Of a stretch of DNA of 64,000 nucleotides, positions 1 through 64,000 are shown piece by piece. A program made the position numbers and the translations under genes. A model generated the notes under the pieces. That model was given only the letters and a program-made list of their open reading frames with translations. It was not told where the DNA came from and did no database searches. The number at the start of each line of letters is the position of its first letter. The first letter of the stretch is position 1. Origin of the DNA: an uncultured Omnitrophica bacterium (GTDB taxonomy: Bacteria; Omnitrophota; Gorgyraeia; JACQQV01); assembly GCA_947085655.1 (NCBI GenBank), contig CAMTXH010000014.1, positions 9,825 through 73,824 on the forward strand, read 5' to 3'.

Positions 1-58
1 GGCCGAGTTGCCGAAGAGTCTAGGCAATTCGGCCATTTTTATTGGAGGAGGTTTTAAG

Positions 59-829
59 ATGAAAAAAATAAAAACAATCGGGCTTTTGAGCGCAGCCGCT
101 TTTTTCGTTTTGGCGATGGGGGCGGAAGCGGCCTACGCGAATCCGTTTGACCCGCTTCATAACCGCGCTTTACGGGATCTTGTGATGAAACCGGTCAAGG
201 TTGACCCAACCAAATTGATTAAACCGATCAAGGTTGAGCCAGCCAAGCTGGTTGATGTGAAGCCGGTGGATGAGGTCAAGCCGGTGAAAAGAGTGAAAAT
301 TAATCCTATCGTGATTGACGGCCCGATTGAACAAGCAGAGGCGGTTCTTCTCCCTCACGAAGTGACGGCTATGGGAATTATCCCCCAAGTGGTGAAAGTC
401 GAACCGATCAAGGGGAGGGTTGTGGATATTCCGGAGCCGCCTGCTCCGGTTGAAAGAGTTACCGGTATTGAGAATGCCATAGAGATGAGCCAGACGAATG
501 TGGGCAAAGTGGTCGGCAAGGCGGGAACCCTCATCGGGCGGGAAGGGCCGGGAATGCAAGTGGAAAAGACAAGGCCGATCGGCCTGCCGCTTACCGCACC
601 GGTTGATGGAGGCGGCCCTCGGATGATTATGCCTGTTCCGGAAGAGACTAGGCCAATCGGACCACCGGAAACCGCACGCGTGGATGGCGGCGGGATCAAA
701 ACTTCGCCAAATGGGATTGCGGGGGATGTGGTCCGGAAGCGCGCCCCGAAGATGCCGACCGAGGAGGAGCGGAACCGCTTCAAACCGACCGACCTCAAGA
801 ATCAATTTTTCGGAATCGGGCGGAGGTAA
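59..829 (+). CDS. Secreted repetitive protein with a signal peptide, KP[VI]KV[DE]P..KL mini-repeats and a duplicated TRPIGxPxTAxVDGGG motif
   Basis: ORF 8..829. The first in-frame ATG at 59 is preceded by GGAGGAGG (45-52). The N-terminus MKKIKTIGLLSAAAFFVLAMGAEAAYA is a classic Sec signal. It contains short K/P/V-rich tandem motifs. The C-terminal PTEEERNR motif is shared with the next ORF. Confidence 0.6.
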   Translation: MKKIKTIGLLSAAAFFVLAMGAEAAYANPFDPLHNRALRDLVMKPVKVDPTKLIKPIKVEPAKLVDVKPVDEVKPVKRVKINPIVIDGPIEQAEAVLLPHEVTAMGIIPQVVKVEPIKGRVVDIPEPPAPVERVTGIENAIEMSQTNVGKVVGKAGTLIGREGPGMQVEKTRPIGLPLTAPVDGGGPRMIMPVPEETRPIGPPETARVDGGGIKTSPNGIAGDVVRKRAPKMPTEEERNRFKPTDLKNQFFGIGRR

Positions 830-835
830 AGGATC

Positions 836-1681
836 ATGAAGAAACTGGGCCTCGCGATTTGTTCGATTTTTGTTTTGTCCGGCATCGGCCAGGCAGAACC
901 GGTTGATCCGATGGACATGCGTGAACTTCAGATCAATATTCAACCGCTCATCAAGGCGGTTCAGATCAAGCCGGTGACGCTTCCGAAAATCTACGGGATA
1001 GACCCCCGGATCCAGCAGCTTTTCAACAGTCTCGTTGCGAAGGGGATGGAGAAGTATCGGGAAGCCGAACCCGGCGTGTATGCGGACGAAAAAGTCTATT
1101 ACGATGAGCAAGGCCGCGTCAGCCGGATCGTCCGGTATGAAAGGGTTAAAAACAAGGACCAATCCGGAGGCAGGCGGTGGATTTACACCGATTTTGTTTA
1201 TGACGAAGCCGGAAACGTCATCGGATACGATCAGACAATTATCGAAAAAGGCTGGCTCCCGGACCCGGAGACGGGGAAACTGGTTTACCATGACAATAGG
1301 GTCACGAAAATTTCTGTGCGCTATGATCCAATCAAGCCCGGGGCGGGAATTCCAGGACAGGGTGCTGCGGGGAACGAAAAAGATGCCAAGGCGGATAGAG
1401 GGGTCGGACAAAACGAAGGATTGAGACCTCTTTGTTCTGGTGATCCTTCACTTTGCGGGGAGTATTTGGAGTGGCAGGCGATGTACCCAGAATTGGATCC
1501 AATGGAATTTTGGATGCACCACATCAGGTTCCCTGATCGGGAAATAACACCGGTCTCGGTAGAACGATTGCCTCTTCCGGGGGATGTAACCCGGAATCGG
1601 ACCAAAACGCTTCCTACCGAGGAAGAGCGGGAGCGGAGGCAGTCGATGTCGTCCCAAGATCCGCTTTTCCGGTTGAGATGA
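836..1681 (+). CDS. Small secreted YD-repeat protein
   Basis: ATG at 836 is 8 nt after GGAGG. Signal peptide MKKLGLAICSIFVLSGIGQA. YD/RHS-type repeat motifs are present (YYDEQGRVSRIVRYE, FVYDEAGNVIGYDQT, LVYHDNRVTKISVRYDP). C-terminal LPTEEERERR motif. Confidence 0.65.
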   Translation: MKKLGLAICSIFVLSGIGQAEPVDPMDMRELQINIQPLIKAVQIKPVTLPKIYGIDPRIQQLFNSLVAKGMEKYREAEPGVYADEKVYYDEQGRVSRIVRYERVKNKDQSGGRRWIYTDFVYDEAGNVIGYDQTIIEKGWLPDPETGKLVYHDNRVTKISVRYDPIKPGAGIPGQGAAGNEKDAKADRGVGQNEGLRPLCSGDPSLCGEYLEWQAMYPELDPMEFWMHHIRFPDREITPVSVERLPLPGDVTRNRTKTLPTEEERERRQSMSSQDPLFRLR

Positions 1682-1691
1682 GGGTAGCGTG

Positions 1692-2015
1692 ATGAAACGG
1701 ATAACGCCTTTAACGATTTTGACGGTGAGTCTGGCAGCCCTCATTTCATTTTTAGGGATGACGGGTGCGGCATCGGCATTGGATGCCGCGATCGGACCCC
1801 ATCCGGGGCTTCAGAATGAAAAACAGGTTTCAAGACACCTTTATCACGACAAGGGGGGAGCCCGGCGCGTGATTCCCGGAAAGGACGTTGCGGTTGCAAA
1901 ACTGAACGGGATTCTCTTCCGGGAGACGATGCTGCGGCTCACCGCTCCGAACGCTTTTCAGATGAAACAGCCGATTCTTCCGGAGCGGCCGAATCCCCAT
2001 AGGATTGCGCAATAA
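1692..2015 (+). CDS. Small secreted protein, 107 aa, function unknown
   Basis: ATG at 1692 (in-frame GTG at 1689) sits 7 nt after GAGGG. N-terminus MKRITPLTILTVSLAALISFLGMTGAASA is a signal peptide. Begins immediately after the upstream stop. Confidence 0.5.
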   Translation: MKRITPLTILTVSLAALISFLGMTGAASALDAAIGPHPGLQNEKQVSRHLYHDKGGARRVIPGKDVAVAKLNGILFRETMLRLTAPNAFQMKQPILPERPNPHRIAQ

Positions 2016-2062
2016 TGAATGAAAAACTTGGCGGCGAGCGCCGCCAAATATGGAGGTGTAAC

Positions 2063-4030
2063 ATGATGGGAAGAAGGAAGGTAACAAAGGGAATAGGAGT
2101 GATGACACTTGCGCTCTTCGGTGCTTTCATTCTCGCGTCGAGTGCTTACGCAGTGTGTCCACCGAAGTGTACTCTGGATGATGGCGTCATCCCTGACACC
2201 GGTTTTGGAAAAGACCTCATCGAGGGAAAAGCGGAGGTGAAGGGAAAAGCGGAGGCGCTGCCACCGGAGGGACCGGGTTATGCGTTTGAATCCGTCACAG
2301 TCAGCAAGATCATCGACCAGATTTTCAAGAAAATCAGGGGCCGGCTCGTTGCGGTTAAGACGGTAATCGGAAGCCATACTGAAGATATTTTCGGAAGCAT
2401 ACAGGATCTGATTCAGACGTCGATTTCCGAATACACCTTTACCGGACAACTGGCTGCTCAGACCGGCCGCGTGGAGGGAACATTCAGTTCAAACGGCGGG
2501 TTGACGCATGGCACCATCTACGGCTCGCAGTCCTTTGAAATCGGTGCCGGCGGGCTTGCGATGCTGGACAAGTCCTCCAACATTCAGGAGGTCTTCGATG
2601 AACTGCTCATGACCCACACGGTCACGTTGAGCAACGAGGACCGGGCGAACGACCGGGCCACCGGCGTCGTTGACCCGGAGGCCACCACGGGCGGCTCAAG
2701 GACGTTCACCAACAATTTGAACTGGCAACTCATCGATCCGGCGGGGGATCCGACGGATCCGGCGAACAGAAGGATGGTGGACGGCTATGAGGTCATGACC
2801 CTTGCGGAAACGGTCAATGATTATGCGTTCATTGCCGGTGATATCCGTGTGATCCTGGCCACGACAGATTCATCGTCCTACAATTTTGAAACCGAGACCA
2901 CGACAACGTCAGAACAAAGCCAGGAGACGATCTATCACCCGGTGACCGGGCAGATTACCGGCGGGGGTCAAAGGTTCACCTCTGTCCAGACCTCTTTGTA
3001 TGAGTCCTGCGGAGCGAATAATGAGTGCTTGATTTGGAACGAAGCAGGAACAGAGATTATCGACACCACGTTGAGCGAGGCCACTTATACCACAGGGAAC
3101 ACAACGCTGGCACTCACCTACGCGGGGAATTTGGTTGCCACTGATTCGCTCGCTGCAAGCGTCAGCTTCCTGAAGGATCCGGAGCTCATGGATTTTTCAG
3201 AGTTGCAGGAAGACCCAGAAAGGGGAGCGACCCAGGTGAGCACTTCGATCCAGAGGCAGCACTTTGACTACCGCAGACTCGCCGATGGGACCTTGACCGG
3301 GCGCCTTGAGGATGCGCGGGGAACCGTTGTGACCGATTCCCGGGTGCTGAGACCGTTAGAGACTGGACCGGGTTATGACCGGACTGGTGATCCTCTCTCG
3401 AGGACAACGCAGAACACCACGATGGAGGCGATCGTTGTCAACAATCAGGCGGTTTTTAACGACATCTCCACGACGATTAGCGGGGTGGATAACCGTCCCG
3501 GACAAGACACTCAGAGGGTCACGAGTGGAACATCCCGCACGATCCTGGCTGTGGATATGACCACAGGGGCCATTTTGGAAGAGGGTTCCTTCCGCGACGA
3601 TGTCTTCGAGACGGGAAATGCAGCAGGCGGCGGGATCGCTCAGTGGGGCTACAGCTACACGAGGACGGAATCGCACACCGTGTTTGCGGTCATCGGAAAC
3701 GAGGCGCAGGATCGCGTCACCACAAGCGGGTCTCTCACCCTTACCAAGAATGCGGCAGGAGAGGTCACAGCCCTCCAATTCAACGGAAATGTCACCACCA
3801 CCGCGTATAACCCGTTGAAGGGTGTCGCATCCATTGACCTTGCCAGGACCCGCACCGATCCGTTTGATGGGCCGAATGCCACATTCGAAGCGCCACCGAC
3901 CGCTCCGATGAACAGTCTCTCGGATGTGATCGCCTATTGTGCAGCGGGCAATTGCGTTCAGGGTGCCAATGAAACCAACGCTGATTATGCAGCGCGGCTT
4001 TTCTTCCAACCGTTGCGTAGACCTATTTAA
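2063..4030 (+). CDS. Secreted Thr/Ser/Gly-rich protein, about 655 aa, function unknown
   Basis: The ORF frame is open from 2015, but the likely start is the ATG-ATG pair at 2063-2068 downstream of GGAGG (2053-2057). Signal peptide MMGRRKVTKGIGVMTLALFGAFILASSAYA. The body is rich in T/S/G/N, suggesting β-rich structure. No recognisable catalytic motif. Confidence 0.6.
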   Translation: MMGRRKVTKGIGVMTLALFGAFILASSAYAVCPPKCTLDDGVIPDTGFGKDLIEGKAEVKGKAEALPPEGPGYAFESVTVSKIIDQIFKKIRGRLVAVKTVIGSHTEDIFGSIQDLIQTSISEYTFTGQLAAQTGRVEGTFSSNGGLTHGTIYGSQSFEIGAGGLAMLDKSSNIQEVFDELLMTHTVTLSNEDRANDRATGVVDPEATTGGSRTFTNNLNWQLIDPAGDPTDPANRRMVDGYEVMTLAETVNDYAFIAGDIRVILATTDSSSYNFETETTTTSEQSQETIYHPVTGQITGGGQRFTSVQTSLYESCGANNECLIWNEAGTEIIDTTLSEATYTTGNTTLALTYAGNLVATDSLAASVSFLKDPELMDFSELQEDPERGATQVSTSIQRQHFDYRRLADGTLTGRLEDARGTVVTDSRVLRPLETGPGYDRTGDPLSRTTQNTTMEAIVVNNQAVFNDISTTISGVDNRPGQDTQRVTSGTSRTILAVDMTTGAILEEGSFRDDVFETGNAAGGGIAQWGYSYTRTESHTVFAVIGNEAQDRVTTSGSLTLTKNAAGEVTALQFNGNVTTTAYNPLKGVASIDLARTRTDPFDGPNATFEAPPTAPMNSLSDVIAYCAAGNCVQGANETNADYAARLFFQPLRRPI

Positions 4031-4051
4031 GCGCTGTCAGGAGGCATCTTG

Positions 4052-6766
4052 ATGGATCGTCTTTCAAAAAGACAGAACACGATCCGACCGAAAGGGCCGG
4101 GGAAAAACCCGGCCCTTGTCGGCTTTCTATGGGGGGTGCTCTTTTTTGCTTTTGCACCCCTCTGTGCGGCGGTTGATTTCCAGACTTTTGAACCTTACAC
4201 CCCCCGTGTCACCGGCGGAAGCGACGCCCGCTCAGGCGGAACGCGCGATGCCCAGTTTGATGCAAGGCGGGCGGTGATTCAGTTTCAGGAAAGAGCGCGG
4301 CGGGAGGAGCGGACAAAGGAGCGGAGCGAAGAAAAAGAGATGGTGACCGGCCAAGCACTTGGCATCGAGCAGCATGTGGCCCAGGAAAAGCAGGTCAGCC
4401 AGGCCACCTCCCAGCACCAGCATCAGGACGGCGAGTTCATCTACAACCGGACCACCGGCATCGACCAATATAGCGCGGACAAAGACGGCGGTTACTGGTG
4501 GAGCAAGGTGGGGCTTCTTTTTAAGGCATGGAATGTCCTCTCCCGAGACCTCTACGCTAACGAATCCCGGAGCGAAATGACCGATTTTACGTTTAACGAC
4601 CTTTTGAACATCACCGGCATGAACCGCAAAACGGTGGATCAGGCAGGCCGGGTGACGGATGCCATCATTTCGGATATTACTTACCAGGAGGGTGAGACTC
4701 TCCGGAATTTCCTCAGCAAAAATAAAGAAGCGACGCGGACGGAAGTGAGCACCACGCATCATCCGACCGGGGACCAAACAACCCGGACCCGCATTTATGA
4801 CATTGTTTATAACGAGGAGCAGGTGGTCTCCCAGAAAGCGGAAATCTTCGACCTTTCCGGGCCGAACAACCCAATCTTGCAGGAAACCTTTGACATGAAA
4901 TACGACAAGGAAGGGAATGTCATCGGGGCGAAAACCCGCATCACCGACACCCTGACAGGGGTGGTGACCGAAAGCAAAACAGACAGCAGTTTCAACGGCA
5001 ATCGTGTCGTTTCATCCGTCTCGACCAGCAAAACATTCGACCCTTACCGGAACACCCTGACCGAACAGCTCAGTACCCAATCGGTTTCCTACGGCGGCGG
5101 GACCCAAGTGGATGCAAAAACGACCACAACGATTTATTCGACAGATAGCGAAGGAAACATCACCCGCGATTTCAAAACCGTCACCGAGTCCACGCAGGTG
5201 ATGGAGAATTTCTTCGGGATTCCGGAACTGGTGGAATCGCTCTCCAATACCCTGACGGAGGATTTCCTCGAAGTCCAGACGGTCCGCTCCGAATCCAAGC
5301 AGTTTTTTGCAAGGGATAAACATGGGAACCTTTTGAGCGCACGGGGCCTTGAAAGCGGCACCACCGTGAATTTCGACGGCTCCGTCACCCAGACCACCGA
5401 AAGCACGATGGACTTTACGGTGGTGGCAGACCAGCCGTACCTCACCGGAAGAAGCGACAAGACCTTTACCAAAGACATGAACCGGAATTCGGATTCGACG
5501 ACCGCCTCGACGCTCACCGTCCGCTTGGGCGCAAAAGGGGAGGTGTTGAATGGAACCCGTGAAGCGGAGACCTTTTCTTCCAACGGGGACGGGAGCATCA
5601 GTTCGACCCTTCGCGTGATTGAGGATTATGACCGGGCGGGCCTTGTGAATGACTTGGGGCTCATCAGACGGGTCACCACAAACCGGACCAAAAATGAAAT
5701 TGACCTGACGGATGAAGAAGAGACCCGGATTTATCTTCAGACCCATGATGATTTTAACCGGGTTCTTTCCGCGGAAGAGACGATCGAGGGAAGCGGAACC
5801 ACCTTGGATAATGTCGGAAGCTGGACAAGGACTTCCGGCCGCGTTGAATATGCCGTCAGCGAAAGAACTCTGCGGCCCTATGCGGTCAAGACCACGGTCA
5901 CCACCACCGCTTTTAATGCGATCGATCTTCTTTTGACCGAGGCGACCCAGATTCAGACGGTGGATGCGGACAAGGCCACCGGACGGATTCTGGGCGGGGA
6001 GGGCCGGACCCAAAGCACCTCCTTTGTCACAGACCAGGAAGGGAATGTGGTCAAGGTCCGGAGGGGGGATGTCTATACGCCGGCGATGGGGGACCGAGGC
6101 GACCCGGATGAGTTGATTCCGGTGGTCACGGTCCGGACGGAAAGCATCGAGCATTTTGTCGGCCTTGAGCATGCGAATGCGCTCGGTCTTACGACCCGGG
6201 AAACGGTGACAGACAACCTGGATGTCCGGTCGCACGACCGGACGGTGGTCCGCGAAGTACTGACCCAGAACTTAAACAGCGTCGGGAAAGTTCTCGGCGC
6301 CAAGGGCGTTACCAGAAGCGTTTCGGACGATGAATGGGGATACGGCGTGAGCCGGACCGAATCCTACATCGAGACGGAATATTTCCTGACGGATGACAAC
6401 CGGATTCTTCCCTCCATTCTCAAGATTGTGGAAGTGACAAAAGACCGGAATGACGGTGCTTACCGGGTGGTTGTCCGGGAGGACCGGACCCGTTACGACG
6501 ATTTCGGAAGAATTCATGAAGTGGACAATAGAAATCCGAGCCAGGGCGGGTTTGAGCGGATCTGGTATCAGGATGTCACTGTCCGTCCGATTCCGCCGGA
6601 TGCGGAAACGCCTGAGCAGATTTTTGAGCGGTTCTTTGGGAATGCATCACCTACGCTTCTTTCGGAGACTTCCGGGACTCTTCGCAACGGAGATGCCCCG
6701 ACACCCTTTCATCCCTTTGATCTGCCCCATGGGTGGATTTTAAGAATGTTTGGCCGGACAAGATAA
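4052..6766 (+). CDS. Large secreted protein, 904 aa, with degenerate YD-like repeats
   Basis: ATG at 4052 (TTG at 4049) is 7 nt after AGGAGG. N-terminal hydrophobic segment ALVGFLWGVLFFAFAPLCAAVD. Degenerate YD motifs (KYDKEGNVIGAKTRITD, TDQEGNVVKVRRGDVYTP, RTRYDDFGRIHEVDN). Thr-rich. Confidence 0.65.
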   Translation: MDRLSKRQNTIRPKGPGKNPALVGFLWGVLFFAFAPLCAAVDFQTFEPYTPRVTGGSDARSGGTRDAQFDARRAVIQFQERARREERTKERSEEKEMVTGQALGIEQHVAQEKQVSQATSQHQHQDGEFIYNRTTGIDQYSADKDGGYWWSKVGLLFKAWNVLSRDLYANESRSEMTDFTFNDLLNITGMNRKTVDQAGRVTDAIISDITYQEGETLRNFLSKNKEATRTEVSTTHHPTGDQTTRTRIYDIVYNEEQVVSQKAEIFDLSGPNNPILQETFDMKYDKEGNVIGAKTRITDTLTGVVTESKTDSSFNGNRVVSSVSTSKTFDPYRNTLTEQLSTQSVSYGGGTQVDAKTTTTIYSTDSEGNITRDFKTVTESTQVMENFFGIPELVESLSNTLTEDFLEVQTVRSESKQFFARDKHGNLLSARGLESGTTVNFDGSVTQTTESTMDFTVVADQPYLTGRSDKTFTKDMNRNSDSTTASTLTVRLGAKGEVLNGTREAETFSSNGDGSISSTLRVIEDYDRAGLVNDLGLIRRVTTNRTKNEIDLTDEEETRIYLQTHDDFNRVLSAEETIEGSGTTLDNVGSWTRTSGRVEYAVSERTLRPYAVKTTVTTTAFNAIDLLLTEATQIQTVDADKATGRILGGEGRTQSTSFVTDQEGNVVKVRRGDVYTPAMGDRGDPDELIPVVTVRTESIEHFVGLEHANALGLTTRETVTDNLDVRSHDRTVVREVLTQNLNSVGKVLGAKGVTRSVSDDEWGYGVSRTESYIETEYFLTDDNRILPSILKIVEVTKDRNDGAYRVVVREDRTRYDDFGRIHEVDNRNPSQGGFERIWYQDVTVRPIPPDAETPEQIFERFFGNASPTLLSETSGTLRNGDAPTPFHPFDLPHGWILRMFGRTR

Positions 6767-6767
6767 A

Positions 6768-9700
6768 ATGAAGAACAATCTTCTTGATCATAACCTGGAT
6801 GTCGCACGAATAGAGGAGCGGGACACCTCTATCCAGAAGTGGCAAACCCCTCGGTTGAAGCCGATTCTGGGGGCTTTGGCGCTTGTGGTTGCGGAGCTCT
6901 TTTTCGTGACACAGGTCGCCTGGGCCCTGGACTTGAATCATATCAATGCCTTCAAACGGCAGTTCCGGCAGCGGACCCTTGAGATGCAACGGATGATGCT
7001 TCCGCAACAGATGGATCGGAAACGGCAGGAACAGCAGGCGGCCCTTGACCGGAAAAACCTTGTGATTGAGAACTTCGGCAACACCGACTCCTCCTTCTTG
7101 GCGCTTGCGGATGTGGAAAGTCAGCCGCTCACGGAAGATTCGGTTCCGCGGCCGGTCTACCGGCTGGGGGAGGAGGAAAAGGATGACCGCAAGGTCATTC
7201 AACTCGCCCGCGGTCCCTTGGTCGGCGTTGAAGTCCTTGGGCGGACGACGGACGAGGCGGGTTTTGGCCATGTGACCTTACGAACCGAGGACGGCGCTCT
7301 GAAAGATGCCACCATCGGCTCTTCCTTATTTACGAAAGTGCCCGCCAAAGAGAAAAAACCGGTTGCGCCGGGAACCTATCTTGCCGAGGGCCTTGCCGGA
7401 GGAGCAGGTCTCCTTGAAGCGAGGGAGACTTTGGGCGGAGAACTGATTACGAGTCTTTCCCCCATCCTTCATATGAGGGAAGAGACACCCGAAAAAGCTT
7501 CCTTGCGCGAAACCATTCAAAGGCAAACCCAAGTTGCCGAATCAGAAACCGTTTTACCCGAAACTTCCAGTACCCTTCCGGTTGATATTGACACATTCAA
7601 AGACGAATACGGGCAGATTCCGGTGATCGATGCCCGGACCGGCAAGGCGAAGACCAGTTTTGAAAAATACATCGACAGTCTCTCCGAACTCTTCCATGCG
7701 GCAGGCCGCGCCGCCCTCAAGGCATTCCTCGAGGAGGCGGAGGAACTGGAGAATATCGAAAGGACCGATCCTGAAGCGGCGCGGATCGCCAAGGCCCACC
7801 TCACAGGAAAACGCGAACGGGACGGCCAAGAGCCACCGAACCCCGGCCAGCAGGATACCCCGAGAGACAGATTCCAATTCTCCAGTTCGGGCAACGCCCA
7901 GTTTGACGCCTTTCTCCAGAATCTGACGGAAGAAATGGAGAGGCGTCTTGCGGAAGGCCCGGAGACGACCAAAGATTCCTACACGTATGTGGCGAAAGAG
8001 GTCGGAGTTAAGTTTGATGCGGACGGGAATGTGGTCTCGACCTATACCCGTTATGTGAAAAAGACCTTCACCCTCCACCGCGGAGAACTCCGACTCATCG
8101 GACGGACCACCACAACCAATTATGAGAATGCGGACGGCACCACCGGCACCAAGGTGGAGATGGCCAAGTTCGGCTATGATGACCGGGGCCGGCTGGTGAC
8201 GCGGGATATTGAAATTCTCCTGAACGGCTTTGTCTACGACGAAGACCTGGAGAGAGTGACCGGACCATTTAACAATTTCCGGATGACGCTCCACCAGCAA
8301 GCGATTCGGGATGAGGAAGGCCAGATCGTTAAATTCATCTCTGTCTCCACGGTCGGGGACATCGAAAACCGCTACGTCCTTGAAATCGAAGAGCGCGACA
8401 CCGCCTACCAGAAGACCCGGTGGAAAGAAACCACCACCGTCACGAATCTCCGGACCGGAGAGGTCCGTACCACCGAGACCGAAGGACACGCCACCGGCTT
8501 TGACGACCAGGGCCGCGCCACCGGCTTTGAAATCAACGAACATGTCTTCGGCGGTCAGGATGATTACTTCCGGACGATCACGATCGAAGGGATCGTTTAC
8601 GGCAGAGACAACGAATGGGTGTCCTTCCGGCGGACCATTGAAACGGATGGCTTTGTCGGATTGCCGGACGGCGGCGGGGAGATGGTGCATCGGCGGGAGG
8701 TTTATGATCATTGGGTGGATTCCGAGACGGGTGACGCGATGATCACCACGAGAGTGTATGAAAACGGCGTATTGATTGACACCACCACTTACCGTCAGAG
8801 TGAGATGCCCGAATATATGGCCCTTTACCTGGACGGCCGCTTTGTCGCCCTGGCTCCTCTTCTTGGGATCAATTTCGAAACCTTTGTCAACGGCACTCTG
8901 GATGCCCAGAACTTCCTGACCGCCATGGGCATCAGCATGCCGCTTGAGACGCTGCTGGGTCTTACCGGAGACAGCGAGCTTGCGGCCGCTTTTGCCCAGA
9001 TGGACCCGGATGCAGTGGATGCGCTGGTCGCCGGTGCGTTGATGGCGCTTCTCTTTGAGGTGGTTAAGACTTACGCCGAGAATGTGGGACAGGATATCGC
9101 GGATGAGGAAGCGGAGAATCGGAGGACAAAGGTTATCAATAACTTTGTCGACAGGATGCCGGATCACCTCAAAGCGGCGGCACGTCAAATTGCCGAAAAC
9201 CTCTTTGACAATCTTGCAGACGTTCTGGCCGATATTCAGCAGGATCCTGCCAAGATGGATGCCCTGATCGGCCGCTTAAGGGATGCCGGTTTGACGGGCA
9301 ATCTCTCCAAGGTCGAACTCCGCTCGATGGGTTATACCGAAACGGTGATGTCCAGCACAAGCGACATCATCGAAAGGCGGACCGTTATCTTCGAATATGA
9401 CGAGGAAGGACGCATCTCCCAATCCCTTGAAAGGGTCCACCGCTTCGGGAGGGACAATGACGGAAAGGTCATTGACCAGACCTACAGCATCGAGCGCTCC
9501 GATTACCGCTACAGCGAAAACGGGGTCCTGATCGGCTATCGCGAAACCCTCATCGGCGTGAATGAAAACGGCGAAGTGACCCCCGGATTGAAAGTCGAAC
9601 GGGATGTCACGCCGGAATACGGCCCGGATGGCCGGCTCATCCGGATGACCTCGGTCAATACCTACAGCATCACCGATGAAAGAAGGGCGGAAGTCCAGGC

Positions 9701-12700
9701 CGGGATCGATGCCATTGACAGACGGGTCGCCGAAATCAAAGCGAAACTAAAAGGGAAAGTCGGTTATAAGGAACTCATCAAACTCCGGAACGAACTGAAG
9801 GTATTAGAAGAGCGGAAAAAGAGACTGGCAGCCGAGCGGGATGCCGAGCCCTTTACCCGGAAAACGGTTCAGGACCGGTTTGAATATGACGAGCAGGGGA
9901 ATGTGATCGGATACCGGCAGATCACGCGCGATGCGGAAGGGAACGTCGTCGATCATAACGAAGTCTCCGGCATCTATATCCATCCGGTCACCCAAAATGT
10001 GGTGAGGCAGATCCGGACCACCTATGTCCGGGACGGGGTGACGCTGGAAAAACCGGAGGTCCGGACCGAGTACAACAAACAGTACGACATGCGAGGCCGG
10101 CTCATCCGTCAGACGATTGAGCAGGATGGGAAAACGTTCGTCGAAGCATTCAAATATAATCGCCTCGATCAACTGATCTGGAGCCGGAATCAGCAGGGAA
10201 TCACCTCCAATTATACCTATAACCGAAGCGGCCAGGTGACCGGCTATGAGATGCACTTCTTTGAAGGGGAGACGAAATACGTCAAAGTTTACAATATCCG
10301 CTATGACGGATTCGGCCGGAAAGTCGGCGAAACCCGCCGGGCCTATATAGAAAATAAAGATGTGAAGGGCTGGCAGACAACCACCGTCACCTATGGGTAC
10401 GACCAACTCGGCCGGATTGCCTGGGAAGAGACCCACAGCGTCTTCAAGGGCAACACAAAGAAAGGTGACCACAAGGTCACCATCAAGGAGGGGTGGCGGA
10501 CCACCTACACCTACGGGCCCAACGGACAGGAAAAGCGCGAAAGGAGACTCTATTATGACCAGGAGATAAAACGGGGCTTCTGGGCGAATGTAGTCCACAA
10601 TCTCTTCGGCGGGTTTGTCTTTGATGCGATCGCAGAAATCTTCGAAGCGTTCGGGTGGGAGAAGGGCGCCAACTTTGTCCGTCAGATTACCCCGATTCTT
10701 CAGATGGTCGGCATTATGATCGCTGCCATACTCGCCGCGCCCTTCTCCGGAGGCCAGTCGCTCACCTTCGGCATGATGCTTGGGAACGCCCTTTTTGTGG
10801 CGGCCGTGACCGGTGCAGCCGCCTTCATGATGAATGTGGCAAACGGCATGTCCGTGAAAGATGCCCTTATCGCCTTTGCGAAGGGGCTTGCCCTCGCCGT
10901 TGTCACCGCGGGCCTCATGCAGGGGCTTGAAGCATTTGCCAGCGTCATCGATTCCATAGCGAGACTCGGGTGGGACATCTTGACCACGATTCCGAAACTG
11001 ATCGGCATCGCCCTGAAATTTGTGAAGGATGTCGGCACAAAGATTTATGATGCGCTGAATACCGCCTATACAAAGACTCTCCGGAAATTCATCGAGAAAT
11101 TCGGCGGAACCGCAGGGGCGACCGGTGGAATGATCACCCTTTCAACCGCCGGAAAGATTATGCAGGATGTGGTCCGGCAACTTGTGACCGCCGCCTTCAT
11201 GCAGATTAAGTTGCTCCGGGATTCCGACACCGCCAAGCTCCTCACCCTCTTCGCCCTCGGCGCCTACTTCGGAAATGTGGTGAATAGTTTCATCCTCCCG
11301 ATCGGACAGGAGATGATCCAGGGGAACAATCCGGAGGATATGGGTTATGCGGTCTATGCGCTTTATGCCTTTAACGTCGGGCTTCAGGCCTCTGGAGGCG
11401 ACTTCCTGAATCTTTTCCGGAATGCGGCGGGTGAACTGTCCGCTGTTGTCAGTAAAGGGGCCTTTATCGCGCAGTCGCTCTATCAGGCCCTTCAGGACCA
11501 GCTCCTTGCGGAACTCGGCGAAGCGCTCAAGCCGGATGTGATCCTCAAGACGGATGATTACGGAAACGTTCTTGAAAAGAAAAAAGGCGACCTTTCTCTC
11601 GGGGACAACATCTTAATTTCGATCGCCCGTTCCCTGACCGGCTACGAGATGTTCACCGCCATCCGCCACTTCACCTTCGGCAAGGGCCCCTTGATTGAAA
11701 AACAGGCGACCCCCGGCGGAAAATACCAGACTCTTCAATTCAATACCTTCGGCGATTTCCTGAAAGGCCGCGCCTCCCACATCGCCTTCTGGAGCGGCTT
11801 GCCGGATCCGGCGGATCCGAAAAAACTCATCTTCGGCTCCCAGCAGATGGCGATCAGCCGGCTGGGCGGTCAGACCCAAATTCAATACTTCAACAGCCTC
11901 TTTGAGGGGGGCGCAAAACCGTTCCGGACCGATCTCCTCAATCCGGGCGGCAAGTCCACCATTTCCCTTCATACGTATAAGCCGGACGGGACACAAGTCA
12001 CATACCGGACTGATTTCTTCCAAAACAATAAACCGGTTGCGACGGAACTTTATAGCGAAGATCACACCGTCCGGATCAACCACCTGGATAACACGGTGAC
12101 CGTTGTCGGACGCGGCGTCATACCGATACCGATTTACCCGATTTTCCCGTTTGTCCAATTCACATTCCCTCAGGCCATTGCCAATACCCAGCTGGACGGT
12201 CCCTTCCTGAGGATTCAGGGGAAGAACGGGGATATCGCGACGTATGACTTGAATAAAGTTATGGAGGGATGGGGGGAGAACATCGTTCCTCTGACAACGG
12301 CCACGTTTGACAAAAAAGGACAACCGACCTTTACCTATCATCCGGAAGGGCTTTCAGAAAGGACCTTTTCCTCCGAGGCCTTCCGGAATCAGCTTCCTGA
12401 AGCCCTCCGGGACGTGGAAATCACCAGGGACCGGCTCGATATCCGCTTCGGCACGCAGGTTTATGTTTATGCGGATAACGAGAAGAGCAAACTTCTCTTC
12501 ATCCACGACCTTGCTTCGGGATGGACGCTGGTGGAGGGACGGGAGAAAAACGATGTTGATCTCTATGTGAGTGCCGCAGGTGGGCCAAAGTCGGTCCGTC
12601 AATCCCTGCCGGAACTGTTCAAGCATATTGAACTGAATCTTAAAAATATCCAGATGCAGCAGACCGCCGCAGGACCGCTTCTGACTATTTTTGACGCTGT

Positions 12701-15700
12701 CAAGGGACAGGGAATCCTCTCGCTGGATCTGGAGGGAGGGGAACTGGCCGTCTCCTTCATCCATCCGCAGGGCCTTGAGATCGCCCTCGGTAACCAGACG
12801 GGGCAGGTCCTGCATGAGTGGAACGCGGCGCATCCTGAAAACCAAATTGATCCGAACCGCTTGGATGCGAATGCGGCAAAGAATCTCTTCAGTTTCTTCA
12901 GCGAAAAACTGAGCCAGCTCCAAAATCCGGATATGGATATGGCGGAGCGGGAGGTGCGGGTCAACCAGATCCGGCCGCTGGTTCAACTGCTCATTGCCAG
13001 GATGGGTGAGTTGGAAGGGCTTCTCGGAAGCGATGAGATCCAGACTCTGAAGAATAGCATAACCACCTTCTATCAAATTGCCATTCAGGTTGTGGAATAT
13101 AAGATAAGTGCCGTCCAAAAGACCATTTCAATCTTGAAGGAAAATGCAACCGGCCCCGGGGCTGCGGATTATCAGAACCATCTCCAAAAACTGGAAACTC
13201 AATTGGTTCAGGCGACAAATGCACTGACCCATTTGGAGGACTCCATCGATCAAAACCATTTTGATGCGGCGGATGTATTCCTTTCAAACGCGATGAACCT
13301 TCCGAGTCTTCTGACCCTACGGAGTGAAGCGGCGGGACTTCTTTACAAGCAGGGCGGGATCCAAGAGGGTAGAGTCAATGCCCTCAAGACCCTTTTGAAA
13401 CTCTATGAAGCCGAATTGAAAGAGGCGAGGAGCACAGCCGCTCCGGATACGACACGGATCGAGGATTTAACCAAGGCGATCTCTTACCTTAATTCCGCCA
13501 TCAACACCGGCCTGATCAGTCCTGAACTGCAGAATATTCTTTTGACTCCCCAGCGGAGAGTCCGGCTTCTTTTGTCACAGGCCCTTCCGGAACTGCTGAG
13601 GACCCAGGCGGCAGGAGGAGATATTACGAAACTAAAAGCAGACCTCCTTGCGAAGGCGGAAGAAATCAGTCCGGCATTCAGGGAGAGACTGGAAAACGTC
13701 ATTCGTATTTCTGCCGGCATCACCAGTCCGGAAATGGAGAAACTTTCTTCCGAAGCCCGGGCTGAAAGGGTTGTAAACATTACCCGGACCGAACTCATTC
13801 CGGCGGTGTTGGAGTTGAACCGATTCCTCGAGACGCAGGGGTATCTTTTGTATGCGGTGCCGTCTGCGGACGGCCGCAGGGTGGAAAGCCGTGTTCTGGA
13901 TATCAATGAAATCCGCCGGTACAAAATCACCCTCAACGGGAAAACGCATGAATTCCGCGTCTTCTTTGTGACCTATCCGGGGGCCGACTCGGGTGTTCCC
14001 GGCGGCGCCCTCCATGATCTTGAGACCCGGCTCAGCCATTACGGATACAGCATGGGGGATTACAATGTGGTTCTCCAGGATAACCTTGGCCGGTTTGTGG
14101 AAGTGATCAACGACTCAACCTTCAGGGATGTGGAAGGGCAGCGCCTTGAGGGCTTGGTCGCGGGCCAAGCACTGACCGTGGCAGGGTATCAGGTCATTGC
14201 AAACCTCACTGCAGACCACGAAGTGGGTCATGCGGTCGAGCGGCTACTCGGACATATTGATCCAACGGATGCCCCGGCACAGGAGACAGCCGCCTACTTC
14301 CGGGAATTGGCCGGCGCCGAAACATTCCAAGAGGCATGGGGATCGCTTAAGGATCTCTGGGGGATGGCCAAACATGGTCCGGAAGGGGCGCCTCATACGA
14401 TTGCCGCCCGAAACGTCTTACGCGCACTTTATACACGGCTGGCTCAAAAGGAGGGGGGAGACTTTAATGACCTCTCAACCCATCCGAAATTCCAAAGGGT
14501 CCTGATGCGCCTTGCGGAGGCGAACCTTGACGGATTCCGGTCTCTTATCGGAGAAGGGTACGAGGCCCACTTTGGCAGGGCATTGGTCCAGCCGGAACTT
14601 GAAGAGGGCTCTACCATCCCGAACCGGCCGGTCAGTCTTGAGGCGGTTGGGCTTGCGCTGAACACAGCGGACGACACCTTCATCACAAGGGCCGAAAGCG
14701 CCTACAACCGGCTCGGGGCATTTACCGACGACATTATTACTGCAATCAACAATAACGATTTGGATGCGGCCAAAGGGCTTCTCCAGTCCTCTGGGGCGTT
14801 TGTTACCGACATAACCGCCTTCTTCAACGAGGTCAGCTCGGTGATGGACGCGCTGAGTCATGTTCCCTCCAGCATCTTCGGAGAGCAGATGTCTCCGGAA
14901 GAAACGGCAAATCTGAGCCGGACCCTTCGTCAACTCGGGGATATTGTTGCCGAAGAGGAACTGACGCTTTCGCAAGCCCAGCGCAGCCCAACGCTCCGGA
15001 TGACGGATAGCGATTCTATTCCTGTGGCCGCGGTGGTGAACGCTGTGAATGCGGCAGAGGTGATCCATGAAGATGACACCATCACGAAACCGGGTAGTGT
15101 CAAAACAGCCGACGGCACATCGGTTAACTATAACGAGCACCGGCACCTTCAAATCCAGAATAACGACACCCAGACCCTCACAACGATTGACCGTTACTTC
15201 CAAGGGGAGAAACTTGTCTACCTTCAAGTGAGCGTCAAGGATCTGGTCACCGGCCGGATCACGAATTTCGCCTATACCGGAACGATGGAGTTGAACAAAT
15301 CGGGCGGGCTTAACCTGATTGATGCAAAAGTGTTCAGGACCTACACGACCCTCGCGACCCTGAACGGCGTCCGGCAAGAAGTTCTCATCGAAGAGATTTC
15401 CATTATAAAGGATAACGAACTCATCAGCTCGAATCAGGTCCTGAAGAGTCTCGAAGGGATTCCCCTTGGGACTTTGGATCCGCAAGAGCTCCAGAATCAA
15501 TTGAACGGAGTGGATGCCTCCGGAGCCGCTCTCCGGTTTACCGCGTTGGATGACCCGAAGAATCTCGGGGAGATCGAGGGCCTTAGGGGAAGAGAGAAAC
15601 TCCTGACACTTTATGAAGTGACCCGGACGGTTGAGACAGAGGAAGGGCCAAAGACAGAGACCTTCCATGTCCTTGCCAATGATGATTTCTCCGAGCAGTT

Positions 15701-18700
15701 CAGGGTGGAGATCACGCGTCAAGGGGATGCGATTCAGATTACCAAGGTCATTTATGATTCTGTCGTCGATCCCCTGACCGGCAATATCACTGTTCCGTTT
15801 GAGGTTCTTGAAAACGGAAAATTTGTGAGCGACCGGTTTGAATATGCAAGACTCTCCGATCCGAAGAACCTTGCATCGGCCGAACTCAAACTGAAGGCGG
15901 AAGGGTTCCTTGAAGTGAGCGGCCTTCATCTCTATAAACTCACCCGGATTCATGGAACGCAGCAGGTGGGGGAGGCCTCCTATGTCCTTGCAACTCAGGA
16001 CCTCTCGGAACAATACGGTATCCGGCTCGGCAAAAATGGACAGATTAAGAGTATCCAAGTCCAGTTTAAGACGGAAGGCAATAATAAGAAAGTCACTTCC
16101 CTTGACTTTGAAAACGGCGAATTTGTCGTTACAGAAAGATTCTTCGGACGGAAGAGTGCCGCAAATCTCTCCTCGGCTCAAAAAATCCCGCTTTTGGCAG
16201 GGTTCCATCTCTATGAGGTGACAGAGACGGTCAAATTGGCGAATGGGAGTATTCGCCGCGGAGAAACCTCCATGGTCATGGCGAACGACGATCTCTCCGA
16301 TATTTACGGCGTCACGATGGAAGGGAGACAAATCGAAGCGATTCATATCTCCTTCGAGCGCCATGCCGAGGGCGCCACCTCCCGCTCCTTCATCTTTGAC
16401 AAGGGACGCTTTGAAGATACGATCAGCAAATACACACTGTCAGATTTGGCCGTGGAGAAACTCCCCGAAGCGATTGCCGCCTTGAAAGCGGCCGAAGGTC
16501 TCAAGATCGAAGGGAAACTTTCACTCTATCTCCTTGAGCAGACGGTGGACGGCAAAAAAGAGGCACCGGCATTTGTGCTGGTGAACGATCAGTTTACGCA
16601 GCAGTTCGGTGTCTCGCTGAATGAAGAAAGGACCCGGGTGATCGGGGGTCAAATCTCCTTTGATCGGAAGACCCTGACCGGGCGCGCCCTCGTCCTCAAC
16701 GAAAAAACCGGCCAATTCGATGATGTCATCAGCCATTACACAAAACTTGATTTGGTGCTCGGGAATCTGCCGGAGGCGGAAAGACGGCTCGGTGTCGGAG
16801 CGCTTACCGTCTACAAACTCAACCGGATCGTGAACGGGGTGGAAGAGGATCCTTCCTATGTTTTGATCAATAGCGACTTCAACAGACAATACTCGGTAGA
16901 GTTGAACGAAACCCAGACAGAGATTACCAGGATCCCGCTCGGTTCCAAAAAGGATCCCAAGACCGGAAATATCATTGTGACCTCCCTGGATGTCATCAAC
17001 GGCGAATTCCACGACGTGGAGACGCATCATCTCAATACACTGTTTAACCGGAGGGATTTGGAAGTCTACCGCTCCAGAATGAGGGAAGCGGGATATTCGC
17101 CCGAGGACTTCACCCTTTACGAGGTGGTCAAATATATTGATGGCAAACGTCAGCCGCAATCACCGACTCAGCACAGTGCCGCCCTTCTTCCGGCCCACGT
17201 TCCGACTATTCCTCTCGCCAATCTCTTTGAAGCGGACGGCCGCCAGTTTATTCTTCTGAGCAACGACTTCAACAAACAGTACGGCGTGAACTTTAGGAGC
17301 GGAAAAATCGAATCACTCAATTTCCGGACCGAAGGGGAAAACGGCGCTTTTACCATTACCACCTGGACGCCGAATAAGAAAGGCGGCATTGACGAACATT
17401 TGGATCTCTACGCACCGGTCTTCTTTGATGAATCGAGTCTTGGTGTATTCAGGGATCGGAATGTGATCGGAAGCGACCAGCACACCCTCTACAAAGTCAT
17501 TCAGAAACTGAATGGTGCCGTCCAGGCAGATTTCCATCTTCTGGTGAATGAGGACTTCAGCAAGCAGTTTGTGGCAACCCTTGAAGGGGACAGAATCACG
17601 AGTCTCATGCTCCGGACAGAGGATACGGACACCTTTAAACTCACCACCTTCACATTGTCCGGCAATGAAATTATCGAAACCTCTGCTATTTTCAACAAAA
17701 AAACTGGCGAACTGATCCGGGTCGAAAGCCCCTACGCCGAACGGCTCCAGACGCTTGAATCGCTTGTCGCGCAGCGGGACTACCTGAACGCCCTGATTCT
17801 TTATCTGACCGCCTCCTCGGATGCGCGGGATACACCGGGGCAGGACGGGCGGGATGCGCAGGTCGTTCTCCATCGGCAGGAGTTGGCAAGGATCGAAATC
17901 CAAATTGCCGAGGCGCAGGATCTGGTGGCGGCGGATCTTCTGGAATCGCTGAAGGCGCAAGGGTATGACACAACCCGGCTCACCCGCGAGAATGTCGTCT
18001 TTGTCAATAATGACAGATCACCGAAACTGACTGTCGATATTACATCTGAAAAGGAGGTCGGCGGGCGGAATCAGGTCATCAAAATCGAACCGAACGCCAT
18101 CTTTGGAATTGATGCGCAGACCGGAGGATATGCGGTCCACACAGGCGTTCTCCGGGTCGGGAATCTCAAACTGGCCTACCGGGACTTTAATCCGGAAATA
18201 CCGGCGCCACAGGATGATCAGAAACCGCAGGCCGGCGAAATGGTCTCAACCGGCATCACCCAGGTCGAGTTAGATGTGGATGAAAATAATAACTACTGGG
18301 TGACCGGAAGGATTGAAGTAAAGGACTTTGCCCGGCTTTTGGTGGTCCCCGGCTCGCGGATCGCTCTGCTCGGCAATCAGCAAGCAATCATTCTTGGAGA
18401 TACTTTTGACCCAGCCACCTCCGAAATCGGCCGGGTGATTGTGATTGAATTTGACAGCCGCCTCGGCGAAGACGGGAAAACGCCTATCGGCGCGGTGGCA
18501 CGGGATATTACGGGAGAGGTCCTTGCCGCACAAGAGACATTCCGGCAGAAGCGGACGATGCCGCAACGCTATAGCGCCGGATTCGATGGTATGGTGGATG
18601 ACGAAAGAGCCGCGGCTCCCAGATTTGACAGTGACGTTGCCCCTAATTTCGACATTGTCCCTTCCGACGCGGGGACAGGAAGAGAACTCAACACCGCCCG

Positions 18701-21700
18701 CGAGTTGGTCAATGCCAATATAGGAGGCGACACCGTAAGAGCGATGCCGGTCCTGGATGCCTCGATCGGGCGGATTTTCGTTCAGGCGATGAAGGTTGTT
18801 TGGGGGAATGTTGTCATCCGGCTTGGAAAGGAGTTCCATAATAGAGGGTGGATCGAGTCAGGCGAGGCACTCGCCAGGGAAGGACAGATGAACCAGGCGG
18901 TTCTTGGCGGGCCGTGGAAACAGGCATTGGCAAAGCCCGGCATTCTCCCGGCCATTACCTCTTTCCTCAGCGGATTTGCCTTCTTTGCACTCGCCATGCC
19001 GCAGTTTATCGCTGAATTTGTGGGCAAGCCCTGGGAGCTCATCAAGAAAACACTCGATCCCAACTCACCCGATTTTATCCTGACTTCGATGGCGAGAACT
19101 TTTGCGCAGGATCTGAAGACGAATGTCTGGTTCGGGCTCGGTGAACTGGCGGTCTTCGGCGCTTCGTTTGCCGTCGGCGGTTTCCTAAAGGGTGCGGGCC
19201 TGTTCCGGGTGATGAAGCAGGCAGCAAAGGCCCACAATAGACCTGCTTTGGCGGCGAGGGCGCTTGGTGAATCGATCACTGCAGGCGTTTCATACGGTAT
19301 CCGTTCGGCTCTCATGCTTCCGGTGCACCTGGTGACCTTCCCGATTACAATGACGCTTGGCATCATCGGAAAAGGATTACAGTTTGCCGGCGTCATGCGG
19401 CTTGGGAAGCTATTCAACGCATTGGGCGGCAATGCCCTCCGTTCTTACCTTGCTAACTTTTCCCTGAATCATCCGATTGCCTTTGTCAGAGCAAACGGCT
19501 TCTTTGGAAATGTTTCCGCTTTCATGAACCAGTTCCGCTTTGCCGATGCAAGCCCCGAGCGGCTTCTGGAGAGTCAGGCCGAGGCGTATCTCTTGCAAAA
19601 GACCGCGGCGGAGATGCTGAAGGGGGGCAATAATTGGATTCAGAAGAAAAGTTTGCAGCTTGCCCTTCAGCACTTCACCAAACAGTTGGGCCGGATCGAT
19701 ACGGCGATTTTGCAACTGGCAGGACAAAGAGGCGAACTTGACAGACTCATCGATCTTGGTTCCGGCAGGGGGAATGAACTCTTCGGTCAGCGGATCTCCA
19801 ATCTTGAACCGCTTGCCAACCTGATGCAGAGGGCCGCCAACTTTTATTTCGGAGAGCTTCTAAGGACGGCAGGACACGCCGAATCCGTCTCTGTCTTTGG
19901 TGAACTCCTTCAAAGAGGGATGATGCCGGAGACGATCCGGGAAGCAGTCCTCGACGCCCTGAATGGCGGAGGCGCGGGCCCGAGAAGAATCGCCGGCATT
20001 GAAATTGTGAATACCAGTGTGCTTCGCGGCATCTTAAACCTTGCACAGAAATTTAACAATACGCTCCGGCTTCCGGAACGGGTCCAGCAACTCGCCTTTG
20101 ACCAGTTTGTCTATGAAATGGTCCGGACGATGCCCGGTTACAGCCCGCAGGATATTCGAACCATCATTGACGGGGAGGGAAAACCGATCGATCTTCTCCT
20201 TCCGGGCGGCGATGCAAACTATAGCAGAGTCTACCGGACTGTCCGGCTTTCCAACGGCCAAGAAGTCGAGGTAACCCCGGTCCGTTTGGCCGCGGCAAGA
20301 AGGATTTATGAAGTACAGGGTGAGCGGGCGGCGAATCTTCTTTTTGAAGGGCTCTTTAGAGGGCTCCGGAATCCGGCTGAAATCCTGAACCGGTTGAATG
20401 CTCTCGGAAAAATCATCTTTGACCCGGCCAATTACGGAAAGACGTTAAGGGAAATTCTTCCGGCTGAATTGATGCCGCGGCTTCTCCGTGGGTCGCCCCT
20501 TGCCGACTATCGGCTGACGCCTCAGAGCCATTTGTTTAAACTCCTCCATACCAAACTGGAGAGCTACAATAGCCGTTTTGGCAATAAACCCTCTTTGTTC
20601 AACCTTGGAAATCCCTATCGGGACTTCTGGAAACCGGTGACCTCCACCAGCAGCGGAAAAAGCGCCCCCGGTGAATATGGAGGCACCCCGGAGCAGGTCC
20701 GGACACAGTTCGAAAGCCAGATGAATGCGGCCGAGAATCATCGGGCGAAGGCCAAGGAGTGGGCGAAAGCAAATGGCGTTCCCGAATCCCAAGCAGAGGC
20801 CAAATGGCTCCGGTCGGAACTGAAGCGGGTGAAACTGACCGGAAGAGAAATCCGGCACGCGGTCCGGCAGTATCGTCAAAATCCGGCCGGGTTACAAGAA
20901 TTCCTGAACGGACTTCGAAGGACCGAGCTTTTGACACCGGATGGCCGCGTTAATCCCGAAGGGCTCAGGAATCATGCGCTGGCGGAAGTCGTCGATCTCC
21001 TTGTCAATGTCTATCCCGATTTTAAACTTGACCGGAGGGGCTCCGGTGACCAACTCACCTTCCTTTATTTAATTACAGAGCGTGATTTCCTCCGGTTAAA
21101 CGGAGAAAGCGTTCCGACAGCCCTTCTCCAGTTGGTCCAAGGAGGCGGAAAAACACTCGGTGTCTTAATCGGAAAAGAGGCCGCTTACTCGCTTCATCTC
21201 AAACAGAAACCGAACGCCTCCTTCCATGACCTGATTGTGACCTCCAGGGATCAGTTGGCTTTCCAGTATTTCAAGGAAGGATCCCTTGAACGGAGGGTCA
21301 TTGACCATATGCGCGATACACTCGGAGTCGAGATCCGGAATGTCTCCTCCAAAGAAGTCCAAAACGTGGAGAACATCGGACCGGTCGGTCCCCGGAGTCT
21401 CCTCGTTATGGATAACTATAACTTCAAACGGCTGAGCATGAGTCTCACAAAACTCTACCAGGAGAAGGAAGCGCTTCAGCCGAAGCTCCTTGCCAAGGAG
21501 AAGGAGATTGAGATAGCCGGACAAGACCTTCGGGCAACAGAGGCACAATACCGGGCGAACACGGGACGGAATATCCCCTCCCTTTTGGATGCGGCTTCCG
21601 AGTTGGGTACAGCGAGGAGGACGGTGGTCGGCAGACAAGCAGACTGGTACCAGATTGCAACCCGGCTAAAGGAAGTGGAAGCCAAGATCGAAGATCATTA

Positions 21701-24700
21701 CCTTGCAAAAGTCAAAAAAGAAGGTGGCACCCTTTTTGACGAGATTCAGGAGGCACTTGCCGACTCGGACCTTATTGAAGGGCCGGGGGGCGCTCTCCTT
21801 GAAACTCAAGACCCGACGAAAATCGAGGGCATCCGGGCGGATATCCGGGGCCGGATCAAAACCTTCCAAGCGCTTCAGGAGGAATTCTTAAGGACGGATA
21901 ATCCTTACGATGCGATTGAAAATGTCCTTCATGGCCAGAGGCGCGTGCGGGGCCAGTACCAGTTTAGAGCCGAGGTGGTCCAAAGGGTCTCTGAGCGGTT
22001 GAAACACGATCCGGATGTTGCCTCACTCGGCGAGCGGGGGAGGGGAAGCGAGTTTGAGCAATTTGCCGATGCGACGGCCAATGCCCTCATGTACCGGGAG
22101 GGAACCGATTACTTTATCAGAGCAAGGGGCGAGGCCCTTCGGTATTCCACAGGGCGCTTCGGCGTCAACCAACTGGAGACGGTCTTCGGAAACCGGGAGC
22201 TTGGCACAGCGGTCCTCATCAAAGAATACCTGAATCCCGAAAGAAACTTTGTCCGTGCCGGCGAGAGTGTCAATGCCATGGCAAGACGCTTCACGACAAA
22301 CGAAAGCATTCTCAACAGCATTGCCGATAGCTATCTCCACCATGAATTCAACCGGACCACCACCTTGAATGCCCTTGCCTTGGTCGGGCTTGAAAAGACG
22401 ACCTTTGTGACCGGAACAAGCAAAGGGATCCGGCATACCCTTAAGAAAATCGGTGCTTTAGTCTACGCAATCCAGAAGGAATCGCCGATTAAGTATCAGG
22501 AGAATTTGGAGCATGTCTTGGAAGTGCCTGTAGCCAATGAAGGCGACTCGATCAAGGAAGCAGTCAAGCAGGTGAGAAAGGCGCTTGCTGCAAATGCAAA
22601 AGGGGTCAAGATCGTGATTACAGGCGCGGATGGCGCACTTCTTGCGCAGATTCGTGAGGCACTCATCAAGGCAGGCCTCGGCGAACAGCTTCATATTACA
22701 AGAATCCGCGGACAGAAAGGAAGCGCCCATATTACCACAGCGCTTGATGCGGTCCGGAAGCGGTTTGAAAGTCATCCTGACCAGAATCACCTCATCTTGG
22801 TTCCCGATTTTGGCGCCGGGTCCAACCTCTTTGCTTTCATTGAGAATGTTCTCACGGGGGAAAAGATGCCCGGATCTCTCAAGCCGACCATCATTGAAAT
22901 GGGTCTCCGGGGCGAAACCCACCGGCAGCAGCTGGGCGCCCGGATGAACGGCGTTATCAGAGCCGATGTCCAGGGACGTGAAACCGGACGCTTCATCACC
23001 ATTATTAATGAACAGGGCCGGGAGCTGACCGATACCGAGCGGGTAACGCTTGGCCGCATCACCGACCCGGCCAAGCGGGAAGCTTTCTGGAGAGACACCT
23101 CCCGGAGAATGGACCGGGAGATTGATACCCAGAATGTGGTCCGGGTGGTCCAGGTCTCCCTCACGCATGCGGAGAGACGTCTGGTTGAGCACCGGATTTA
23201 CGACCGGGTGGTCAAGGGAGCGCTCGAACGGTCCAAGCGGAGAGCGGAAGTTTCGTTTGAAGAGGCGGTTAAAAATATCACCCAATTTAGAGAAGCACTT
23301 GAAAAACTCGGCATCCCTGTCCTGCTTATCCCGGACGTGGTGAACGCCATTCAAGGGTTCCGGCTCGGGAATCATCGCCTTCTGGACGAGGACGGGAACT
23401 TTACAAAAGAGGGGACCGCATTCCTTCGGCTCATGGATGACCTGATTCAGTTCGATGCTTCGCATGAACTGAAGGAGGACGCTCTTGCGCTCATCGCCAG
23501 CGCAAAGGTCTCTGTGGTCGACAAGCTCCGACAATTGAATGGGGCGGCAGCGACCCTTAGAGAGGCACCGGAGAAATATGCGGCGGATGTGGCCTTTATC
23601 GCTTTAGGGTGGATGGAATATGCGAATTCCTCGGATCCCTTTATGATGGACCCGTTGAGTTTTGCCGGGGCGCGGAATGCTTTCCGGGAGACCTTCAACG
23701 AGGCACTTCTTGCGGTACTCGAGGTTCTTCCGGATGCGATGGCCGAGGATCTGACAGATGAAGAATTCAATGTTCTCTTCGAGGAACTGGTCACCAAGAT
23801 CAAAGAGGTACAGAAGAGCCATAAGGATGTCCCTGCCTTCATGCTGACAGAGAAATTTACTGAACTGGTCCTTGCCCGGATTGACCGCGCCTTGGCAGGG
23901 AATACCTTATCCCCGATCGAGCGGGAGCGTGCGGAACACCTCAAGGGGGCCATTACCGAGCTTTCCGGAAGTCTGATGAAAACGGTGGATGGCAAAGAGG
24001 AGCCGAAAAGTTTTGAAGAGTTTATGTTCACCATGATGCAGATTGCGGCGAAACCGGAATATCCGGAAGTCTCCGCACTCGACCTTTTAAGCGCCATGCA
24101 GCCCTTGATGAGCCACAGCAAACGGGAACAGGCCGGGCATGCGATGGATGCCCTCGGACAGGTGGTGAAGGTCGGCCGGCTCGAAGAACTCGGACTTAAG
24201 GAAGCGGTCCTTGCAAAAATCAGGGAATCCACGAGAGGCGAAAAGATTGATACGGTAGCGGTGCTTCAAAGAGGGCTCACAACGAACGTTCTTGCCGGAC
24301 GGAATTTCCTTCTTGTTTCGCATCGGCCCACCCTGACCGGGAACGGGATGGTCTATCAGTTTGGCACGAGTCCCCTTCAGTACCGGGAGGAAGACGATCG
24401 GCTTATCCTGACAGGGGATAGCCGGGGAACGCGCACGCCAACCGGTGAGCTGGTCAAGGAACCGCCTGTCAAGAAAGTCGCTGTGAGGGAGATTGAGGAT
24501 GAAAAAGTACGGGCTGCCCTCGCGGCTCGCGGCCTTGGGGAAGACGGCGCCGTCCGAGTGGTGAATTACGAAAAAGGCCTCCTCACGGAAACGTATTACC
24601 TTGCTCCGGAGGCGGATCGCATCCTCCATGCAGCGGTGGATATTCCTCTTTATACCGAAGACCTTGCAAGGAGTCTTGGGTTCCTCTTCCCGGGTGCAGG

Positions 24701-27700
24701 AGCACTCAAGAAGGGCGACCGGCTCCTGGTGCATAATTATTACAAAGAAGGAGAAAATCTGGTCCAAAGCGCTGTTTTCGCAAGGGACTCCCTGGGTGGT
24801 GAAAGAAAAATCGGACAGGTTCGGGTTGAGCAGATGCCCTTGAGAGAGTTCAGATTCAGCACCGTACCGGGCCGGGAGAGTCTCTACAGAAGACTCCTCC
24901 GTCACGGCGTTCATTCGGACCAGACGGTGGCGATCCGGACTTTCCAGGATCATCTCGGCAATGATCTGAGCGATGTGGGCGGGGAGAAAATCCTGCATGT
25001 GAGCGCCATTCAAGCGGGCAATGCCGCCCTTCCGACGACGGCGCGCCATCTCTTCGGCAGAGCCGTGACAAGCCAGGTCTCCACCGAAGAGCGGAAGCCC
25101 GGACTCCTTGTGATGGAACTTGACTTCATGCAGAAGGACTCGATTGACATGCGGAACGACTCGCCCACCGGAGAAGTCGAGAATTTTGAAAGTCAGGTCA
25201 GCATCAACTATCATCCCGGGCTGATGGACGCCTTTGAAAACCGGTTCGGATTCGACCCGGAGAGCAGCCATACCGTTGCAGGCGTTGACAAGAAACTCTA
25301 TCTATTCCTCTCCCTCTTTTACCGGATGAATATCCACGAGTTCCGCGGACACCTACGGTTTGAGAGCCCCGTCCTGAAAGAGGCAGTGGCAAAAGAACTG
25401 GGTCTTACATCACGCATCCTGACGGAGGATCTCCTGAAAGAAATTTTGGCAAAGAAGGATCAACTCGGAATCACGGTGGTTCCATCCGAAGCGCGTCCCG
25501 GCATCTTGGAAATCCGGCTTCGAAACGGGGATGTTTTGGTCGGGTTGGATGATTCCAACAACATTGCGACGCTCGGCACGGAATTGACGGATGCAAACGG
25601 GCGCTTCAGCGGATTCAAGCATTTTGACAGCCACGGCTCCTACAAGATTCAGACCAGCGAGCGGATCGCGGAGACTCTGAGCGGCGCGCATTACCGGGCG
25701 ACCGATCATGCGGCCCGCTTCATGTGGTTCTTCGGTCTGAAGCAGGAGCAGCACAGCGCTGACCGGATTGACCAGAATATCGAGGAGATGGTCCATCGGT
25801 ACGGTGCGCGCGAGGCGGATGATTATCTCTCTCTTATTCATGATCCGGTATTGAAGGAAGATGTGAAGCATGTGACCAAGCGCTTCAGCGAGGGCCACTT
25901 CAAATCACTTGATGAACAGAGAACACACCGCCTGGCGCGCTACTACGGGGTTGAGCCGGAGCGTTCCCTGACGCCTCCTGAGCCGCCCAAGACCCGCCTT
26001 GAGAGCGGACATTCCATCCTGGATATTCCGGCGATGGTTCCGATGATCATGTCGATCGGTCAGGGTCTGATGGTCGTGGACCGGGGAACCTACGATAGGA
26101 TCAAAGGCGATTATGAAATAGAGAAACTGGCCGATCCGAACTCGCCGTTTGTGCGGGTGATGTCCCTTTTCTTTGAAACAGACACGATTGATTTGGGCAA
26201 CCTTCAGAGTGCGGTTGAAGCGCGGCTTAGCCGACTCGGAGAGCTTTCCATTGCGGATCGTCGCGCCCTCTCCGAACGGCTGACTTCACTCTACCAGGTC
26301 ATTGAAGGGGCCCGGCTCCTTGCCTCCGCCTTCCGGTCCGGTCCAACCGCTGAGCGGGATGCCTTGGTCTATGAAGTGGGGCAGGCCCTTGAAGCGCTTA
26401 TCCGGCAGGTTGCGCACATTGAGGTGGGTGAGGGGATGTTGTTTGAGACAAGATCGTTACTTTCCGCCCTCCGGACCTTTGCGCTCATCTTTAGGGATGA
26501 CAAGGCGTTTGGGCAGGCGTTTAACCGGATGGCCTTCTTCTTCGACAAACAGGGCGGACGGCTCCTGAATGACAGGGAGCTTTCGGCACTCATCCGGAGC
26601 CGCGGAAAGAATATCTTCGACGGAGGCGCATTCCCGATCGAGAAATTCGTTACGTTCTATAATGAAATGTTGAGCCGGGGCATCAAACCGAACGAGGCGG
26701 AACAGGCAGTTTTAAGCATCCTCACGCTGAAAGACCTCATCGACCGGGATCTTAAGACGGGTCGTTACTTTGTCAAACACCCGGAGAATCCCGGCTCCAT
26801 TGCCGCATTCGACCGGAGCAAATCAAGCGATGAATCCTCGTTCATCCTCGCTGTGCATGAAATCATTCATACGTTCCAGCATACCCATAAGCCGCTCATG
26901 GATGCGTTGAGGAACTACCACCGATCGCTTGCCAATCGGACAGTGACGGTTCAGGGGAAAGCCATGAACGGTCTTGAGGTTGTGAAGATGGTCCTGAGCG
27001 CCAACGGAGAATATAAAACCAGCGATCCGGAACTTATCGTGAGAGAATTCCACGCCCACTTCCGCGAGCCGCGGCAGTTCCTCGGGAAGTTGCAGGGCAA
27101 GCTTGACCAGAATGCCCGTCGCTTTATCGAAGAGATCCGGTTAGAGCTGAGACAGCTGGAAGCGCCGTTCCTTGCGGAGGTGCTGGGTGTTGCAGGAGAA
27201 GAGGCGGCAGCGGCTGTTCGGGATGCAGGGGTCAAAATCACGAATTTTGAGTCGATGCAGCATACGGGCGGCCAGGAACTCAAGACACTTCCGCTTCTTC
27301 CGGGTGCACCGCCAAAACCGTCGATTCCGATGTCGTTCAATTTGCCTAAGATCAACATAGGCCTTGAGGTCATTCCGGTGGATGAGGATAATGACGACCA
27401 GTTTGTGTTCGATGGCAATGTCGTTCAACTCGCATCAGTCCGTTCTGCCAAACGGGCCTTTGCTCAGGAAGGACCGGTGGCGACGGAGCAACCGACGCGG
27501 ACGCGGTGGGTGGAGGAGGCAGAGGCGAAAACCGCTCAGGCAAAACCGGTTCAACTGAGCGAGATGCGGCCCAAACAGGAAGCGGTCCCGCCTGAGATGC
27601 GCGAATGGTTCGTCGTCGGTGAGATTGCCAGAAAAAGCGGCGGCATTCCGGCCGAGGGACGGAAAACCATCCAGAAAATCCTCCGGGCGAATCCCGAGGC

Positions 27701-28025
27701 GCGCGACCTTCTCTATGATCATATCGACCGGATTGAACTTCCGAAACATTTCCAGGAAGGGATCCAGCAGGGAGAACTGAGGCCGGCGGAACTTCTGAAA
27801 CTTCTGATTCTCGTGAGCCGTATTCACAAAGCGGGCGTGCTTGACGGGGTGAAGATTAACGGAGTCAACATCACGGACGTGCAGAAATTCTTCGAGGGAT
27901 ACGGAATCGGAGAAATTCCGATCACAGCGATGGACCTTCTTCTTTTCCTGAATGCTGCAAAGGGCGCCCTCAATGCAGAACTCTTTGTGGAAAAAGTGAA
28001 GGTAGAACTTTTGCGGAACGTCTAA
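6768..28025 (+). CDS. Giant membrane-anchored YD-repeat protein (7,085 aa from ATG 6768), teneurin/RHS-like shell followed by polytopic membrane regions, tandem repeats and two HExxH motifs
   Basis: Uninterrupted 21.3 kb reading frame; the track gives 6750..28025 with a TTG at 6750. The first ATG at 6768 lies 1 nt after the upstream TAA, consistent with translational coupling. Near the N-terminus there is one hydrophobic helix (LKPILGALALVVAELFFVTQVAWAL). Many canonical YD repeats lie between about 7980 and 10580 (FGYDDRGRLVTRD, FEYDEEGRISQSL, FEYDEQGNVIGYRQI, YDMRGRLIRQT, YNRSGQVTGYEM, RYDGFGRKVGE, YGYDQLGRIAWEE). Features are then Gly/Ala-rich hydrophobic helices, tandem repeats, and HEVGH and HEIIH motifs. 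Confidence 0.8.
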   Translation: MKNNLLDHNLDVARIEERDTSIQKWQTPRLKPILGALALVVAELFFVTQVAWALDLNHINAFKRQFRQRTLEMQRMMLPQQMDRKRQEQQAALDRKNLVIENFGNTDSSFLALADVESQPLTEDSVPRPVYRLGEEEKDDRKVIQLARGPLVGVEVLGRTTDEAGFGHVTLRTEDGALKDATIGSSLFTKVPAKEKKPVAPGTYLAEGLAGGAGLLEARETLGGELITSLSPILHMREETPEKASLRETIQRQTQVAESETVLPETSSTLPVDIDTFKDEYGQIPVIDARTGKAKTSFEKYIDSLSELFHAAGRAALKAFLEEAEELENIERTDPEAARIAKAHLTGKRERDGQEPPNPGQQDTPRDRFQFSSSGNAQFDAFLQNLTEEMERRLAEGPETTKDSYTYVAKEVGVKFDADGNVVSTYTRYVKKTFTLHRGELRLIGRTTTTNYENADGTTGTKVEMAKFGYDDRGRLVTRDIEILLNGFVYDEDLERVTGPFNNFRMTLHQQAIRDEEGQIVKFISVSTVGDIENRYVLEIEERDTAYQKTRWKETTTVTNLRTGEVRTTETEGHATGFDDQGRATGFEINEHVFGGQDDYFRTITIEGIVYGRDNEWVSFRRTIETDGFVGLPDGGGEMVHRREVYDHWVDSETGDAMITTRVYENGVLIDTTTYRQSEMPEYMALYLDGRFVALAPLLGINFETFVNGTLDAQNFLTAMGISMPLETLLGLTGDSELAAAFAQMDPDAVDALVAGALMALLFEVVKTYAENVGQDIADEEAENRRTKVINNFVDRMPDHLKAAARQIAENLFDNLADVLADIQQDPAKMDALIGRLRDAGLTGNLSKVELRSMGYTETVMSSTSDIIERRTVIFEYDEEGRISQSLERVHRFGRDNDGKVIDQTYSIERSDYRYSENGVLIGYRETLIGVNENGEVTPGLKVERDVTPEYGPDGRLIRMTSVNTYSITDERRAEVQAGIDAIDRRVAEIKAKLKGKVGYKELIKLRNELKVLEERKKRLAAERDAEPFTRKTVQDRFEYDEQGNVIGYRQITRDAEGNVVDHNEVSGIYIHPVTQNVVRQIRTTYVRDGVTLEKPEVRTEYNKQYDMRGRLIRQTIEQDGKTFVEAFKYNRLDQLIWSRNQQGITSNYTYNRSGQVTGYEMHFFEGETKYVKVYNIRYDGFGRKVGETRRAYIENKDVKGWQTTTVTYGYDQLGRIAWEETHSVFKGNTKKGDHKVTIKEGWRTTYTYGPNGQEKRERRLYYDQEIKRGFWANVVHNLFGGFVFDAIAEIFEAFGWEKGANFVRQITPILQMVGIMIAAILAAPFSGGQSLTFGMMLGNALFVAAVTGAAAFMMNVANGMSVKDALIAFAKGLALAVVTAGLMQGLEAFASVIDSIARLGWDILTTIPKLIGIALKFVKDVGTKIYDALNTAYTKTLRKFIEKFGGTAGATGGMITLSTAGKIMQDVVRQLVTAAFMQIKLLRDSDTAKLLTLFALGAYFGNVVNSFILPIGQEMIQGNNPEDMGYAVYALYAFNVGLQASGGDFLNLFRNAAGELSAVVSKGAFIAQSLYQALQDQLLAELGEALKPDVILKTDDYGNVLEKKKGDLSLGDNILISIARSLTGYEMFTAIRHFTFGKGPLIEKQATPGGKYQTLQFNTFGDFLKGRASHIAFWSGLPDPADPKKLIFGSQQMAISRLGGQTQIQYFNSLFEGGAKPFRTDLLNPGGKSTISLHTYKPDGTQVTYRTDFFQNNKPVATELYSEDHTVRINHLDNTVTVVGRGVIPIPIYPIFPFVQFTFPQAIANTQLDGPFLRIQGKNGDIATYDLNKVMEGWGENIVPLTTATFDKKGQPTFTYHPEGLSERTFSSEAFRNQLPEALRDVEITRDRLDIRFGTQVYVYADNEKSKLLFIHDLASGWTLVEGREKNDVDLYVSAAGGPKSVRQSLPELFKHIELNLKNIQMQQTAAGPLLTIFDAVKGQGILSLDLEGGELAVSFIHPQGLEIALGNQTGQVLHEWNAAHPENQIDPNRLDANAAKNLFSFFSEKLSQLQNPDMDMAEREVRVNQIRPLVQLLIARMGELEGLLGSDEIQTLKNSITTFYQIAIQVVEYKISAVQKTISILKENATGPGAADYQNHLQKLETQLVQATNALTHLEDSIDQNHFDAADVFLSNAMNLPSLLTLRSEAAGLLYKQGGIQEGRVNALKTLLKLYEAELKEARSTAAPDTTRIEDLTKAISYLNSAINTGLISPELQNILLTPQRRVRLLLSQALPELLRTQAAGGDITKLKADLLAKAEEISPAFRERLENVIRISAGITSPEMEKLSSEARAERVVNITRTELIPAVLELNRFLETQGYLLYAVPSADGRRVESRVLDINEIRRYKITLNGKTHEFRVFFVTYPGADSGVPGGALHDLETRLSHYGYSMGDYNVVLQDNLGRFVEVINDSTFRDVEGQRLEGLVAGQALTVAGYQVIANLTADHEVGHAVERLLGHIDPTDAPAQETAAYFRELAGAETFQEAWGSLKDLWGMAKHGPEGAPHTIAARNVLRALYTRLAQKEGGDFNDLSTHPKFQRVLMRLAEANLDGFRSLIGEGYEAHFGRALVQPELEEGSTIPNRPVSLEAVGLALNTADDTFITRAESAYNRLGAFTDDIITAINNNDLDAAKGLLQSSGAFVTDITAFFNEVSSVMDALSHVPSSIFGEQMSPEETANLSRTLRQLGDIVAEEELTLSQAQRSPTLRMTDSDSIPVAAVVNAVNAAEVIHEDDTITKPGSVKTADGTSVNYNEHRHLQIQNNDTQTLTTIDRYFQGEKLVYLQVSVKDLVTGRITNFAYTGTMELNKSGGLNLIDAKVFRTYTTLATLNGVRQEVLIEEISIIKDNELISSNQVLKSLEGIPLGTLDPQELQNQLNGVDASGAALRFTALDDPKNLGEIEGLRGREKLLTLYEVTRTVETEEGPKTETFHVLANDDFSEQFRVEITRQGDAIQITKVIYDSVVDPLTGNITVPFEVLENGKFVSDRFEYARLSDPKNLASAELKLKAEGFLEVSGLHLYKLTRIHGTQQVGEASYVLATQDLSEQYGIRLGKNGQIKSIQVQFKTEGNNKKVTSLDFENGEFVVTERFFGRKSAANLSSAQKIPLLAGFHLYEVTETVKLANGSIRRGETSMVMANDDLSDIYGVTMEGRQIEAIHISFERHAEGATSRSFIFDKGRFEDTISKYTLSDLAVEKLPEAIAALKAAEGLKIEGKLSLYLLEQTVDGKKEAPAFVLVNDQFTQQFGVSLNEERTRVIGGQISFDRKTLTGRALVLNEKTGQFDDVISHYTKLDLVLGNLPEAERRLGVGALTVYKLNRIVNGVEEDPSYVLINSDFNRQYSVELNETQTEITRIPLGSKKDPKTGNIIVTSLDVINGEFHDVETHHLNTLFNRRDLEVYRSRMREAGYSPEDFTLYEVVKYIDGKRQPQSPTQHSAALLPAHVPTIPLANLFEADGRQFILLSNDFNKQYGVNFRSGKIESLNFRTEGENGAFTITTWTPNKKGGIDEHLDLYAPVFFDESSLGVFRDRNVIGSDQHTLYKVIQKLNGAVQADFHLLVNEDFSKQFVATLEGDRITSLMLRTEDTDTFKLTTFTLSGNEIIETSAIFNKKTGELIRVESPYAERLQTLESLVAQRDYLNALILYLTASSDARDTPGQDGRDAQVVLHRQELARIEIQIAEAQDLVAADLLESLKAQGYDTTRLTRENVVFVNNDRSPKLTVDITSEKEVGGRNQVIKIEPNAIFGIDAQTGGYAVHTGVLRVGNLKLAYRDFNPEIPAPQDDQKPQAGEMVSTGITQVELDVDENNNYWVTGRIEVKDFARLLVVPGSRIALLGNQQAIILGDTFDPATSEIGRVIVIEFDSRLGEDGKTPIGAVARDITGEVLAAQETFRQKRTMPQRYSAGFDGMVDDERAAAPRFDSDVAPNFDIVPSDAGTGRELNTARELVNANIGGDTVRAMPVLDASIGRIFVQAMKVVWGNVVIRLGKEFHNRGWIESGEALAREGQMNQAVLGGPWKQALAKPGILPAITSFLSGFAFFALAMPQFIAEFVGKPWELIKKTLDPNSPDFILTSMARTFAQDLKTNVWFGLGELAVFGASFAVGGFLKGAGLFRVMKQAAKAHNRPALAARALGESITAGVSYGIRSALMLPVHLVTFPITMTLGIIGKGLQFAGVMRLGKLFNALGGNALRSYLANFSLNHPIAFVRANGFFGNVSAFMNQFRFADASPERLLESQAEAYLLQKTAAEMLKGGNNWIQKKSLQLALQHFTKQLGRIDTAILQLAGQRGELDRLIDLGSGRGNELFGQRISNLEPLANLMQRAANFYFGELLRTAGHAESVSVFGELLQRGMMPETIREAVLDALNGGGAGPRRIAGIEIVNTSVLRGILNLAQKFNNTLRLPERVQQLAFDQFVYEMVRTMPGYSPQDIRTIIDGEGKPIDLLLPGGDANYSRVYRTVRLSNGQEVEVTPVRLAAARRIYEVQGERAANLLFEGLFRGLRNPAEILNRLNALGKIIFDPANYGKTLREILPAELMPRLLRGSPLADYRLTPQSHLFKLLHTKLESYNSRFGNKPSLFNLGNPYRDFWKPVTSTSSGKSAPGEYGGTPEQVRTQFESQMNAAENHRAKAKEWAKANGVPESQAEAKWLRSELKRVKLTGREIRHAVRQYRQNPAGLQEFLNGLRRTELLTPDGRVNPEGLRNHALAEVVDLLVNVYPDFKLDRRGSGDQLTFLYLITERDFLRLNGESVPTALLQLVQGGGKTLGVLIGKEAAYSLHLKQKPNASFHDLIVTSRDQLAFQYFKEGSLERRVIDHMRDTLGVEIRNVSSKEVQNVENIGPVGPRSLLVMDNYNFKRLSMSLTKLYQEKEALQPKLLAKEKEIEIAGQDLRATEAQYRANTGRNIPSLLDAASELGTARRTVVGRQADWYQIATRLKEVEAKIEDHYLAKVKKEGGTLFDEIQEALADSDLIEGPGGALLETQDPTKIEGIRADIRGRIKTFQALQEEFLRTDNPYDAIENVLHGQRRVRGQYQFRAEVVQRVSERLKHDPDVASLGERGRGSEFEQFADATANALMYREGTDYFIRARGEALRYSTGRFGVNQLETVFGNRELGTAVLIKEYLNPERNFVRAGESVNAMARRFTTNESILNSIADSYLHHEFNRTTTLNALALVGLEKTTFVTGTSKGIRHTLKKIGALVYAIQKESPIKYQENLEHVLEVPVANEGDSIKEAVKQVRKALAANAKGVKIVITGADGALLAQIREALIKAGLGEQLHITRIRGQKGSAHITTALDAVRKRFESHPDQNHLILVPDFGAGSNLFAFIENVLTGEKMPGSLKPTIIEMGLRGETHRQQLGARMNGVIRADVQGRETGRFITIINEQGRELTDTERVTLGRITDPAKREAFWRDTSRRMDREIDTQNVVRVVQVSLTHAERRLVEHRIYDRVVKGALERSKRRAEVSFEEAVKNITQFREALEKLGIPVLLIPDVVNAIQGFRLGNHRLLDEDGNFTKEGTAFLRLMDDLIQFDASHELKEDALALIASAKVSVVDKLRQLNGAAATLREAPEKYAADVAFIALGWMEYANSSDPFMMDPLSFAGARNAFRETFNEALLAVLEVLPDAMAEDLTDEEFNVLFEELVTKIKEVQKSHKDVPAFMLTEKFTELVLARIDRALAGNTLSPIERERAEHLKGAITELSGSLMKTVDGKEEPKSFEEFMFTMMQIAAKPEYPEVSALDLLSAMQPLMSHSKREQAGHAMDALGQVVKVGRLEELGLKEAVLAKIRESTRGEKIDTVAVLQRGLTTNVLAGRNFLLVSHRPTLTGNGMVYQFGTSPLQYREEDDRLILTGDSRGTRTPTGELVKEPPVKKVAVREIEDEKVRAALAARGLGEDGAVRVVNYEKGLLTETYYLAPEADRILHAAVDIPLYTEDLARSLGFLFPGAGALKKGDRLLVHNYYKEGENLVQSAVFARDSLGGERKIGQVRVEQMPLREFRFSTVPGRESLYRRLLRHGVHSDQTVAIRTFQDHLGNDLSDVGGEKILHVSAIQAGNAALPTTARHLFGRAVTSQVSTEERKPGLLVMELDFMQKDSIDMRNDSPTGEVENFESQVSINYHPGLMDAFENRFGFDPESSHTVAGVDKKLYLFLSLFYRMNIHEFRGHLRFESPVLKEAVAKELGLTSRILTEDLLKEILAKKDQLGITVVPSEARPGILEIRLRNGDVLVGLDDSNNIATLGTELTDANGRFSGFKHFDSHGSYKIQTSERIAETLSGAHYRATDHAARFMWFFGLKQEQHSADRIDQNIEEMVHRYGAREADDYLSLIHDPVLKEDVKHVTKRFSEGHFKSLDEQRTHRLARYYGVEPERSLTPPEPPKTRLESGHSILDIPAMVPMIMSIGQGLMVVDRGTYDRIKGDYEIEKLADPNSPFVRVMSLFFETDTIDLGNLQSAVEARLSRLGELSIADRRALSERLTSLYQVIEGARLLASAFRSGPTAERDALVYEVGQALEALIRQVAHIEVGEGMLFETRSLLSALRTFALIFRDDKAFGQAFNRMAFFFDKQGGRLLNDRELSALIRSRGKNIFDGGAFPIEKFVTFYNEMLSRGIKPNEAEQAVLSILTLKDLIDRDLKTGRYFVKHPENPGSIAAFDRSKSSDESSFILAVHEIIHTFQHTHKPLMDALRNYHRSLANRTVTVQGKAMNGLEVVKMVLSANGEYKTSDPELIVREFHAHFREPRQFLGKLQGKLDQNARRFIEEIRLELRQLEAPFLAEVLGVAGEEAAAAVRDAGVKITNFESMQHTGGQELKTLPLLPGAPPKPSIPMSFNLPKINIGLEVIPVDEDNDDQFVFDGNVVQLASVRSAKRAFAQEGPVATEQPTRTRWVEEAEAKTAQAKPVQLSEMRPKQEAVPPEMREWFVVGEIARKSGGIPAEGRKTIQKILRANPEARDLLYDHIDRIELPKHFQEGIQQGELRPAELLKLLILVSRIHKAGVLDGVKINGVNITDVQKFFEGYGIGEIPITAMDLLLFLNAAKGALNAELFVEKVKVELLRNV
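7980..10580 (+). other. YD/RHS-repeat region of the giant protein
   Basis: At least ten YD motifs of the xYxYDxxGR[LIV] type spaced at about 20-60 aa. A K/E-rich coiled-coil insert (AEIKAKLKGKVGYKELIKLRNELKVLEERKKRLAAERD) lies in the middle. No canonical RHS-core (PxxxxDPxGL) was seen afterwards. Confidence 0.7.
10570..11490 (+). other. Predicted polytopic membrane block 1 of the giant protein (Gly/Ala-rich hydrophobic helices)
   Basis: Roughly 300 aa of successive hydrophobic stretches (FWANVVHNLFGGFVFDAIAEIF, ILQMVGIMIAAILAAPF, FGMMLGNALFVAAVTGAAAFMM, GLALAVVTAGLMQGL, LFALGAYFGNVVNSFILPI, AVYALYAFNVGL) immediately after the last YD repeat. Confidence 0.5.
14216..14254 (+). other. HExxH motif 1 (HEVGHAVERLLGH), candidate zinc-binding or metallopeptidase-like site
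   Basis: The sequence TADHEVGHAVERLLGHID is read directly. It has an HExxH core with a further His 8 residues downstream. The fold cannot be assigned without a profile search. Confidence 0.35.
15598..17750 (+). repeat. Seven tandem degenerate repeats of about 95-120 aa inside the giant gene (L[YS]LY[EK][VL]T...YVL[AV]N[DS]DF[ST]xQ[FY]GV...SLD..NGEF)
   Basis: Successive units begin at LLTLYEVTRT, LHLYKLTRIH, HLYEVTETVK, LSLYLLEQTV, LTVYKLNRIV, LYEVVKYIDG and LYKVIQKLNG. Each has a YVL[AV]NDDFS/QQFGV core and a downstream NGEF motif. Periodicity is about 290-370 nt. Confidence 0.6.
18900..19530 (+). other. Predicted polytopic membrane block 2 of the giant protein
   Basis: Hydrophobic segments ILPAITSFLSGFAFFALAMPQFIAEFVG, WFGLGELAVFGASFAVGGFL, ITAGVSYGIRSALMLPVHLVTFPITMTLGIIGKGLQFAGVM and IAFVRANGFFGNVSAFM. 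Confidence 0.45.
26856..26870 (+). other. HExxH motif 2 (HEIIH) in the C-terminal part of the giant protein
   Basis: SSFILAVHEIIHTFQHTHKP is read directly. HExxH is followed by H-x-H. The context is helix-rich. Confidence 0.3.
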
Positions 28026-28051
28026 ATCAACGGGGGCTCCAAGGCGTTTTC

Positions 28052-28095
28052 CGAAAGCCGGGTGAACTAAAAATTCATCCGGCTTTTGTTTTCCT
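28052..28095. terminator. Putative rho-independent terminator after the 7,085-aa gene
   Basis: Inverted repeat AAAGCCGG (28054-28061) and CCGGCTTT (28079-28086) with a 17-nt loop, followed by TTTGTTTTCC. Lies 27 nt after the stop. Confidence 0.35.
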
Positions 28096-28186
28096 TAAAA
28101 ATAAACAAAGTTTCAAATTGAAACAAAGTTTTTTAATGTAAATATTTTAAAATAAACATCTTAAAATGTTAAACGAAACAAATTCT

Positions 28187-28216
28187 TGTTTAAAAAAGAG
28201 CATTTCGTGATATACT
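28187..28216 (+). promoter_or_regulatory. Candidate sigma70-like promoter (-35 TTGTTT, -10 TATACT) in the AT-rich intergenic region upstream of the 6,100-aa gene
   Basis: TTGTTT at 28187-28192 and TATACT at 28211-28216 with an 18-nt spacer. The surrounding 231 bp is strikingly AT-rich compared with the coding DNA and carries repeated AAACAAAG motifs (28103, 28121, 28171). Confidence 0.3.
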
Positions 28217-28256
28217 TAAGATAGAAGACGTAACTTCTTAAAGGACAGTTCCTTCA

Positions 28257-31200
28257 GTGAAAAATTCAGAAGAAAAAAGTCCAGAAATCAAGGGACGATT
28301 TCCATCTTGGTTTAGACCTCTTGCCTTCATTGTGGTCGAAACCTTTTTATGGACGACTCTCTCTTTTGATATTGCACTCGCCTTTGAACATCACGCCGCC
28401 GTTCATCTCCGCCCGAAGGCCTCCACACTGAAAGACGGCGGAGTGAAGGGACTCCGGGAAGCGCTCCGCGGAGAGGAACTTTTGGACTTGCCTGCCGAAC
28501 CCTCGGTCGCTGAGGACGGTGCCCGAAAAGGAAAGCCGTTCCGGGGAAAATATCCGACCCTCCACTTCCTGCACCGACCCAGCGAAACCGGCGGTCTTGA
28601 ACTGTCCGGTTTCGAAACGGACATCATGAAGATGGCCATTGCACCGAGCGCCGGCTCCAATGAAGGCCTGTCATTGAGCAATGAAGAGGCCGCCGCCTTC
28701 TTCCGCTTTGCGAGAGCGGTCGGTTTTGAAGACCTCATGATGATTCAAAATATGAATGACCGGCTTAACCGGGTACCGGAAGGAGACCGGAGGCGGCTTC
28801 TTCAGGGTGCTGTTCCAAGTCTCAAGAAAAAAGTCGTTCCTGTTCTTCCCTACGTTCTCAATCCCTTCGATGAGGGACTCGCCGAAATTTTATTGAGCGG
28901 AACAGAAGAGTTGAATTATTCCCTCCAGAGCCGCTTGAGCGGCGCGTTTGCCAAGGCAAGCGAAGTCAAGGGAACACCGGTAGAAAAATTAGCCCATCTT
29001 AGAAATGAGCTTTTGGAAGAAGGGGACCCCTCCAAAGCAAGGCTGCTGCGCATCCTCGAATTGATCGCAGAGCTCCAGACACCGGAGGCCAAACGGAAGG
29101 CCATCGTGGCCTTCACCGCACGGTATCTTTTCTCCGTGGAGAATAGCTTGCAGCTTGTGAAAATTTTTGGGCTTGCGGAAAGGGGATCGGAGACCGCTTC
29201 GGACGGCGCCAGAAAAACCATTGAGGGGGGCTATCCTTCGTTTGAGTACATGCATCAGCACTTCAGCCCGGCCGAACTTGCCCTTGTCCGCTTTATGATG
29301 CATCCGGATGCGGCGTTTGACCTGCAGGGTCGACTGAGCGTTCCGGAAATCCTCTTCTTTTTCAAAGCACTCCATGCGGTCGGTTTTGAGAATCTCCTTC
29401 TGATTCAAAACGTGGAGAAGGAACTTGAACAAACGGCTTTGCAGAAGAAAGAAATCCAAGAAGCGATTCATGGACTTCAGGCAAAAATTCCCCCTTTGCT
29501 TGAAAAAGTCACCTTTTCAGGCAAAGCGACAATCGGTTTAAGCAGTATCTTGGCGACCAGAACCGAAACGCTGGACGATGGCGTGAAACATCGCCTCCAA
29601 AAGGTCCTCGGGATGATTCAGAGGGCCAACGACCGATTTGCGGTTCAGACCGTGGACGATCTTCGCGAAGGTAAGATGCGCCTTCCGGATTCCAAGCCGA
29701 ATCAGCGGCTTATCGCGATTCTCCGTTTAATTGCCGACCTCCCGACCGTTCCTGAAAAAGAGAAAGCGGCCGTCGCTTTTGCCAAGCGCTTCCAATTGGA
29801 TGACCAAGATCTTTTTCACCTCCAAAGGGTTATGGGCGTCTCGCGAGTGATGTCCGGCCGGCTTCCGAACGAAGAGCAACTCAGAAAGGGGCTTAACCGT
29901 TACATCCGCCTTTTGATTCTTTCTGTTTTGAGAAAGGGATCCCCTGCGAAAGTGCTGGCGAAACCGACACTTCGCGATTCCCAATTCAGCGACGAGGAGA
30001 TCTCCCAATTTCTGGTGGAGGCCTATCAGCACCCTGACCGGCTTGTTGAAACGGCACGTCGTCAGTTTGAGGAAGCCCGGGCAGGACTTGTGCAAAGGAT
30101 TAGTCCAGAGGATCTGCGGGGATATGAACATGCGCTGCTTCAGATGGGTCCGGAGATTCGCGGCTTTTTGGAGCAGTATGCCTTGGTCTCTCCGGAAGGA
30201 ACAGAGGGAAGAGCCGCTGTTGCATCCCGTGACCGCCCGCCTGTTTCTCCTCTAGAACCGGAATCTCAAACTGCTGAAAGCAGCGGGCCGCTCAACGAGC
30301 TGTTGTCGGTCATCCGCGATCTTTTTGTCCAGGAGATCGGTTATCCGCTCCCGAATGACGCACTTGAACTTTTCCGAAGACCGCTGCAGAAAGGGCAAAT
30401 CACCCCGGATCAGATCATCTTTCAAATTACGGAATTGAGCGACCGGCTGACCGACAAAGAAAAAAGAGCCCATCAGGGAGACCGGATTTATTGGGTTCGG
30501 TTTGCAAAAGAGGCCATTGCCATCGAACCGATTACCCTGATCCAGCATGGAAAAACCCCCTCTCTCAAAGGGGTGCCCTATCAAAAAGAGCTTTATGAAT
30601 TGATGAATCGGGGTGCCATCACCAACACCCAGGCCTACTGGACCAAGGCGCTCATCCGGCATGCCGGCTTTGATCCGAAAAAGCTGGGCGCCGTCCTCCC
30701 GGCCGAAAATGGGAGCAGGCGGTTTGTGGACTTTGGAGCGCTTATCTCGGTTTTGGAGGCAGCGGGTAGCGGCAAATACACGGATGAGACAAAGGCGAAC
30801 ATTGTGTACGATTTCTTCCGGCATATTGCGACCCGGGAATCCAGAAAGGAACACTTTGAGGATCCGCGCACCCCCCTTCATTTATTCGGCGCACTCTATC
30901 CTTTTGTGGAATCCAACGTCCACGCATTTATTTACGAGGTGACGGAGGATATCACAAAAGGGGAAAAGCGTTTTCTCTATGACCCCGAAGGAAAACTCCT
31001 TCCTCCTGAAAAGACGGATGAGGTCGTTCAAAAAGTCTCCCGTTTGCTTGCCGGCAAAGGAAGAAAACTGAAGCGGGTGGATCAGTATCTGCTCGGGCGT
31101 GTCGTGAAAACTGTCCTCACAATGGACTACGAAAAGGGCCCCTCTGAGAGAACCCGCGACGGCGGCACCCGGCTGGCGAGTCGGGCGAGAGGACGCCTCA

Positions 31201-34200
31201 GGAGAGCATTTCATAACTTCCTCCTTTTGACGCAGTTGGTATATTCGGTGACAGTGAGCGTCAATCCTCCATCTGCTGCCGCGGCCCTTCCGGCAAGAGT
31301 TGCTGTACACCAAACGGTCTCTGTGCAACTTCCAGAACCCGAGTTTTCAGAACCGAGGGTTGAGACAAAGGCGGTTGATGAGTCAAATAAACCGATTCTC
31401 TCCAGAGGAAGCCGTGGAGAATCGGTTGCCGATTTGCAGAGGATGCTCGAGAAGACGGTTCATTTCGACGAACTTGGACAACTCCTTGCAGGGACAGGTG
31501 TGGATATCCCGAATCTGATCGCAGGATGGAAAATCGACGGTCTTTACGGCTGGCGGACCGAGGCGATGGTTTATGCCTTCCAGACGAAATACGGACTGAC
31601 GCAGGATGGGGATGTTGGTCCAGCGACTTGGCCGAAACTCGAAAGTGCTTCAGAGACAGTCGGAACGCCCATCCATGCAAGGGCGAGTCTGAATGAAAAT
31701 CTTCTCCCGCAGGAGCCGCATGATGTCACCGAAGGGCCGCTCCTTGCGTCACTGACACCTGATGTCATGTCCGATGTCGCGATGACAGCCGCCTTTCAAC
31801 CGGCAGCTCCGTCCCCTGTTCCCACATCCGCTCGGCCCGGCACCCACGCCGTCGTTGCCCCTGTTACGAAAACAGCAGTCTCACCCGCCGGCACCCCTCC
31901 GACGCCCCCTTCTCCCGCCGATACGCTTTCGGTCACGGCTGCCGCGACCGCTGATACTTTGCAGGTTTCGGGCGTTCCGCTTCTGACTTATGATTACGTT
32001 TCGGGCGATTTGTCCAAGTACCCGATGTATCTTACGGAAGACAGAGACGGACGGAAAGGACGATTCGGCGGATTCACGGAAGAGGAGAGCCGGCAGGTCA
32101 GACGGGCCTTGCGGGGAGAAGACCCGGCCTTTCCCGGAAAATACAGAGGAACCGGAGCCATTGTCTGGAGGAGTCTAGGACAGACCCTCTGGCGGAATGC
32201 AGAAGGCGCCCGGGAGATGATTGAAGAGGCCGAAAACTTTGTGAACGAGGCGGTTTCTAAAACCCCTTCCACGGATGTCTCAAAGTGGAAGGCCTCTTTG
32301 TTCGCGCCTTTCCCTGTCGCAGGTGTTCAGGATGCGGTTTTCCTCATGGATCCGCTTGGGATTCCGGCAGCCAGAATCCCGGAGTATGTGGCGGGGCTTT
32401 CAAAGGCGGGGGTCAATACCCTCTTTGTCAACACAGGCGGTTTGATGATGCTGGATGAGGCCAAGCGGCCGGAGGCGCGGGCCAAATACAATTTCCTCCT
32501 TCTTGAAGCAAGGGCGAGGGGAATCCGGACCGGGAATTGGGTCTCTGACGTGGTTCTCATGGGCGATCCGTTTCTCCCGATGGCGCTCGACGATGTTGAA
32601 CTGATCCGGAAATATTTCAACCTTTTGGCGGACGAAGTCCTTCCGTTCGATTTCCATCTGGTTGACCTTCAGCCGATGGATGATCTTCAGTGGGCGAATT
32701 ACGTCTCCACGGTCCGCTTCATTCAGACCGCCCTTGCGGTAAACGGCGGCGGGGACCTTTTCGTTTCAGTCGATCCTCAGGAAGTTTCTCACGCCGAATA
32801 CTGGAACCTTCCGGACGGCGTCGGATACATGGTCAAGGCCTACGCGACGACAGAGGCGGGAATCCTCCATAACGTCTATCAGGCCAAACTCGGTTTTGCG
32901 GCATCCCTCTTTGACGGAGTGGAGGTGTCGGATGGCGTTCGGTCTCTTTTAGAGCAGGCGAGGTCCGTCAGCAAAGAGTTGGAGCGGCTCGCTGCCGTCA
33001 GAAACCACGAGGCAAGCCGCGGCCCGGCGGAAGCGGCTTTCCAGAAGGGACTTGAACTTCTGAAAAAAATCCGGGAGGCCTTCGAACCTGCCCTCGGCAC
33101 CGCCCGGACCGCCGAACGGCCTTATACGTTTGTGGTCGGAACCTCTCCGCGTCTTGAAGACGGCGACCGGAGTTTCTTTAGACAGGAGGACCGGATTGCC
33201 GCCGTGACCGGGGAAACAGCCGCATTTTTGGAGGGAACGGACGGAGAGACCTTTGAAGGGCGAAGCATCCATTTCAATTCCTTCCAGGACCAACTGCACG
33301 TTTTGAAAGGGGGTAAGACGAGTTGGGCGAAGGGTGTCCGGCTTCAGGTGGTGGACCCGGCCGTTCGTTGGACGGTCCAAGCGATTGAAGATGCGGTGAA
33401 TTTTATCCGGCCGGGCGTGAGACCGAAGCGGACCGAAGAGGTGAGCCGGCCTCTTCTCACCCAAACGGGCGATTTTCTGATATTGAAGGGAAAAGGACTT
33501 TCCGGCGGTATTTTCGGGGCGAGTTTTGAGGTGCCCCTTGCGGATAATCTAGGAATTCTTTACGGCACCATGACGGGACTCCGTGGCATTGCCTTTACCC
33601 ATGTGGCAGATATCCAGAAGGAGACGTTCAGTCTGCGGGTGGTGGATGCGGACGGAAACGTTGTCCCTTTGAAAGATGCGGACGGAAATGAAAGACCGTC
33701 CCTCAACGCGGAGGAACTCCGGGCATTGACCCAAGCGGGAAGGGCTCTTCTTCTCCCAAGAGACCGAGGCAAATTGTATGCCGAGGCGACCTTCACGGTT
33801 GCCAAACGACTGGATGACCGTCCCAAAGATTTAGGAAGGATCTATAGCGGCAACATCGTCATTCCGTCCAATCTTCCGACGCAGTTTGGATGGGAGGAGA
33901 CATTTTCAGAAGAAGTGATCATCCCGGCGGGTGTTGCAGAAAGGGAGATCACTGTTCGCTCCCCGATCGCAGAAGGGCAGGTCAGTCAGATGCGGATGTT
34001 TGCAGTGAGTGAGGTCCGGCCCCATCTGGAATTCATCTCGCGTGAAGCAATCAGCGGCCGTGAAATTCCGCGCTTTATGTTCGGGGAAGAGCGGTTCCAA
34101 ATCAGCGGGGAGGAAGTTGTCCGGGAGGGCCATGAGGTCGTCTTTCCCCCGCTTTTTTACGGTGTCGCGGATACCACCGCCTATTTTCCGTTTGAATTTC

Positions 34201-37200
34201 ATAACCGCGGGACGGTTCCGGTTTCCCGGTATCTTTATCACCTTGTCCTCACCAATCAGGATGCGGGGGTGACCCTTCCGCCGAATGGTGAAACACGGGA
34301 AGTGGTGTTGAATCAAGAACGCTTTCGCGCCTGGATTGAGACGGATGAGGAAAGCGGAAGACAACGGGTGATCCTTGAACCGGTGGACGGCTCTTTCAAC
34401 GGGGAAGTATCGATTGGGGGAGAGGTTTTCTCACCTCCCGTTTTTGTCTCGCGTCATATCAAGCTGAAAGAGGTCGATTTTCTTGCGCGACTTGAGGGAA
34501 ATCGGATTATCCTTGAGCATGCCCGGTTGGGAGAGGGACGTCTTGTGGCAGATCCCGCCCCCATTCCCAAAGAAATCCTCGGTGTTCCGACCGATGGAAA
34601 AACCGTTTCTGTGGAAATCGACGGCAGGCGTTTCGCCGGCCGGATGGAAGGAAACCGGCTCACGCTCGTTCATGAGGGAGGATTGATTACCGAGCCGGTG
34701 CTTGTTGACAATGTCGAACTGCAACCCTCCCATGTCGTTGTTGAAAGACTCGAGGTGGGAGTGAACAGCCCCGACACAAAAACCGGCGTTGATTATTCGC
34801 TTCGGGGTTATGTTGAAGGGGACCGGATCATCCTTGAACCGACGCACGACTCCGGACGCCTCAGAACGCCTTTCATGATTTACGATGAGCGGATGCTGAG
34901 AGGATCGCTTAGAGCCGAGGCGGAGAGCGACCTTGAGACCTACCTTGACCTCCGGCATCTGCCGCCGGGCGGATACAAAGTGAGCGGCATCGTCTACTCG
35001 GTCCATCTTTCAGGCGAGGAGATCCAACGGATCCGGCTGGCGGAGGGCGCTGCGCCGGAGGCGGACGAAGTTTTCGGAATTCATGGCAGTTTCCGGGTCG
35101 GAAAGCCGTCCCTTTCAACCGGTGCGCCCGGCGGCCATGGTTTTCCGAGGGCCCACTCTCCTGCAGCGGCTGTTGTCGAAACAAGCATTCGGAATGACGG
35201 GGACGCCCCGGTCACAGTCTATCCGGTCGGCGTCTCACAGAATAAGCGGACCGGCCGGGTGATTACAACGGATGAGGATCGGAGCGACCCGCATGAGGCC
35301 TACTTTGTCACTTCAACTGGCGAGCGGCTTGAAGCGGTGACGCTTGCAGCGGGCGAAGAAATGAGGGTCCGGGTGAAACTTTTGCTTCCGGAGGATCCGC
35401 TGGATAAAGAAAAGCGTGATTTTACCGCCATTCTGGTGAGTCTTCGCAAACTTGATTTTGAACGGCCCCTTTCTGATGTGAGGGGCGAGGTCCTTGCACT
35501 TTTTGACCAGGCGGAATCGGTCGGGGAAGAAGCACTTCAGAGCCGCCGGCAGGATGAGAGACGTCATCTTGAGACCCGTTCGGAACTTGAAAGGAATAGA
35601 GAGAACACGAAAGATCTGGATGAGGCGCTCAAAGGGCTCCGGGAGGGGACCCAAAAACTTGAAGCGGCCTTGAATGGGCTGGATGAGGCGAGACAGGACA
35701 TCTCCGAAACAGATGACCCTGAAATGATTTCCCGGATTGCCTCCGGTTCCATCGGTGCCGTCTCAAGGGGACTTCGAGAGGCCTCCGACGCCGTTTACGG
35801 GGTAAGGGTCCTTTTTGTGGACACTGGCAAAACCTCTCCGAAAGAAAAAACCGAAGCAGACGGCGCTTACCTGGGCGACCGGGGGATTCTTGCGCGGACC
35901 GAGCCCCTTCTTTACGAGGTTCAAAGCGAGTCGCTCCTTAGATGGAAATTCGAGGGGCTTGCCTCACAGATGGATGACCTCCGGAGGGCCGAAGCAGGCA
36001 TCCTCCAACTGGAGGCGGATCGGGAGCGGCAGAGAGAAGGTCTTGAAGAGGAGAGGGCGTATCTGGGACGGTCCCTCCGGGCAGGCCCGGCCGCCGTTTC
36101 GGCACAGGCCGGCAATCTCCTTTTAGATGCTTTGTCCGGAAATACGCTCATGGCGGATCTGGAGAATGCCATCAGCACCGTCATGAACGACTCCCTTGCT
36201 GTGAGAGTGGCGGAATTAAACGGGGATGACCTGACACCGAAAAAGCGCGGATTCTTCGGGAAGGTTGGGTATGTCTTGGGCAGACCGTTTGCCGCGCCAG
36301 TCCGTGCTATCGGTTCACTCTTTTCGGAGGGGGAAAAGCGGGTTCCGCCGGATCAGATGCTTCACGCACTCTTCCCTGATTCAGCGTCCGTGGAAGCATT
36401 CCGCGAGGCGACGTTCAATGCCACCCGGACCCGTTTGGAAGAGCAGGGGAAAGGTTCTCTGCTTCAATTGATGGATTTCATCGCCCTTCGGGATGAACTT
36501 TCCGAGTTAAACGCAGAGCTTGAGGCAAACTATAAAGATGTGGCAGAAAAAGAGGCCTTGATTGCGGCGAATGAAGAGGTCGACCGGATTCTGGAGCGGC
36601 ACGGCGGAGTGGCCGGAGTCTCCGAAAAAATCTGGCGGTTGGTTACAATGGTTCTTACGCTGCAAGGCAAAGAAGCGCCGGTTGTGACGGTTACCGATCT
36701 TTCGAGTCTTCGGGATGCCGTCGTCCAAGCGAGAGAACTTTTACCCGAGACCCTTTTCGCGCAACTCATTCAATCGATGGATCGTGAAATCTCGGATAGC
36801 CAAAGAAGGGAGGAAGCGATTCAAAGAACCCTTGCTTCCATCGGGCGGCTTGAAAATGAAAAACTTCCGGAGGCAAGGACGCATCGCGACCGGTTGGCCG
36901 GAGATCTTGCCGAGTTGAAAAAGCGGCTGGGCGAGACCCTTCCTTTGAATGCGGATGAATTGCGGGCGCGGTACCACTCGGTCCTTGCAGAACTTGAGGT
37001 GGCGATTGCGGAAGAGAAAGAGGCGGTCCGTCGGTTGGAGGCAGAACTCGCCGGGCTCAGAGAGCGGCGGGAAGCACTGACAAGGCAGATTTCGGTTGAC
37101 CTTGAGCCCCGCGAACTGCTGACACAACTTGAGCAGGAACTTGAGGCGCTTCGGGATCAAAGCATACCCGAGATCATCCGGCTTTCGGAGGAGGGGGAAC

Positions 37201-40200
37201 AGGCCCTGAAGAAAAAAGAATATGAAGAAGCAAAACGCTCCTTTGACCAGGTCCTTGCCCTTGAACCGCTTCATCCCAGAAGCGCGCAATCCGAAGAAGT
37301 GAAGGAAGCGATTGAACAGGCGAGGAAGGGATGGCAGAAAGCGGATGAAAAACTGAAAGAAGAGGGCCTTCCGGTCGGAAAAGTCGAGGCGACAAAGATC
37401 ACCCTTGCGCAGACAGACCGATTTTTGGCGGTCGCCATTTCATCCATGGAGATGCTCCGTGCAGAGCGGGAGAAGAAGAAAGACGAGAAGCGGGCTGAAG
37501 CGTTCCAGGGATATCTGGACAAACTCTTTGCCCTCCGGCAAAAACTCCACGGAATGAAGGAAGGAGACGACCTTTCCTCCCTTTTGGTGGAGGCAGAGGA
37601 GGTGTTGGATGAGGCGTATGAGTCGGTAAGCGGCTTTTCCCTCCGAGTCACCGGCGTGAATCTGGCCCTCTCCTTTGTCCGGGACAAACTCAAACTCGGC
37701 GTGATCGGATTGATTCCGGTTTTCAACGTGACGATTCCGGATGGCCGCGCACCGATGCAAGGCCCGCTTAGGGAGTTGACCCTCGGTGCGGATGCGGTCC
37801 GGATGACGACCGAAAGCCAACCCTACGCGCCTTCCTTTAAAGGGGAAGGAGAGCGGTTGATTGACCGGCTCTTCGCCGGACACACCCCAAGCCGCGAAGC
37901 GGACCGGGAGGCATTCGACCTTGAGCAGAAGATTCGCGAGACGGAACGTGCGCTTGGGGAGGAAAGGAACCAGCTGAAGGCGGATGAATCCCTGCTTGGG
38001 GTGTTGACGGAGAAGCCGATTCAGAAATCGCATGCCAAAGCGCCGAAGGTGGTGACCGCAGAAGAGAAGGTCACCCAGAATCTCATTGCCTCCAGAGAAG
38101 CGAGGGATAGAGCCCGTGAGGCGCTTGACGTGGTGCAGCGCGATAAACAATTCGCCGAAGATGCCGCGCTCGTCCATCAAAAAGAGCTTGAACTCCGGGA
38201 AGCACAAATTGCGTTTGACTCGGCAGTCGCCGATTCCCTTGCGGAAGAACTCGATGCATCGGCACAGATCCTTTACCGGCATCTTGTCGGACGGTTTGAG
38301 GCGTCCGAGGCGATGGTCCGCGCCCAAAAAGGATATGAGGCAACAGGGAAGTGGCATCTCCATACCCCGTTCCATCTTCTTAAAAATCCGAAACAGCTTT
38401 TTTCATTAGAGACATTTGCCGGCGTAGGGGCCGCCTTCTTCCTCGGTCGCGAAGAGATTCCGGGCGGAATGGGCAAAAAAGCGATGACCGCCGCCGGATT
38501 CCCCTATCCGGAGCATCCGCTCCTTTCGTTCACAACGGGCCTTGTGACCGTTTCAAGCCCGGACCAGGAACTGACGCTGGGTGCAGGGGCGATCTCGATA
38601 CCTGACTACCTGAAGCAGCTGGATGAATATGAAAGAGGACTCCGGGATGAAAGACCGACTTTCCCGGTCGGTGTCGGAATCAATTTTAAACTCAGTGAAG
38701 AGGATCAAAGACTCCTTGCGAAAAAATACCTCACCTCAAAAGAGGCGGCTTACATCATCGCCCGTGTGATGGCGGAGGAATATGCGGATGAGTTGATACA
38801 GGGCGTGCAGGATCTTTCCCGAAGGACGAGCGACTTGGAGAAGGGGAAAGCAGACCTTGCCCGGAGAAAAGAGGAAAAGCGGCTCCTTGGGCGCTTTATC
38901 CGCCGGCTTGAGGCCGATTCCACAAGGGCCGCTTCTGAACTTGAAAGAGCCAATCTGGAGGCGTTCCGGAGCGCTGCCGCGCTTGACAGTCTGAAGGTCT
39001 TGATGGCGCGCCAAAGGGAAGCGGAAGAGGGGACCGGAAATTACCGGTACGTGAAACCGCCGGTTCCGGGAAGCGCTACACCGGCAGACACTACTGCGAA
39101 AGTTTCTCCTGATACAACGGGTACCGCAACCCCCGCCTCGAAATCTCGCGGAAACAAAGCGATCCCGACCGTCCTTGGCGGAACGGCGCTCCTCTGGCTT
39201 GCCTGGCTCCTCCGCAAAAGCAGGGAGTGGGGAGAATCTGCCAAAGACGGCGGCAATAAAGGGATCTTTGCGATTCGAAATGTGGCAAAAGAGTTCAGAA
39301 CGCAGAAAGTCGCTCCTTTCACTGCCAAGCGATACGCCACACGGCGCGTGAGCCAGTGGGAAGAGCCGAAGAAGGTTGTGAAAAACGTCGTTACGTTCGG
39401 CACCGGTATCTGGAACAGAATGGGCCTTGTGGATATCACCCCTGCCAATCCTGAAACGGAGACTCAAGCAAAAATCAGAACATGGGTCCGCCGGATCACC
39501 AAGGGGGCCCTCTTCGGCACTGCCACCCTTCTTGCCGCATCCGCCTTTCCCGGCGTCGGCCTTTTGGCAACGGCCATGCTGGGCGGTTTAGCCCTACTCC
39601 CTGGCTCTATTAAGCCGCTTGCCACCGTGGCGCTCGTGGTGGGAAACATGGCGCTTGGAGGCCTCCCCTTCAGTTTTTGGCTTCTTTTCAAATCGGTGCT
39701 TGCGGTTCAATTTGTTCCGAGCGGTTTTGTCACCCTGCGGCATGCCGTTCAGAACTTCTACCAGCACTTTGCCGTCTCCCACACGTCGCTCAGGGAATCG
39801 GGAGAGCACATTGGACGAGCGAGGTTCGGGCGAGAAACGTACGTCACTCTCCGGACACTTCTCATTGGCGCAGGTCTTGCTGGCTTTTCTCTTCTTGGCA
39901 TCGTTTCGAGTCCCTGGTGGTTTTTAGGGATTCCGGCGAATCATCTTCTCTTCGGGTTTGGTGAACTTCTCTTCTCCTTGAGACGGCCTCCTTTGACAGA
40001 AGCACAATTTGCGGCGATCGCTTCTCTCCGTGGGCGGAGTCTTCAGGATTCGGAGGACCGGTTTAACCGCAGGGAGTTACGCGAGTTAAGCGACGATTAC
40101 AATGATTTCAAAAGGGAAAAAGAAAGAGCGGAAAACAGGAAATTCAGAAGCGAAAAAGAGAAAGCGGAGCTCTTTAATGCCTTCCTTGAGTATGAGAGGG

Positions 40201-43200
40201 GACTCAAAGAAGAGACCCTTCGGATGCAGGCGGAGGCGGAGAGAGAAATCTCAGACCGGGCCATCGCCGCTCATCAGGGAATTTTTGAAACCGGATACCC
40301 TTACCAAGGACAACACTACGATCCGCTCACAGAAGAGGAGCAGATATTTCTTGCGGAACTTCTCATGAAATATCCTCATGTAGTGAAATTGCATCTCAAT
40401 GATGAGTTGGGATTGGTTGGGAAAGCAGAGGAAGGGAGAATTGAGGCCACGATTGCAGAGCTAGAGCGTGAAAGGCCGTGGCTAAACCCTGAAGAGCGGA
40501 CCAATTTCTTCAAGAGTCTTGACCCGGATGATTTGATTGCCATCATGCGGGTGCGTGAGGAAGTTCGGAGAGTCTCTCTTGGGAATCCTTCACTGACCCC
40601 ATGGGGAAGAGACGATGGCGTCAAACAGACATTGACTGCTCTCTTTGCTCATTACCGCCTCGATACCACCGCACAGCACGCGGATGTATCGCATTTTGAC
40701 TTTGGGGCCTATGTGAGAGGGGCCTCCCTCAGTCAGATTTACCTCTCTTTCCGGAAGGATAAAACACAAATCGCCTTAAACCCGGGTCTTTTTGTCTGGA
40801 CCGGATGGGGCTTGTGGATGGAAATATTCCATAAGACACGGACAGGGGAAATCCCATTCCGGAAAGGAATCCTGGCGCTACTTCTCACGCCATTGACCCA
40901 GGTCTTGAGTTATTACCCGAATGCGGCTGCTCTCCGGCCGCTCCGTGGCTATGAAAAAGATACGAACCAGCGGTTTAGTCTCCGGATGATTGCCGAAAGC
41001 GATCCGGAACTGGATATCTGGTCCTGGACCTTCGGTGTTTTTGCCCGCTGGATCTATGGCCACCTATTTACGATTGCCCCTGAAATAGTGGGAGGCGAAA
41101 TCTTTCTCCGTGACCTGATTGCGCCGCACCGGTTTGAGTATAAAAACGAAGGGGGATGGATAGATCCGGTAACCGGCATCCGGGTACCGATGTTCTATGC
41201 AAAATTTGCCCAGGAACTTGATCCTTCCAGACCCCCCGAAGACCAGCTCGCCGCGATGCTGGATGCGATGGGGAATCCGGAGACGACCAATACCCTTTTC
41301 CCCGGCGCCCGAGTGGATCGGATTCATGATTTGATTTACCTTGGACGACTCACCGAGGATAGCCGGAGTGCGATGGGGAAGGACGGCGAGACGGAGAGGA
41401 CCTCTCTCCACCGCGACCTTATCGTCTCGCGGCTCATCCGGGACGACGGCGTTCTTGTGATTCTCCCGAACGGCGACAGTTTCCTTTTCCGGGTCGCGAA
41501 TCCCGGCTATCTGAACCGGATTGCAAAAGGGGCTGCCCTCGGGATGCTTCTGATTGTGTATCTCTCCGGACGGGTCCGGGTTCTTCCAAGACTTTCGATT
41601 GTGAACGGGCGCCCGGTCCTCGAAAATGAGACGACCAGCGGTTATGAAACCTATGCGCACGAGGTTAGGGAAGCCGATGAGATATCCAGAGAGGTCAGCG
41701 AAGCGCGTGCCCAGCGGGCCCAACAGTTTATTCATCGGCAGATGGGTCAGACTTATACGATTGATCCGGAAGGAGACCGAAAAGAGATCCGACTCGGCGC
41801 AAGAGTCGGTTACGACCCGGACAGTTACGGCATGGCTCACTTCTTCCGACGGGGCAAGGCCAAAATCTTTGGTCTGATTCCCCTTTCCCTTTACGGCGGT
41901 GCAGGGGACAACAATCTGGAACAGGTCGTCAAGGCATTCTATGATCCGGAAGAGGTGATCCGATTTGTGCAGGAGCAAATCAAGGAAGATCAGAGAAAAG
42001 CGGGGACATTTGCTTCGCTGAGGGACTCATTTTCAAATGTGACCCTCAAAATTGAAAAGGAAACCCCGGACATCCTGCATCTTTCTTCGGCAACGCTTGA
42101 TCCGGCAGCGCAAGAAGCGTACGCCCTTTATCTTGGGCAACTTCTCCGGATGCGCGGCATTGATGTTCCTGAAAGAATTTTAAGGGCCCATGCGCCAGCC
42201 CTAACGCATCCCCTTGAGGCACTTCCGACCTTCATTCAGCATGTGGTGCGGGCGGTTTTGGACATTGATGAAGCGGCCATTCAAGGCGAGGATCACCGGC
42301 TCCTTTACGAAGGCCTTTTCCTTGCCACCAGCAAACTCTATCTTAAGGCGATTGCGCGCTCCATCGCGGATCCTTATGTCACGGTCGAAGGAACAAAGCG
42401 GCGCGATCTTGTGAAGGCGGTGGATTCCCTTGCCGCAGGAATCGGAACATCCGCTGCTCCCACACGGCTCACCGGCTTCAAAGAAAGCACCGCTTTGGAA
42501 TTTTTCCTCCTTTCCGATGAGCGGGGTGAACGGAGTGCGGTTGGCTCAGGCGTTGCCAGAGACCTTTATTATCTATCGGGCAAAGCAGGCGTCATGCGGC
42601 TCGGCGATCAGACATTCGGAGAATGGCGGGGGGCTCTCCACCTGATGGAGAAAATCCGGGATCGCTTCTTCGGACAGGATCGGTCCTGGACATGGCTGGG
42701 TCGCCGGAGTGCAACCCACGGCGCTTCAGAACTCGGCTCCGAACTTTTCCGGATTTCGAGGAATGCCGAGCCGGGGCTTCAGTCGCATCTCGAAGCATTT
42801 CTCCGTGCCGCAAGCGACCAGGGCCTTTCCATCCAGCGGCTTCATGTGACGCGGGGGAGAGATCTCGTCGTTGTCGCAGACTATGCGGGGGCACAGAATT
42901 ACAGTCGGTTGAAGGAAAAAGACGGAGCCCTTTTCTTCGATGGGAAACCGATGAAGCGGAGAAACGAACGGGTTGAACGGATTCTGGGTGAGCACGGACT
43001 CAATATTCGCCATGCCTTCGAACGGGTGATTGTTTTCAGCCCTGCGGAATATGACGTGTTGCGAAACCACGATCTCTATCGGACAAAAGAATTGAATGTG
43101 GATGCTCAAGATGGGGCGAGAAAAGCAAGACCGGCCACCCCGACATGGCTCTCACGACTCAGAAACGGCTTCGTCACCTATAGCCGGAGTTATCTTTTGG

Positions 43201-46200
43201 TAGGAACCCTCGGCACCATTGCCTATGGTCTTGCCGCCCTCTTTGGTGTTCCGGCCCTTTCCGCTCCGGCGCTTGCCATCGGTGCGGTTTCAGGAACAGG
43301 ACTCATTGCGCTGGGATGGCTTATGTCGAAAATACGGTCTGATTCTTTGATGGCACCGGCGCTCAAGAACTTTTTCGGAATTACAATCCTCTCCGGTACA
43401 GCGGCATATGGGCTCATGGCCGGAATAGGCGGGCTGGCCGCGAAACTCTTATCATCCCTTGAAGATCCCCTTATCTCGACAGCACTCCTTGCTCTGGGCC
43501 CGCTTTCCGCATTGGGCCTCGTCGGAACCAGTTGGCTCTGGTCTCGCCATCAGGAGGATGAATCCAGTTTTGCCAAGAAACTCCACAGTGTCTCCAAAAC
43601 GCTCGGCATCGCCGCAGCAGGGTATACCGCCCTTTATTTGGCGACTGCGCCCGTCGGAGGAATCGCCCTCTACTGGTTGGCGCTGCTCGGAGCCGGCACT
43701 CTTGCGCTTCCGGGCTTTGTTATCCAAGTCGTTCAGTTTGCCAAGCGGTGGTTTGGGGACAGCGACGAATATCCGGCCATCAGCGCCTCTGAAAAGAAAG
43801 CAGCACTGGATGAGGAAATTCAAAGGGCGATCTCCGGGAATTCGCCGGTTCGGATTTACGAAGGAGATATCAGTGAAAAAGGCCGGGCCAGCAGCCGGCT
43901 GGATCCGCTCTTTGTGGTGAACGAAGCCCACCGGACAAAGCAAAACGGATTTGTAGATGGAGACAGGAACAGATTTGAGGTTGTGAGAGAGACGGCCGAG
44001 TGGCTTAATGGAGTCATTGAAGATGAAAACACCATTACGGTCCGGCGGGCCTCTGCTCCTGAGATACATTTGGTTGAAACTCCGCAACGCGATTACGCTG
44101 AATCGGTCGCGGCAAACTCCGATGTCGAGCAGGCAAGAGAAGATTTAGACAAGACCATTCGGGAAGTTGGAAAGAAAGCTCTGCGGGGAGAGGACGCAGA
44201 AAACTTAAGGGCGCTTGGGCTTCAAAAAGAAGTCGAGCAAGGATCGGTCCACGTCTTTAGCGGCTTGATGAGAGGCATTTCTGCAATCGGAAGCGCATTG
44301 AGTTGGATGACCAGAAAAGCGGCCTTTGTCGGCGCGTTCACAGCGGCCTGGCTTATCCCGGGCCTGGGATTCTTTGATGCGGGAACCGGTCTGGGAGCTC
44401 TTCTTGTCAAGGCAACCTTTATTTTGGCCACCGGTGTCTTTGGACTCATTGTCGGCTCCTTGGCACGAACCGCGGTCAAAATTGCTTTTACTTTTACTGC
44501 CACAAAATTCATCGGACTCATCGGCTGGATTGAAAAACCGCACAAGCGGTTTGGGAACCGGCCGATCCCTCTCCTGAGCCGGTTTGTGAATATCGAAAAT
44601 GTGGTCTTAAGCCGCGGTTTTGTGAAATTGGTGAGGGCGTACGGCCATGAGCCGAAAGCATTCCTGGCAAACTACTATGGCGAGGCGGAGTATCCGCTTG
44701 TCTTCGGGATTCCGTTCCTTCCGGGTCACTTCAAATTTGTGGTTCCCCTTCTCACAAGGAAGTTCCATGTGCATCGCGTCCCGAGCGAGTTGTCGCTCAC
44801 GGCGATGTTGACGAAACTCCATGAGCCGCCGATGACCCTTCCGGTTTCCGGCTATAACTTCCTCGAGGGAATCATCCAGCGTTTTAAGGTGGTCCTCATC
44901 TACACCGAGGATACCCTCTCCGGCATAGGGGTCACGAAGCCGGTCTGGCAGCCGGTGATGCCTGCCAAAGGGGAACTCCGGATGGAAGGGCTCATGGCGA
45001 TCGACACGTTTAGACGGTTCAACCAGTCACCGCAGCGGGCCCTCCTTTATGCGAAAGGGAAAGGACTTTATGAGGCGATTGAGGCGCTGGCTCGCGGCGA
45101 TGATCCGTATGTCGGGGACGCGTTCGCCCCATTTGCAGAATTCCTCCGGAACATGTTCTTTATGAAAGCATTTGACGATAATCAGGTGGATGTGGACGCT
45201 TCTGCCAAGAGCGCCGGGTTCTTCAGTTACATTTTCGGGCGCTTTACAAACCGGGACCTTGTCGGGAAGCATATCACCGAATTCGGTCTCGGCGATGCTC
45301 AGGCGTTCCGGGAGTTTGACCGGTATCATGCTTTGGATGAACAATTAGGTGGTAGGTTTGTGGATAACAGGTACCTCAAAGGTAGATTTTATCAGGTGAT
45401 GGATGCGGTTCAGGAGAGGATCCGTGAGGCGGTCCGTGAGCGCTTCGGAGTGGAACCGGAAGCATATTATCCGGTCGATCCGGAAATCGTGGCGGCTGCA
45501 GCTATGCTCTGGAATAAGTGGGAACGCGAAAATCTTCAAGACAATATTCACCGCCAGCTGGGACTCGGCCATCTAGCGGAGGAAGTCAATTCTATTCGCA
45601 TGAACCCAGAGATAACTATGGCGGTGGAGAACCTCTGGAGAGAGTGGATGAGGAATAGACGAACTATTCATAACATGGAAGAAGCACTTCAAATCCAAGT
45701 CGGTCGCATCCGTGGCACGGATAGAACTTCTGTATCGATTGCCCCAGAAATAGTAGGAGTGATTGAAAATCTCTGGGAACAGTGGATAAGAACTGAACAA
45801 TACATTACCCGGGAAGCGCTTGAGTCAGTCCTTGTGCTCTGGCAAGAAAGGGAAGATACAGGATTTTCTATTAACGAGGCCTTGAATCGCTTGCAGGATA
45901 CGATTGTCAATATTACCAACGAAAGATTAGGACTTGAGGATAGAAATTCTGTAATGAATAATCCCGAAGCGATCAAAGTCATCAATGCAACGCAACGACT
46001 TTGGAGAGTGTGGGATGAAACTGGGCGTGGACCGACATTTTCTGTCAACGAGGTTCTTGGAAGATTTGAAGAACTGATTGAGGTGACAGATGCGTCCGAT
46101 GGCGGGAGAAGGTATATCGAAGAATCAAAGCCCCTCCTTACCGAACAAGGAATCACTTATGAGAGAGAGATCGCTGTGACTTTGGCGCCCCAGGGGATGG

Positions 46201-46559
46201 ATGCCGAACTCTTTATCGAGCATGTTTCGTTCCTGAATCCTACAACGCGGGAGTTGGTCGGGCAGATTAAGGACAAAGTCAATGATGAAGACGTTGCGCG
46301 GATGATTGTGCCGGGGAGCGCCACAGAAGAGTTGACCGCGGAACGGCTTGTCAAACTCTATGCTCTCCTCGCCCATCACTTTAACGGCGGAAAGGATATC
46401 GAAGAGATTCGATTGCCCGAAGGCTTTACGTTGGATCAACTCGGAGAGATCGACTTCTTCGGGCTTGATATGATTGATGCGCATATTTCCCCGGATTTGA
46501 TCCGGGCGGTCTTTACCGAACAGCAGCTTGAAATGATGCACGTCTTGACGAAGTTCTAA
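28257..46559 (+). CDS. Giant membrane-anchored protein (6,100 aa, GTG start) with a peptidoglycan-binding domain, a GH-like region, a very long coiled coil, hydrophobic blocks and C-terminal repeats
   Basis: Uninterrupted 18.3 kb frame. The first in-frame start is GTG at 28257; the next Met is about 124 codons in, after the predicted TM helix. AAGGA lies 11 nt upstream. N-terminus: RPLAFIVVETFLWTTLSFDIALAFEHHAAVHLRPKA. Sub-features are listed separately. Confidence 0.8.
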   Translation: MKNSEEKSPEIKGRFPSWFRPLAFIVVETFLWTTLSFDIALAFEHHAAVHLRPKASTLKDGGVKGLREALRGEELLDLPAEPSVAEDGARKGKPFRGKYPTLHFLHRPSETGGLELSGFETDIMKMAIAPSAGSNEGLSLSNEEAAAFFRFARAVGFEDLMMIQNMNDRLNRVPEGDRRRLLQGAVPSLKKKVVPVLPYVLNPFDEGLAEILLSGTEELNYSLQSRLSGAFAKASEVKGTPVEKLAHLRNELLEEGDPSKARLLRILELIAELQTPEAKRKAIVAFTARYLFSVENSLQLVKIFGLAERGSETASDGARKTIEGGYPSFEYMHQHFSPAELALVRFMMHPDAAFDLQGRLSVPEILFFFKALHAVGFENLLLIQNVEKELEQTALQKKEIQEAIHGLQAKIPPLLEKVTFSGKATIGLSSILATRTETLDDGVKHRLQKVLGMIQRANDRFAVQTVDDLREGKMRLPDSKPNQRLIAILRLIADLPTVPEKEKAAVAFAKRFQLDDQDLFHLQRVMGVSRVMSGRLPNEEQLRKGLNRYIRLLILSVLRKGSPAKVLAKPTLRDSQFSDEEISQFLVEAYQHPDRLVETARRQFEEARAGLVQRISPEDLRGYEHALLQMGPEIRGFLEQYALVSPEGTEGRAAVASRDRPPVSPLEPESQTAESSGPLNELLSVIRDLFVQEIGYPLPNDALELFRRPLQKGQITPDQIIFQITELSDRLTDKEKRAHQGDRIYWVRFAKEAIAIEPITLIQHGKTPSLKGVPYQKELYELMNRGAITNTQAYWTKALIRHAGFDPKKLGAVLPAENGSRRFVDFGALISVLEAAGSGKYTDETKANIVYDFFRHIATRESRKEHFEDPRTPLHLFGALYPFVESNVHAFIYEVTEDITKGEKRFLYDPEGKLLPPEKTDEVVQKVSRLLAGKGRKLKRVDQYLLGRVVKTVLTMDYEKGPSERTRDGGTRLASRARGRLRRAFHNFLLLTQLVYSVTVSVNPPSAAAALPARVAVHQTVSVQLPEPEFSEPRVETKAVDESNKPILSRGSRGESVADLQRMLEKTVHFDELGQLLAGTGVDIPNLIAGWKIDGLYGWRTEAMVYAFQTKYGLTQDGDVGPATWPKLESASETVGTPIHARASLNENLLPQEPHDVTEGPLLASLTPDVMSDVAMTAAFQPAAPSPVPTSARPGTHAVVAPVTKTAVSPAGTPPTPPSPADTLSVTAAATADTLQVSGVPLLTYDYVSGDLSKYPMYLTEDRDGRKGRFGGFTEEESRQVRRALRGEDPAFPGKYRGTGAIVWRSLGQTLWRNAEGAREMIEEAENFVNEAVSKTPSTDVSKWKASLFAPFPVAGVQDAVFLMDPLGIPAARIPEYVAGLSKAGVNTLFVNTGGLMMLDEAKRPEARAKYNFLLLEARARGIRTGNWVSDVVLMGDPFLPMALDDVELIRKYFNLLADEVLPFDFHLVDLQPMDDLQWANYVSTVRFIQTALAVNGGGDLFVSVDPQEVSHAEYWNLPDGVGYMVKAYATTEAGILHNVYQAKLGFAASLFDGVEVSDGVRSLLEQARSVSKELERLAAVRNHEASRGPAEAAFQKGLELLKKIREAFEPALGTARTAERPYTFVVGTSPRLEDGDRSFFRQEDRIAAVTGETAAFLEGTDGETFEGRSIHFNSFQDQLHVLKGGKTSWAKGVRLQVVDPAVRWTVQAIEDAVNFIRPGVRPKRTEEVSRPLLTQTGDFLILKGKGLSGGIFGASFEVPLADNLGILYGTMTGLRGIAFTHVADIQKETFSLRVVDADGNVVPLKDADGNERPSLNAEELRALTQAGRALLLPRDRGKLYAEATFTVAKRLDDRPKDLGRIYSGNIVIPSNLPTQFGWEETFSEEVIIPAGVAEREITVRSPIAEGQVSQMRMFAVSEVRPHLEFISREAISGREIPRFMFGEERFQISGEEVVREGHEVVFPPLFYGVADTTAYFPFEFHNRGTVPVSRYLYHLVLTNQDAGVTLPPNGETREVVLNQERFRAWIETDEESGRQRVILEPVDGSFNGEVSIGGEVFSPPVFVSRHIKLKEVDFLARLEGNRIILEHARLGEGRLVADPAPIPKEILGVPTDGKTVSVEIDGRRFAGRMEGNRLTLVHEGGLITEPVLVDNVELQPSHVVVERLEVGVNSPDTKTGVDYSLRGYVEGDRIILEPTHDSGRLRTPFMIYDERMLRGSLRAEAESDLETYLDLRHLPPGGYKVSGIVYSVHLSGEEIQRIRLAEGAAPEADEVFGIHGSFRVGKPSLSTGAPGGHGFPRAHSPAAAVVETSIRNDGDAPVTVYPVGVSQNKRTGRVITTDEDRSDPHEAYFVTSTGERLEAVTLAAGEEMRVRVKLLLPEDPLDKEKRDFTAILVSLRKLDFERPLSDVRGEVLALFDQAESVGEEALQSRRQDERRHLETRSELERNRENTKDLDEALKGLREGTQKLEAALNGLDEARQDISETDDPEMISRIASGSIGAVSRGLREASDAVYGVRVLFVDTGKTSPKEKTEADGAYLGDRGILARTEPLLYEVQSESLLRWKFEGLASQMDDLRRAEAGILQLEADRERQREGLEEERAYLGRSLRAGPAAVSAQAGNLLLDALSGNTLMADLENAISTVMNDSLAVRVAELNGDDLTPKKRGFFGKVGYVLGRPFAAPVRAIGSLFSEGEKRVPPDQMLHALFPDSASVEAFREATFNATRTRLEEQGKGSLLQLMDFIALRDELSELNAELEANYKDVAEKEALIAANEEVDRILERHGGVAGVSEKIWRLVTMVLTLQGKEAPVVTVTDLSSLRDAVVQARELLPETLFAQLIQSMDREISDSQRREEAIQRTLASIGRLENEKLPEARTHRDRLAGDLAELKKRLGETLPLNADELRARYHSVLAELEVAIAEEKEAVRRLEAELAGLRERREALTRQISVDLEPRELLTQLEQELEALRDQSIPEIIRLSEEGEQALKKKEYEEAKRSFDQVLALEPLHPRSAQSEEVKEAIEQARKGWQKADEKLKEEGLPVGKVEATKITLAQTDRFLAVAISSMEMLRAEREKKKDEKRAEAFQGYLDKLFALRQKLHGMKEGDDLSSLLVEAEEVLDEAYESVSGFSLRVTGVNLALSFVRDKLKLGVIGLIPVFNVTIPDGRAPMQGPLRELTLGADAVRMTTESQPYAPSFKGEGERLIDRLFAGHTPSREADREAFDLEQKIRETERALGEERNQLKADESLLGVLTEKPIQKSHAKAPKVVTAEEKVTQNLIASREARDRAREALDVVQRDKQFAEDAALVHQKELELREAQIAFDSAVADSLAEELDASAQILYRHLVGRFEASEAMVRAQKGYEATGKWHLHTPFHLLKNPKQLFSLETFAGVGAAFFLGREEIPGGMGKKAMTAAGFPYPEHPLLSFTTGLVTVSSPDQELTLGAGAISIPDYLKQLDEYERGLRDERPTFPVGVGINFKLSEEDQRLLAKKYLTSKEAAYIIARVMAEEYADELIQGVQDLSRRTSDLEKGKADLARRKEEKRLLGRFIRRLEADSTRAASELERANLEAFRSAAALDSLKVLMARQREAEEGTGNYRYVKPPVPGSATPADTTAKVSPDTTGTATPASKSRGNKAIPTVLGGTALLWLAWLLRKSREWGESAKDGGNKGIFAIRNVAKEFRTQKVAPFTAKRYATRRVSQWEEPKKVVKNVVTFGTGIWNRMGLVDITPANPETETQAKIRTWVRRITKGALFGTATLLAASAFPGVGLLATAMLGGLALLPGSIKPLATVALVVGNMALGGLPFSFWLLFKSVLAVQFVPSGFVTLRHAVQNFYQHFAVSHTSLRESGEHIGRARFGRETYVTLRTLLIGAGLAGFSLLGIVSSPWWFLGIPANHLLFGFGELLFSLRRPPLTEAQFAAIASLRGRSLQDSEDRFNRRELRELSDDYNDFKREKERAENRKFRSEKEKAELFNAFLEYERGLKEETLRMQAEAEREISDRAIAAHQGIFETGYPYQGQHYDPLTEEEQIFLAELLMKYPHVVKLHLNDELGLVGKAEEGRIEATIAELERERPWLNPEERTNFFKSLDPDDLIAIMRVREEVRRVSLGNPSLTPWGRDDGVKQTLTALFAHYRLDTTAQHADVSHFDFGAYVRGASLSQIYLSFRKDKTQIALNPGLFVWTGWGLWMEIFHKTRTGEIPFRKGILALLLTPLTQVLSYYPNAAALRPLRGYEKDTNQRFSLRMIAESDPELDIWSWTFGVFARWIYGHLFTIAPEIVGGEIFLRDLIAPHRFEYKNEGGWIDPVTGIRVPMFYAKFAQELDPSRPPEDQLAAMLDAMGNPETTNTLFPGARVDRIHDLIYLGRLTEDSRSAMGKDGETERTSLHRDLIVSRLIRDDGVLVILPNGDSFLFRVANPGYLNRIAKGAALGMLLIVYLSGRVRVLPRLSIVNGRPVLENETTSGYETYAHEVREADEISREVSEARAQRAQQFIHRQMGQTYTIDPEGDRKEIRLGARVGYDPDSYGMAHFFRRGKAKIFGLIPLSLYGGAGDNNLEQVVKAFYDPEEVIRFVQEQIKEDQRKAGTFASLRDSFSNVTLKIEKETPDILHLSSATLDPAAQEAYALYLGQLLRMRGIDVPERILRAHAPALTHPLEALPTFIQHVVRAVLDIDEAAIQGEDHRLLYEGLFLATSKLYLKAIARSIADPYVTVEGTKRRDLVKAVDSLAAGIGTSAAPTRLTGFKESTALEFFLLSDERGERSAVGSGVARDLYYLSGKAGVMRLGDQTFGEWRGALHLMEKIRDRFFGQDRSWTWLGRRSATHGASELGSELFRISRNAEPGLQSHLEAFLRAASDQGLSIQRLHVTRGRDLVVVADYAGAQNYSRLKEKDGALFFDGKPMKRRNERVERILGEHGLNIRHAFERVIVFSPAEYDVLRNHDLYRTKELNVDAQDGARKARPATPTWLSRLRNGFVTYSRSYLLVGTLGTIAYGLAALFGVPALSAPALAIGAVSGTGLIALGWLMSKIRSDSLMAPALKNFFGITILSGTAAYGLMAGIGGLAAKLLSSLEDPLISTALLALGPLSALGLVGTSWLWSRHQEDESSFAKKLHSVSKTLGIAAAGYTALYLATAPVGGIALYWLALLGAGTLALPGFVIQVVQFAKRWFGDSDEYPAISASEKKAALDEEIQRAISGNSPVRIYEGDISEKGRASSRLDPLFVVNEAHRTKQNGFVDGDRNRFEVVRETAEWLNGVIEDENTITVRRASAPEIHLVETPQRDYAESVAANSDVEQAREDLDKTIREVGKKALRGEDAENLRALGLQKEVEQGSVHVFSGLMRGISAIGSALSWMTRKAAFVGAFTAAWLIPGLGFFDAGTGLGALLVKATFILATGVFGLIVGSLARTAVKIAFTFTATKFIGLIGWIEKPHKRFGNRPIPLLSRFVNIENVVLSRGFVKLVRAYGHEPKAFLANYYGEAEYPLVFGIPFLPGHFKFVVPLLTRKFHVHRVPSELSLTAMLTKLHEPPMTLPVSGYNFLEGIIQRFKVVLIYTEDTLSGIGVTKPVWQPVMPAKGELRMEGLMAIDTFRRFNQSPQRALLYAKGKGLYEAIEALARGDDPYVGDAFAPFAEFLRNMFFMKAFDDNQVDVDASAKSAGFFSYIFGRFTNRDLVGKHITEFGLGDAQAFREFDRYHALDEQLGGRFVDNRYLKGRFYQVMDAVQERIREAVRERFGVEPEAYYPVDPEIVAAAAMLWNKWERENLQDNIHRQLGLGHLAEEVNSIRMNPEITMAVENLWREWMRNRRTIHNMEEALQIQVGRIRGTDRTSVSIAPEIVGVIENLWEQWIRTEQYITREALESVLVLWQEREDTGFSINEALNRLQDTIVNITNERLGLEDRNSVMNNPEAIKVINATQRLWRVWDETGRGPTFSVNEVLGRFEELIEVTDASDGGRRYIEESKPLLTEQGITYEREIAVTLAPQGMDAELFIEHVSFLNPTTRELVGQIKDKVNDEDVARMIVPGSATEELTAERLVKLYALLAHHFNGGKDIEEIRLPEGFTLDQLGEIDFFGLDMIDAHISPDLIRAVFTEQQLEMMHVLTKF
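28620..29860 (+). repeat. Internal tandem duplication of an alpha-helical module of about 205 aa in the N-terminal region of the 6,100-aa protein
   Basis: Copy A has FFRFARAVGFEDLMMIQNMNDRL ... ARLLRILELIAELQTPEAKRKAIVAFTARYLF. Copy B has FFFKALHAVGFENLLLIQNVEKEL ... QRLIAILRLIADLPTVPEKEKAAVAFAKRFQL. Confidence 0.5.
31401..31644 (+). other. Peptidoglycan-binding domain (PG_binding_1-like)
   Basis: RGESVADLQRMLEK...GWKIDGLYGWRTEAMVYAFQTKYGLTQDGDVGPATWPKL matches the PG-binding three-helix consensus (G.xV..LQ..L...G...DG.FG..T..AV..FQ...GL..DG.VG..T). A Pro/Thr/Ala-rich linker follows (about 31790-31960). Confidence 0.6.
32300..32900 (+). other. Possible glycoside-hydrolase-like (TIM-barrel-like) region, very tentative
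   Basis: Alternating β-strand/α-helix pattern with conserved acidic residues (VFLMDPLGIP...GVNTLFVNTGG...GIRTGNWVSDVVLMGDPF...FDFHLVDLQPMDDL...LFVSVDPQE). Only loose resemblance to GH-like families. Needs an HMM search. Confidence 0.2.
35500..38300 (+). other. Extended coiled-coil region (E/R/L/A/K-rich heptad-like sequence) of more than 900 aa
   Basis: Long stretches such as LETRSELERNRENTKDLDEALKGLREGTQKLEAALNGLDEARQ and ELEVAIAEEKEAVRRLEAELAGLRERREALTRQ. Low-complexity charged helices typical of SMC- or myosin-tail-like coiled coils. Confidence 0.5.
39160..39990 (+). other. Hydrophobic, multi-helix membrane block A of the 6,100-aa protein
   Basis: IPTVLGGTALLWLAWLL, ALFGTATLLAASAFPGVGLLATAMLGGLALLPGSIKPLATVALVVGNMALGGLPFSFWLLFKSVLAVQFV, LLIGAGLAGFSLLGIVSSPWWFLGIPANHLLFGFGELLF. 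Confidence 0.45.
43170..44535 (+). other. Hydrophobic membrane blocks B (43170-43750) and C (44320-44535) of the 6,100-aa protein
   Basis: Block B: LLVGTLGTIAYGLAALFGVPALSAPALAIGAVSGTGLIALGWLM, ITILSGTAAYGLMAGIGGLAA, ALLALGPLSALGLVGTSWLW, AAAGYTALYLATAPVGGIALYWLALLGAGTLALPGFVIQVV. Block C: AAFVGAFTAAWLIPGLGFFDAGTGLGALLVKATFILATGVFGLIVGSLA. Confidence 0.45.
45478..46110 (+). repeat. Four tandem repeats of about 45-70 aa of a PE[IA]xxxxxNLW..W helix motif near the C-terminus of the 6,100-aa protein
   Basis: PEIVAAAAMLWNKWEREN / PEITMAVENLWREWMRNR / PEIVGVIENLWEQWIRTE / PEAIKVINATQRLWRVWDE. The repeat is also visible at nucleotide level (gagaacctctggagagagtgg versus gaaaatctctgggaacagtgg). Confidence 0.55.
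46230..46556 (+). other. Conserved C-terminal module (about 105 aa) shared with the next gene
   Basis: LNPTTRELVGQIKDKV...TAERLVKLYALLAHHFNGG...LPEGFTLDQLGEIDF here. LNPETRELVGKIQDKI...TAERLVKLHALLAHYFNGG...LPSGFQLNQLGAIDD at 50380-50690. About 50 % identity by eye. Confidence 0.6.
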
Positions 46560-46565
46560 AGGAAC

Positions 46566-49500
46566 ATGATGAACCGAAACAGGAAACGACAATTTGGAAT
46601 TCGATGGGTTGGCCTTATGGTGGCTCAAGCATTCGTCTTTGGCACCTTGCTGACAGATACTGCCTGGGCCTTCCGTCGAAACCCTTACGATCATCTTCGC
46701 CAGAGGCCCCTTGCCTCTCAGGATGGGGGAATGAAGGAACTGAAGGCGAAATTGACCGGGGGGGCTCCTACCGAAAATCTTCGGGAAGTTACGTCCAGCC
46801 CCCCCGTGCTCAATTCTGAGGGGGCAAGGGATTCTTTCCGACGGGGCGTTTTGAGACTGAGTCTTCTCGGACTTTTGGCCGGCTCGGGCGCCGCAATACC
46901 TGCCATCACCCATGCGGCCTTTCCTCTTTCTCCCCCGGCACAGGTGGAAGTTCAAGCACCCGACTCTTTAAAAGCAGTACGACTTGCACGGACGAAGCAG
47001 GCATACCTGAATGCCTATTTGAACTATCAGGAGGCCTTTTCAAGACAGAATAGGTCGTTAAGGGCGGTTCAGGAGGATGCTGCCTGGAGCAGGGTGGATG
47101 AAGAGTTTTTCCGGACGCTTGAAGCGATCCGGCAGTTTGTGAAATTCGAAGTAACGGCGATGGATAAAGTGATTGCGCTTCACACCTTTATTCCGGGAAG
47201 TGTCGGGAATGTCACCTTTGACGAATTTGCGCGGCTCATCCGGCAGGATGTGAACGCTCCCGGAGAGTTCTATATGCCGCCCGATCTTTTGAATCAGGTC
47301 TCCTTTGATATCACCGCAACGACCGAACTTGATTTTCAGGACGGGGTCCAGATTGAGGGCATTTTGACTGTGACCACTGCACGGGGTCCGGATCAGCGTG
47401 TTTATCAATATGAACTTCCTGTCACAGCAACCCTTAAGGACCCGGGAAAAATCGCGTTTCACTTTAATACGCTTCAACTCCGAAACGAGGGAAAGATCAC
47501 GAGGCGGCTCATTGATACGAAAGGAACCGAAACGGAAAGAGACGATGTGGTTTTGGGGAGCGGACAGGTCTCCCGGATCGAGGAAGGGGTGATTGCCAAT
47601 GTCAGTTTCAATGCCCTTTGGAACGGGATCGGTCTCCTTCCGAGGGGAGAACCGGTTTCGTTGGAAATCCCGTTTGTGCTGGCAGAGGGGGTCCTCCGTC
47701 CGGGGAGTTTCCAGGTTCTCACCAACAATATGGAGGATGTCGGCATTGCCCCAAGTTCTTCGGAGTTGAATCGATTTCCCTTTGAATACCAAATCCGCTA
47801 CGCCGATTCACCGACGCTTGCTCCTCTTTCCAAGGCGCATGGTTTGTATGAGTTGACCTTTACCCTCACCACCGACCGTCGGAGAACCTTTGTGGTCTCC
47901 GGCCAGATGGGATCCCTCTTGGGCCGTGGGGAGACCGGAACGCTCCGCTTCCGGCTTTCGGACCGTCCGATTGTGGAGACATTTCTGGGTCAGCGGGTCG
48001 GTGAGGTTTCCGAAGTTCCGACCGGATTTTATATCGTTTCGCTTTCGATTCTCGATTTGGATACAAAGTCTCCGCTGCAACCCAACGACCGGCTTGCAGG
48101 CCCGGTGGTCCGCCCGAATCTTTTGTTTGTGGGGAGCCGTGTTCAGTCCGGGTCGAATGCAGTGGCCACGGACGGGGAATGGTTTGTGGATGGAAGCGCC
48201 ATTTATACAGAAGGGAGGGGTCCCGGCACAAAGGTCTGGGCAGAGTACGAAATCGACCTTGGTCCCAATCCGCTCGAAGATCTCGGTCTTGTGGTCTATG
48301 CCAGGAACCGGACGCCAGGCCCCACGGGCACGTTCGATCTGGAGGTCTTTGTCGACGGAGAGCCGCTCGATCTGGGTCGGGGCTCACCTCATGTGATCCG
48401 CGTTCCGATTCATCCGGACGGTCTGGTCCGGACAAGCGGGACGCCGGCATTCGATCTTCCTTCAGGGGTGCATCGGTTCCGCTTGCAATGGGTGAACGAT
48501 ACCGGTCCTACAACGACCCTTCAGATTGAAAGGGTCTTGCTGACCATACCGAGACAGGCAGGAGGCGCCCTCTCTGCTCCCGTAGCCGGTGTTTCGATTC
48601 CGGAAGCAGGGGTCCTTGCAGAAGAACCGACCCGTGCTCAAGTCCGTGAAGAACGGCTCAAACAGGAGTTGGAAAGAGCCAAAAAAGAAAGCGAACGGCG
48701 CAGAAGTATTTTGGAGCCGAGACTTCTCCTTCTGCCTGAAGCCATGCGGCATCTTCCGATGGAATTGATTCATCTTTTACGGAACGACCAAGATTTGAGA
48801 GAGGCGGAGAAAACACTCCTTGCGCGCGCAGACGAGGTCCGCCAGGCCGCTCAAGGGGTGGAGGGAGCGGAGGCAGAGGTAGCGACGATGGAATGGCTTG
48901 AAACACAAAGGAAAAAACAGACGGCTCCTTATGCAACCGCTCGGATCACCGGTCTTAATTTGGAAGGGACGGAGGATGCGGTTGCTCATTTGAAACTCGG
49001 AGACTGGATCCGTCTCGGGCCGGTGGGTCTTTCCCCCTTTGTTGAATACCGGTTCAGAGCCCCTTATCTTTCGGGGAAATCGGAAAAAGACCAACTCCGC
49101 GACGAGGCGGCTGAAGTCCAAAAAGCGCTGGATGACATTGAGGCACGGATTAAAGCGGAGCGGGATCCGGAAGTGGCGAGGCGGCTGAATCAGGAAAGAG
49201 ACTCTCTCAAAAACCAACAGCTTGCCTTGGAAGAAAACATCGCTGAACTGGAACATCTGAAACGGGTCCTCCATCTGGAGGAGAATCTCCGATACGGCCT
49301 CCAAGGGTTTTACCTTCTTTCGGACCGGCATCTTGCCGGAAGTTTCCGGCTCGCCGGGTACGGCTCTCCGGTCTGGCTCGAAGAAGTGCTCCCCGGATAC
49401 GGGCATCTTCCGGGACTGAAGGAGCGCGGAACAAAAGTGAGCGAGTCGCAGCGGCTCCGGTTTGGTCTCCCGCGGCTTTATGAAGTCTCCAACACTCTTG

Positions 49501-50735
49501 CATGGGTTCATCCGAGCGATCTTTTGGAACTCGGCGGAAGCGGGATGCTCGTAACCGACCCGGACTTCTGGACGCTTTGGGCTCTTTCCACGCAGGCCCG
49601 TCTGAATCTTGGCTCCTCTTTCCAACTTGCTGTTGAACGGGGTGACGTCGGATTCGATGTTTCATTTTATGATTACCTCAGAGAAGCGACAGGCGGGGGG
49701 ACTTATCGGGAAGGGATCCTTGCGGCCTTGAGAGAAAAGGGTCTCGGAAATTCGTTCCATACTCAGGGAGACTACACTCTCGGCCTTCTTTCCTATCTAT
49801 GGGATAAAGGGGAAGGAAGTGCCGAATTTGGGACTGATTTCGGGGGGGCGTATCATCTGCGGCTGCAGGGGATTCTTTTGGGTGTGCCGTTTAATGCTCA
49901 AACGGTTCTTGCAAGACATGCCTCACCCCGAGTTGACGTTGGTATTTCGCGGGAAATCACCTCCCGGGGAAAACTTTTCGCATCGCTCGGAATAAATCCT
50001 AACGAGATAGATCCTAATCAGAAGGTAAAGTTTAGTCTCGGCCTTCGGATCGGGACTTCAAGACCGAGACTTCCGACAAAGCGCGACGCCTTCAATGCGT
50101 CTCAGGTCGGCGCTTCCTTTGAAAGGGACCTGAAACGGCTGGAACATCTCGGAGAGAATCCGGAAGAACTGATTCAGGGCGCGATCCCTTCGGAACTCCG
50201 TTTGAGAAGGAGCGAGGGAGAAACCGAATATACCGGACCGAGCGTTCGGGATCTGTTTGACCGTGTGAAACAAAAAATCGACGTGTCAGAATCAATCAGG
50301 CAGCAACTGGATCAAATTCAGACCACCGCAAAGTCTCTGACGCCTTCGAAGACCGATTCGTCGCTCTATATCCATCCTGTCAGCCGTCTCAATCCTGAAA
50401 CCCGCGAACTGGTCGGAAAGATTCAAGACAAAATAGACCCAAGCGCTTTACGGCGTCTTGTTCCTCCGGAAGAAAGATCTGATCGATTGACCGCCGAACG
50501 GCTCGTCAAACTCCATGCACTTTTAGCCCATTACTTCAATGGCGGGGAAGGGATGAGAGATATTCATCTCCCTTCCGGATTCCAGTTAAATCAACTCGGC
50601 GCCATCGATGATGTTTCTCTTGAAACCATCCATGCAACGACCTATGAAGGCCTTATCCTCAAGGTTTTCCCAGAGATGCAACAGTTGGAATTGGAGCAGC
50701 AGAAGCTTCAGTCGATGCGGGAAAAGCAGGTCTAA
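46566..50735 (+). CDS. Large membrane-anchored or secreted protein (1,389 aa) with a β-rich N-terminal half, a coiled-coil middle and the shared C-terminal module
   Basis: ATG-ATG at 46566 lies 6 nt after the upstream stop; AAGGAAC overlaps that stop. N-terminus RKRQFGIRWVGLMVAQAFVFGTLLTDTAWAF...HLRQRPLASQDGG fits the leader shared by neighbouring genes. Coiled coil around 48640-49260. The last about 105 aa are homologous to the end of the 6,100-aa protein. Confidence 0.75.
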   Translation: MMNRNRKRQFGIRWVGLMVAQAFVFGTLLTDTAWAFRRNPYDHLRQRPLASQDGGMKELKAKLTGGAPTENLREVTSSPPVLNSEGARDSFRRGVLRLSLLGLLAGSGAAIPAITHAAFPLSPPAQVEVQAPDSLKAVRLARTKQAYLNAYLNYQEAFSRQNRSLRAVQEDAAWSRVDEEFFRTLEAIRQFVKFEVTAMDKVIALHTFIPGSVGNVTFDEFARLIRQDVNAPGEFYMPPDLLNQVSFDITATTELDFQDGVQIEGILTVTTARGPDQRVYQYELPVTATLKDPGKIAFHFNTLQLRNEGKITRRLIDTKGTETERDDVVLGSGQVSRIEEGVIANVSFNALWNGIGLLPRGEPVSLEIPFVLAEGVLRPGSFQVLTNNMEDVGIAPSSSELNRFPFEYQIRYADSPTLAPLSKAHGLYELTFTLTTDRRRTFVVSGQMGSLLGRGETGTLRFRLSDRPIVETFLGQRVGEVSEVPTGFYIVSLSILDLDTKSPLQPNDRLAGPVVRPNLLFVGSRVQSGSNAVATDGEWFVDGSAIYTEGRGPGTKVWAEYEIDLGPNPLEDLGLVVYARNRTPGPTGTFDLEVFVDGEPLDLGRGSPHVIRVPIHPDGLVRTSGTPAFDLPSGVHRFRLQWVNDTGPTTTLQIERVLLTIPRQAGGALSAPVAGVSIPEAGVLAEEPTRAQVREERLKQELERAKKESERRRSILEPRLLLLPEAMRHLPMELIHLLRNDQDLREAEKTLLARADEVRQAAQGVEGAEAEVATMEWLETQRKKQTAPYATARITGLNLEGTEDAVAHLKLGDWIRLGPVGLSPFVEYRFRAPYLSGKSEKDQLRDEAAEVQKALDDIEARIKAERDPEVARRLNQERDSLKNQQLALEENIAELEHLKRVLHLEENLRYGLQGFYLLSDRHLAGSFRLAGYGSPVWLEEVLPGYGHLPGLKERGTKVSESQRLRFGLPRLYEVSNTLAWVHPSDLLELGGSGMLVTDPDFWTLWALSTQARLNLGSSFQLAVERGDVGFDVSFYDYLREATGGGTYREGILAALREKGLGNSFHTQGDYTLGLLSYLWDKGEGSAEFGTDFGGAYHLRLQGILLGVPFNAQTVLARHASPRVDVGISREITSRGKLFASLGINPNEIDPNQKVKFSLGLRIGTSRPRLPTKRDAFNASQVGASFERDLKRLEHLGENPEELIQGAIPSELRLRRSEGETEYTGPSVRDLFDRVKQKIDVSESIRQQLDQIQTTAKSLTPSKTDSSLYIHPVSRLNPETRELVGKIQDKIDPSALRRLVPPEERSDRLTAERLVKLHALLAHYFNGGEGMRDIHLPSGFQLNQLGAIDDVSLETIHATTYEGLILKVFPEMQQLELEQQKLQSMREKQV

Positions 50736-50867
50736 AATATACCTGCCTGTAACCCTTAGAAAAATTAAATGTTATGTAAGTAAAACAAGACAAAAGTTAC
50801 TTCCATAAAGCTTGATTTTGGTGTATCCTTGTATTGTCCCCTTTTCTAAGCGTAATGGCGAGACACT

Positions 50868-50892
50868 CCCTTATGTTCTAAGGGGCTTTTTT
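50868..50892. terminator. Putative rho-independent terminator
   Basis: CCCTTA (50868-50873), loop TGTTC, TAAGGG (50879-50884), then GC and TTTTTT (50887-50892). Lies 133 nt after the stop of the 1,389-aa gene. A TATAAAAT -10-like box follows at 50905-50912. Confidence 0.35.
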
Positions 50893-50947
50893 GGCAACCA
50901 CTTCTAACATCTTTATAAAATCGTGAAATAAGGAAAAACGCCAAAAG

Positions 50948-53900
50948 ATGGACCGATTCAGGAAAAATTTCCTTTTACCCTTCAATCTTCTTGCGCTCCT
51001 GGTTACGGAGCTTTTTTTGGGATCCCTCCTCCTGATCGATTCTGCTTATGCTTCCTCCCGTCCTTCCTTTAATACGCTCCGGCCCAGGGCCTCCAAAGCG
51101 CACTCTCCTTTTTTTGATGCCCCCTTTGTTTCGACTCCGAACGATCTTAGGGCGGAAGACGGCGGAAAAAGAAAGAGCACCGAAGAAAGGTGGCGGGAAG
51201 TTTTTGTCAAAGCGCAAACACTCTATCAATTTCTTGATGAAGGCCTTTTCCAGAGGGGGGGCGGAGTAACGCGCCCCATTCCCAATTCGGGAGAGGTCTG
51301 GGAGAAAGTCGTACGGCAACTTGAGAAAATCCAAAAAACCGTCCGGCCTTACGGTGAGGAACAGATATCTCTGAGCATTCAAGAAATACTGAAGGCCCTT
51401 TACCATTACAAATATGAAAGCGGCGCGCCGGGAGGAGATATGACCAGCATTTTGATTGCGGCCCACTCCCGGGTCTCAGTTGAACTTCTACCAAGAATCA
51501 AAGCCCTTGCCGGAATCCGGAGACTTGAAGATATCGTAAGGGAGGATTTGTCAAAGACGGAGGAGATTGACCGGCGGCGGCTTCCGGAACTCCCCGATTG
51601 GGAAAAACTGGAGGAGGAAGGACAGCTTCAAGACGCCTTCATTGTTGTTTCTCTTTTGGCCGGAAAGGGAAGCCGTTTTCATGTGGGAGAAGAGAGTCCG
51701 CCGAAAGTGGTGTATCCCATCGGGAATGAACCCCTTGCTTGGTATACGCTGCAAGGAATCCGGGATCTCCGTCATGAAGGGTTTCCCACCTTTACGATTG
51801 GAATTGTTGGGGGTCATCCCACCCCGGATGGCAAATCCGACCGCGTCATGGAAAAAATCGGGACAGGGTACGTGGACCGCTATGTCCGTCAGTCGGTCCA
51901 GCGCGGTTCCGGCCACTCCGCTTTCTTTGCAACATATGCGATTCCGAAAACTTACCCCGGATACGTGATTGTTACGTCAGGAGATGTAGTGGTTCCGAAG
52001 GAGGCGCTGAAACTTTTGATTCGGGAACACCGGCGCTCGGGCGCTGCTCTTTCCATTCTCACCACCGACCTTGAGAATCCTCAAGGCAAGGGGCGAATTA
52101 TCCGAAGGGAAAACGGCATCATTGACCGGATTATGGAGCAGTCGGATATCGACCAAGTCATAGAGGAGGGAAAGACCGTTACTCTTGCAGACGGAAAGGT
52201 GCTGAGCGGCGAAGAACTCCGCGCGATTAAGGAGATCAACCTGGGTGTCTATGCTGCCAGAGCGAAGACATTTTTCGCAGCGCTCCGGGAAGTCGAAAAC
52301 GACAAACGGTTCGAAGAGTGGTATGTGACGGATGTGATTGCGGAGTTAAGGAAGCAGGATCAAAGAATCGAGGGAGTCCGTTTCTTGAAGGCATCCGATA
52401 TCCGAAAGCTTTCAGGGGCAAACGATATTTCGGAGTTCAAAAACATCGTCTCGGAATTTCTTGAGGAACTTTTGTTTCCGGATACGGTGGGGCGCATTAA
52501 TGAGATTCTGACCGATGCCTTTGGCGGCCTGGGAGAGGAGGCGCCGCTTCAGGCCCTGAACACCGTCCTGACCGCAGCCCGGGTCTATCAACATCTTCCG
52601 CCGAAGGATGGCACCAAAACATCGGACGACATCTTTCCAGAAGTGGTCTCCCGCGCGGCCAAGGTCTCAAGCGATACCATACAATTCCAGGCAGCGCTTG
52701 AACGGGAGCTTCAAGCCGCTTTTCACCATGCGCAGGATGGCGGCATCAGGGAGGGGTTCAAAAGATTGGTTGAGCTGGGGCAGACGGATATCGGAGATCT
52801 TTCGCATTGGGTCCGTAACCGGATTCTCACCCGGAAACTCCGTCATCGGAATGTGATTCTCCACGGACGGCTCACGTCCGGAGAGATTACCATCGGACCG
52901 GAAGTGGACCTGAGCGATTTTAGAGGCGGAGAGATTGCTGCGGGTACCCAGATCACCGGAAAAAGCAAAATCGGCCCCGGAACACACCTCAGCGGAACCA
53001 TCCATAATTCCGTGATTGCAGAAGGCGTCCAGATTTACCGGGGACGGGAAATCCGGGATACGGCGATTGAGGAAGGAGCGGTGGTTGAAGAGAGTAAACT
53101 CATCAATACCACTGTGGGGAGAAATGCCTACCTTGAAAACGCCCAGGTGAGCGACTACGATTTGGAAGAGAATGTCCGGGTGATTCATGCCTCCCTTTCG
53201 ATGGACGGTGAGAGTTCCTTTGGAAACGGCGTTGAAATCCGGACCGGCCCCGAGAAAGAGGGAAAATGGGAAGTCCTTGCCTATGACGGACTCACATGGA
53301 AAGAGGCAAAAGAGGTCATCACCCGGCGAGCGGACACCGCCTTCCTGACCGGCTTCCGGGAAAAGGTCGGTCGACATGTTCAGGAAGTTGCTTCCAGAGG
53401 AGGCCGCGTGGGGAGGGGAGCTGTGATTGACCGGACACCGGTTCTCAAGAATGTGAGGGTGGGGCCGTTTGCGCACATTGAAAACGCCAGGGAAATCCGG
53501 GACGCCTCTATTTTAAGCACGAAGCAATTTCCGACGCATGTCAACTCCGGCGCCATTATCCGGCATGCGATTGTCCAAGAGGGAAGTTACGTCGGGGAGC
53601 ATTCCAATGTGAGTCATGCGATTCTTTTGAAGCACTCCGGCGCTGCAGATGGCGTGAAGGTGGAAGAGTCGTGGATTGCCCCGCATTCCATCATGCGGTT
53701 CGGACATGTAGTCGCCTCTTCCATCGGGCCTTTTGTCGGAAAAAACCACCCCTCGATTTTGATTGCGGTTCAATGGCTTGAGGGGAGGGGGAATATCGGA
53801 GGGCAGCATACGGGAAGTAACCACGCCGGAACCGGCCCAACCTATGTAGCGTGGTATCCCAAATTTGCATTTTTCGGAACCAATACGGATGTTCTTTATC

Positions 53901-55915
53901 CTTTTAGGGCCGCCACCGGCCTTATTGTGGGTGCGAGTCTCACCCTTTCTCCTGAGGAAATCGGTCCGCTTCCGGACGAAGAATCAGTCCATCCTTATGA
54001 GCAGAAAATGACCATTCCCTCCCAGGAGATTGACTTTCCTTTCTCGGTGATCACAACCTCCGCCAACCCGAGATGGAATGAGATCCTCCCCGGCGGAGGC
54101 CTTTATCTTCTCCCTTACTACTTTGCGCGCCTTGAATCCAACCACCGGCATATCGTCCGACAGAAGGGAACGGAGGATGAAATCGATACCCGCGTCTTTA
54201 CCCCGGAAGTGATTGACGAAATGATTAAGGCAAGGGATCGACTCACCCGCCCGCCGGTTTCCGGGAAGCCGAAAGGAGACGATGCCCTTTACAGCGAGAG
54301 AGACTATCCGGGGCTCGGTAAAAGCATCATGACCGAACAGAGCCGGCAGAAAGCGATCAAGGCCTATGACCTGTACATTCTGTACCATATCCTCAAAGCG
54401 TTCAGGAACCGTCTCAGCCAGATTTTCCCCCATCGTCCCGAGGAGGCGCTCTTTTCGTCTCAAAACTGGCGTGTGCTTCAAGGGACCCTTCTTTTGAAGA
54501 CGGACGACGAAGCTTGGGAACATGCCCGGGGCATTTTGGAGGAGCGTTTCGGAAGAAAAATCCACCGCTGGGACAAAAAATTCGTGTTGAATCTTCTGAA
54601 ACAACTACAGATGCTCGAGAATCAATATTACAGCGGCATCCTTGACCACAAGATGAGGGAACGCGTTCGGCTGATGAAGATGTTCGACGAAGAGTTTGAC
54701 AAGATCTACATTCCGTTGAGTGAAGTGGATGCCCTTCAACTCCTTCACCGGGACTTTGAGATGGGAACTTCGGAAAATAGACGGATTCTGGATGCCGTGG
54801 CCGCCCTTCAGCGCTCTGCCGACGGAGGAGAGAAAAACAACTTCTTGGGTCTGGTTGCCCTCGGAGCAAACGCCTTTGAAGGGGGAACCCCAGACGACCA
54901 ACTCCCGAGTCTCCGGAGGATGCTTGAGCCGGTCGCAGAGTTAATTGCCGAAGGAAAAACATTCCTCCTCACACACGGAAATGGCCCGCAGGTCGGAGAG
55001 GAAGCGGTTCGGGTGGAACTTGCCAAAGAGGCGGGCGAGGCCCCTTCGATGCGGCTCCCTTACATTGTAGCCAACACCCAGGGCTCCATGGGAAGCATGA
55101 TTGCGCTCACGCTCCGGAATTTGCTCAAGGAGCGGGGTGCTGAAAAAAGGGTCGTTTACCTTTTAACCCACGTTGTGGTGGATCCGGAAGACCCTGCCTT
55201 TCAGGATCCGACCAAATTCATCGGGAAGGGGTATAACCGGGGAGATTCTCTCTATCTCGAACAGGAAAGAGGATGGACCTTTAAGGAATATCAGAACGGG
55301 ATCTGGCGCCGGGTGGTTTATTCGCCGGCTCCCCGGGAAATTTTGGAAGAAGAGATGATCAACGGCCTTTTGGATAAAGGAACGATTGTCATTGCAGGAG
55401 GCGGCGGCGGGATTCCGGTGTTTCGGAAGGGAGATGGAACGTTGGAGGTTGTTGACCATGTTGTCATTGACAAAGACCGGACGTCGGCCCTTCTGGCAAG
55501 TAACATTGGGACGCACCCATTCGTTATCTTGACAAAAGTTCCTCAGGTCTTCCTTCATTTTGGGACCGAAAGACAAACACCCCTCTCCCACTTGACATTG
55601 GATAAGGCGAGGCAGTATTTGGCGGAAGGACACTTCCCTCCCGGAAGCATGGGCCCCAAGATTGAAGCAGCGATTGATTATCTGGATAATTTTGGTTCAG
55701 AGGTCATCATCACCGACGGCCCCCATCTGCGCGAGGCCCTTGAAGGAAGGGCGGGCACCCGGATCGGCTGGCCCGTGGCCAAAGATGGGGGAGAAAAGGG
55801 AATAACACTTCAAAGTCTTCCCCTTTTCGATCTCCTGCCCCATCTTCCCAGTGCAACCCCTTCCCTGCACGAGATACAGACCCCCGCCGAAACAGCCCTC
55901 GGAAACGGGGTGTAA
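50948..55915 (+). CDS. Multidomain protein (1,655 aa): N-terminal leader, sugar-nucleotidyltransferase-like domain, left-handed β-helix hexapeptide repeats, a helical middle and a C-terminal carbamate-kinase-like domain
   Basis: ATG at 50948 is 12 nt after AAGGA. Leader LLALLVTELFLGSLLLIDSAYA...TLRPRASKA. Nucleotidyltransferase glycine motif IVVSLLAGKGSRF. Hexapeptide repeats run from about 52880. Carbamate kinase hallmarks are LVALGANAF, LLTHGNGPQVG, VIAGGGGGIPV and IDKDRTSALLA. Confidence 0.75.
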   Translation: MDRFRKNFLLPFNLLALLVTELFLGSLLLIDSAYASSRPSFNTLRPRASKAHSPFFDAPFVSTPNDLRAEDGGKRKSTEERWREVFVKAQTLYQFLDEGLFQRGGGVTRPIPNSGEVWEKVVRQLEKIQKTVRPYGEEQISLSIQEILKALYHYKYESGAPGGDMTSILIAAHSRVSVELLPRIKALAGIRRLEDIVREDLSKTEEIDRRRLPELPDWEKLEEEGQLQDAFIVVSLLAGKGSRFHVGEESPPKVVYPIGNEPLAWYTLQGIRDLRHEGFPTFTIGIVGGHPTPDGKSDRVMEKIGTGYVDRYVRQSVQRGSGHSAFFATYAIPKTYPGYVIVTSGDVVVPKEALKLLIREHRRSGAALSILTTDLENPQGKGRIIRRENGIIDRIMEQSDIDQVIEEGKTVTLADGKVLSGEELRAIKEINLGVYAARAKTFFAALREVENDKRFEEWYVTDVIAELRKQDQRIEGVRFLKASDIRKLSGANDISEFKNIVSEFLEELLFPDTVGRINEILTDAFGGLGEEAPLQALNTVLTAARVYQHLPPKDGTKTSDDIFPEVVSRAAKVSSDTIQFQAALERELQAAFHHAQDGGIREGFKRLVELGQTDIGDLSHWVRNRILTRKLRHRNVILHGRLTSGEITIGPEVDLSDFRGGEIAAGTQITGKSKIGPGTHLSGTIHNSVIAEGVQIYRGREIRDTAIEEGAVVEESKLINTTVGRNAYLENAQVSDYDLEENVRVIHASLSMDGESSFGNGVEIRTGPEKEGKWEVLAYDGLTWKEAKEVITRRADTAFLTGFREKVGRHVQEVASRGGRVGRGAVIDRTPVLKNVRVGPFAHIENAREIRDASILSTKQFPTHVNSGAIIRHAIVQEGSYVGEHSNVSHAILLKHSGAADGVKVEESWIAPHSIMRFGHVVASSIGPFVGKNHPSILIAVQWLEGRGNIGGQHTGSNHAGTGPTYVAWYPKFAFFGTNTDVLYPFRAATGLIVGASLTLSPEEIGPLPDEESVHPYEQKMTIPSQEIDFPFSVITTSANPRWNEILPGGGLYLLPYYFARLESNHRHIVRQKGTEDEIDTRVFTPEVIDEMIKARDRLTRPPVSGKPKGDDALYSERDYPGLGKSIMTEQSRQKAIKAYDLYILYHILKAFRNRLSQIFPHRPEEALFSSQNWRVLQGTLLLKTDDEAWEHARGILEERFGRKIHRWDKKFVLNLLKQLQMLENQYYSGILDHKMRERVRLMKMFDEEFDKIYIPLSEVDALQLLHRDFEMGTSENRRILDAVAALQRSADGGEKNNFLGLVALGANAFEGGTPDDQLPSLRRMLEPVAELIAEGKTFLLTHGNGPQVGEEAVRVELAKEAGEAPSMRLPYIVANTQGSMGSMIALTLRNLLKERGAEKRVVYLLTHVVVDPEDPAFQDPTKFIGKGYNRGDSLYLEQERGWTFKEYQNGIWRRVVYSPAPREILEEEMINGLLDKGTIVIAGGGGGIPVFRKGDGTLEVVDHVVIDKDRTSALLASNIGTHPFVILTKVPQVFLHFGTERQTPLSHLTLDKARQYLAEGHFPPGSMGPKIEAAIDYLDNFGSEVIITDGPHLREALEGRAGTRIGWPVAKDGGEKGITLQSLPLFDLLPHLPSATPSLHEIQTPAETALGNGV
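51630..52350 (+). other. Nucleotidyltransferase (GlmU or RmlA N-terminal-like) domain
   Basis: The LAGKGSRF motif matches the G-x-G-[ST]-R-[LMF] nucleotide-binding loop of sugar-1-phosphate nucleotidyltransferases, with an α/β pattern downstream. Confidence 0.45.
52880..53770 (+). other. Left-handed β-helix (hexapeptide-repeat) region
   Basis: Repeating [LIV]-G-x-x-x-x hexads: ITIGPEVDLSDFRGGEIAAGTQITGKSKIGPGTHLSGTIHNSVIAEGVQIYRGREIRDTAIEEGAVVEES... and VLKNVRVGPFAHIENAREIRDASIL...GAIIRHAIVQEGSYVGEHSNVSHAIL. Confidence 0.5.
54835..55770 (+). other. Carbamate kinase-like (amino-acid kinase family) domain
   Basis: Motifs VALGANAF, LLTHGNGPQVG, IAGGGGGIPV and VIDKDRTSALLA closely resemble the ArcC carbamate kinase signatures. 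Confidence 0.6.
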
Positions 55916-55921
55916 TCCCGC

Positions 55922-58900
55922 ATGATCCGGCGTCTTATCTCCGTTATCCTCATTGAAACCTTCCTATTGAGTTCCCTCGGCACAGAATTTGTACGGGCCG
56001 AGCCGGTCATCTTTTCCCAGATGTTGCTCAGGGCCCGAAGCGTTGCCAGCGACGGCTCTTCCCGCCAGGAGCTCACTGACTCCCTCCGGACTGCAGACTC
56101 AATCGAAACGCCCCAGGATGTTCCCGCGGAGACCCCCTTCGGAAGTGAAGCAGAGCTCCGGAGGAAAATTTCGGGCCAGACCTTTACGCCGATTAGAGGC
56201 GGTGCCCAGATCGAAACCGTTTATCTCAGCCGGGATCTTGCTTTGTACGTTCCCAGGTTCACCGGGGCACTTTATTTAAGCGATACGGCCCGGTCGGAAA
56301 TAGATAAAAATCCTTTTTTGAAATTTTCTTATCAGTTGGCCAATCGGCTTGGATTCCCCCTCGCCATATCCCTGAAACAAAAAATCAAGTCGGCTATCCA
56401 ACAGGTGCGGGAAGATCTCGTTGGTTCAGATCCGGTCGGCCCAGCCCTTTTACAGAGCTACCGGCTGGCGGAGGGATTGGGGCCGCTGGTCGATCCCTTT
56501 CGCGTTCTGTGGGATGTCTCCATCAAAACGAAGAAGGGGAAGGTTGTGGATTTGCCTCTTGTCATTGTGAGGGAAAGAAGTAACACCTTTCTCATCGACG
56601 ACCTGAAAAGACTGGAGAACTCCGAAGAGGCAAGACAAAAAATCGAGGAGGTCTTTCGTCTTGAGGAAACCCTTTGGGAAAAGGGGATTGTCAATCTGGA
56701 CATCCTTTTCTTAAGAAACGCCCGAACCCGAAACGGCAACGTTGTCCTGCGGGATTTGGGAAATCTGACGCAAGATGGGGCGCATGTCCTTCTCCTCTTG
56801 GAGCGGCTTCACACCGGCGGCTTCAGCCGGAGATTTCATCCCATTGAGAAAGGGGCAAGGAGGATTTCGCGATGGGTCTCGCCCGAGCTCGGGACGTATT
56901 ACAAACGCCGGGCCTACGAGGTCTATTCCGCCGAAAACTTTCTCCGTCACTGGCCCTCCCCCATTCCTTCCGCTTCCGTGTCGGACGGCGGGGACAAAGT
57001 GCCGGAAGAAGGCAAACAGATCCCCCGCTGGACTATTCCGCGGGCCGCTTTGTTAGGTTCCTTCATCCTTGTTCCCAGCGTTTATCTGTCCGTCTCTCAT
57101 TTTTTGGAAGGGTATGCTTTTTTGAGAACGCACTATACCTGGCAGACGGATGTAACAGCCGGCGCATTGATTGTCGGACTCTCTGACATGTTGGGCCAAT
57201 GGATGGCCTATCGTTCAAAGGGCGTCCCCATTCTTAAGAAACAACTCGTTCTGGCCGCGGCGCTCGGAGGTTTGTTCGGATGGACCTACGGGGTTTTTTA
57301 CCACTGGATTGAGCCGTTTTCTCTTTGGAGCCGGGTGGGACTTGCCGCTTTCATTGGAAGCGCCAAGGGGGCTGTGTATGCCCTCATGGTCGGAAAAATC
57401 AAAATGAGTTCTCTTCCCCGTTTCCGAGACCATTACCGGACGAGACGCCAGGTCGAGAAATTCGTGACAGTGATGGCGTTTGAAATACCGCTTCGATTTT
57501 TGAGACATGTCATGATTCAGGGATGGGTGGACCCTTTTTACCGCCAGATTGTGAGTTTTGCCAGTAACGCCATTCTAGCCCCCATCGGCGGATGGATTTT
57601 TAACCGCCTCCAGGTGCCCCTTCCCGGTTTGGTCCAATTTCTGGAAAATACCCTTGCGCGACTGGGGATTGATGTGAGGACGAAAAGGGCACAGGATGGG
57701 GGGCGTCAAGTCTCTTCGGCCGAAGTGGCCCGGGAAGTGGCTGAGGCGGCGCGGGAGGAAAAATGGAAAGGCGAAAGTTTTATGAAAAGCCTTTTCATGG
57801 GCGAGTTTCGTCCGGAACTCCTTTCCCCGTATCCGGTGCAGGATCCGGTCGACAAAGCGGTGGGCGATGCCACTCTTGCGGGACTCGAGAGCTTCTTGAA
57901 GGAAAACGTTGACCCGTCACAAATTGACCGCAACACCAAAATCCCCCAGGATGTCATCGATGGCCTCTTCGCCCTCGGCGCCTTCGGCATGAGAATTCCC
58001 AAGGAGTACGGGGGGCTCGGGCTTTCCCAGACCAATTATTTGCGGGCGCTTCAGCTTACGGCAAGTTACAGCCCGATCGTGTCGGCCCTTCTCTCCGTGC
58101 ACCAGAGCGTCGGGCTTCCCCAGCCGCTTAAAATCGTTTATGCAGAGGCGCAGAAAGAGGGGGATAGGGCCATCATCGAGAAGACGCGGCGCCAGATGCA
58201 GAAATACTACCCGGAAATGGCCACGCATGCCCTTTCCGCCTTTTCCATCACCGAGAAGGAAGCGGGCTCCGATCCTTCAAAGGCCTCTTTGCGCGCGGAA
58301 CGTGCGCCGAATGGAAAAGGGTGGATTCTGAACGGGAGGAAACTCTGGACGACAAACGGGCCGATCGCGCGCTACATCCTCGTCCTCGCCAGAACCCCGG
58401 ATCAGAACGGCAGACCGCAGCTCACCGCCTTTATCGTCGATACGAACTCCCCGGGACTCCAAAGAACCCGGTTGGAATTTTCAGGACTACGCGGCATCGA
58501 AAATGGGGAGTTATTGATGGACAATGTGTATGTCTCAGACGAGGATGTTTTATGGAAGGAGGGGAAAGGACTTAAAATCGCTCTTGCAACGCTCAATACC
58601 GGCCGCCTCTCCATCGCCGCGATCACCCTGGGGACCCTGAAGCGTTCTCTGAATCTTGCCCGCGGGTACGCCAGCCGGCGCATCCAGTGGGGGAAGCCGA
58701 TCGGCCAGCACGAGGCCATGGCCCAGAAAATTGCGGGGATGGCAAGGACCATCTTTGCGCTGGAGGCGGTCCTCTGGCATGCCTCCCTCCTGGTGGACCA
58801 GGTCCCCGAGGAACAACTCGATATCCGGCTTGAGTCCTCCGCGTCGAAACTGGAGACCACGGAGCTGGGATGGCGCATCATTGATGACTTGGTGCAAATC

Positions 58901-60271
58901 TTCGGCGGATTGGGATATGAAACGGCAGATTCAAAAGGGGGGCGGGGAGAGCGCCCCATCCCGGTCGAGCAGCTTTTCCGGGACTTCCGGATTACACGCA
59001 TCTTTGAGGGGACCTCCGAAATTCAGCACCTCTTCATTGCGCGGGAAGCGACCGATTTCCACTTCAAACGCGCAAAGACCCTTCTGAATCCGAAAGCCCC
59101 CCTCTCTCAAAAAGCGGCGGCTTTCCTGCGGGTGGGCCTTTTTTATCTTGCGTGGTATCCCAAACAGTGGATTCCCCGGCGGCTTTTCCTGAAGGGAGAG
59201 GAACGGTATCTTGCCCGCATGAGCCAGCGCCTGGCGCGTCATACCTTCCATCAGATCCTCCGTCATGGGCCGGGACTTGAAAGGAGGCAGTCGGTTCTCT
59301 TTCCGCTTGTCGATATCGGCGACAAACTGTATTTAAGCGCTGCCGCCCTCGCAAGAGCAGAGTCGCTTAAAGGAAAGTATCCGAATGCGGTTGCGTTGGC
59401 AGAGCGTGTCGTTAAGGAAACCCATCATGCCCTCAAGGGCCGGTCTCTTTTCCCGAGTTTAGGAATCCTCGACCGGGCAGAGGAACAGAACTATCAACTC
59501 GCCCAGCGCGTTCTCGCCGGAGAATACGCATGGCTTGAGGAAGGAATCATTCCGGATCCGGAATTTCTTCCGGATGAGGCGCTGCGTGAGGTCCTTCACT
59601 CCAACGATATCCCTCCCCGGCGCGCCCGCGCCAGGGACGAACTCCTCCGCCGGCAGGCGTCGCGGGATGGGGGAGAGAAGGACAATTTTATCCCTTATGC
59701 AGAAATCGAGGAAGCGCTCAGGTCGCTGGGCGTCCCGATTCAAAGGTCTTCGGATCCGGTCAAGGGATTCATCCGGTTTGACGCAGAAGGGACGCTTTGG
59801 GTCGACCCCTTTGTCGTGGATCATCCCGTCCCCCGCGTCTTTTTTGAAAAAGGCCTTCTCCCGGCCCTTCAGTTTGAAAAGCTTCTTTTATCCCGTTTTG
59901 GGTTTGGGAAGGAAACAGGCGCGGGCACTGAGGATCAGGAGTGGACCCTTGAAATCCTCGGGCTTCAGCCGTTCACTCAAGGAATCGTTTCGCTTTCTGA
60001 AGAAGAACGTGGGTTCATTCAAGAGTGGGTCAGTGCACGTGTTACAGAGAGTCCCCGCGAGGACTTTTTGATGCTCCGGCGGCTTTTGTCCCTTGCCGAA
60101 TGGATCGAGCAACCCGAAATCCAAGAAGGTTTTGTCCGGGATTGGCTGGAGCGGGCCCGCTCGCCGGAAAATCCGGATCGCAAGCCGGATGGCGGGAGAA
60201 GGATTTTTTTCCACGACGCCATACATCCTGCCGTCATCCAGAGACCCGTTGCGGTTGAGAGCGGCGTATAA
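55922..60271 (+). CDS. Membrane protein fused to an acyl-CoA dehydrogenase (1,449 aa): N-terminal leader, unknown domain, polytopic hydrophobic block, VLCAD/ACAD9-like ACAD core and a C-terminal helical extension
   Basis: ATG at 55922 lies 6 nt after the upstream stop. Leader ISVILIETFLLSSLGTEFVRAE. Hydrophobic block about 57040-57400. ACAD motifs: FMGEFRPELLSPYP, IPKEYGGLGLS, AFSITEKEAGSDPS, GWILNGRKLWTTNG, YETADSKGGRGE...LFRDFRITRIFEGTSEIQHLFIARE. Confidence 0.75.
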   Translation: MIRRLISVILIETFLLSSLGTEFVRAEPVIFSQMLLRARSVASDGSSRQELTDSLRTADSIETPQDVPAETPFGSEAELRRKISGQTFTPIRGGAQIETVYLSRDLALYVPRFTGALYLSDTARSEIDKNPFLKFSYQLANRLGFPLAISLKQKIKSAIQQVREDLVGSDPVGPALLQSYRLAEGLGPLVDPFRVLWDVSIKTKKGKVVDLPLVIVRERSNTFLIDDLKRLENSEEARQKIEEVFRLEETLWEKGIVNLDILFLRNARTRNGNVVLRDLGNLTQDGAHVLLLLERLHTGGFSRRFHPIEKGARRISRWVSPELGTYYKRRAYEVYSAENFLRHWPSPIPSASVSDGGDKVPEEGKQIPRWTIPRAALLGSFILVPSVYLSVSHFLEGYAFLRTHYTWQTDVTAGALIVGLSDMLGQWMAYRSKGVPILKKQLVLAAALGGLFGWTYGVFYHWIEPFSLWSRVGLAAFIGSAKGAVYALMVGKIKMSSLPRFRDHYRTRRQVEKFVTVMAFEIPLRFLRHVMIQGWVDPFYRQIVSFASNAILAPIGGWIFNRLQVPLPGLVQFLENTLARLGIDVRTKRAQDGGRQVSSAEVAREVAEAAREEKWKGESFMKSLFMGEFRPELLSPYPVQDPVDKAVGDATLAGLESFLKENVDPSQIDRNTKIPQDVIDGLFALGAFGMRIPKEYGGLGLSQTNYLRALQLTASYSPIVSALLSVHQSVGLPQPLKIVYAEAQKEGDRAIIEKTRRQMQKYYPEMATHALSAFSITEKEAGSDPSKASLRAERAPNGKGWILNGRKLWTTNGPIARYILVLARTPDQNGRPQLTAFIVDTNSPGLQRTRLEFSGLRGIENGELLMDNVYVSDEDVLWKEGKGLKIALATLNTGRLSIAAITLGTLKRSLNLARGYASRRIQWGKPIGQHEAMAQKIAGMARTIFALEAVLWHASLLVDQVPEEQLDIRLESSASKLETTELGWRIIDDLVQIFGGLGYETADSKGGRGERPIPVEQLFRDFRITRIFEGTSEIQHLFIAREATDFHFKRAKTLLNPKAPLSQKAAAFLRVGLFYLAWYPKQWIPRRLFLKGEERYLARMSQRLARHTFHQILRHGPGLERRQSVLFPLVDIGDKLYLSAAALARAESLKGKYPNAVALAERVVKETHHALKGRSLFPSLGILDRAEEQNYQLAQRVLAGEYAWLEEGIIPDPEFLPDEALREVLHSNDIPPRRARARDELLRRQASRDGGEKDNFIPYAEIEEALRSLGVPIQRSSDPVKGFIRFDAEGTLWVDPFVVDHPVPRVFFEKGLLPALQFEKLLLSRFGFGKETGAGTEDQEWTLEILGLQPFTQGIVSLSEEERGFIQEWVSARVTESPREDFLMLRRLLSLAEWIEQPEIQEGFVRDWLERARSPENPDRKPDGGRRIFFHDAIHPAVIQRPVAVESGV
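57780..59070 (+). other. Acyl-CoA dehydrogenase domain (N-terminal α, middle β, C-terminal α) of VLCAD-like type
   Basis: Conserved ACAD catalytic-region motifs, including the FAD/substrate loop SITEKEAGSD and the C-terminal IFEGTSEIQ segment where the catalytic Glu normally lies. Confidence 0.65.
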
Positions 60272-60294
60272 TATAATGGTGAGCGAGTCGAACC

Positions 60295-62655
60295 ATGACA
60301 CCGGAGAAAAAGTTCAGAAGTATTCGGAAAGAATTAATTCTCCTCGGCATTTTTCTGGCCTTTGCCGTTTTGGTTGTGGTGGTTTTTCTCTTACAGCCGC
60401 CCTTTTTGGCGCACTTTTTGCCGAAGCGGCTCGTGACAAAAGGAATGACTATCCCCGAATCGGCGGCGGTTTCACCGGCGGTCCCCGCTCCAATTCCTAC
60501 CGAGGCACCGGTTCCCCCTAAAGCAGTTCCTCCTCGCGTACAAGTCGAGGTGGTTCCGGAAAGCCTCCTCGTTGACGATTTTGATCTGGGATCGGCCCGC
60601 GGCGTTTTTAAAGAGCGTTTCAATGCCCTCGGGACCTATCAGGGAACCTTTTCAAAGCGTCCTTCCTATACGGTCCTTTCCAAGACAACAACCATCCGCC
60701 GCGGGGAGAAGGGGCGGAGTCTCATCATTGATTATTTTACGGGCGGGGGCTGGTGCGGTTATTACACCCTTTTGGCCGGAATCGACATTTCCGCCTTCAA
60801 TACTCTCTCCTTCTGGATCAAGGGAGAACAAGGCGGGGAGGTATTCGATATCGGCCTTGCGGATCAGAGAATGCAGGAACTCGAAATCGATGCCGTCTAT
60901 CTTGGGTCTGTGAACCATTTCCTTCCGCAAGGCGTCAACACTGAGTGGCAGGAGGTGAAAGTTCCGCTCGGCAAGGTTGCGGCAGACATTGACCTGACCC
61001 AGATGGGATCTTTGGTCTTTTTCTTCCGCCATGAGGGGAAGGGGCGTGTCTATGTGGAGGATATCCTGTTTAAGAACGATCCGGAAATCGAGCGGATGCT
61101 TGCGGAGAACGCCCCGCGGGCGGAAACCGACCCCCTTCATCCGAGGAGCGTTTGGGTCTGGAAGACTGACCCGGCCCAAAATCTGAAGGCGCGGAAGGAG
61201 CTCTTGGAACTCTGCGAGCGGACCGGCATCAAGATTCTCTACCTTTTTGTCGGCGATTTCTCCGAAGAGGATGACCTTGAATATGCAAAAGGGCTTGAGG
61301 GGTTCCTTCGGGAGGCGCACCAAAGAGGTCTCAAAGTCGAGGCGTTGACCGGGAACCCGATCTGGCAGATGGAGGAACAACATGAGACCGCGCTGAACTG
61401 GGTCCGTTCGTTCCTTGAGTTTAACAAAAAGCGTCCTCCGGAGGCCCGGATGGACGGCATCTCCCTTGATGTGGAACCGTATCTGGCGCAGGAGTGGAAC
61501 GAGGACCGGGAGGGGGTCAAGGCGGGCTTCCTTTCCTTATTAAGGAAGGTCCGGGCCCTGATTGAGGAGTACCCGGAGCAGGAGTTCCGGTTCGGCGTGG
61601 TTGCCCCTGTTTTCTACGCTGCGGAAGGCCCTGAATTTGAGCGGGAGATTTTCAGGAACGTGGATGTGGTGGCGTTGATGGACTACTACGACACGGCGCG
61701 GGAGATTCTGGGAAATGCCAAGTATCATCTGGATCTTGCCGAGGAAATGGGGAAAAAACTCGCCATCGGCGTCGAGACACAGGATCTGGTTGCCATCAAA
61801 CAGGGAGGGCGGCGGAACACCTTCTTCGAGGAGGGATGGGAAGGGATGGAAGAGGTTTTGAAGGAGGTGAAAAAGGAGGTGGCCTCCACCAGCGCCTTTG
61901 AAGGGTTCGCCATCCATTATGACATCAGCTACAAAAACCTTCAGAAAGGGCGGAATGTCCCGACCAAAGAAAGAAAAATACTCTATACCCTCACCGCCGC
62001 GAAGGCGCCGGTCCCCCCTGTCATTGACGGCGATCTTTCAGATTGGAAGCGGGAGGAGTACCTCTGGGTGGTAACGGAGAAGGACAATGTGGTGTACGGA
62101 CAGGGGGCCTGGCGGGGGGCAGGGGATCTTTCTTTCCAGACAATGCTTCAATGGGATGAGCAAAACCTCTACTTTGCCGCCCGAATCACAGACGACCAGC
62201 ACGTGCAGGAGAAAAAAGGAAAAGACCTCTGGGAAGGGGATCATGTGGAATTTTGGCTCGATATGGACCTTGAGGGGGATTATCTTGAAGCGGTGAATTC
62301 AGACGATGACTTCCAATTCGGCTTCAGCCCGGGTAATTTCAAATCCCTCCCCCCCGAAATCTACATCTGGACCCCTCCGCTTGATCCGGAAAACCTGAAA
62401 CTGGCGGAAGTGGCCTGTCGCAAGACAGAAGAGGGCTATGTCGTAGAGGTCCGGCTTCCTGTATCATTCCTTTTTACCACCTCCAAGCGGAACCAGACCG
62501 AAAGGATCTTCAAACTCGGCGACCGCTACGGCGTCAGCATCGATATGAGCGATACGGATGACGCCAGAGCCCCCCAGAAATCGCTCCTTTCCACTTCAAC
62601 CAACCGGATCTGGGGAGACCCGACCACCTTCGGCATTCTGGAGTTGAAAGAATGA
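60295..62655 (+). CDS. Membrane-anchored protein (786 aa) with a Pro-rich stalk, a paralogous β-sandwich (CBM-like) domain, a GH-like α/β region and a C-terminal CBM9/DOMON-like domain (tentative)
   Basis: ATG at 60295. Upstream are TATAAT (60267-60272, overlapping the preceding stop) and GGTGAG. TM helix LILLGIFLAFAVLVVVVFLL. Pro/Ala/Val-rich linker. GGGWCGYYTLL...GGEVFDIGLAD...TEWQEVKVPL domain (60580-61080). α/β region VWVWKTDP...ILYLFVGDF...DGISLDVEPY (61140-61800). C-terminal LSDWKREEYLW...WDEQNLYFAARITDD...GDHVEFWLD (62030-62640). Confidence 0.7.
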   Translation: MTPEKKFRSIRKELILLGIFLAFAVLVVVVFLLQPPFLAHFLPKRLVTKGMTIPESAAVSPAVPAPIPTEAPVPPKAVPPRVQVEVVPESLLVDDFDLGSARGVFKERFNALGTYQGTFSKRPSYTVLSKTTTIRRGEKGRSLIIDYFTGGGWCGYYTLLAGIDISAFNTLSFWIKGEQGGEVFDIGLADQRMQELEIDAVYLGSVNHFLPQGVNTEWQEVKVPLGKVAADIDLTQMGSLVFFFRHEGKGRVYVEDILFKNDPEIERMLAENAPRAETDPLHPRSVWVWKTDPAQNLKARKELLELCERTGIKILYLFVGDFSEEDDLEYAKGLEGFLREAHQRGLKVEALTGNPIWQMEEQHETALNWVRSFLEFNKKRPPEARMDGISLDVEPYLAQEWNEDREGVKAGFLSLLRKVRALIEEYPEQEFRFGVVAPVFYAAEGPEFEREIFRNVDVVALMDYYDTAREILGNAKYHLDLAEEMGKKLAIGVETQDLVAIKQGGRRNTFFEEGWEGMEEVLKEVKKEVASTSAFEGFAIHYDISYKNLQKGRNVPTKERKILYTLTAAKAPVPPVIDGDLSDWKREEYLWVVTEKDNVVYGQGAWRGAGDLSFQTMLQWDEQNLYFAARITDDQHVQEKKGKDLWEGDHVEFWLDMDLEGDYLEAVNSDDDFQFGFSPGNFKSLPPEIYIWTPPLDPENLKLAEVACRKTEEGYVVEVRLPVSFLFTTSKRNQTERIFKLGDRYGVSIDMSDTDDARAPQKSLLSTSTNRIWGDPTTFGILELKE

Positions 62656-63797
62656 AGCCCAAAATTCTCATTCTTTGCCTTTTGGTTCTATTGCTTCTGC
62701 CTGTCAAGGGTGCGGCGGAGGCCGTTTCTTTGGCGGAGTTGCCCCCTCTCAATGAGGGGATCCTGGATCCGACCGAGCGGAATTTCGGGTTCCGGGGCCG
62801 GATCGGCGGTTTCAGTCTTCCCCCCTCCCGCTACGGGACTTTTTTGGACGACGATCAATTTTATCCGGAAGGAGAAGACCGGGAATCGATTAAATACATG
62901 TATGAACGAAAAGGGGAAGATTCGTTTGTGGGGACCTATGTCATCCTTGCAGCAGACCTTTCCCAATTCAAGACGCTCACTTTTTTTGTCAGGGGCCAGA
63001 AAGGGGGGGAGACCTTCGAGATCGGATTGAACGATGTGATTTCCAACCGACGGGAGGATGCGGTTTATGTCGGTTCCGTCTACCGGTATCTCCCGGGCGG
63101 GATCACCACCGAATGGCAGAAAGTCACGATTCCTCTTTCGGACTGGTTTGGTCCGGACCTTTCGATGGTGTTCAGTCTCGTCTTCAATTTCAATGAGGAG
63201 GGACGGGGGGTCTTCTGGATCGATGAAATCGTCTTCCATACAGACTCACTCGTGGACCGGGAAGCCGAAATCGAAAAAAAAGGGCATCTCCTTTTGGATA
63301 ACTTTGACCACAGCGACCAGAATCTTCTCGGAAGGAAGAGCAACACCTACAAAAAACTTCCCTCCGTCTGCCGGTTTTCGCGGGTTGTAGAGGGTCGCTG
63401 GGGAGAGTCGGGGCGTTCCCTCCGGCTTGATTACGACAAAAAAGCGACCGGTTGGTGCGGCTATTACACCCTTCTCAACGAAATCGACGGAGACTTTTAC
63501 GACCTTTCCTGGTACGACCGGGTCAGTTTCAGGGTGAGGGGCGAAAAGGGTGGAGAGATGTTTGAAATCGGGATGGCCGACCGGAACTGGCTCACCATCG
63601 GCGATTCGGTCAAGGCGGGGCCGATTGGCAAATATCTCCCGGGCGGGATCACCACCGAATGGCAGGAAGTGATCATTCCCCTTTCCGATTTCGGGCTTCT
63701 CGATTTTGCGCAGATGGGCTCCTTTGTCATTAATTTTTACAAAAAGCAGGAAGGGGTCATTTATGTGGATGACCTCAAATTCCATTTGAGCCGGTAA
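62652..63797 (+). CDS. Secreted protein (381 aa) made of two tandem copies of the GWCGYYTLL/TEWQ β-sandwich domain
   Basis: The ATG overlaps the upstream TGA (ATGA). Signal peptide MKPKILILCLLVLLLLPVKGAAEA. Copy 1 is about 62900-63240, copy 2 about 63290-63790. An identical 33-nt segment, tatctcccgggcgggatcaccaccgaatggcag, occurs at 63087-63119 and 63633-63665. Confidence 0.75.
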   Translation: MKPKILILCLLVLLLLPVKGAAEAVSLAELPPLNEGILDPTERNFGFRGRIGGFSLPPSRYGTFLDDDQFYPEGEDRESIKYMYERKGEDSFVGTYVILAADLSQFKTLTFFVRGQKGGETFEIGLNDVISNRREDAVYVGSVYRYLPGGITTEWQKVTIPLSDWFGPDLSMVFSLVFNFNEEGRGVFWIDEIVFHTDSLVDREAEIEKKGHLLLDNFDHSDQNLLGRKSNTYKKLPSVCRFSRVVEGRWGESGRSLRLDYDKKATGWCGYYTLLNEIDGDFYDLSWYDRVSFRVRGEKGGEMFEIGMADRNWLTIGDSVKAGPIGKYLPGGITTEWQEVIIPLSDFGLLDFAQMGSFVINFYKKQEGVIYVDDLKFHLSR

Positions 63798-63815
63798 CCG
63801 ATCAAGGAGGATGAA

Positions 63816-64000
63816 ATGACAGGGCGATGGAGAGGAATCGTCGGGATATTCGGAATCATTTTTCTCTTGGATCAGGGCGCGGCAACAGCCGAAATCATCA
63901 TCAGTCATTTCGACAAAAGGGACAATGAACTGGGAGGCCGCTCGAGCGTCTATCAACAAGCCCCCTCGATCGCCCGGGTGACGCTGACGGCGGAGACAAG
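63816..64000 (+). CDS. 5' end of another secreted paralogue of the same domain family, truncated by the window end
   Basis: ATG at 63816 follows AAGGAGG (63805-63811). Signal-like MTGRWRGIVGIFGIIFLLDQGAATA. ISHFDKRDNELGGRSSVYQQAPS parallels the LDNFDHSDQNLLGRKS and DDFDLGSARGVF starts of the neighbouring domains. Confidence 0.5.
   Translation, partial: MTGRWRGIVGIFGIIFLLDQGAATAEIIISHFDKRDNELGGRSSVYQQAPSIARVTLTAET

Follow-up and report, generated by a model that had tools for sequence, protein, structure and literature searches.

Cysteine-free, leader-bearing giant proteins with a recurrent DGG-type junction in an Omnitrophota-type bacterium

What do five consecutive giant genes in an uncultured Omnitrophota-type bacterium encode, and are such long reading frames genuine? 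In the window (the whole 64,000-nucleotide stretch that was analysed), ORF listing and translation gave five co-directional genes on the + strand, G1 to G5 (Table 1), with the sizes, coordinates and gaps reported in a preliminary description. The stop codon of the preceding gene, u4, lies 1 nt before the G1 start, and the following gaps measure 231 (G1–G2), 6 (G2–G3), 212 (G3–G4) and 6 nt (G4–G5). This spacing had been called operon-like; the gaps stand but a single unit is unlikely. Terminator-like sites follow G1 and G3, the latter weaker than the strong hairpin 3′ of G1, and promoter-like sites precede G2; the array is thus likely to form three transcription units. An artefact, whether a chimeric contig, an annotation error, or frames that are open by chance or decayed, has a negligible probability. 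Positions 36617-60735 of the window are matched by three Logan assemblies from other sequencing runs with 2-6 mismatches and 0 gaps. G1 (7,085 aa) and G2 (6,100 aa) were called independently on one 63.5-kb Logan contig, the G2 length being called in two Logan assemblies. TGY codons number 0 in frame, whereas the other two frames have 265 and 810; this strongly frame-specific absence shows selection acting in the coding frame. Other genomes carry homologues with the same architecture. Nothing was found in favour of an artefact, which is refuted as far as sequence data allow; the five giant genes are real and intact.

Table 1. Features of the giant-gene locus (window coordinates)
Feature	Position	Strand	Details
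u4	4049..6766	+	904 aa, signal peptide; also called 904 aa on Logan contig
G1	6768..28025 (alternative start 6750)	+	7,085 aa (7,091 aa); ORF listing, translation
Degenerate YD/RHS-repeat region	7965..10547	+	G1 aa ~400-1260; helical inserts between repeats
TM helix cluster 1	10686..10919	+	G1 aa 1307-1384; hydropathy scan
~7 tandem ~100-aa beta-rich repeats	15525..17717	+	G1 aa ~2920-3650; tile-vs-protein phmmer
TM helix cluster 2	18942-19367	+	G1 aa 4059-4200; hydropathy scan
G1 C-terminal domain	27645..28022	+	weakly related to G2/G3 C-terminal domain
Terminator-like hairpin	28052..28088	+	15 pairs and T-run, 3′ of G1
Promoter-like sites	28118-28216		between G1-terminator hairpin and G2
G2	28257..46559	+	6,100 aa; ORF listing, translation
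Duplicated ~210-aa domain	28506..29801	+	G2 aa 84-293, 313-515
PG_binding_1	31416..31637	+	G2 aa 1054-1127; Pfam 37.5-39.9 bits; PDB 5tv7, 1lbu, 4lpq
G2 TM clusters	39528..44453	+	G2 aa 3758-3883, 4980-5151, 5381-5399; hydropathy scan
G2 C-terminal domain	46101..46556	+	G2 aa 5949-6100; upstream limit, DGG at aa 5948
G3	46566..50735	+	1,389 aa; ORF listing, translation
G4	50948..55915	+	1,655 aa; ORF listing, translation
GlmU-like sugar-1-phosphate nucleotidyltransferase module	51644..52444	+	G4 aa 233-499; NCBIfam TIGR01173 124.5 bits
Left-handed beta-helix (LbH) module, DUF4954	52925..53827	+	G4 aa ~660-960; Pfam PF16314 96.7 bits
Complete carbamate kinase	54824..55786	+	G4 aa 1293-1613; DGG junction each side
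G5	55922..60271	+	1,449 aa; ORF listing, translation
Atypical protein-kinase-like domain (AceK/RIO/Bud32-like)	56129..56971	+	G5 aa 70-350
Polytopic membrane module	56987..57697	+	G5 aa 356-592; conserved in P0003, P0005, P0006
VLCAD/ACAD9-like acyl-CoA dehydrogenase module	57698..59668	+	G5 aa 593-1249; family match aa 655-1152
Conserved C-module and C-terminal tail	59669..60268	+	G5 aa 1250-1449
d1 (CBM30/CBM9) and d2 (CBM30)	60295..63797	+	786 aa and 381 aa

As previously described, all five proteins begin with the same leader. Its n-region is basic, its hydrophobic helix conserves E/Q-[TSAL]-F-[LFV], and its site is of the AxA type (AWA in G1 and G3, ALA in G2, AYA in G4, VRA in G5). In G2–G5 the leader continues past this site with LRPxAS...DG[GS]; G1 has the helix and the site but lacks the extension. 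The h-region E/Q-T/S-F-L, AxA and LRPxAS elements identify the leader as apparently Sec-type and family-specific. The leader helix is flanked by equally basic residues on its two sides; these charges do not discriminate between the type-II anchor suggested earlier and an N-out/C-in one.

A second recurrent element is a junction motif, [T/S/R]-[A/S]-x-D-G-G-x-[K/R], with the broader form D-G-[G/S/A]. DGG occurs 38 times in 15 family proteins against 7.1 expected, a 5.3-fold enrichment in which many sites belong to homologous proteins and hence are not independent events; the other XGG tripeptides in these proteins are all at about 1x expectation. Position -2 is A or S at 31 of the 38 sites and position +2 after GG is K or R at 32. 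The first junction sits ~25-35 residues past the AxA site in almost every family member and varies as GG, GS, GA or GN; double-glycine sites show comparable variation at their glycines. The classical double-glycine leader consensus LSxxELxxIxGG is absent here. Junctions flank enzyme modules whose homology runs full length (carbamate kinase, PDB 1e19 positions 6-312 of 314; the acyl-CoA dehydrogenase module against VLCAD 67-597) and also a unit that exists as standalone ~280-aa proteins. The RIO/AceK-like kinase and the GlmU-like and LbH modules are likewise bracketed by the motif. Orthologues keep the junction positions even where the following module differs. The codons at DGG sites vary synonymously, hence selection acts on the peptide. 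Another giant, P0020, has 13 analogous [KR][KR]SP[SAG]G junctions.

G2–G5 are built of self-contained cassettes (enzymes, membrane and peptidoglycan (PG)-binding modules) chained through this DGG-type junction. G4 has DGG at aa 71, 597, 1292 and 1613 (window 51158, 52736, 54821, 55784). The carbamate kinase noted earlier is indeed full-length, matching TIGR00746 arcC (276.8 bits, positions 5-307 of 309, aa 1303-1606) and PDB 1e19 (226 bits). In G5 a DGS at aa 44 precedes DGG at aa 355, 592, 1249 and 1423 (window 56984, 57695, 59666, 60188). Its kinase-like domain has two invariant Asp spaced by 18 residues, and the membrane module has no Pfam match. The acyl-CoA dehydrogenase, also correctly recognised from the start, retains the catalytic Glu motif FEGTSEI, and the C-module occupies other positions in relatives. 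G5 ends ...QRPVAVESGV; a C-terminal tail ...SGV appears conserved in G4/G5-type proteins, G4 itself ending ...GNGV.

G2 carries DGG at aa 60, 968, 3664 and 5948 and DGA-RK variants at aa 87, 316 and 4952, and each copy of its duplicated domain begins at such a variant. The predicted PG-binding domain was found by both Pfam and PDB searches; most of G2 has no recognisable domain. Hydrolase-like regions had also been proposed, but none matched Pfam, NCBIfam or PDB. G3, with a DGG at aa 53, gave no family match in domain searches; its homologue is a 1,720-aa gene on Omnitrophota MAG contig JACQQV010000002.1 (29% identity over 772 aa). The C-terminal domain of G2 is 41% identical to that of G3, with homologues in L004, L017 and L018. 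It seems to be shared by G1, whose copy is weakly related (19% identity, common NPE[TA]R[ED]L and LxxAELLKL blocks).

G1 has no recurrent junction motif. Its 3,700-3,800-aa tiles gave no Pfam or NCBIfam match, and among 780-aa tiles the sole match above the Pfam cutoff was RHS_repeat (tile 702-1482; 33.3 bits, E 6e-8), seen on short tiles only. YD..G[RN] motifs occur at aa 416, 470, 578, 877, 1040, 1106, 1179 and 1211. Of the YD shell envisaged earlier the repeats therefore stand, but not a closed shell. HExxH motifs are present as described, twice and in G1 only. Both the G1 YD repeats and the G2 PG_binding_1 domain come after the leader and ahead of the first TM cluster.

The five proteins contain 0 Cys in 17,678 codons, against ~133 expected from the frequency in neighbouring genes (P ~1e-58), and their relatives have 0-2 each. 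In the leader-bearing P0004 and L017_1244 the single Cys sits in the signal peptide. Adjacent d1/d2-type genes have 0.4-1.5% Cys. Exported proteins are known for excluding Cys (PMC2823432). The completeness of the exclusion here may mean that the giants cross or reside in an extracytoplasmic compartment, and possibly that they are delivered into a host cell.

Relatives were all found in Omnitrophota-type MAGs or metagenomes, the closest in Candidatus Omnitrophota MAGs; the P0004 record is named 'carbamate kinase [Candidatus Omnitrophica bacterium]'. G3/G4/G5-like genes are syntenic in L004/L006, L005, L017, L018/L019 and L020. Relatives retain the leader, junctions, membrane module and C-terminal tail, with the enzyme cassettes swapped. 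G1–G5 look like a small lineage-specific family of Cys-free, leader-bearing modular giant proteins. Omnitrophota are known to have giant ORFs that carry few domains along with signal peptides and TM helices (PMC10066038; bioRxiv 10.1101/2023.11.21.568195; 10.64898/2026.06.07.730766). Nielsen & Lui report, for this phylum, both a 'multi-enzyme metabolic cluster' class and architectures anchored in the inner membrane. The locus can be placed, at smaller scale, in the 'SP+TM / multi-enzyme' class that has been published for long proteins of Omnitrophota. Its suggested likeness to giant-gene loci of uncultivated lineages is borne out, specifically for Omnitrophota, but the system is not an undescribed one. 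Four features, the Cys exclusion, leader, DGG junction and C-terminal signals, are absent from the two key preprints on Omnitrophota giants that were searched. We note that the preliminary description missed the Cys exclusion, the DGG junctions, the exchange of cassettes among relatives and the conservation of C-terminal signals.

The best explanation, in which we place roughly even confidence, takes these proteins for polyproteins, targeted by their leader and processed at sites of the double-glycine type. The leader would insert or export the chains at the cytoplasmic membrane, the DGG junction would be recognised as a double-glycine-type site by a trans-acting peptidase, and the giant genes would act as polyproteins cut into individual units. 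G1, which has YD repeats and TM clusters but no junctions, would be an envelope- or host-contact component, as would the long PG-binding N-terminal part of G2. Judging from the literature on the phylum, the system may serve an episymbiont as an envelope or host-interface apparatus. Giants of Omnitrophota commonly include C39-type peptidases. The DGG junctions may be the cut sites hitherto lacking in studies of Omnitrophota giant genes. Several points speak against this reading. The window yielded no peptidase gene or domain, and G1–G5, being free of Cys, cannot contain an active C39 domain. The classical double-glycine consensus is missing, G1 lacks the junction motif and cutting of G2 would leave ~2,700-aa fragments. 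The equally basic flanks of the leader helix leave room for an N-out/C-in anchor. Every enzyme that could be recognised depends on cofactors of the cytoplasm (ATP, NTP, FAD/acyl-CoA), which fits an extracytoplasmic location poorly unless the enzymes are delivered into another cell.

That cofactor requirement, together with the equally basic C-flank of the leader helix and the classes of Nielsen & Lui, speaks for an uncut membrane-tethered multi-enzyme scaffold (metabolon), with an N-out/C-in anchor, cassettes in the producer's cytoplasm and DGG as a flexible hinge. We consider this possible but rather improbable. A hinge leaves unexplained the sequence-specific 8-residue motif (fixed D-G-G, flanking A/S and K/R) and its near-constant distance from the AxA site, as does a cytoplasmic location the total loss of Cys beside neighbours that use it normally; the PG-binding domain and YD repeats right after the leader argue for an extracytoplasmic N-terminal part. 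Intact surface or coat giants (adhesins) for epibiotic or predatory contact, the view originally taken, would account for the size, leader, Cys exclusion, PG-binding domain and YD repeats, and have been proposed for Omnitrophota giant ORFs (PMC10066038). We now think it unlikely: no Ig-like, cadherin, dockerin, TSP3 or lectin repeats were found, the chains are largely non-repetitive apart from the seven ~100-aa repeats of G1, G4 and G5 are mainly strings of complete metabolic enzymes plus a kinase, and the window has no T2SS or T4P genes. The RHS_repeat match and the YD motifs, also seen in u2 and u4, could instead mark a Rhs/YD polymorphic toxin locus, in which G1 would form a Rhs cage carrying its toxin at the C-terminus and the next genes would supply cargo or immunity. 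Such a locus is very improbable, since the YD region, itself interrupted, covers only ~860 residues and another 5,800 come after it, the RHS score is marginal, and the window has no DPxGL core motif (G1 included), PAAR/VgrG/TcB context or small immunity-like gene.

The array is bordered by further genes. Upstream, u4, without a Pfam or NCBIfam match, has its only Cys in the signal peptide and bears two YD-type motifs; it is possibly co-expressed with G1. Of 11 d1-anchored loci, all in MAGs, six bear a Candidatus Omnitrophota/Omnitrophica title and the other five that of Planctomycetia, Verrucomicrobia or Lentisphaeria. Downstream, d1 and d2, whose syntenic position is conserved, use Cys normally; they probably form a separate polysaccharide-handling unit.

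ORF listing and translation of the window, in which all 11 genes lie on the + strand, reproduced the array of five consecutive giant or large genes (G1–G5) and the coordinates assigned to it in the preliminary description; G1–G5 are preceded by gaps of 1, 231, 6, 212 and 6 nt. The giant frames are not an artefact. Three Logan assemblies from other sequencing runs match window positions 36617–60735 with 2–6 mismatches and no indels, and on a 63.5-kb Logan contig G1 and G2 were called independently as 7,085 and 6,100 aa. GC content is even along the window (0.49–0.58) and an Rfam scan of the window matched no family. Between G1 and G2 there are promoter-like sites and a terminator-like hairpin that has a stem of 15 bp and a T-run (28052–28088), and a weaker terminator-like site lies between G3 and G4. 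These sites make it probable that the array forms three transcription units, u4–G1, G2–G3 and G4–G5(–d1–d2), u1–u4 being the genes upstream of G1 and d1 and d2 the CBM genes downstream of G5.

Features of the window and of its encoded proteins (window positions unless aa is stated)
Feature	Position	Strand	Description
u1	8..829	+	Cys-free, Pro/Val/Lys-rich; no family match
u2	836..1681	+	YD repeats; no family match
G1	6768..28025	+	7,085 aa from ATG; 7,091 aa from upstream TTG
HExxH 1	14217..14231 (G1 aa 2484)	+	ADHEVGHAVERLLGH; zincin-like helix context
HExxH 2	26856..26870 (G1 aa 6697)	+	FILAVHEIIHTFQH; zincin-like helix context
G2	28257..46559	+	6,100 aa
G3	46566..50735	+	1,389 aa
G4	50948..55915	+	1,655 aa
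GlmU-like nucleotidyltransferase	G4 aa 233-499	+	NCBIfam/Pfam profile search
DUF4954 left-handed beta-helix (LbH)	G4 aa ~660-960	+	Profile search
G5	55922..60271	+	1,449 aa
d1, d2	60295..63797	+	d1, CBM30 + central domain + CBM9; d2, CBM30

Not one of the 17,678 residues of G1–G5 is Cys. At the pooled frequency of the neighbours (0.4–1.1% Cys in u2, u3, d1 and d2) some 133 would be expected (P ~1e-58). TGT and TGC codons number 0 in frame, whereas the two other frames have 265 and 810; the coding frame of G1–G5 is under strong selection. u1 and mature u4 likewise lack Cys. Homologues of the G family in other genomes carry 0–2 Cys per 900–2,256 residues, and in two of these relatives (P0004 and L017_1244) the sole Cys sits inside the signal peptide. 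The d1/d2-type genes beside homologues in those genomes have a normal Cys content. Cys exclusion is inherited within the family; it is specific to the family and not general to giants, since the distant giants P0016, P0019 and P0020, which have one G5 domain in common, contain Cys.

All five proteins do begin with the common leader that had been proposed, made up of a basic n-region, a hydrophobic helix with E/Q-[T/S/A/L]-F-[L/F/V], an acidic residue and a small-x-small site (AWA in G1 and G3, ALA in G2, AYA in G4, VRA in G5). Within 10–35 residues of this site, G2–G5 and all relatives have [L/F]-L-R-x-[R/K]-[A/S] and then the first D-G-[G/S/A/N]; G1 is without this extension. The leader is also present in P0003, P0004, P0006, P0010, P0015, P0017 and genes of the relative loci L017 and L018. 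Charge analysis across the leader helix places a basic LRPRAS stretch on its C-terminal side, and the balance of charges favours neither orientation. A similar leader (LLRTFLF...ALADF..DTLRPDKTR) is carried by a protein of >955 aa with 10 Cys, encoded at 20597..23464 of locus L008 (CAZCCH010000001.1, a MAG labelled Planctomycetia); the leader type is therefore wider-spread than Cys exclusion.

The C-termini are also conserved. The family tail reads DGGxR...[KR]P[IV][EA]V[GE]SGV; G4, G5, P0004–P0006, P0017, L018_4550 and L020_1 end in ...[EG]-S/N-G-V-COOH, with [KR]P[IV][EA]V just before. This end resembles a class-I PDZ ligand (S/T-x-V), which hints at recognition of the tail by a PDZ-domain protease or a tail-specific protease. 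G1, G2, G3 and their homologues have in common a C-terminal domain of ~120–150 aa, with which a metagenome scan retrieved one locus only. A terminal Val is also found in G1, G3 and the L004, L017 and L018 homologues with this shared domain; G2 ends in ...TKF.

A short peptide, [T/S/R]-[A/S]-x-D-G-G-x-[K/R], recurs between the modules of these proteins. DGG occurs four times in G4 (aa 71, 597, 1292 and 1613) and four times in G5 (aa 355, 592, 1249 and 1423), always at a module boundary, where 0.4–0.7 would be expected per protein. The carbamate kinase of G4 sits exactly between DGG 1292 and 1613, an interval of 321 aa that is the size of the free-standing enzyme; the acyl-CoA dehydrogenase (ACAD) module of G5 lies between DGG 592 and 1249, and a kinase-like unit, known also as standalone proteins of 277–295 aa, between aa 44 and 355. 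Over 15 family proteins (22,928 aa) DGG was counted 38 times against 7.1 expected, a 5.3-fold excess, with the other XGG tripeptides all at ~1x. Position −2 is Ala or Ser at 31 of the 38 sites and the second residue past GG is Lys or Arg at 32; variants of the first site have GS, GA or GN in place of GG. A relaxed pattern adds three sites in G2 (aa 87, 316 and 4952), the first two being the starts of the copies of a duplicated 210-aa domain, and DGARK is the top over-represented 5-mer of G2 (3 against 0.009 expected). No recurrent junction motif was seen in G1. The sites use different synonymous codons, which places their conservation at the level of the peptide, and a role for DGG as a DNA-level recombination site was rejected on this ground.

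We note that P0020, an unrelated giant of 5,684 aa found via the kinase-like domain, has 13 copies of [KR][KR]SP[SAG]G (e.g. RKRKSPSG), spaced 200–935 aa apart with enzyme-sized modules between; this motif is dibasic and has a kexin/subtilisin-type look. Since P0020 follows the same logic with another motif, lineage-specific junction grammars may be general among such giants. The G5-type kinase-like domain is present in at least three tandem copies each in P0012 (3,552 aa) and P0016 (3,150 aa). P0012 is Cys-free but has no DGG junctions.

The carbamate kinase and the acyl-CoA dehydrogenase, both unexpected when they were first reported, proved genuine at the domain level. The kinase is a complete module (G4 aa 1303–1606) that scores 267.9 bits with the subfamily profile NF009007 (cutoff 266) and 276.8 bits with TIGR00746 (arcC), under the equivalog cutoff of 358, and aligns end-to-end with PDB 1e19 (226 bits, 6–312 of 314). 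Because the module is one part of a chain of 1,655 aa, G4 is a carbamate kinase member at domain level only. In the VLCAD/ACAD9-like module of G5 (aa 655–1152) the N, M and C domains each exceed their Pfam cutoff. Alignment to VLCAD/ACAD9 located the catalytic FEGTSEI (motif FEGT[SN]EI), making this a candidate VLCAD/ACAD9-like enzyme with the catalytic Glu retained. The preceding unit (G5 aa 70–350) has no family match by profile. An AF2 model of the G5 N-domain from a 3-sequence alignment was unusable (pLDDT 48); that of aa 70–350 from a 19-sequence alignment reached a pLDDT of 86.5, and Foldseek matched it to AceK (E 6e-6). Two invariant Asp residues are 18 residues apart, and in PKA the catalytic Asp and the DFG Asp are also separated by 18 residues. 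The region is predicted to adopt a protein-kinase-like (AceK/RIO/Bud32-like) fold in which the two Asp would be the catalytic-loop and DFG-like residues. Assignment of the G5 TM module as Mpv17/PMP22 found no support and was dropped.

Relatives show that these cassettes move. The order G3-like, G4-like, G5-like, d1, d2 is kept in five or more other genomes or metagenomes, with a CBM30/CBM9 d1 that is 63–70% identical. The framework of leader, junctions, G5 membrane module and C-terminal tail is conserved, and the enzyme cassettes vary. P0004 (Omnitrophota MAG JACQQV01) lacks ACAD and carries the nucleotidyltransferase, DUF4954 and carbamate kinase modules in one chain with the kinase-like unit and the C-module of G5. 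An aminotransferase takes the place of the G4 carbamate kinase in L018, and a methyltransferase that of the G5 kinase-like unit and ACAD in P0006; in L005 and L020 the C-module of G5 follows the carbamate kinase. The comparison shows G2–G5 and their relatives to be built of exchangeable cassettes split by a sequence-specific junction, and the family to be lineage-restricted, conserved, Cys-free and equipped with a predicted leader. It is also rare. G3 retrieved only itself from 5.8 billion clustered proteins, a homologue search with G5 gave two relatives, and exhaustive phmmer of G5 aa 1–600 against 1.84 billion representatives gave 20 hits; a search with G1 aa 1–2500 returned nothing and also missed its own sequence, a weak null. 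Where a relative has an organism name, its source is a MAG; most of these MAGs carry the label Candidatus Omnitrophota/Omnitrophica, and some that of Planctomycetia, Verrucomicrobia or Lentisphaeria. The remaining relatives come from metagenome contigs. d1 is 66–69% identical to Omnitrophota homologues. Placement of the family in Omnitrophota genomes is indirect, by way of the relatives.

G1–G3 are largely without annotatable domains. On tiles of 3,000–3,800 aa G1 had no Pfam/NCBIfam match and PG_binding_1 (aa 1054–1127) was the sole match in G2, in agreement with PDB sequence searches and with the PG-binding domain of the preliminary description. Such tiles missed the RHS repeats; tiles of ~700–780 aa recovered these, and nothing else credible in G1 or G2. 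RHS_repeat scores 33.3 bits on G1 aa 702–1482 (cutoff 22), and eight YD..G motifs lie at aa 416–1211. The Rhs core motif (PxxxxDPxGL; DP.G[LWF]) was searched for in all proteins and found in none. The repeats of the reported YD shell are thus accepted and the shell itself is unproven. G1 also has ~7 tandem repeats of ~100 aa each (aa 2920–3650). Two HExxH motifs are present in it (0.2 expected by chance); the surrounding regions match no family, and the motifs could mark candidate metallopeptidase modules. ABC-3C CTD2 in G2 (22.7 bits, below the cutoff of 25) and weak TPR matches were treated as chance. Relaxed Pfam searches of isolated modules gave noise only (G5 TM module, G5 C-module, G4 linkers, G3, the G2 N-terminus, G2 after the PG-binding domain and the G1 C-terminus).

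The G locus is to all appearances like in kind to the giants or very long proteins of Omnitrophota (PMC10066038 and two preprints), in the same taxonomic setting. The likeness extends to phylum context, near-orphan sequence, a scarcity or lack of domains along thousands of residues, the tiling of many unrelated enzymes on each chain with no single dominant repeat (nucleotidyltransferase, LbH and carbamate kinase in G4; kinase-like unit and ACAD in G5) and a signal peptide with scattered TM clusters. An AxA leader is predicted in five of five, and TM clusters, by hydropathy scan only, in G1 (aa 1307–1384 and 4059–4200), G2 (aa 3758–3883, 4980–5151 and 5381–5399) and G5; signal peptide and/or TM helices mark 94% of the Nielsen & Lui catalogue, and 'multi-enzyme metabolic cluster' and SP+TM are classes of Nielsen & Lui 2026. 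G1–G5 are, however, far shorter, at 1.4–7.1 kAA. Published thresholds are an ORF >20 kb (Seymour 2023), at least 10,000 aa (Nielsen & Lui) and >30,000 aa (the West-Roberts named types Archaeovorin and Dockerin); G1 alone (21.3 kb) passes the first, G1 and G2 are below 10 kAA, and G3–G5 have 1.4–1.7 kAA. There are also five genes in a row here and one there, and the G locus shows neither the Archaeovorin nor the Dockerin architecture and is without C39, S8, SecA, dockerin and TSP3 domains, C39 domains being reported as frequent in Omnitrophota giants (a C39 architecture cluster is described in 10.64898/2026.06.07.730766). T2SS/T4P or glycoside-hydrolase genes flank 13 of the 14 largest Omnitrophota giants; none was found in u1–u4, d1 and d2 within the 64-kb window, with only CBM9/CBM30 downstream. 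In term searches, the Omnitrophota giant papers make no mention of Cys exclusion, the shared leader motif, DGG grammar or the SGV tail, and neither key preprint mentions linkers, polyproteins, cysteine or DGG; the literature searched held no paper joining Omnitrophota and polyprotein. The earlier view of an undescribed system fails for the giants themselves, which are known; the Cys-free, DGG-junction, shared-leader family with cassette swapping appears undescribed.

A known puzzle about such giants, in Omnitrophota as in other ultra-small symbionts, is whether they work as a single chain or as cut pieces, and missing cleavage-site information is a published complaint, as it blocks their analysis. 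The DGG junction would be a site recognised in trans, in the simplest case by a peptidase cutting after Gly-Gly, with at least the post-leader parts lying outside the cytoplasm. Cys exclusion, a principle established for Gram-positive exported proteins (PMC2823432), argues for this location, as do the PG-binding and YD modules right behind the leader. Cleavage at the junction would fit the literature, where giants of Omnitrophota have been suspected of being processed. Viral and eukaryotic polyproteins are alike in having complete unrelated units split by a short sequence-specific junction, and P0020 (RRSPSG) would be a second giant with the same logic; here, however, the genes are on a bacterial chromosome, no protease was found in the window and cleavage is a prediction. 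Double-glycine C39/PCAT substrates are alike in the Gly-Gly site (GS/GA/GN at the first site), a conserved upstream element and proximity to the N-terminus. DGG differs in being also internal, between large folded modules, and in standing behind a Sec-like hydrophobic leader without itself forming the leader. The LSxxELxxIxGG consensus (hydrophobic −4/−7/−12/−15) was not found, [LF]LRxRSxAxDGG or a polar linker standing upstream; profile searches of the window ORFs gave no Peptidase_C39 or ABC gene, and G1–G5, being without Cys, have no C39 catalytic Cys. We put the chance that the G proteins are processed polyproteins at about even.

The enzymes that could be identified all depend on ATP, NTP or FAD/acyl-CoA, which casts doubt on an extracytoplasmic site and would require that the modules either face the producer's cytoplasm or act in another cell. 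The former possibility, uncut tethered scaffolds, would suit this cofactor need; Cys exclusion and the PG-binding and YD modules directly behind the leader speak against it, and we consider it unlikely. Great size and (near-)complete lack of Cys are also features of TpsA, autotransporter passengers and RTX/T1SS adhesins, the first two having an N-terminal export signal as well, but the cargo here is metabolic enzymes. Pfam, NCBIfam and motif searches found no TPS domain (NPNL/NPNGI), beta-helix passenger, beta-barrel/translocator or RTX GGxGxD in the window proteins. YD repeats are shared with Rhs/YD proteins (G1, u2 and u4); they make up ~12% of G1, the DPxGL core is missing, and no small downstream ORF pattern of toxin/immunity organisation is seen in the window. 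Since these defining features were tested for and are lacking, Rhs toxin, TPS/autotransporter protein and RTX adhesin were excluded. A role as adhesin or coat proteins is quite improbable. The processed-polyprotein reading can be extended, such that DGG (and RRSPSG) are real cut sites, the giants are polyproteins with a lineage-specific grammar, and the Cys-free enzymes and the kinase are exported across the cytoplasmic membrane and act in or on a host cell; this fuller version is tentative and we hold it rather doubtful. If true, it would supply Omnitrophota giants with their first predicted cut sites and allow their computational splitting into functional units; if the enzymes do leave the cell, the locus would represent a new way for an episymbiont to deliver effectors. 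The junction motif is statistically strong, brackets complete enzymes and moves with exchanged cassettes. The DGG rule would be usable for dissecting larger giants, and the G locus is small enough for study. The Cys-free, DGG-junction family and its cassette swapping make the question 'one chain or many?' testable.

The d1–d2 pair is present in many Omnitrophota-type MAGs (L006–L016, L018, L020; 43–70% identity), with or without G-like genes. It is far wider-spread in Omnitrophota than the G genes, contains Cys, and is probably a neighbouring polysaccharide-uptake unit. An extra CBM30 gene, NagB-like and NTP_transf_4/hexapeptide genes and a CBM30-fused sugar ABC transporter often follow. The fused G4/G5-like gene of L004 (Omnitrophota MAG contig JACQQV010000002.1) is separated from d1 by a Y1 transposase gene of the IS200/IS605 type (12164..12730, − strand); the window has just 23 nt at the corresponding place. 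At the other end of the window, u1 has the tandem repeat RPIG[LP]P[LE]TA[PR]VDGGG, with two DGG against 0.1 expected and Ala at −3, not −2, and u1 and u2 have the C-terminal motif LPTEEER in common.

Follow-up and report, generated by a model that had tools for sequence, protein, structure and literature searches.

A conserved, portable N-terminal leader on giant and multi-enzyme proteins encoded in one operon of an uncultured Omnitrophota bacterium

Introduction

Several neighbouring genes of an uncultured Omnitrophica bacterium (Omnitrophota; assembly GCA_947085655.1, contig CAMTXH010000014.1) encode giant or multi-enzyme proteins with similar N-termini, which raises the question of whether these are generic export signals or a leader particular to this family, and of what such a leader might do. 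An initial annotation of the locus described a leader on five adjacent proteins, with a charged residue in the middle of a hydrophobic helix, and suggested that it tags cargo for a dedicated machine. Here we describe the copies of the leader in the window (the whole stretch of DNA analysed, 64,000 nucleotides in length), their conservation and anatomy, and a short DGG motif that recurs along the same proteins. All coordinates are positions in the window and all of the features described are on the forward (+) strand.

Results

Leader copies and their carriers

Four genes carry clear copies of the leader. In G2 (a 6100 aa protein) the leader spans 28257–28448, with a core at 28314–28382 (RPLAFIVVETFLWTTLSFDIALA), the box HLRPKA at 28404–28421 and the first DGG junction at 28434–28442. 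The leader of G3 (1389 aa; 46566–46736) has its core at 46602–46670 (RWVGLMVAQAFVFGTLLTDTAWA), HLRQRP at 46692–46709 and DGG at 46722–46730, and Gln replaces the Glu in the middle of the helix. The G4 leader (1655 aa protein; 50948–51172) contains a core at 50984–51052 (NLLALLVTELFLGSLLLIDSAYA), TLRPRA at 51074–51091 and a 20-residue insert preceding its DGG (51158–51166). In G5 (1449 aa; leader 55922–56062) the core at 55931–55999 (RLISVILIETFLLSSLGTEFVRA) is followed by LLRARS (56024–56041) and a degenerate junction, DGS, at 56051–56059. Public gene calls for G3 begin at Met18 and truncate its leader.

Two further copies are weak members. The leader of G1 (7085 aa; 6768–6977) has a core at 6855–6926 (LKPILGALALVVAELFFVTQVAWA) and QFRQRT at 6960–6977; it has four residues deleted relative to the other copies and no DGG. 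Gene A (59–829), upstream of these five genes, carries a leader at 59–172 (core 68–139, IKTIGLLSAAAFFVLAMGAEAAYA; PLHNRAL box 152–172) without the mid-helix Glu; the leader profile search described below returns a match for it, P0005. Gene B was considered as a carrier and rejected, with 1.7 bits in one HMM test and a score at or below 0 in the leave-group-out test.

All five leader peptides quoted in the initial annotation are present where it placed them, and they resemble one another beyond chance by the shuffling and HMM tests given below. Its set of five holds for G2–G5, but G1 is only peripheral and the sixth copy, on gene A, had been overlooked. The box LRP[KR]A, attributed to three of the five, is exact in G2 and G4 only, the other forms being LRQRP (G3), LRARS (G5) and FRQRT (G1).

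Conservation and specificity of the leader

When the n-region, hydrophobic region and post-region were each shuffled separately, pairwise comparison of the leaders gave z scores of 11.0 (G2–G3), 8.1 (G2–G4) and 6.6 (G3–G4), and the gene A leader gave a block-shuffle z of 9.5 against G3. A leave-group-out HMM test on an alignment of 18 leaders recovers the G2-type copies at 54–70 bits, the G3-type at 53–55, the G4-type at 26–53 and the G5-type at 27–47, with G1 at 10.8 bits (E 2e-5) and gene A at 14.2 bits. As controls, the signal or anchor N-termini of seven other products of the same contig (genes B, C, D, H and I and the 107-aa and 203-aa genes) all score 2.6 bits or less, and in a six-frame scan of the available loci members reach 40 bits or more, with the best non-member at 6 bits.

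A search of 1.84 billion proteins with the leader profile returns 16 matches, comprising 15 members of the locus family and one unrelated repeat protein; ordinary signal peptides are absent from the matches. The initial proposal that the leader goes beyond a generic Sec signal is upheld by this narrow yield, and the concern raised with it, that an HMM would match random Sec signals at similar scores, is not borne out either here or among the contig controls. The 15 family matches come from this locus or from at least five other metagenomes, and all of them are orthologues or paralogues encoded in this syntenic operon. The leader has no match among Pfam or NCBIfam models. The G2-type leader alignment matches two loci in JGI metagenomes and none in GTDB genomes, and a G5 query finds no relatives in GTDB species genomes or JGI metagenomes. 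Word-indexed homology searches with G3, G4 and a seven-leader alignment return self matches or nothing and are uninformative, the G4 search having missed even ordinary carbamate kinases.

The 23-residue core of the G2-type leader is 87–100% identical across six orthologues with protein bodies that are 30–48% identical, and the codon changes within it are mostly synonymous (synonymous to non-synonymous counts of 7:0, 12:2, 8:3 and 11:3). Cores of G3-type and G4-type orthologues are only 30–48% identical, and strong constraint is therefore not uniform across the family. DNA identity between paralogous leader cores is 39–55%, which indicates that the copies are old and did not arise by recent gene conversion; the Glu, the Phe at +2 and the Asp or Glu at +10 (numbered from the Glu at 0) are retained across these groups.

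Anatomy of the leader

The consensus is R-x2-[AGST]-hydrophobic x4-E-x-F-L-aromatic-[TS]2-L-x2-[DE]-x-A-x-A, followed after about 10 residues by L-R-P-[KR]. In the 18-sequence alignment, Arg is present at −8 in 15 leaders, a small residue at −5 in all 18, Glu at 0 in 15 and Phe at +2 in 17. Toward the end of the core, position +10 is Asp or Glu in 17 of 18, +12 is Ala in 16 (otherwise Val or Ser), +14 is invariably Ala, and Pro never follows it (0/18). Leu at +27 and Arg at +28 each occur in 17 of 18 sequences, at a spacing that is constant in all but G1.

In its n-region and c-region this layout resembles a Sec signal peptide cleaved by signal peptidase I. Every one of the 18 leaders has a positively charged n-region (net charge between +2 and +6), which favours an N-terminus on the inside. 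A Sec signal would have an unbroken hydrophobic region of about 7–15 residues; the stretch here is ~15 residues long and is interrupted by the conserved Glu in 15 of 18. Numbered from the predicted cleavage site, the −3 and −1 residues are small, +1 is never Pro, and the c-region is polar, with Asp or Glu at −5 in 17 of the 18. Since the A-x-A is preserved, ordinary signal peptidase I is the probable enzyme, rather than a special processing enzyme, with only the −3/−1 rule predicting the cleavage site itself. In Escherichia coli, a mid-helix Glu would be expected to hinder export, as would the Arg-Arg that G3 has at +2/+3 of its predicted mature end.

In the 18 leaders the hydrophobic segment has a summed Hessa free energy between +0.4 and +5.7 kcal/mol, with 16 of them at +2 or more, and we judge the segment too polar for a stable membrane anchor because of these values; the true anchor of gene H has −6 kcal/mol. 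The N-termini of G2 and G3 fall below the Kyte-Doolittle threshold of 1.6. Positions −4 (Leu or Phe), 0 (Glu), +3 and +7 (Leu), +10 (Asp or Glu) and +14 (Ala) form a heptad pattern, a spacing that places these conserved positions on one face of a helix.

Two other classes of signal were rejected. A Tat signal (S/T-R-R-x-F-L-K) would have Arg-Arg, which is present only in G5 and P0016, the other leaders having a single Arg, and there is no Tat model match. A lipoprotein signal would have a lipobox ending in Cys, and none of the leaders has a Cys at its predicted cleavage site or close to it.

DGG junctions between modules

The motif DGG-x-[KR], usually with Ala or Ser two positions ahead of the Asp, occurs 13 times in G2–G5 against ~0.8 expected, and per-protein shuffling gives p = 0.0005–0.0015 (G2, G4 and G5); G1 of the window has none. 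All 19 DGG sites examined in five proteins fall outside Pfam and NCBIfam domains, with domains covering 34–57% of these proteins (p ~1e-5 by simple multiplication). The motif recurs at module boundaries and, like the leader, is absent from curated family libraries. The initial annotation had taken DGG[VM]K to be part of the leader, but DGG marks junctions along the length of these proteins and is not part of the targeting signal proper.

In G2, both internal junctions that can be aligned to the orthologue P0007 are conserved there. The first (aa 968, ERTRDGGTR; 31158–31166) corresponds to P0007 aa 572 and the second (aa 3664, SAKDGGNKGI; 39246–39254) to P0007 aa 3246 (ASDGGNKGI). At a further junction (aa 5948; 46098–46106) a shared C-terminal module starts, and the C-terminal BLAST alignments of G2 to L007 and L008 begin two residues or fewer from DGG in all three proteins. 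The post-leader DGG is not conserved in G2 orthologues, which have EGG, DGS, DT or SS at this place.

The G4 junction at aa 597 (52736–52744) lies between a nucleotidyltransferase and a left-handed beta-helix (LbH) module, and the match of G4 309–601 to L007 1–331 stops at DGG in both proteins, another instance of BLAST match ends coinciding with DGG in different proteins. Two further G4 junctions bracket the carbamate kinase domain (1302–1607), one 8 residues N-terminal of it (aa 1292; 54821–54829) and one 6 residues past it (aa 1613; 55784–55792), after which a 40-residue tail follows. G5 has junctions at the boundary between its first soluble module and a multi-helix membrane module (aa 355; 56984–56992), ahead of its acyl-CoA dehydrogenase module (655–1152; junction at aa 592, 57695–57703), past that module (aa 1249; 59666–59674), and before a 24-residue C-terminal tail with the end ESGV (aa 1423; 60188–60196). 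P0007, P0008 and L011 each contain a module of ~95 residues with DGG at either end. Literature searches turned up no relevant report of a DGG cleavage motif or of signal peptides with a conserved Glu.

Portability and operon context

The leader is portable and persists when the body of the protein is swapped. Alignment of G5 to its positional orthologue P0016 is confined to residues 1–57, and orthologues of G4 keep the leader with an aminotransferase or NAGPA domain in place of the carbamate kinase. The carriers are co-encoded in one operon with conserved synteny; G1, G2 and G3 have a C-terminal module in common, and G1, G2 and G5 contain additional membrane helices. An exported location would fit this context: G2 contains a peptidoglycan-binding domain, and carbohydrate-binding-module proteins are encoded by three genes downstream (H, I and a 203-aa gene). 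The enzymes of G4 and G5 require ATP, UTP, acetyl-CoA or FAD and acyl-CoA, and would make little sense in the periplasm unless the proteins pass into another cell or re-enter the membrane.

The conserved partner gene anticipated for the leader, a peptidase or sortase-like gene, was not found: Pfam and NCBIfam searches of the operon, its unknown segments and the flanking genes reveal no peptidase, sortase-like or secretion genes in the 74-kb contig or in related loci. No C39 domain was detected in the operon or contig, and PDB sequence searches with genes C and D gave no matches. Two HExxH motifs in G1 were weighed as a candidate protease; that at aa 6697 is not kept in G1-like orthologues, and that at aa 2484 lies outside the region these orthologues cover.

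Discussion

The leader appears to be a lineage-specific, sequence-constrained signal peptide of the Sec type. We give roughly even chances to this reading when it is taken jointly with cleavage and specific recognition. The n-region is positive with a near-invariant Arg at its end, the ~15-residue hydrophobic region has a central Glu, and the polar c-region is [ST]-[DE]-x-A-x-A. Such a leader would insert with its N-terminus on the cytoplasmic side and be cleaved by signal peptidase I after A-x-A, leaving a mature N-terminus that bears the L-R-P-[KR] box ~10 residues in. The acidic stripe of the helix may be recognised by something specific, candidates being the sister leaders and a component of the translocon or insertase, for example YidC with its Arg-lined groove, and all of the co-operonic giant and multi-enzyme proteins could thereby be sent to one export or assembly site. 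The leader acts as a portable first cassette, divided from its cargo by the first DGG-x-[KR] junction, with the same junction dividing all later modules. Its conservation, specificity, portability and anatomy are shown by the results above; its cleavage, its topology and the partner that recognises it are inferred.

Other readings account for part of these observations. The leader could be an uncleaved signal-anchor whose Glu/Asp stripe makes the co-operonic proteins bind one another, or a basic partner helix, in one membrane-tethered complex; this is consistent with the heptad stripe, with the single syntenic operon and the extra membrane helices of G1, G2 and G5, and with strong purifying selection on the helix, which is unusual for cleaved signal peptides. 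However, the invariant Ala at +14 and the Ala at +12 in 16 of 18 leaders do not share a helix face, and with the lack of Pro at +15 and the polar residue at −5 from the site they form a signal peptidase I signature; the insertion energies are unfavourable, and a partner helix bearing a conserved basic residue was not found. We consider an anchor unlikely. That the leader is an ordinary Sec signal peptide, inherited by gene duplication and having only a generic export role, is less likely still: the three-part layout with A-x-A is standard, a single operon whose G1, G2 and G3 have a C-terminal module in common is what duplication would leave, and the G3-type and G4-type cores have diverged at about the same pace as the protein bodies, but the G2-type core has been held nearly constant through mostly synonymous change, the leader survives replacement of the body, Glu, Phe(+2) and Asp/Glu(+10) persist despite the low DNA identity of the cores, and generic signal peptides score poorly against the profile. 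Least probable, and in our view scarcely credible, is a class III (prepilin-like) signal, cut by a prepilin peptidase after the small residue five before the Glu and feeding a type II or type IV-like secretion system. The small residue at −5 is universal, the residue after it is Phe, Leu, Val or Ile, and Glu occupies the would-be +5; in addition, giant Omnitrophota genes are reported beside type II/Tad-like systems and small genes with class III signal peptides (bioRxiv 10.1101/2023.11.21.568195). Against this, the NCBIfam prepilin model and Pfam N_methyl do not match even at E values up to 10, the two residues preceding the small residue are hydrophobic rather than charged, the next 19 residues fall far short of a pilin helix in hydrophobicity, the invariant A-x-A is left unexplained, and no secretion-system genes were found in the contig. 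The residue before the putative cut is mostly Ala, Ser or Thr, with Gly in a minority; to our knowledge, the bacterial prepilin peptidases that have been described need Gly.

The DGG junctions bear on a further reading, which can coexist with a Sec-type signal peptide and which we hold to be doubtful: that the N-terminus is a long pro-region, with a dedicated protease cutting at the first DGG-x-[KR] and at the internal junctions to release modules, making these proteins bacterial polyproteins. The excess of the motif over expectation in G2–G5, its placement within 6–8 residues of both ends of the carbamate kinase domain, its absence from the interior of domains, the BLAST match ends at DGG, the two conserved sites in G2 and P0007 and the doubly bounded ~95-residue module all fit such processing. 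The same pattern would, however, be expected of a conserved linker or structural cap, and scans of the operon and contig turned up no protease domain; the motif is unlike a classical double-glycine leader, with its hydrophobic residues at −4, −7 and −12, the post-leader DGG varies among G2 orthologues, and G1 of the window has no sites. A fuller version, a secreted polyprotein system in which a private leader brings the proteins to one site, a protease cuts at DGG-x-[KR] and the many modules released include nucleotide- and CoA-dependent enzymes that could function only within another cell, is likewise a tentative suggestion that is probably wrong; if true, it would amount to the delivery of effector cassettes, by way of a junction motif undescribed in the libraries and papers searched.

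The preferred reading, a constrained Sec-type signal peptide, has several parallels. In form the leader resembles the extended signal peptide region (ESPR, PF13018), also a conserved, family-specific N-terminal signal sequence of very large exported proteins, with an acidic residue in its hydrophobic stretch (VAVSEL, compared with IVVETF here). The ESPR occurs in very large autotransporters and two-partner-secretion proteins and is thought to tune targeting or translocation beyond hydrophobicity. The ESPR, however, precedes a second, ordinary signal peptide as an N-terminal extension, whereas the leader described here has a single hydrophobic region between the Arg and A-x-A, adds a conserved L-R-P-[KR] box after the cleavage site, is restricted to one operon of an uncultivated lineage, and has no match to PF13018 in Pfam at E values up to 10. 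The Gram-positive YSIRK-G/S and KxYKxGKxW (accessory-Sec glycoprotein) signals and the SipW-cognate signals use a conserved motif to direct a defined set of large surface proteins to one site or pathway, and are still cleaved by a signal peptidase. The leader matches none of their models in NCBIfam at E values up to 10, nor any in Pfam. Their motif is in the n-region and not midway along the hydrophobic stretch, the cargo they serve is genome-wide, and the accessory-Sec and SipW systems have known, linked partner genes, whereas none was found for this leader.

Other systems resemble parts of the locus. Type IV pilin and pseudopilin class III signals (G|FxxxE; TIGR02532, PF07963) share the small residue, the hydrophobic residue and the Glu five past the would-be cut, but their models do not match the leader, in which Gly is not conserved before the would-be cut and the helix is far less hydrophobic and is followed by the invariant A-x-A. 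Double-glycine (C39) leaders likewise have Gly-Gly at the end of an N-terminal pro-segment, but the segment here is 45–75 residues long and includes an export signal, its residues at −4, −7 and −12 depart from LSxxELxxIxGG, and DGG is preceded by [AS]-x-D with no hydrophobic −4. In giant Omnitrophota proteins, C39 domains have been reported close to the N-terminus, with the proposal that they cut these proteins into pieces; only the literature points to a likeness between this locus and Omnitrophota giant-gene loci. MARTX toxins are also very large exported proteins with effector modules shuffled between strains and a short boundary motif, although in them an internal cysteine protease domain cuts at Leu-based sites; neither a protease domain nor MARTX repeats or homology were found here.

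The proposal of a dedicated machine and a new cargo class is only partly supported. The leader is indeed specific to its family, but neither a wider cargo set in this genome nor a partner gene on the contig emerged, and it is best described as a variant of the family-specific signal peptides that are already known. Giant bacterial proteins are being catalogued by the hundred, and the locus offers two short sequence handles on them, the constrained leader and the DGG junction. If a specific factor reads the leader, it would define a small, private export route. If the DGG junctions are cut, some giant bacterial genes would encode polyproteins, and this would help to explain the presence of cytoplasmic-type enzymes behind export signals.

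Operon organization and domain content

The genes for the giant and multi-enzyme proteins G1–G5 lie in a single tightly packed row on the + strand of the window, consisting of A (59–829), B (836–1681), a 107-aa gene (1692–2015), C (2015–4030), D (4052–6766), G1 (6768–28025; 7085 aa), G2 (28257–46559; 6100 aa), G3 (46566–50735; 1389 aa), G4 (50948–55915; 1655 aa), G5 (55922–60271; 1449 aa), H (60295–62655) and I (62652–63797). The 74-kb contig continues upstream with a TPR-spermine-synthase-like gene and a ROK-family gene, and downstream with a CBM30 gene, a glucosamine-6-phosphate isomerase-like gene and a nucleotidyltransferase gene. The same sequence is found in contig CAYJWX010000009.1 (assembly GCA_964374045.1) and in four sequencing-run assemblies.

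Known domains are nearly absent from G1 and G2, although G2 includes one for peptidoglycan binding; in both proteins, internal membrane helices occur in clusters. G1 carries two HExxH motifs (about 0.2 expected), HEVGH (aa 2484; 14217–14231) and HEIIH (aa 6697; 26856–26870); the second is missing from the G1-like orthologues of metagenome loci L011 and L012, and the first is outside the region that these cover. G4 encodes a GlmU-like nucleotidyltransferase (aa 233–499), a left-handed beta-helix (LbH; about aa 660–960) and a full carbamate kinase (aa 1302–1607), and G5 an acyl-CoA dehydrogenase (aa 655–1152). The first module of G5 (aa 46–357; 56057–56992) has, by eye, a protein-kinase-like pattern (IVNLDILFLRN ... 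VVLRDLGNL) and the second (aa 358–594; 56993–57703) is a membrane module of about 4–6 helices; an above-threshold Pfam match is lacking for both. Carbohydrate-binding modules are present in H, I and the next downstream gene, three successive paralogous CBM30/CBM9 proteins that follow the operon (60295–63797 and L004 11165–11776). H shares 63% identity with its counterpart at locus L008 and is far better conserved than G3–G5. The small secreted proteins A and B are alike just past the signal peptide (NPFDPLHNRAL and EPVDPMDMREL, respectively); A further contains repeats rich in Pro/Val/Lys and two copies of TRPIG.P.TA.VDGGG.

A conserved N-terminal leader

The leader peptides quoted in the initial annotation are present where it placed them, and its proposal that five adjacent proteins share them is borne out for G2–G5, with G1 a weak member. 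When the n-region, hydrophobic region and post-region were shuffled separately, the similarity among the G2, G3 and G4 leaders was well above that due to composition (z 6.6–11). In an 18-sequence alignment scored with one orthologue group omitted at a time, the omitted G2-type leaders scored 54–70 bits, G3-type 53–55, G4-type 26–53 and G5-type 27–47, G1 scored 10.8 and A, a weak sixth copy, 14.2, compared with 2.6 bits or less for seven other signal or anchor N-termini of the contig. The paralogous cores are only 39–55% identical in DNA, so the copies are old. In public gene calls G3 begins at Met18 (1372 aa), so that the n-region and some of the leader helix are lost (46566–46616); conservation with P0010 backs a start further upstream, at the ATG at 46566, and the G4-like gene of locus L007 is likewise truncated, its true start probably being L007 7176.

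Numbered from the conserved Glu at position 0 (15/18; the remainder Gln, Val or Ala), the leader has Arg at −8 (15/18), a small residue at −5 (18/18), Leu/Phe at −4 (16/18), Phe at +2 (17/18), Leu/Phe at +3 (17/18), an aromatic at +4 (11/18), Thr/Ser at +5 and +6 (15/18 and 14/17), Leu at +7 (14/17), Asp/Glu at +10 (17/18) and Ala at +12 and +14 (16/18 and 18/18). Position +15 is never Pro (18/18), and Leu-Arg-Pro-[Lys/Arg] occupies +27 to +30 (Leu and Arg each 17/18). Positions −4, 0, +3, +7, +10 and +14 form a heptad pattern, placing both acidic residues on one helix face. In the G2 orthologues, a conserved n-region motif, F-P-x-W-[FI]-R-P, directly precedes the hydrophobic core (28299–28319; P0006–P0009 and L011).

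Nature of the leader

A-x-A combined with an acidic residue five positions ahead of the cut is a classical hallmark of signal peptidase I sites, and helix packing does not explain the A-x-A, as its two Ala residues are on different helix faces. The hydrophobic stretch is too polar for a stable anchor, with a summed Hessa energy of +0.4 to +5.7 kcal/mol versus −6 kcal/mol for the H anchor, and the n-regions are positively charged. From these features we infer a cleavable signal of the Sec type whose N-terminus stays inside. Other signal classes fit poorly. A pilin-like leader would account for a small residue, four hydrophobic residues and Glu, but Gly is not conserved ahead of the presumed cut, the polarity of the helix is too high and the A-x-A is unexplained; the leaders have neither the lipobox Cys of lipoproteins nor, as a general feature, the twin-arginine motif of Tat signals. 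Searches of Pfam and NCBIfam (E up to 10) gave no match of the leader to prepilin, ESPR, Tat, YSIRK, KxYKxGKxW or SipW-type models.

The suggestion that the leader goes well beyond a generic Sec signal holds up. The 23-residue core is 87–100% identical between G2 orthologues versus 30–48% for the remaining protein, and synonymous to non-synonymous codon differences in G2-type cores are 7:0, 12:2, 8:3 and 11:3. The leader is also kept on replaced bodies: G5 and P0016, which occupies the same position in L008, align only over residues 1–57 and have unrelated bodies, and among G4 orthologues the cargo varies behind a retained leader, one having an aminotransferase in place of carbamate kinase and another an added NAGPA domain. 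Core conservation, codon changes, portability and the heptad face together point to a portable N-terminal module recognised sequence-specifically. One candidate reader is an insertase of the YidC kind, YidC having a conserved Arg in its groove; the leaders may instead associate among themselves.

Distribution

In an HMMER search of 1.84 billion representative proteins, a profile made from the six leaders of the window had 16 matches with E no higher than 0.001: five window proteins, ten foreign proteins with the same N-terminal leader, and P0014, an unrelated repeat protein matched outside the helix. None of the 16 is an ordinary signal peptide, in line with a family-specific motif as initially annotated. 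The foreign carriers are G2-like (P0006, P0007, P0008, P0009 and P0012), G3-like (P0010 and P0015), G5-like (P0013 and P0016) or a fragment (P0011), and derive from at least five other metagenome sources with gene order as in the window: genes like G4, G5 and H are present in L008, in L007 the end of a gene like G2 precedes G3-like and G4-like genes, and in L011 and L012 a G2-like gene comes after the end of a G1-like one. Relatives are absent from GTDB species genomes and most JGI metagenomes, and the lineage is rare in public data. The search returned no further carriers from the focal genome, with imperfect coverage since it also missed G4, probably because the representative of its cluster is a different sequence.

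All carriers found belong to one syntenic operon, and genes for a peptidase, a sortase-like protein or a secretion system are absent from the 74-kb contig. The idea of a dedicated machine with a new cargo class is only partly supported, and a new sorting system is not demonstrated.

DGG junctions and cassette architecture

The DGG[VM]K sequence initially noted after two of the leaders is not specific to the leader, as DGG-x-[KR] recurs inside G2–G5, at 13 sites versus about 0.8 in shuffles (28434–60196; per-protein p of 0.0005–0.0015 for G2, G4 and G5). Ala, Ser or Thr lies two before the Asp at 10 of the 13, and the relatives' junction is mostly A-A-R-D-G-G; the motif also occurs in L006, L007, L008, L011 and L012. 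No site falls inside a recognised domain (0/19 in five proteins from three organisms, with domain coverage of 34–57% each; chance about 1e-5 as the product of coverages), and matching modules of different proteins begin or end at DGG. Two sites flank the G4 carbamate kinase domain, 6–8 residues away; the G4 nucleotidyltransferase module (309–601) corresponds to L007 residues 1–331 and DGG ends both; a C-terminal module starts at DGG in G2, L007 and L008; and two internal G2 sites are kept in P0007. Given this enrichment, domain avoidance and coincidence with module ends, the G2–G5 proteins look like chains of cassettes that begin with the leader and are joined by a single junction motif.

The motif may be a polyprotein cleavage site or a linker. 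C39 or S8 domains have been proposed to cut giant Omnitrophota proteins into pieces (West-Roberts et al.); no protease domain was found here, C39 and S8 included. The C-terminal module that starts at DGG in G2, L007 and L008 is common to G1, G2, G3 and their relatives; it has about 150 residues (LLKLYxLLAHYFxGG...LPxGF...QL..ID; G1 27765–28022, G2 46098–46556, G3 50217–50732, L007 2–1483, L008 3–3917) and no family match. Past the last DGG, G4/G5-type proteins have a tail of 21 to about 40 residues ending ...[ES/NG/TS]GV-stop (G4 55793–55912, G5 60197–60268, and the L008 genes ending at 9994 and 13801), which could be a C-terminal signal or reflect the next gene's ribosome-binding site overlapping the last codons.

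Location of the enzymes

G4 and G5 (50948–60271) have cytoplasmic-type enzymes (nucleotidyltransferase with LbH, carbamate kinase and acyl-CoA dehydrogenase) behind an export-type leader. If the leader exports these proteins, the carbamate kinase, GlmU-like enzyme and acyl-CoA dehydrogenase would be placed outside the cytoplasm, a puzzle also reported in a recent preprint on Omnitrophota giant proteins. The membrane module of G5 could bring its dehydrogenase back to the cytoplasmic face; a multi-helix membrane module is absent from G4. Delivery into another cell would resolve the puzzle but is speculation. The giant and multi-enzyme proteins encoded together in this operon carry a real, conserved and hitherto uncatalogued export leader at the N-terminus. 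It is best read from its sequence as a specialised Sec-type signal peptide, and it is tied to a cassette architecture marked by the DGG junction motif.

Follow-up and report, generated by a model that had tools for sequence, protein, structure and literature searches.

Hydrophobic helices and an Rhs/YD element are reportedly combined in the prePAAR Rhs effectors of type VI secretion (Ahmad et al. 2020; Guenther et al. 2022), whose transmembrane helices are N-terminal. In these proteins the helices precede the shell, are chaperoned by Eag proteins and are accompanied by a PAAR domain, a canonical Rhs core and a toxin. Among the giant proteins of Omnitrophota, 94% have transmembrane (TM) helices or a signal peptide, about 2% of the residues lie in TM helices, and RHS-like antiparallel beta-helix tubules with interspersed exterior helices have been described (10.1101/2023.11.21.568195; 10.64898/2026.06.07.730766). 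The corpus-wide topology screen of Nielsen & Lui 2026 took proteins of at least 10 kAA (10.64898/2026.06.07.730766).

The window, which is the whole 64,000-nucleotide stretch of DNA analysed here, contains a giant gene, G1 (Table 1), whose reading frame is uninterrupted from 6750/6768 to 28025, its length being counted from the ATG at 6768. An identical 7,085-aa gene call is present in public collections (P0001/P0005). The closest named homologue is annotated as 'MAG: carbamate kinase [Candidatus Omnitrophica bacterium]'. Synteny is seen with locus L003 of a Candidatus Omnitrophica MAG (GCA_016206785.1), the identities being 37% for o5, 46% for o6, 69% for o8 and 73% for o9. The context, on the basis of this one named homologue and the synteny, points to Omnitrophota.

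Table 1. Features of G1 and of the neighbouring giant gene G2, with nucleotide positions in the window
Feature	Position	Strand	Evidence or remark
G1, giant ORF	6768..28025	+	7,085 aa, cysteine count 0; ORF list
N-terminal leader of G1	6846..6935	+	Kyte-Doolittle peak 2.17; alignment with neighbour leaders
Beta-hairpin patch 1, aa 403-677	7974..8798	+	YD-like by eye only; AlphaFold DSSP strands, pLDDT <50
Alpha-helical insert, aa 683-839	8814..9284	+	DSSP helices in model, pLDDT 40-60; sequence reads helical
Beta-hairpin patch 2, aa 866-968	9363..9671	+	Weak YD motifs FEYDEEGRI, YGPDGRLI
Helical hairpin / coiled-coil insert, aa 970-1024	9675..9839	+	Model helices 571-595, 601-625, pLDDT 70-90
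Bona fide YD repeats, aa 1029-1272, last motif RRLYYDQEIKRGFW	9852..10583	+	Pfam RHS_repeat, TIGR01643, home-made motif HMM
Acidic amphipathic helix, aa 1273-1297, linking last YD motif to first hydrophobic helix	10584..10658	+	Sequence, hydrophobic-moment profile
Block 1 core, aa 1306-1392, three Gly/Ala-rich helices (proposed TM1-TM3)	10683..10943	+	Kyte-Doolittle peaks 1.97, 1.74, 2.01
Amphipathic loop, 98 aa, aa 1393-1490 (proposed cytoplasmic)	10944..11237	+	14 Lys/Arg vs 8 Asp/Glu; helical moment 0.5-0.65
Fourth hydrophobic helix, aa 1491-1512 (proposed TM4)	11238..11303	+	Kyte-Doolittle 1.55
Weakly hydrophobic and amphipathic helices, aa 1524-1590	11337..11537	+	Hydrophobicity and moment profile
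Hydrophobic block 2, aa 4059-4206, three helices	18942..19385	+	Kyte-Doolittle peaks 1.92, 1.58, 1.83
G2, neighbouring giant ORF, 6,100 aa, cysteine-free	28257..46559	+	Leader of G1 type; three larger internal polytopic blocks

The single N-terminal helix described for G1 in the initial annotation was recovered at aa 33-51. It forms part of a leader in which basic residues are followed by the hydrophobic helix with a central Glu (ILGALALVVAELFFVTQVA) and then by AWA-L, and which aligns with the leaders of G2, o5, o6 and o7, as well as with those of the Omnitrophica proteins P0003 and P0004. The leader probably serves as an export signal or signal anchor; since it ends in an AxA-type site and is common to four neighbours, it looks more like an export signal than like a type II anchor. 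Exported proteins are commonly cysteine-free, and on this generalisation the absence of cysteine from G1 would fit an exported protein.

The region downstream of the leader had been described as about 870 aa of bona fide YD repeats, an extent that is not upheld. HMM support is confined to aa 1029-1290, where Pfam RHS_repeat (PF05593) gives 40.2 bits (E=4.2e-10, five stretches, cut-off 22), TIGR01643 gives 30.3 bits against a cut-off of 15.8, and a home-made motif HMM also detects the repeats at aa 1029-1272; the HMM-detectable repeats amount to ~245 aa. The final YD-like motif is RRLYYDQEIKRGFW (aa 1259-1272, nt 10542-10583). The score of RHS_repeat on aa 850-1029 lies under the cut-off of 22 (15.7 bits, E=0.021), and aa 400-700 give no match to RHS_repeat or TIGR01643 even at E<=10. 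The beta-hairpin sequence within aa 400-1272 totals ~630 aa and is split, according to model DSSP, by two long helical inserts (aa 683-839 and aa 970-1024). The single-sequence AlphaFold model of the YD region, in which these helical inserts break the beta patches, has a pLDDT of 41.6, and patch 2 is its best-modelled portion (pLDDT 60-90). The best Foldseek match of this model in the PDB is the Rhs core 8qja_D (E=5.7e-7) with a TM-score of only 0.06, so that the likeness is local only.

The RHS-core family gave no match when G1 was scanned against Pfam and NCBIfam with E-values up to 10, and the motif DPxG[LWMI] is absent throughout all 7,085 aa; the earlier statement that G1 lacks a canonical core and DPxGL motif therefore holds for the whole protein. 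RHS_repeat is the sole family above cut-off in the Pfam scan, a PDB phmmer search with the G1 sequence returned no match, and no cleavage or autoproteolysis motif, plug domain, or teneurin, Tc or RHS accessory domain was recognised in G1. G1 thus resembles RHS, Tc (TcB-TcC) and teneurin proteins in having YD repeats above curated HMM cut-offs and a local Foldseek likeness to the Rhs core, but differs from them in lacking the RHS core (PxxxxDPxGL), the autoproteolysis motif, the plug and a C-terminal toxin right after the repeats, which are few and interrupted in G1 and are followed by a putative TM bundle and 5,500 residues. In total ~5,800 residues lie C-terminal of the last YD motif; hydrophobic or amphipathic helices, and not a short toxin, make up the initial ~240. 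The teneurin-like order proposed in the initial annotation proved superficial: the EGF, TTR, FN-plug, NHL, ABD and Tox-GHH domains of teneurins were not found in G1 by Pfam and PDB phmmer searches, and the N-terminal helix belongs to the leader shared with the neighbours. Like the prePAAR Rhs effectors, G1 joins an Rhs/YD element and hydrophobic helices in one polypeptide; unlike in these effectors, the helices come after the YD repeats, no PAAR, Eag, canonical Rhs core or toxin was detected in G1, and no T6SS genes were detected in the window.

The last YD motif does lead straight into hydrophobic helices, as had been noted: the hydrophobic core of block 1 begins within ~35 residues of it, with the amphipathic helix between. 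The hydrophobic stretch of ~300 aa described previously is not sustained as a length; what stands is a three-helix core of ~90 aa, followed by the 98-aa charged loop, one further helix and weaker helices (aa 1524-1590), which make up the tail of the stretch described previously and are probably not membrane-spanning. The mean Kyte-Doolittle value of aa 1309-1398 is 1.32, compared with a mean of 0.72 and a maximum of 1.33 in 300 shuffles of G1, and 5 of 90 residues in the core are charged, fewer than in any shuffle. Windows above 1.6 are not in excess across G1 (7 vs a shuffle mean of 7.8); the non-random feature of the hydrophobic windows is their clustering and charge depletion, not their number. 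Block 1 shows helical and not strand periodicity and is predicted to be all-helical, with helices of 20-32 residues, in an AlphaFold model of low confidence (pLDDT 40.9), rather than the non-membrane beta-structure that would have spoken against the earlier proposal. The helix assignments in G1 are based on simple hydrophobicity scales. The Kyte-Doolittle and simple Hessa-type scores of block 1 lie among the values obtained for genuine ABC-permease helices of a related MAG; by the Hessa-type sum no window of G1 is below 0 kcal/mol and the block helices score +1.5 to +3.5, so that they are only marginally hydrophobic. Homologues of block 1 were not detectable among 1.84 billion representative proteins, in the PDB or in contig scans.

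The second hydrophobic block, reported as lying 2,500 aa further on, is indeed present, and BLAST found no similarity between it and block 1, so the two are not homologous. The intervening ~2,500 aa include about seven tandem repeats of ~100 aa. In block 2 the most basic loop sits between helices 2 and 3, and the topology is ambiguous, the loop charges misfitting a simple out-in-out-in path. Composition changes at block 2, which is weak evidence for a membrane-stitched G1: the upstream part of G1 is net acidic and rich in Thr/Ser/Asn/Gly/Tyr, and the downstream part is near-neutral. A GGGKT P-loop motif at aa 4792 finds no support in HMM and PDB searches. Polytopic blocks recur in G2, which contains no YD repeats, with hydrophobic peaks at aa 3752-3890, 4980-5160 and 5355-5500. 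The presence in G2 of the same leader type together with larger polytopic blocks indicates that this architecture is common within the locus. G2 also has a PG_binding_1 domain at ~aa 1054-1127, which, judged by this peptidoglycan-binding domain, implies periplasmic exposure.

On a modest balance of probability, the giant protein G1 belongs to the envelope of an Omnitrophota-like bacterium and is stitched through its cytoplasmic membrane, and block 1 is best read as a multi-pass inner-membrane anchor between exported modules rather than as an encapsulated payload. The leader would direct the export of the N-terminal ~1,250 residues through the cytoplasmic membrane. This exported part would hold a divergent RHS-like beta-hairpin strip with helical inserts, of which only the last ~245 aa are recognisable as YD repeats; it most likely stays open, as a strip or tubule like those predicted in other giant Omnitrophota proteins, and is not a closed toxin-holding cocoon. 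Block 1 would then act as a four-helix anchor, with TM1-TM3 (aa 1306-1392), the basic amphipathic loop of ~100 aa in the cytoplasm and TM4 (aa 1491-1512), fixing the YD strip by its end to the membrane and sending the chain back outside for the next ~2,500 aa, after which the three helices of block 2 probably place the C-terminal ~2,900 aa on the cytoplasmic side. The charges of block 1 follow the positive-inside rule: the loop joining helices 3 and 4 carries 14 Lys/Arg, and the one behind helix 4 (GQEMIQGNNPE) has no Lys/Arg. The even helix count (3+1) would place both large flanks of block 1 on the same side of the membrane. Of the two roles suggested in the initial annotation, the multi-pass anchor between extracellular modules is thus the one favoured, given the 3+1 helices, the Lys/Arg-rich loop, the blocks of G2 and the literature on Omnitrophota giants; the membrane-inserting payload of a YD shell is unsupported, as neither an RHS core nor a cleavage motif is present, ~5,800 residues follow and only ~245 aa are YD.

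Similarly to the Omnitrophota giants, G1 is a multi-kAA ORF of extremely divergent sequence with an N-terminal signal or helix, TM clusters between long unannotated modules and beta patches alternating with helical inserts; downstream, the syntenic locus contains genes for carbohydrate binding and ABC sugar transport. Its TM helices account for about 2% of the residues (~8 helices x 20 / 7,085 = 2.3%, counting the leader helix and clusters of four and three by hydrophobicity scales only). G1 differs from these giants in being shorter, and from their published classes in lacking the defining SecA_DEAD, C39/S8 peptidase and dockerin/TSP3 domains, none of which (SecA_DEAD, C39, S8, dockerin, TSP3) was detected in G1 even in 550-800-aa pieces. 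Unlike in these giants, for which the papers report structural RHS resemblance only, part of the G1 strip is true YD by Pfam and TIGRFAM. G1 fits the membrane-stitched design already described for Omnitrophota giants better than a new type of RHS toxin cocoon.

Two other interpretations of block 1, both unlikely, deserve consideration. It could be a latent module of a pore-forming or translocon-like type, which would remain soluble or shielded until the RHS-like strip meets a prey or host cell and would then insert in the target membrane, by analogy with T3SS translocators, colicin-type hydrophobic hairpins or the N-terminal TM helices of prePAAR Rhs effectors. Marginally hydrophobic helices flanked by amphipathic ones are typical of conditionally inserting toxins, and block 1 has Gly/Ala-rich helices with Hessa-type sums of +1.5 to +3.5, flanked by strongly amphipathic helices and directly adjoining the YD strip, in a group described as predatory or episymbiotic. 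In this respect G1 is similar to the SseC/SipB/YopB translocators and colicin pore domains; however, no significant similarity to these was found, the sole family match being SseC (PF04888) at the level of noise (E=7.7, 6.4 bits), and Foldseek giving colicin Ia at E=7 on a low-confidence model, with no similarity in the PDB and no Foldseek match at E<=0.001. Insertion into a foreign membrane is further opposed by the ~5,500 aa of chain after the block with no recognised cleavage motif, by the positive-inside charges, which suit ordinary co-translational insertion, and by the similar blocks in G2.

The other interpretation, with as small a share of the probability, is that block 1 is the Ala/Gly-rich core of a soluble all-alpha domain, the N-terminal signal being the only membrane element of G1. 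The Hessa-type scale, on which no window falls below 0, and the shuffles, in which Kyte-Doolittle windows above 1.6 are no rarer, agree with such a domain, and TM prediction in giant proteins is unreliable according to West-Roberts et al. (10.1101/2023.11.21.568195). It is countered by the ~5 charged residues in an 87-aa stretch, fewer than in any of the 300 shuffles, by the succession of three 20-30-residue helices, a basic loop and a fourth helix, which is a typical membrane-protein pattern, and by the overlap of the scores with those of genuine permease helices of the related genome.

A bolder possibility, to which we give little credence, is that the RHS-like strip is an open hollow tubule welded to the four-helix bundle, making a continuous conduit or spring-loaded inserter that bridges the membrane of an Omnitrophota predator or episymbiont and the envelope of its prey. 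If true, YD repeats would here be employed without core, cleavage or encapsulated toxin, in an orphan family with no relatives among the 1.84 billion representative proteins. Least probable, and very improbable, is a closed RHS/teneurin-type cocoon formed by aa 400-1272 with a non-canonical plug and with the hydrophobic helices as encapsulated or extruded cargo: the RHS_repeat and TIGR01643 matches above cut-off, the ~630 aa of beta-hairpin sequence and the top Foldseek match to 8qja_D speak for it, but this match is local only (TM-score 0.06), the HMM-detectable repeats span ~245 aa of a strip cut by two long helical inserts, G1 lacks an RHS core, a DPxGL motif, an N-terminal plug and any teneurin accessory domain, and the ~5,800 aa that follow are far beyond the capacity of such cocoons in Tc and Rhs structures.

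If G1 is a membrane-stitched envelope protein, it would represent an unusually small and tractable example (7 kAA compared with 30-150 kAA) and a possible model for insertion. On present evidence it involves no new toxin-delivery principle. As a membrane-stitched protein G1 would also connect the predicted RHS-like tubules of Omnitrophota with YD repeats detectable in sequence, which would suggest that the tubules descend from RHS repeats that have lost the core and cargo.

Five proteins of the locus have an N-terminal leader in common, and not one cysteine occurs in their 17,678 residues. This cysteine-free set with a shared leader may tell more about the export of such proteins.

The region at 7980-11490 lies inside a single unbroken ORF in the ORF list (6750/6768-28025, plus strand), which is overlapped by minus-strand ORFs. 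The product of this giant gene, G1, is 7,085 aa long when read from the ATG at 6768, and residues are counted from that codon. Public gene calls of exactly this size exist (P0001 and P0005, on contigs of 73.8 and 76.8 kb) and differ in only 3 residues; the copy in the window is identical to P0005, and the window sequence is matched by a contig of MAG GCA_964374045.1. Directly downstream lies a second giant gene, G2, encoding 6,100 aa. The stop codon of the upstream ORF o4 is located one base ahead of the G1 start codon, which suggests that o4 and G1 are translationally coupled. No tandem or dispersed DNA repeats were found in the G1 gene, so it is not the result of recent repeat expansion, and an origin by recent DNA or tandem duplication was rejected.

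G1 was scanned with profile models as pieces of ~2,400 aa and then as smaller pieces, and only the latter gave a clear separation of signal. The long pieces yielded no Pfam match at all and a TIGR01643 score of 14.4 bits, under the NCBIfam cut-off of 15.8, while the smaller pieces gave the scores listed in the table (Pfam RHS_repeat cut-off, 22 bits). The initial annotation had put the bona fide YD repeats at about 870 aa, which is an overstatement: bona fide repeats make up ~245 aa and marginal ones ~100 aa, and what remains is YD-like by eye only. An HMM built from the six clearest motif copies detected only nine copies in G1, all N-terminal of aa 1263, and also picked up weaker ones upstream, in o2 and o4. 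Both are secreted proteins with degenerate YD-like motifs (YYDEQGRVSR and FVYDEAGNVIGYDQT in o2, YDKEGNVIGAKTR and YDDFGRIHEV in o4), for which Pfam RHS_repeat gave only 12.9 bits and no match, respectively.

Features of the giant-protein locus, with leader positions and YD-repeat scores (residues are those of the protein named; scanned pieces are those of the TIGR01643 search)
Feature	Nucleotides	Residues (aa)	Shared leader (nt)	RHS_repeat	TIGR01643
o2, upstream secreted protein	836-1681				
o4, upstream secreted protein	4049-6766				
G1, cysteine-free	6768-28025		6846-6935		
G2, cysteine-free	28257-46559		28257-28450		
o5, cysteine-free	46566-50735		46566-46760		
o6, cysteine-free	50948-55915		50948-51150		
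o7, cysteine-free	55922-60271		55922-56100		
G1 (scanned piece aa 400-1011)		400-700		none at E<=10	none at E<=10
G1 (scanned piece aa 400-1011)		850-1029		15.7 bits, below cut-off	none at E<=10
G1 (scanned piece aa 1001-1290)		1029-1290		40.2 bits, E=4.2e-10, 5 stretches	30.3 bits
G1 last YD motif		1259-1272			
G1 acidic amphipathic helix		1273-1297			
G1 block 1 core, three helices		1306-1392			
G1 amphipathic stretch		1393-1490			
G1 fourth hydrophobic helix		1491-1512			
G1 ADHEVGHAVE	14217-14231	2484			
G1 tandem protein repeats	15525-17747	~2920-3660			
G1 block 2, three helices		4059-4206			
G1 QGGGKTLG	21141-21155	4792			
G1 AVHEIIHTFQH	26856-26870	6697			
G2 PG_binding_1		about 1054-1127			
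G2 polytopic blocks		3752-3890, 4980-5160, 5355-5500			

The reported absence of an RHS core was borne out, since Pfam and NCBIfam found no RHS-core family in G1 at E values up to 10. At the same limit neither database detected plug, teneurin or Tc accessory families; the motif DPxG[LWMI] is absent throughout G1, and PDB sequence searches with the whole protein returned nothing relevant. A homologue search with the YD region found no relatives, and consequently no alignment was available for AlphaFold and only single-sequence models could be built. Only the secondary structure of these models was used. The low-confidence model of aa 400-1290 (mean pLDDT 41.6) contains three beta-hairpin patches (aa 403-677, 866-968 and 1029-1265), with helices in the gaps between them: an insert of 157 aa (aa 683-839) and a hairpin (aa 970-1024).

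As first noted, the last YD motif, RRLYYDQEIKRGFW, is directly continuous with an acidic amphipathic helix, after which the hydrophobic helices of block 1 begin. The core of this block comprises three Gly/Ala-rich helices with Kyte-Doolittle peaks of 1.97, 1.74 and 2.01. Over the 90 aa at 1309-1398 the mean Kyte-Doolittle value is 1.32, against a mean of 0.72 and a maximum of 1.33 in 300 shuffles, and the five charged residues are fewer than in every one of these shuffles. A strongly amphipathic stretch of 98 aa follows (14 Lys/Arg versus 8 Asp/Glu), then a fourth hydrophobic helix with a loop devoid of Lys/Arg behind it; the rest, to ~aa 1590, is weakly hydrophobic or amphipathic. The single-sequence AlphaFold model of aa 1262-1640 (pLDDT 40.9) consists entirely of helices of 20-60 residues each, and the periodicity of block 1 is more helical than strand-like. 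A simple Hessa-type sum fell below zero in no G1 window, and genuine ABC-permease helices from a related MAG gave, on identical scales, a range overlapping that of the G1 helices. As membrane spans the helices of block 1 are therefore plausible, if marginal. That block 1 is a helical domain outside the membrane is unlikely.

On the most economical reading, block 1 would be a four-helix inner-membrane anchor for an exported RHS-like strip, fixing the end of the strip to the membrane and sending the chain outside again. It is improbable that block 1 is instead a pore or translocon module that inserts conditionally. Three observations weaken the membrane-inserting payload proposed in the initial annotation: neither a core nor a cleavage motif was detected in G1, the chain extends for ~5,800 aa beyond the last YD motif, and G2 has similar blocks but no YD repeats. 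There is a small chance that strip and helix bundle function together as a conduit or as a device for insertion, and this, if true, would be of far greater interest. That the YD region forms a genuine cocoon closed by a novel plug is very improbable; the aa 400-1290 model has its top PDB match in 8qja_D, an Rhs core (E=5.7e-7), at a TM-score of only 0.06, which indicates local hairpin similarity and no shared shell. Apart from this local match, Foldseek lists from models of pLDDT ~41 were treated as uninformative.

Under the anchor reading, block 2, the second hydrophobic block of the initial annotation, which is present and weaker than block 1, would probably bring the final ~2,900 aa of the chain onto the cytoplasmic side. 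The composition changes at this point from acidic and Thr/Ser/Asn/Gly/Tyr-rich to near-neutral, which is weak evidence. Homology between blocks 1 and 2, or with G2, was rejected by BLAST. Giant Omnitrophota proteins have been reported to contain numerous TM helices (West-Roberts et al. 2023, bioRxiv 10.1101/2023.11.21.568195), and of the long proteins of this phylum 94% have TM helices or a signal peptide, with about 2% of residues in TM helices (Nielsen & Lui 2026, bioRxiv 10.64898/2026.06.07.730766). The corresponding value for G1 is about 2.3%, from about eight predicted helices, and the topology that had seemed unusual is the norm among such proteins. What is mildly new is that YD repeats are recognisable at the sequence level in part of the RHS-like strip, and that the strip directly adjoins a helix bundle.

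Searches with block 1 gave nothing among 5.8 billion clusters (word-indexed search) and only G1 itself among 1.84 billion representative proteins (full phmmer). Two scans of genome contigs and two of metagenome contigs detected no relatives. Paper searches by accession number returned nothing. G1 is an orphan at the sequence level, which limits every inference.

Several other motifs were noted in G1. About seven tandem ~100-aa protein repeats carry the motif LY(E/K)(V/L)...(V/L)L(A/V)N(D/E)DF(S/N)(E/K)Q(F/Y); five copies, 97-226 aa apart, match a strict regular expression, and the repeats escape DNA repeat finders and BLAST at E<=1e-3. The P-loop-like motif QGGGKTLG lies in the predicted cytoplasmic part and is reminiscent of divergent SecA-like domains described for giant Omnitrophota proteins. 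A SecA-like ATPase around GGGKT and metalloproteases at the two HExxH motifs were both rejected for want of HMM or PDB support.

Cysteine is absent from G1, G2 and the downstream proteins o5, o6 and o7, which together comprise 17,678 residues; neighbours with ordinary signal peptides (o2, o3, o8 and o9) have 16 cysteines in 2,119 aa. Among Omnitrophica homologues, it is likewise absent from P0003 (1,629 aa) and from a 1,720-aa protein of locus L003 (GCA_016206785.1), and occurs once in P0004 (2,256 aa). Cysteine is not mentioned in either of the two studies cited above. The five proteins share a leader made up of a basic segment, a hydrophobic helix of ~20 aa that has Glu or Gln at its centre (VVAELFF, VVETFLW, MVAQAFV, LVTELFL and ILIETFLL) and an AxA-like site, followed in four of them by LR(P/A)(K/R)(A/S) and in several of those four also by DGG. 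It is conserved in P0003 and P0004 and may represent a lineage-specific export signal. A prepilin-type leader was rejected by eye, as Gly is missing ahead of the helix and the position of the Glu is not +5. Metabolic enzyme domains are present in o6 and o7 (1,449-1,655 aa): one protein combines DUF4954/left-handed beta-helix with an amino-acid kinase domain, and the other contains a complete acyl-CoA dehydrogenase. If both are in fact exported, this is an odd place for a flavoenzyme.

A homologue of o7 is named 'MAG: carbamate kinase [Candidatus Omnitrophica bacterium]', and its locus, L003, is syntenic with 46.5-64 kb of the window (identities of 37% for o5, 46% for o6, 69% for o8 and 73% for o9), with sugar ABC-transport genes downstream in L003. 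G2, which has the same leader as G1, contains a PG_binding_1 domain (E=4.9e-10) and three polytopic blocks larger than those of G1. Near its C-terminus it weakly matches CTD2 of ABC-3C systems (22.4 bits, below the cut-off), and its last ~100 aa are 35% identical to the C-terminus of the 1,720-aa L003 protein.
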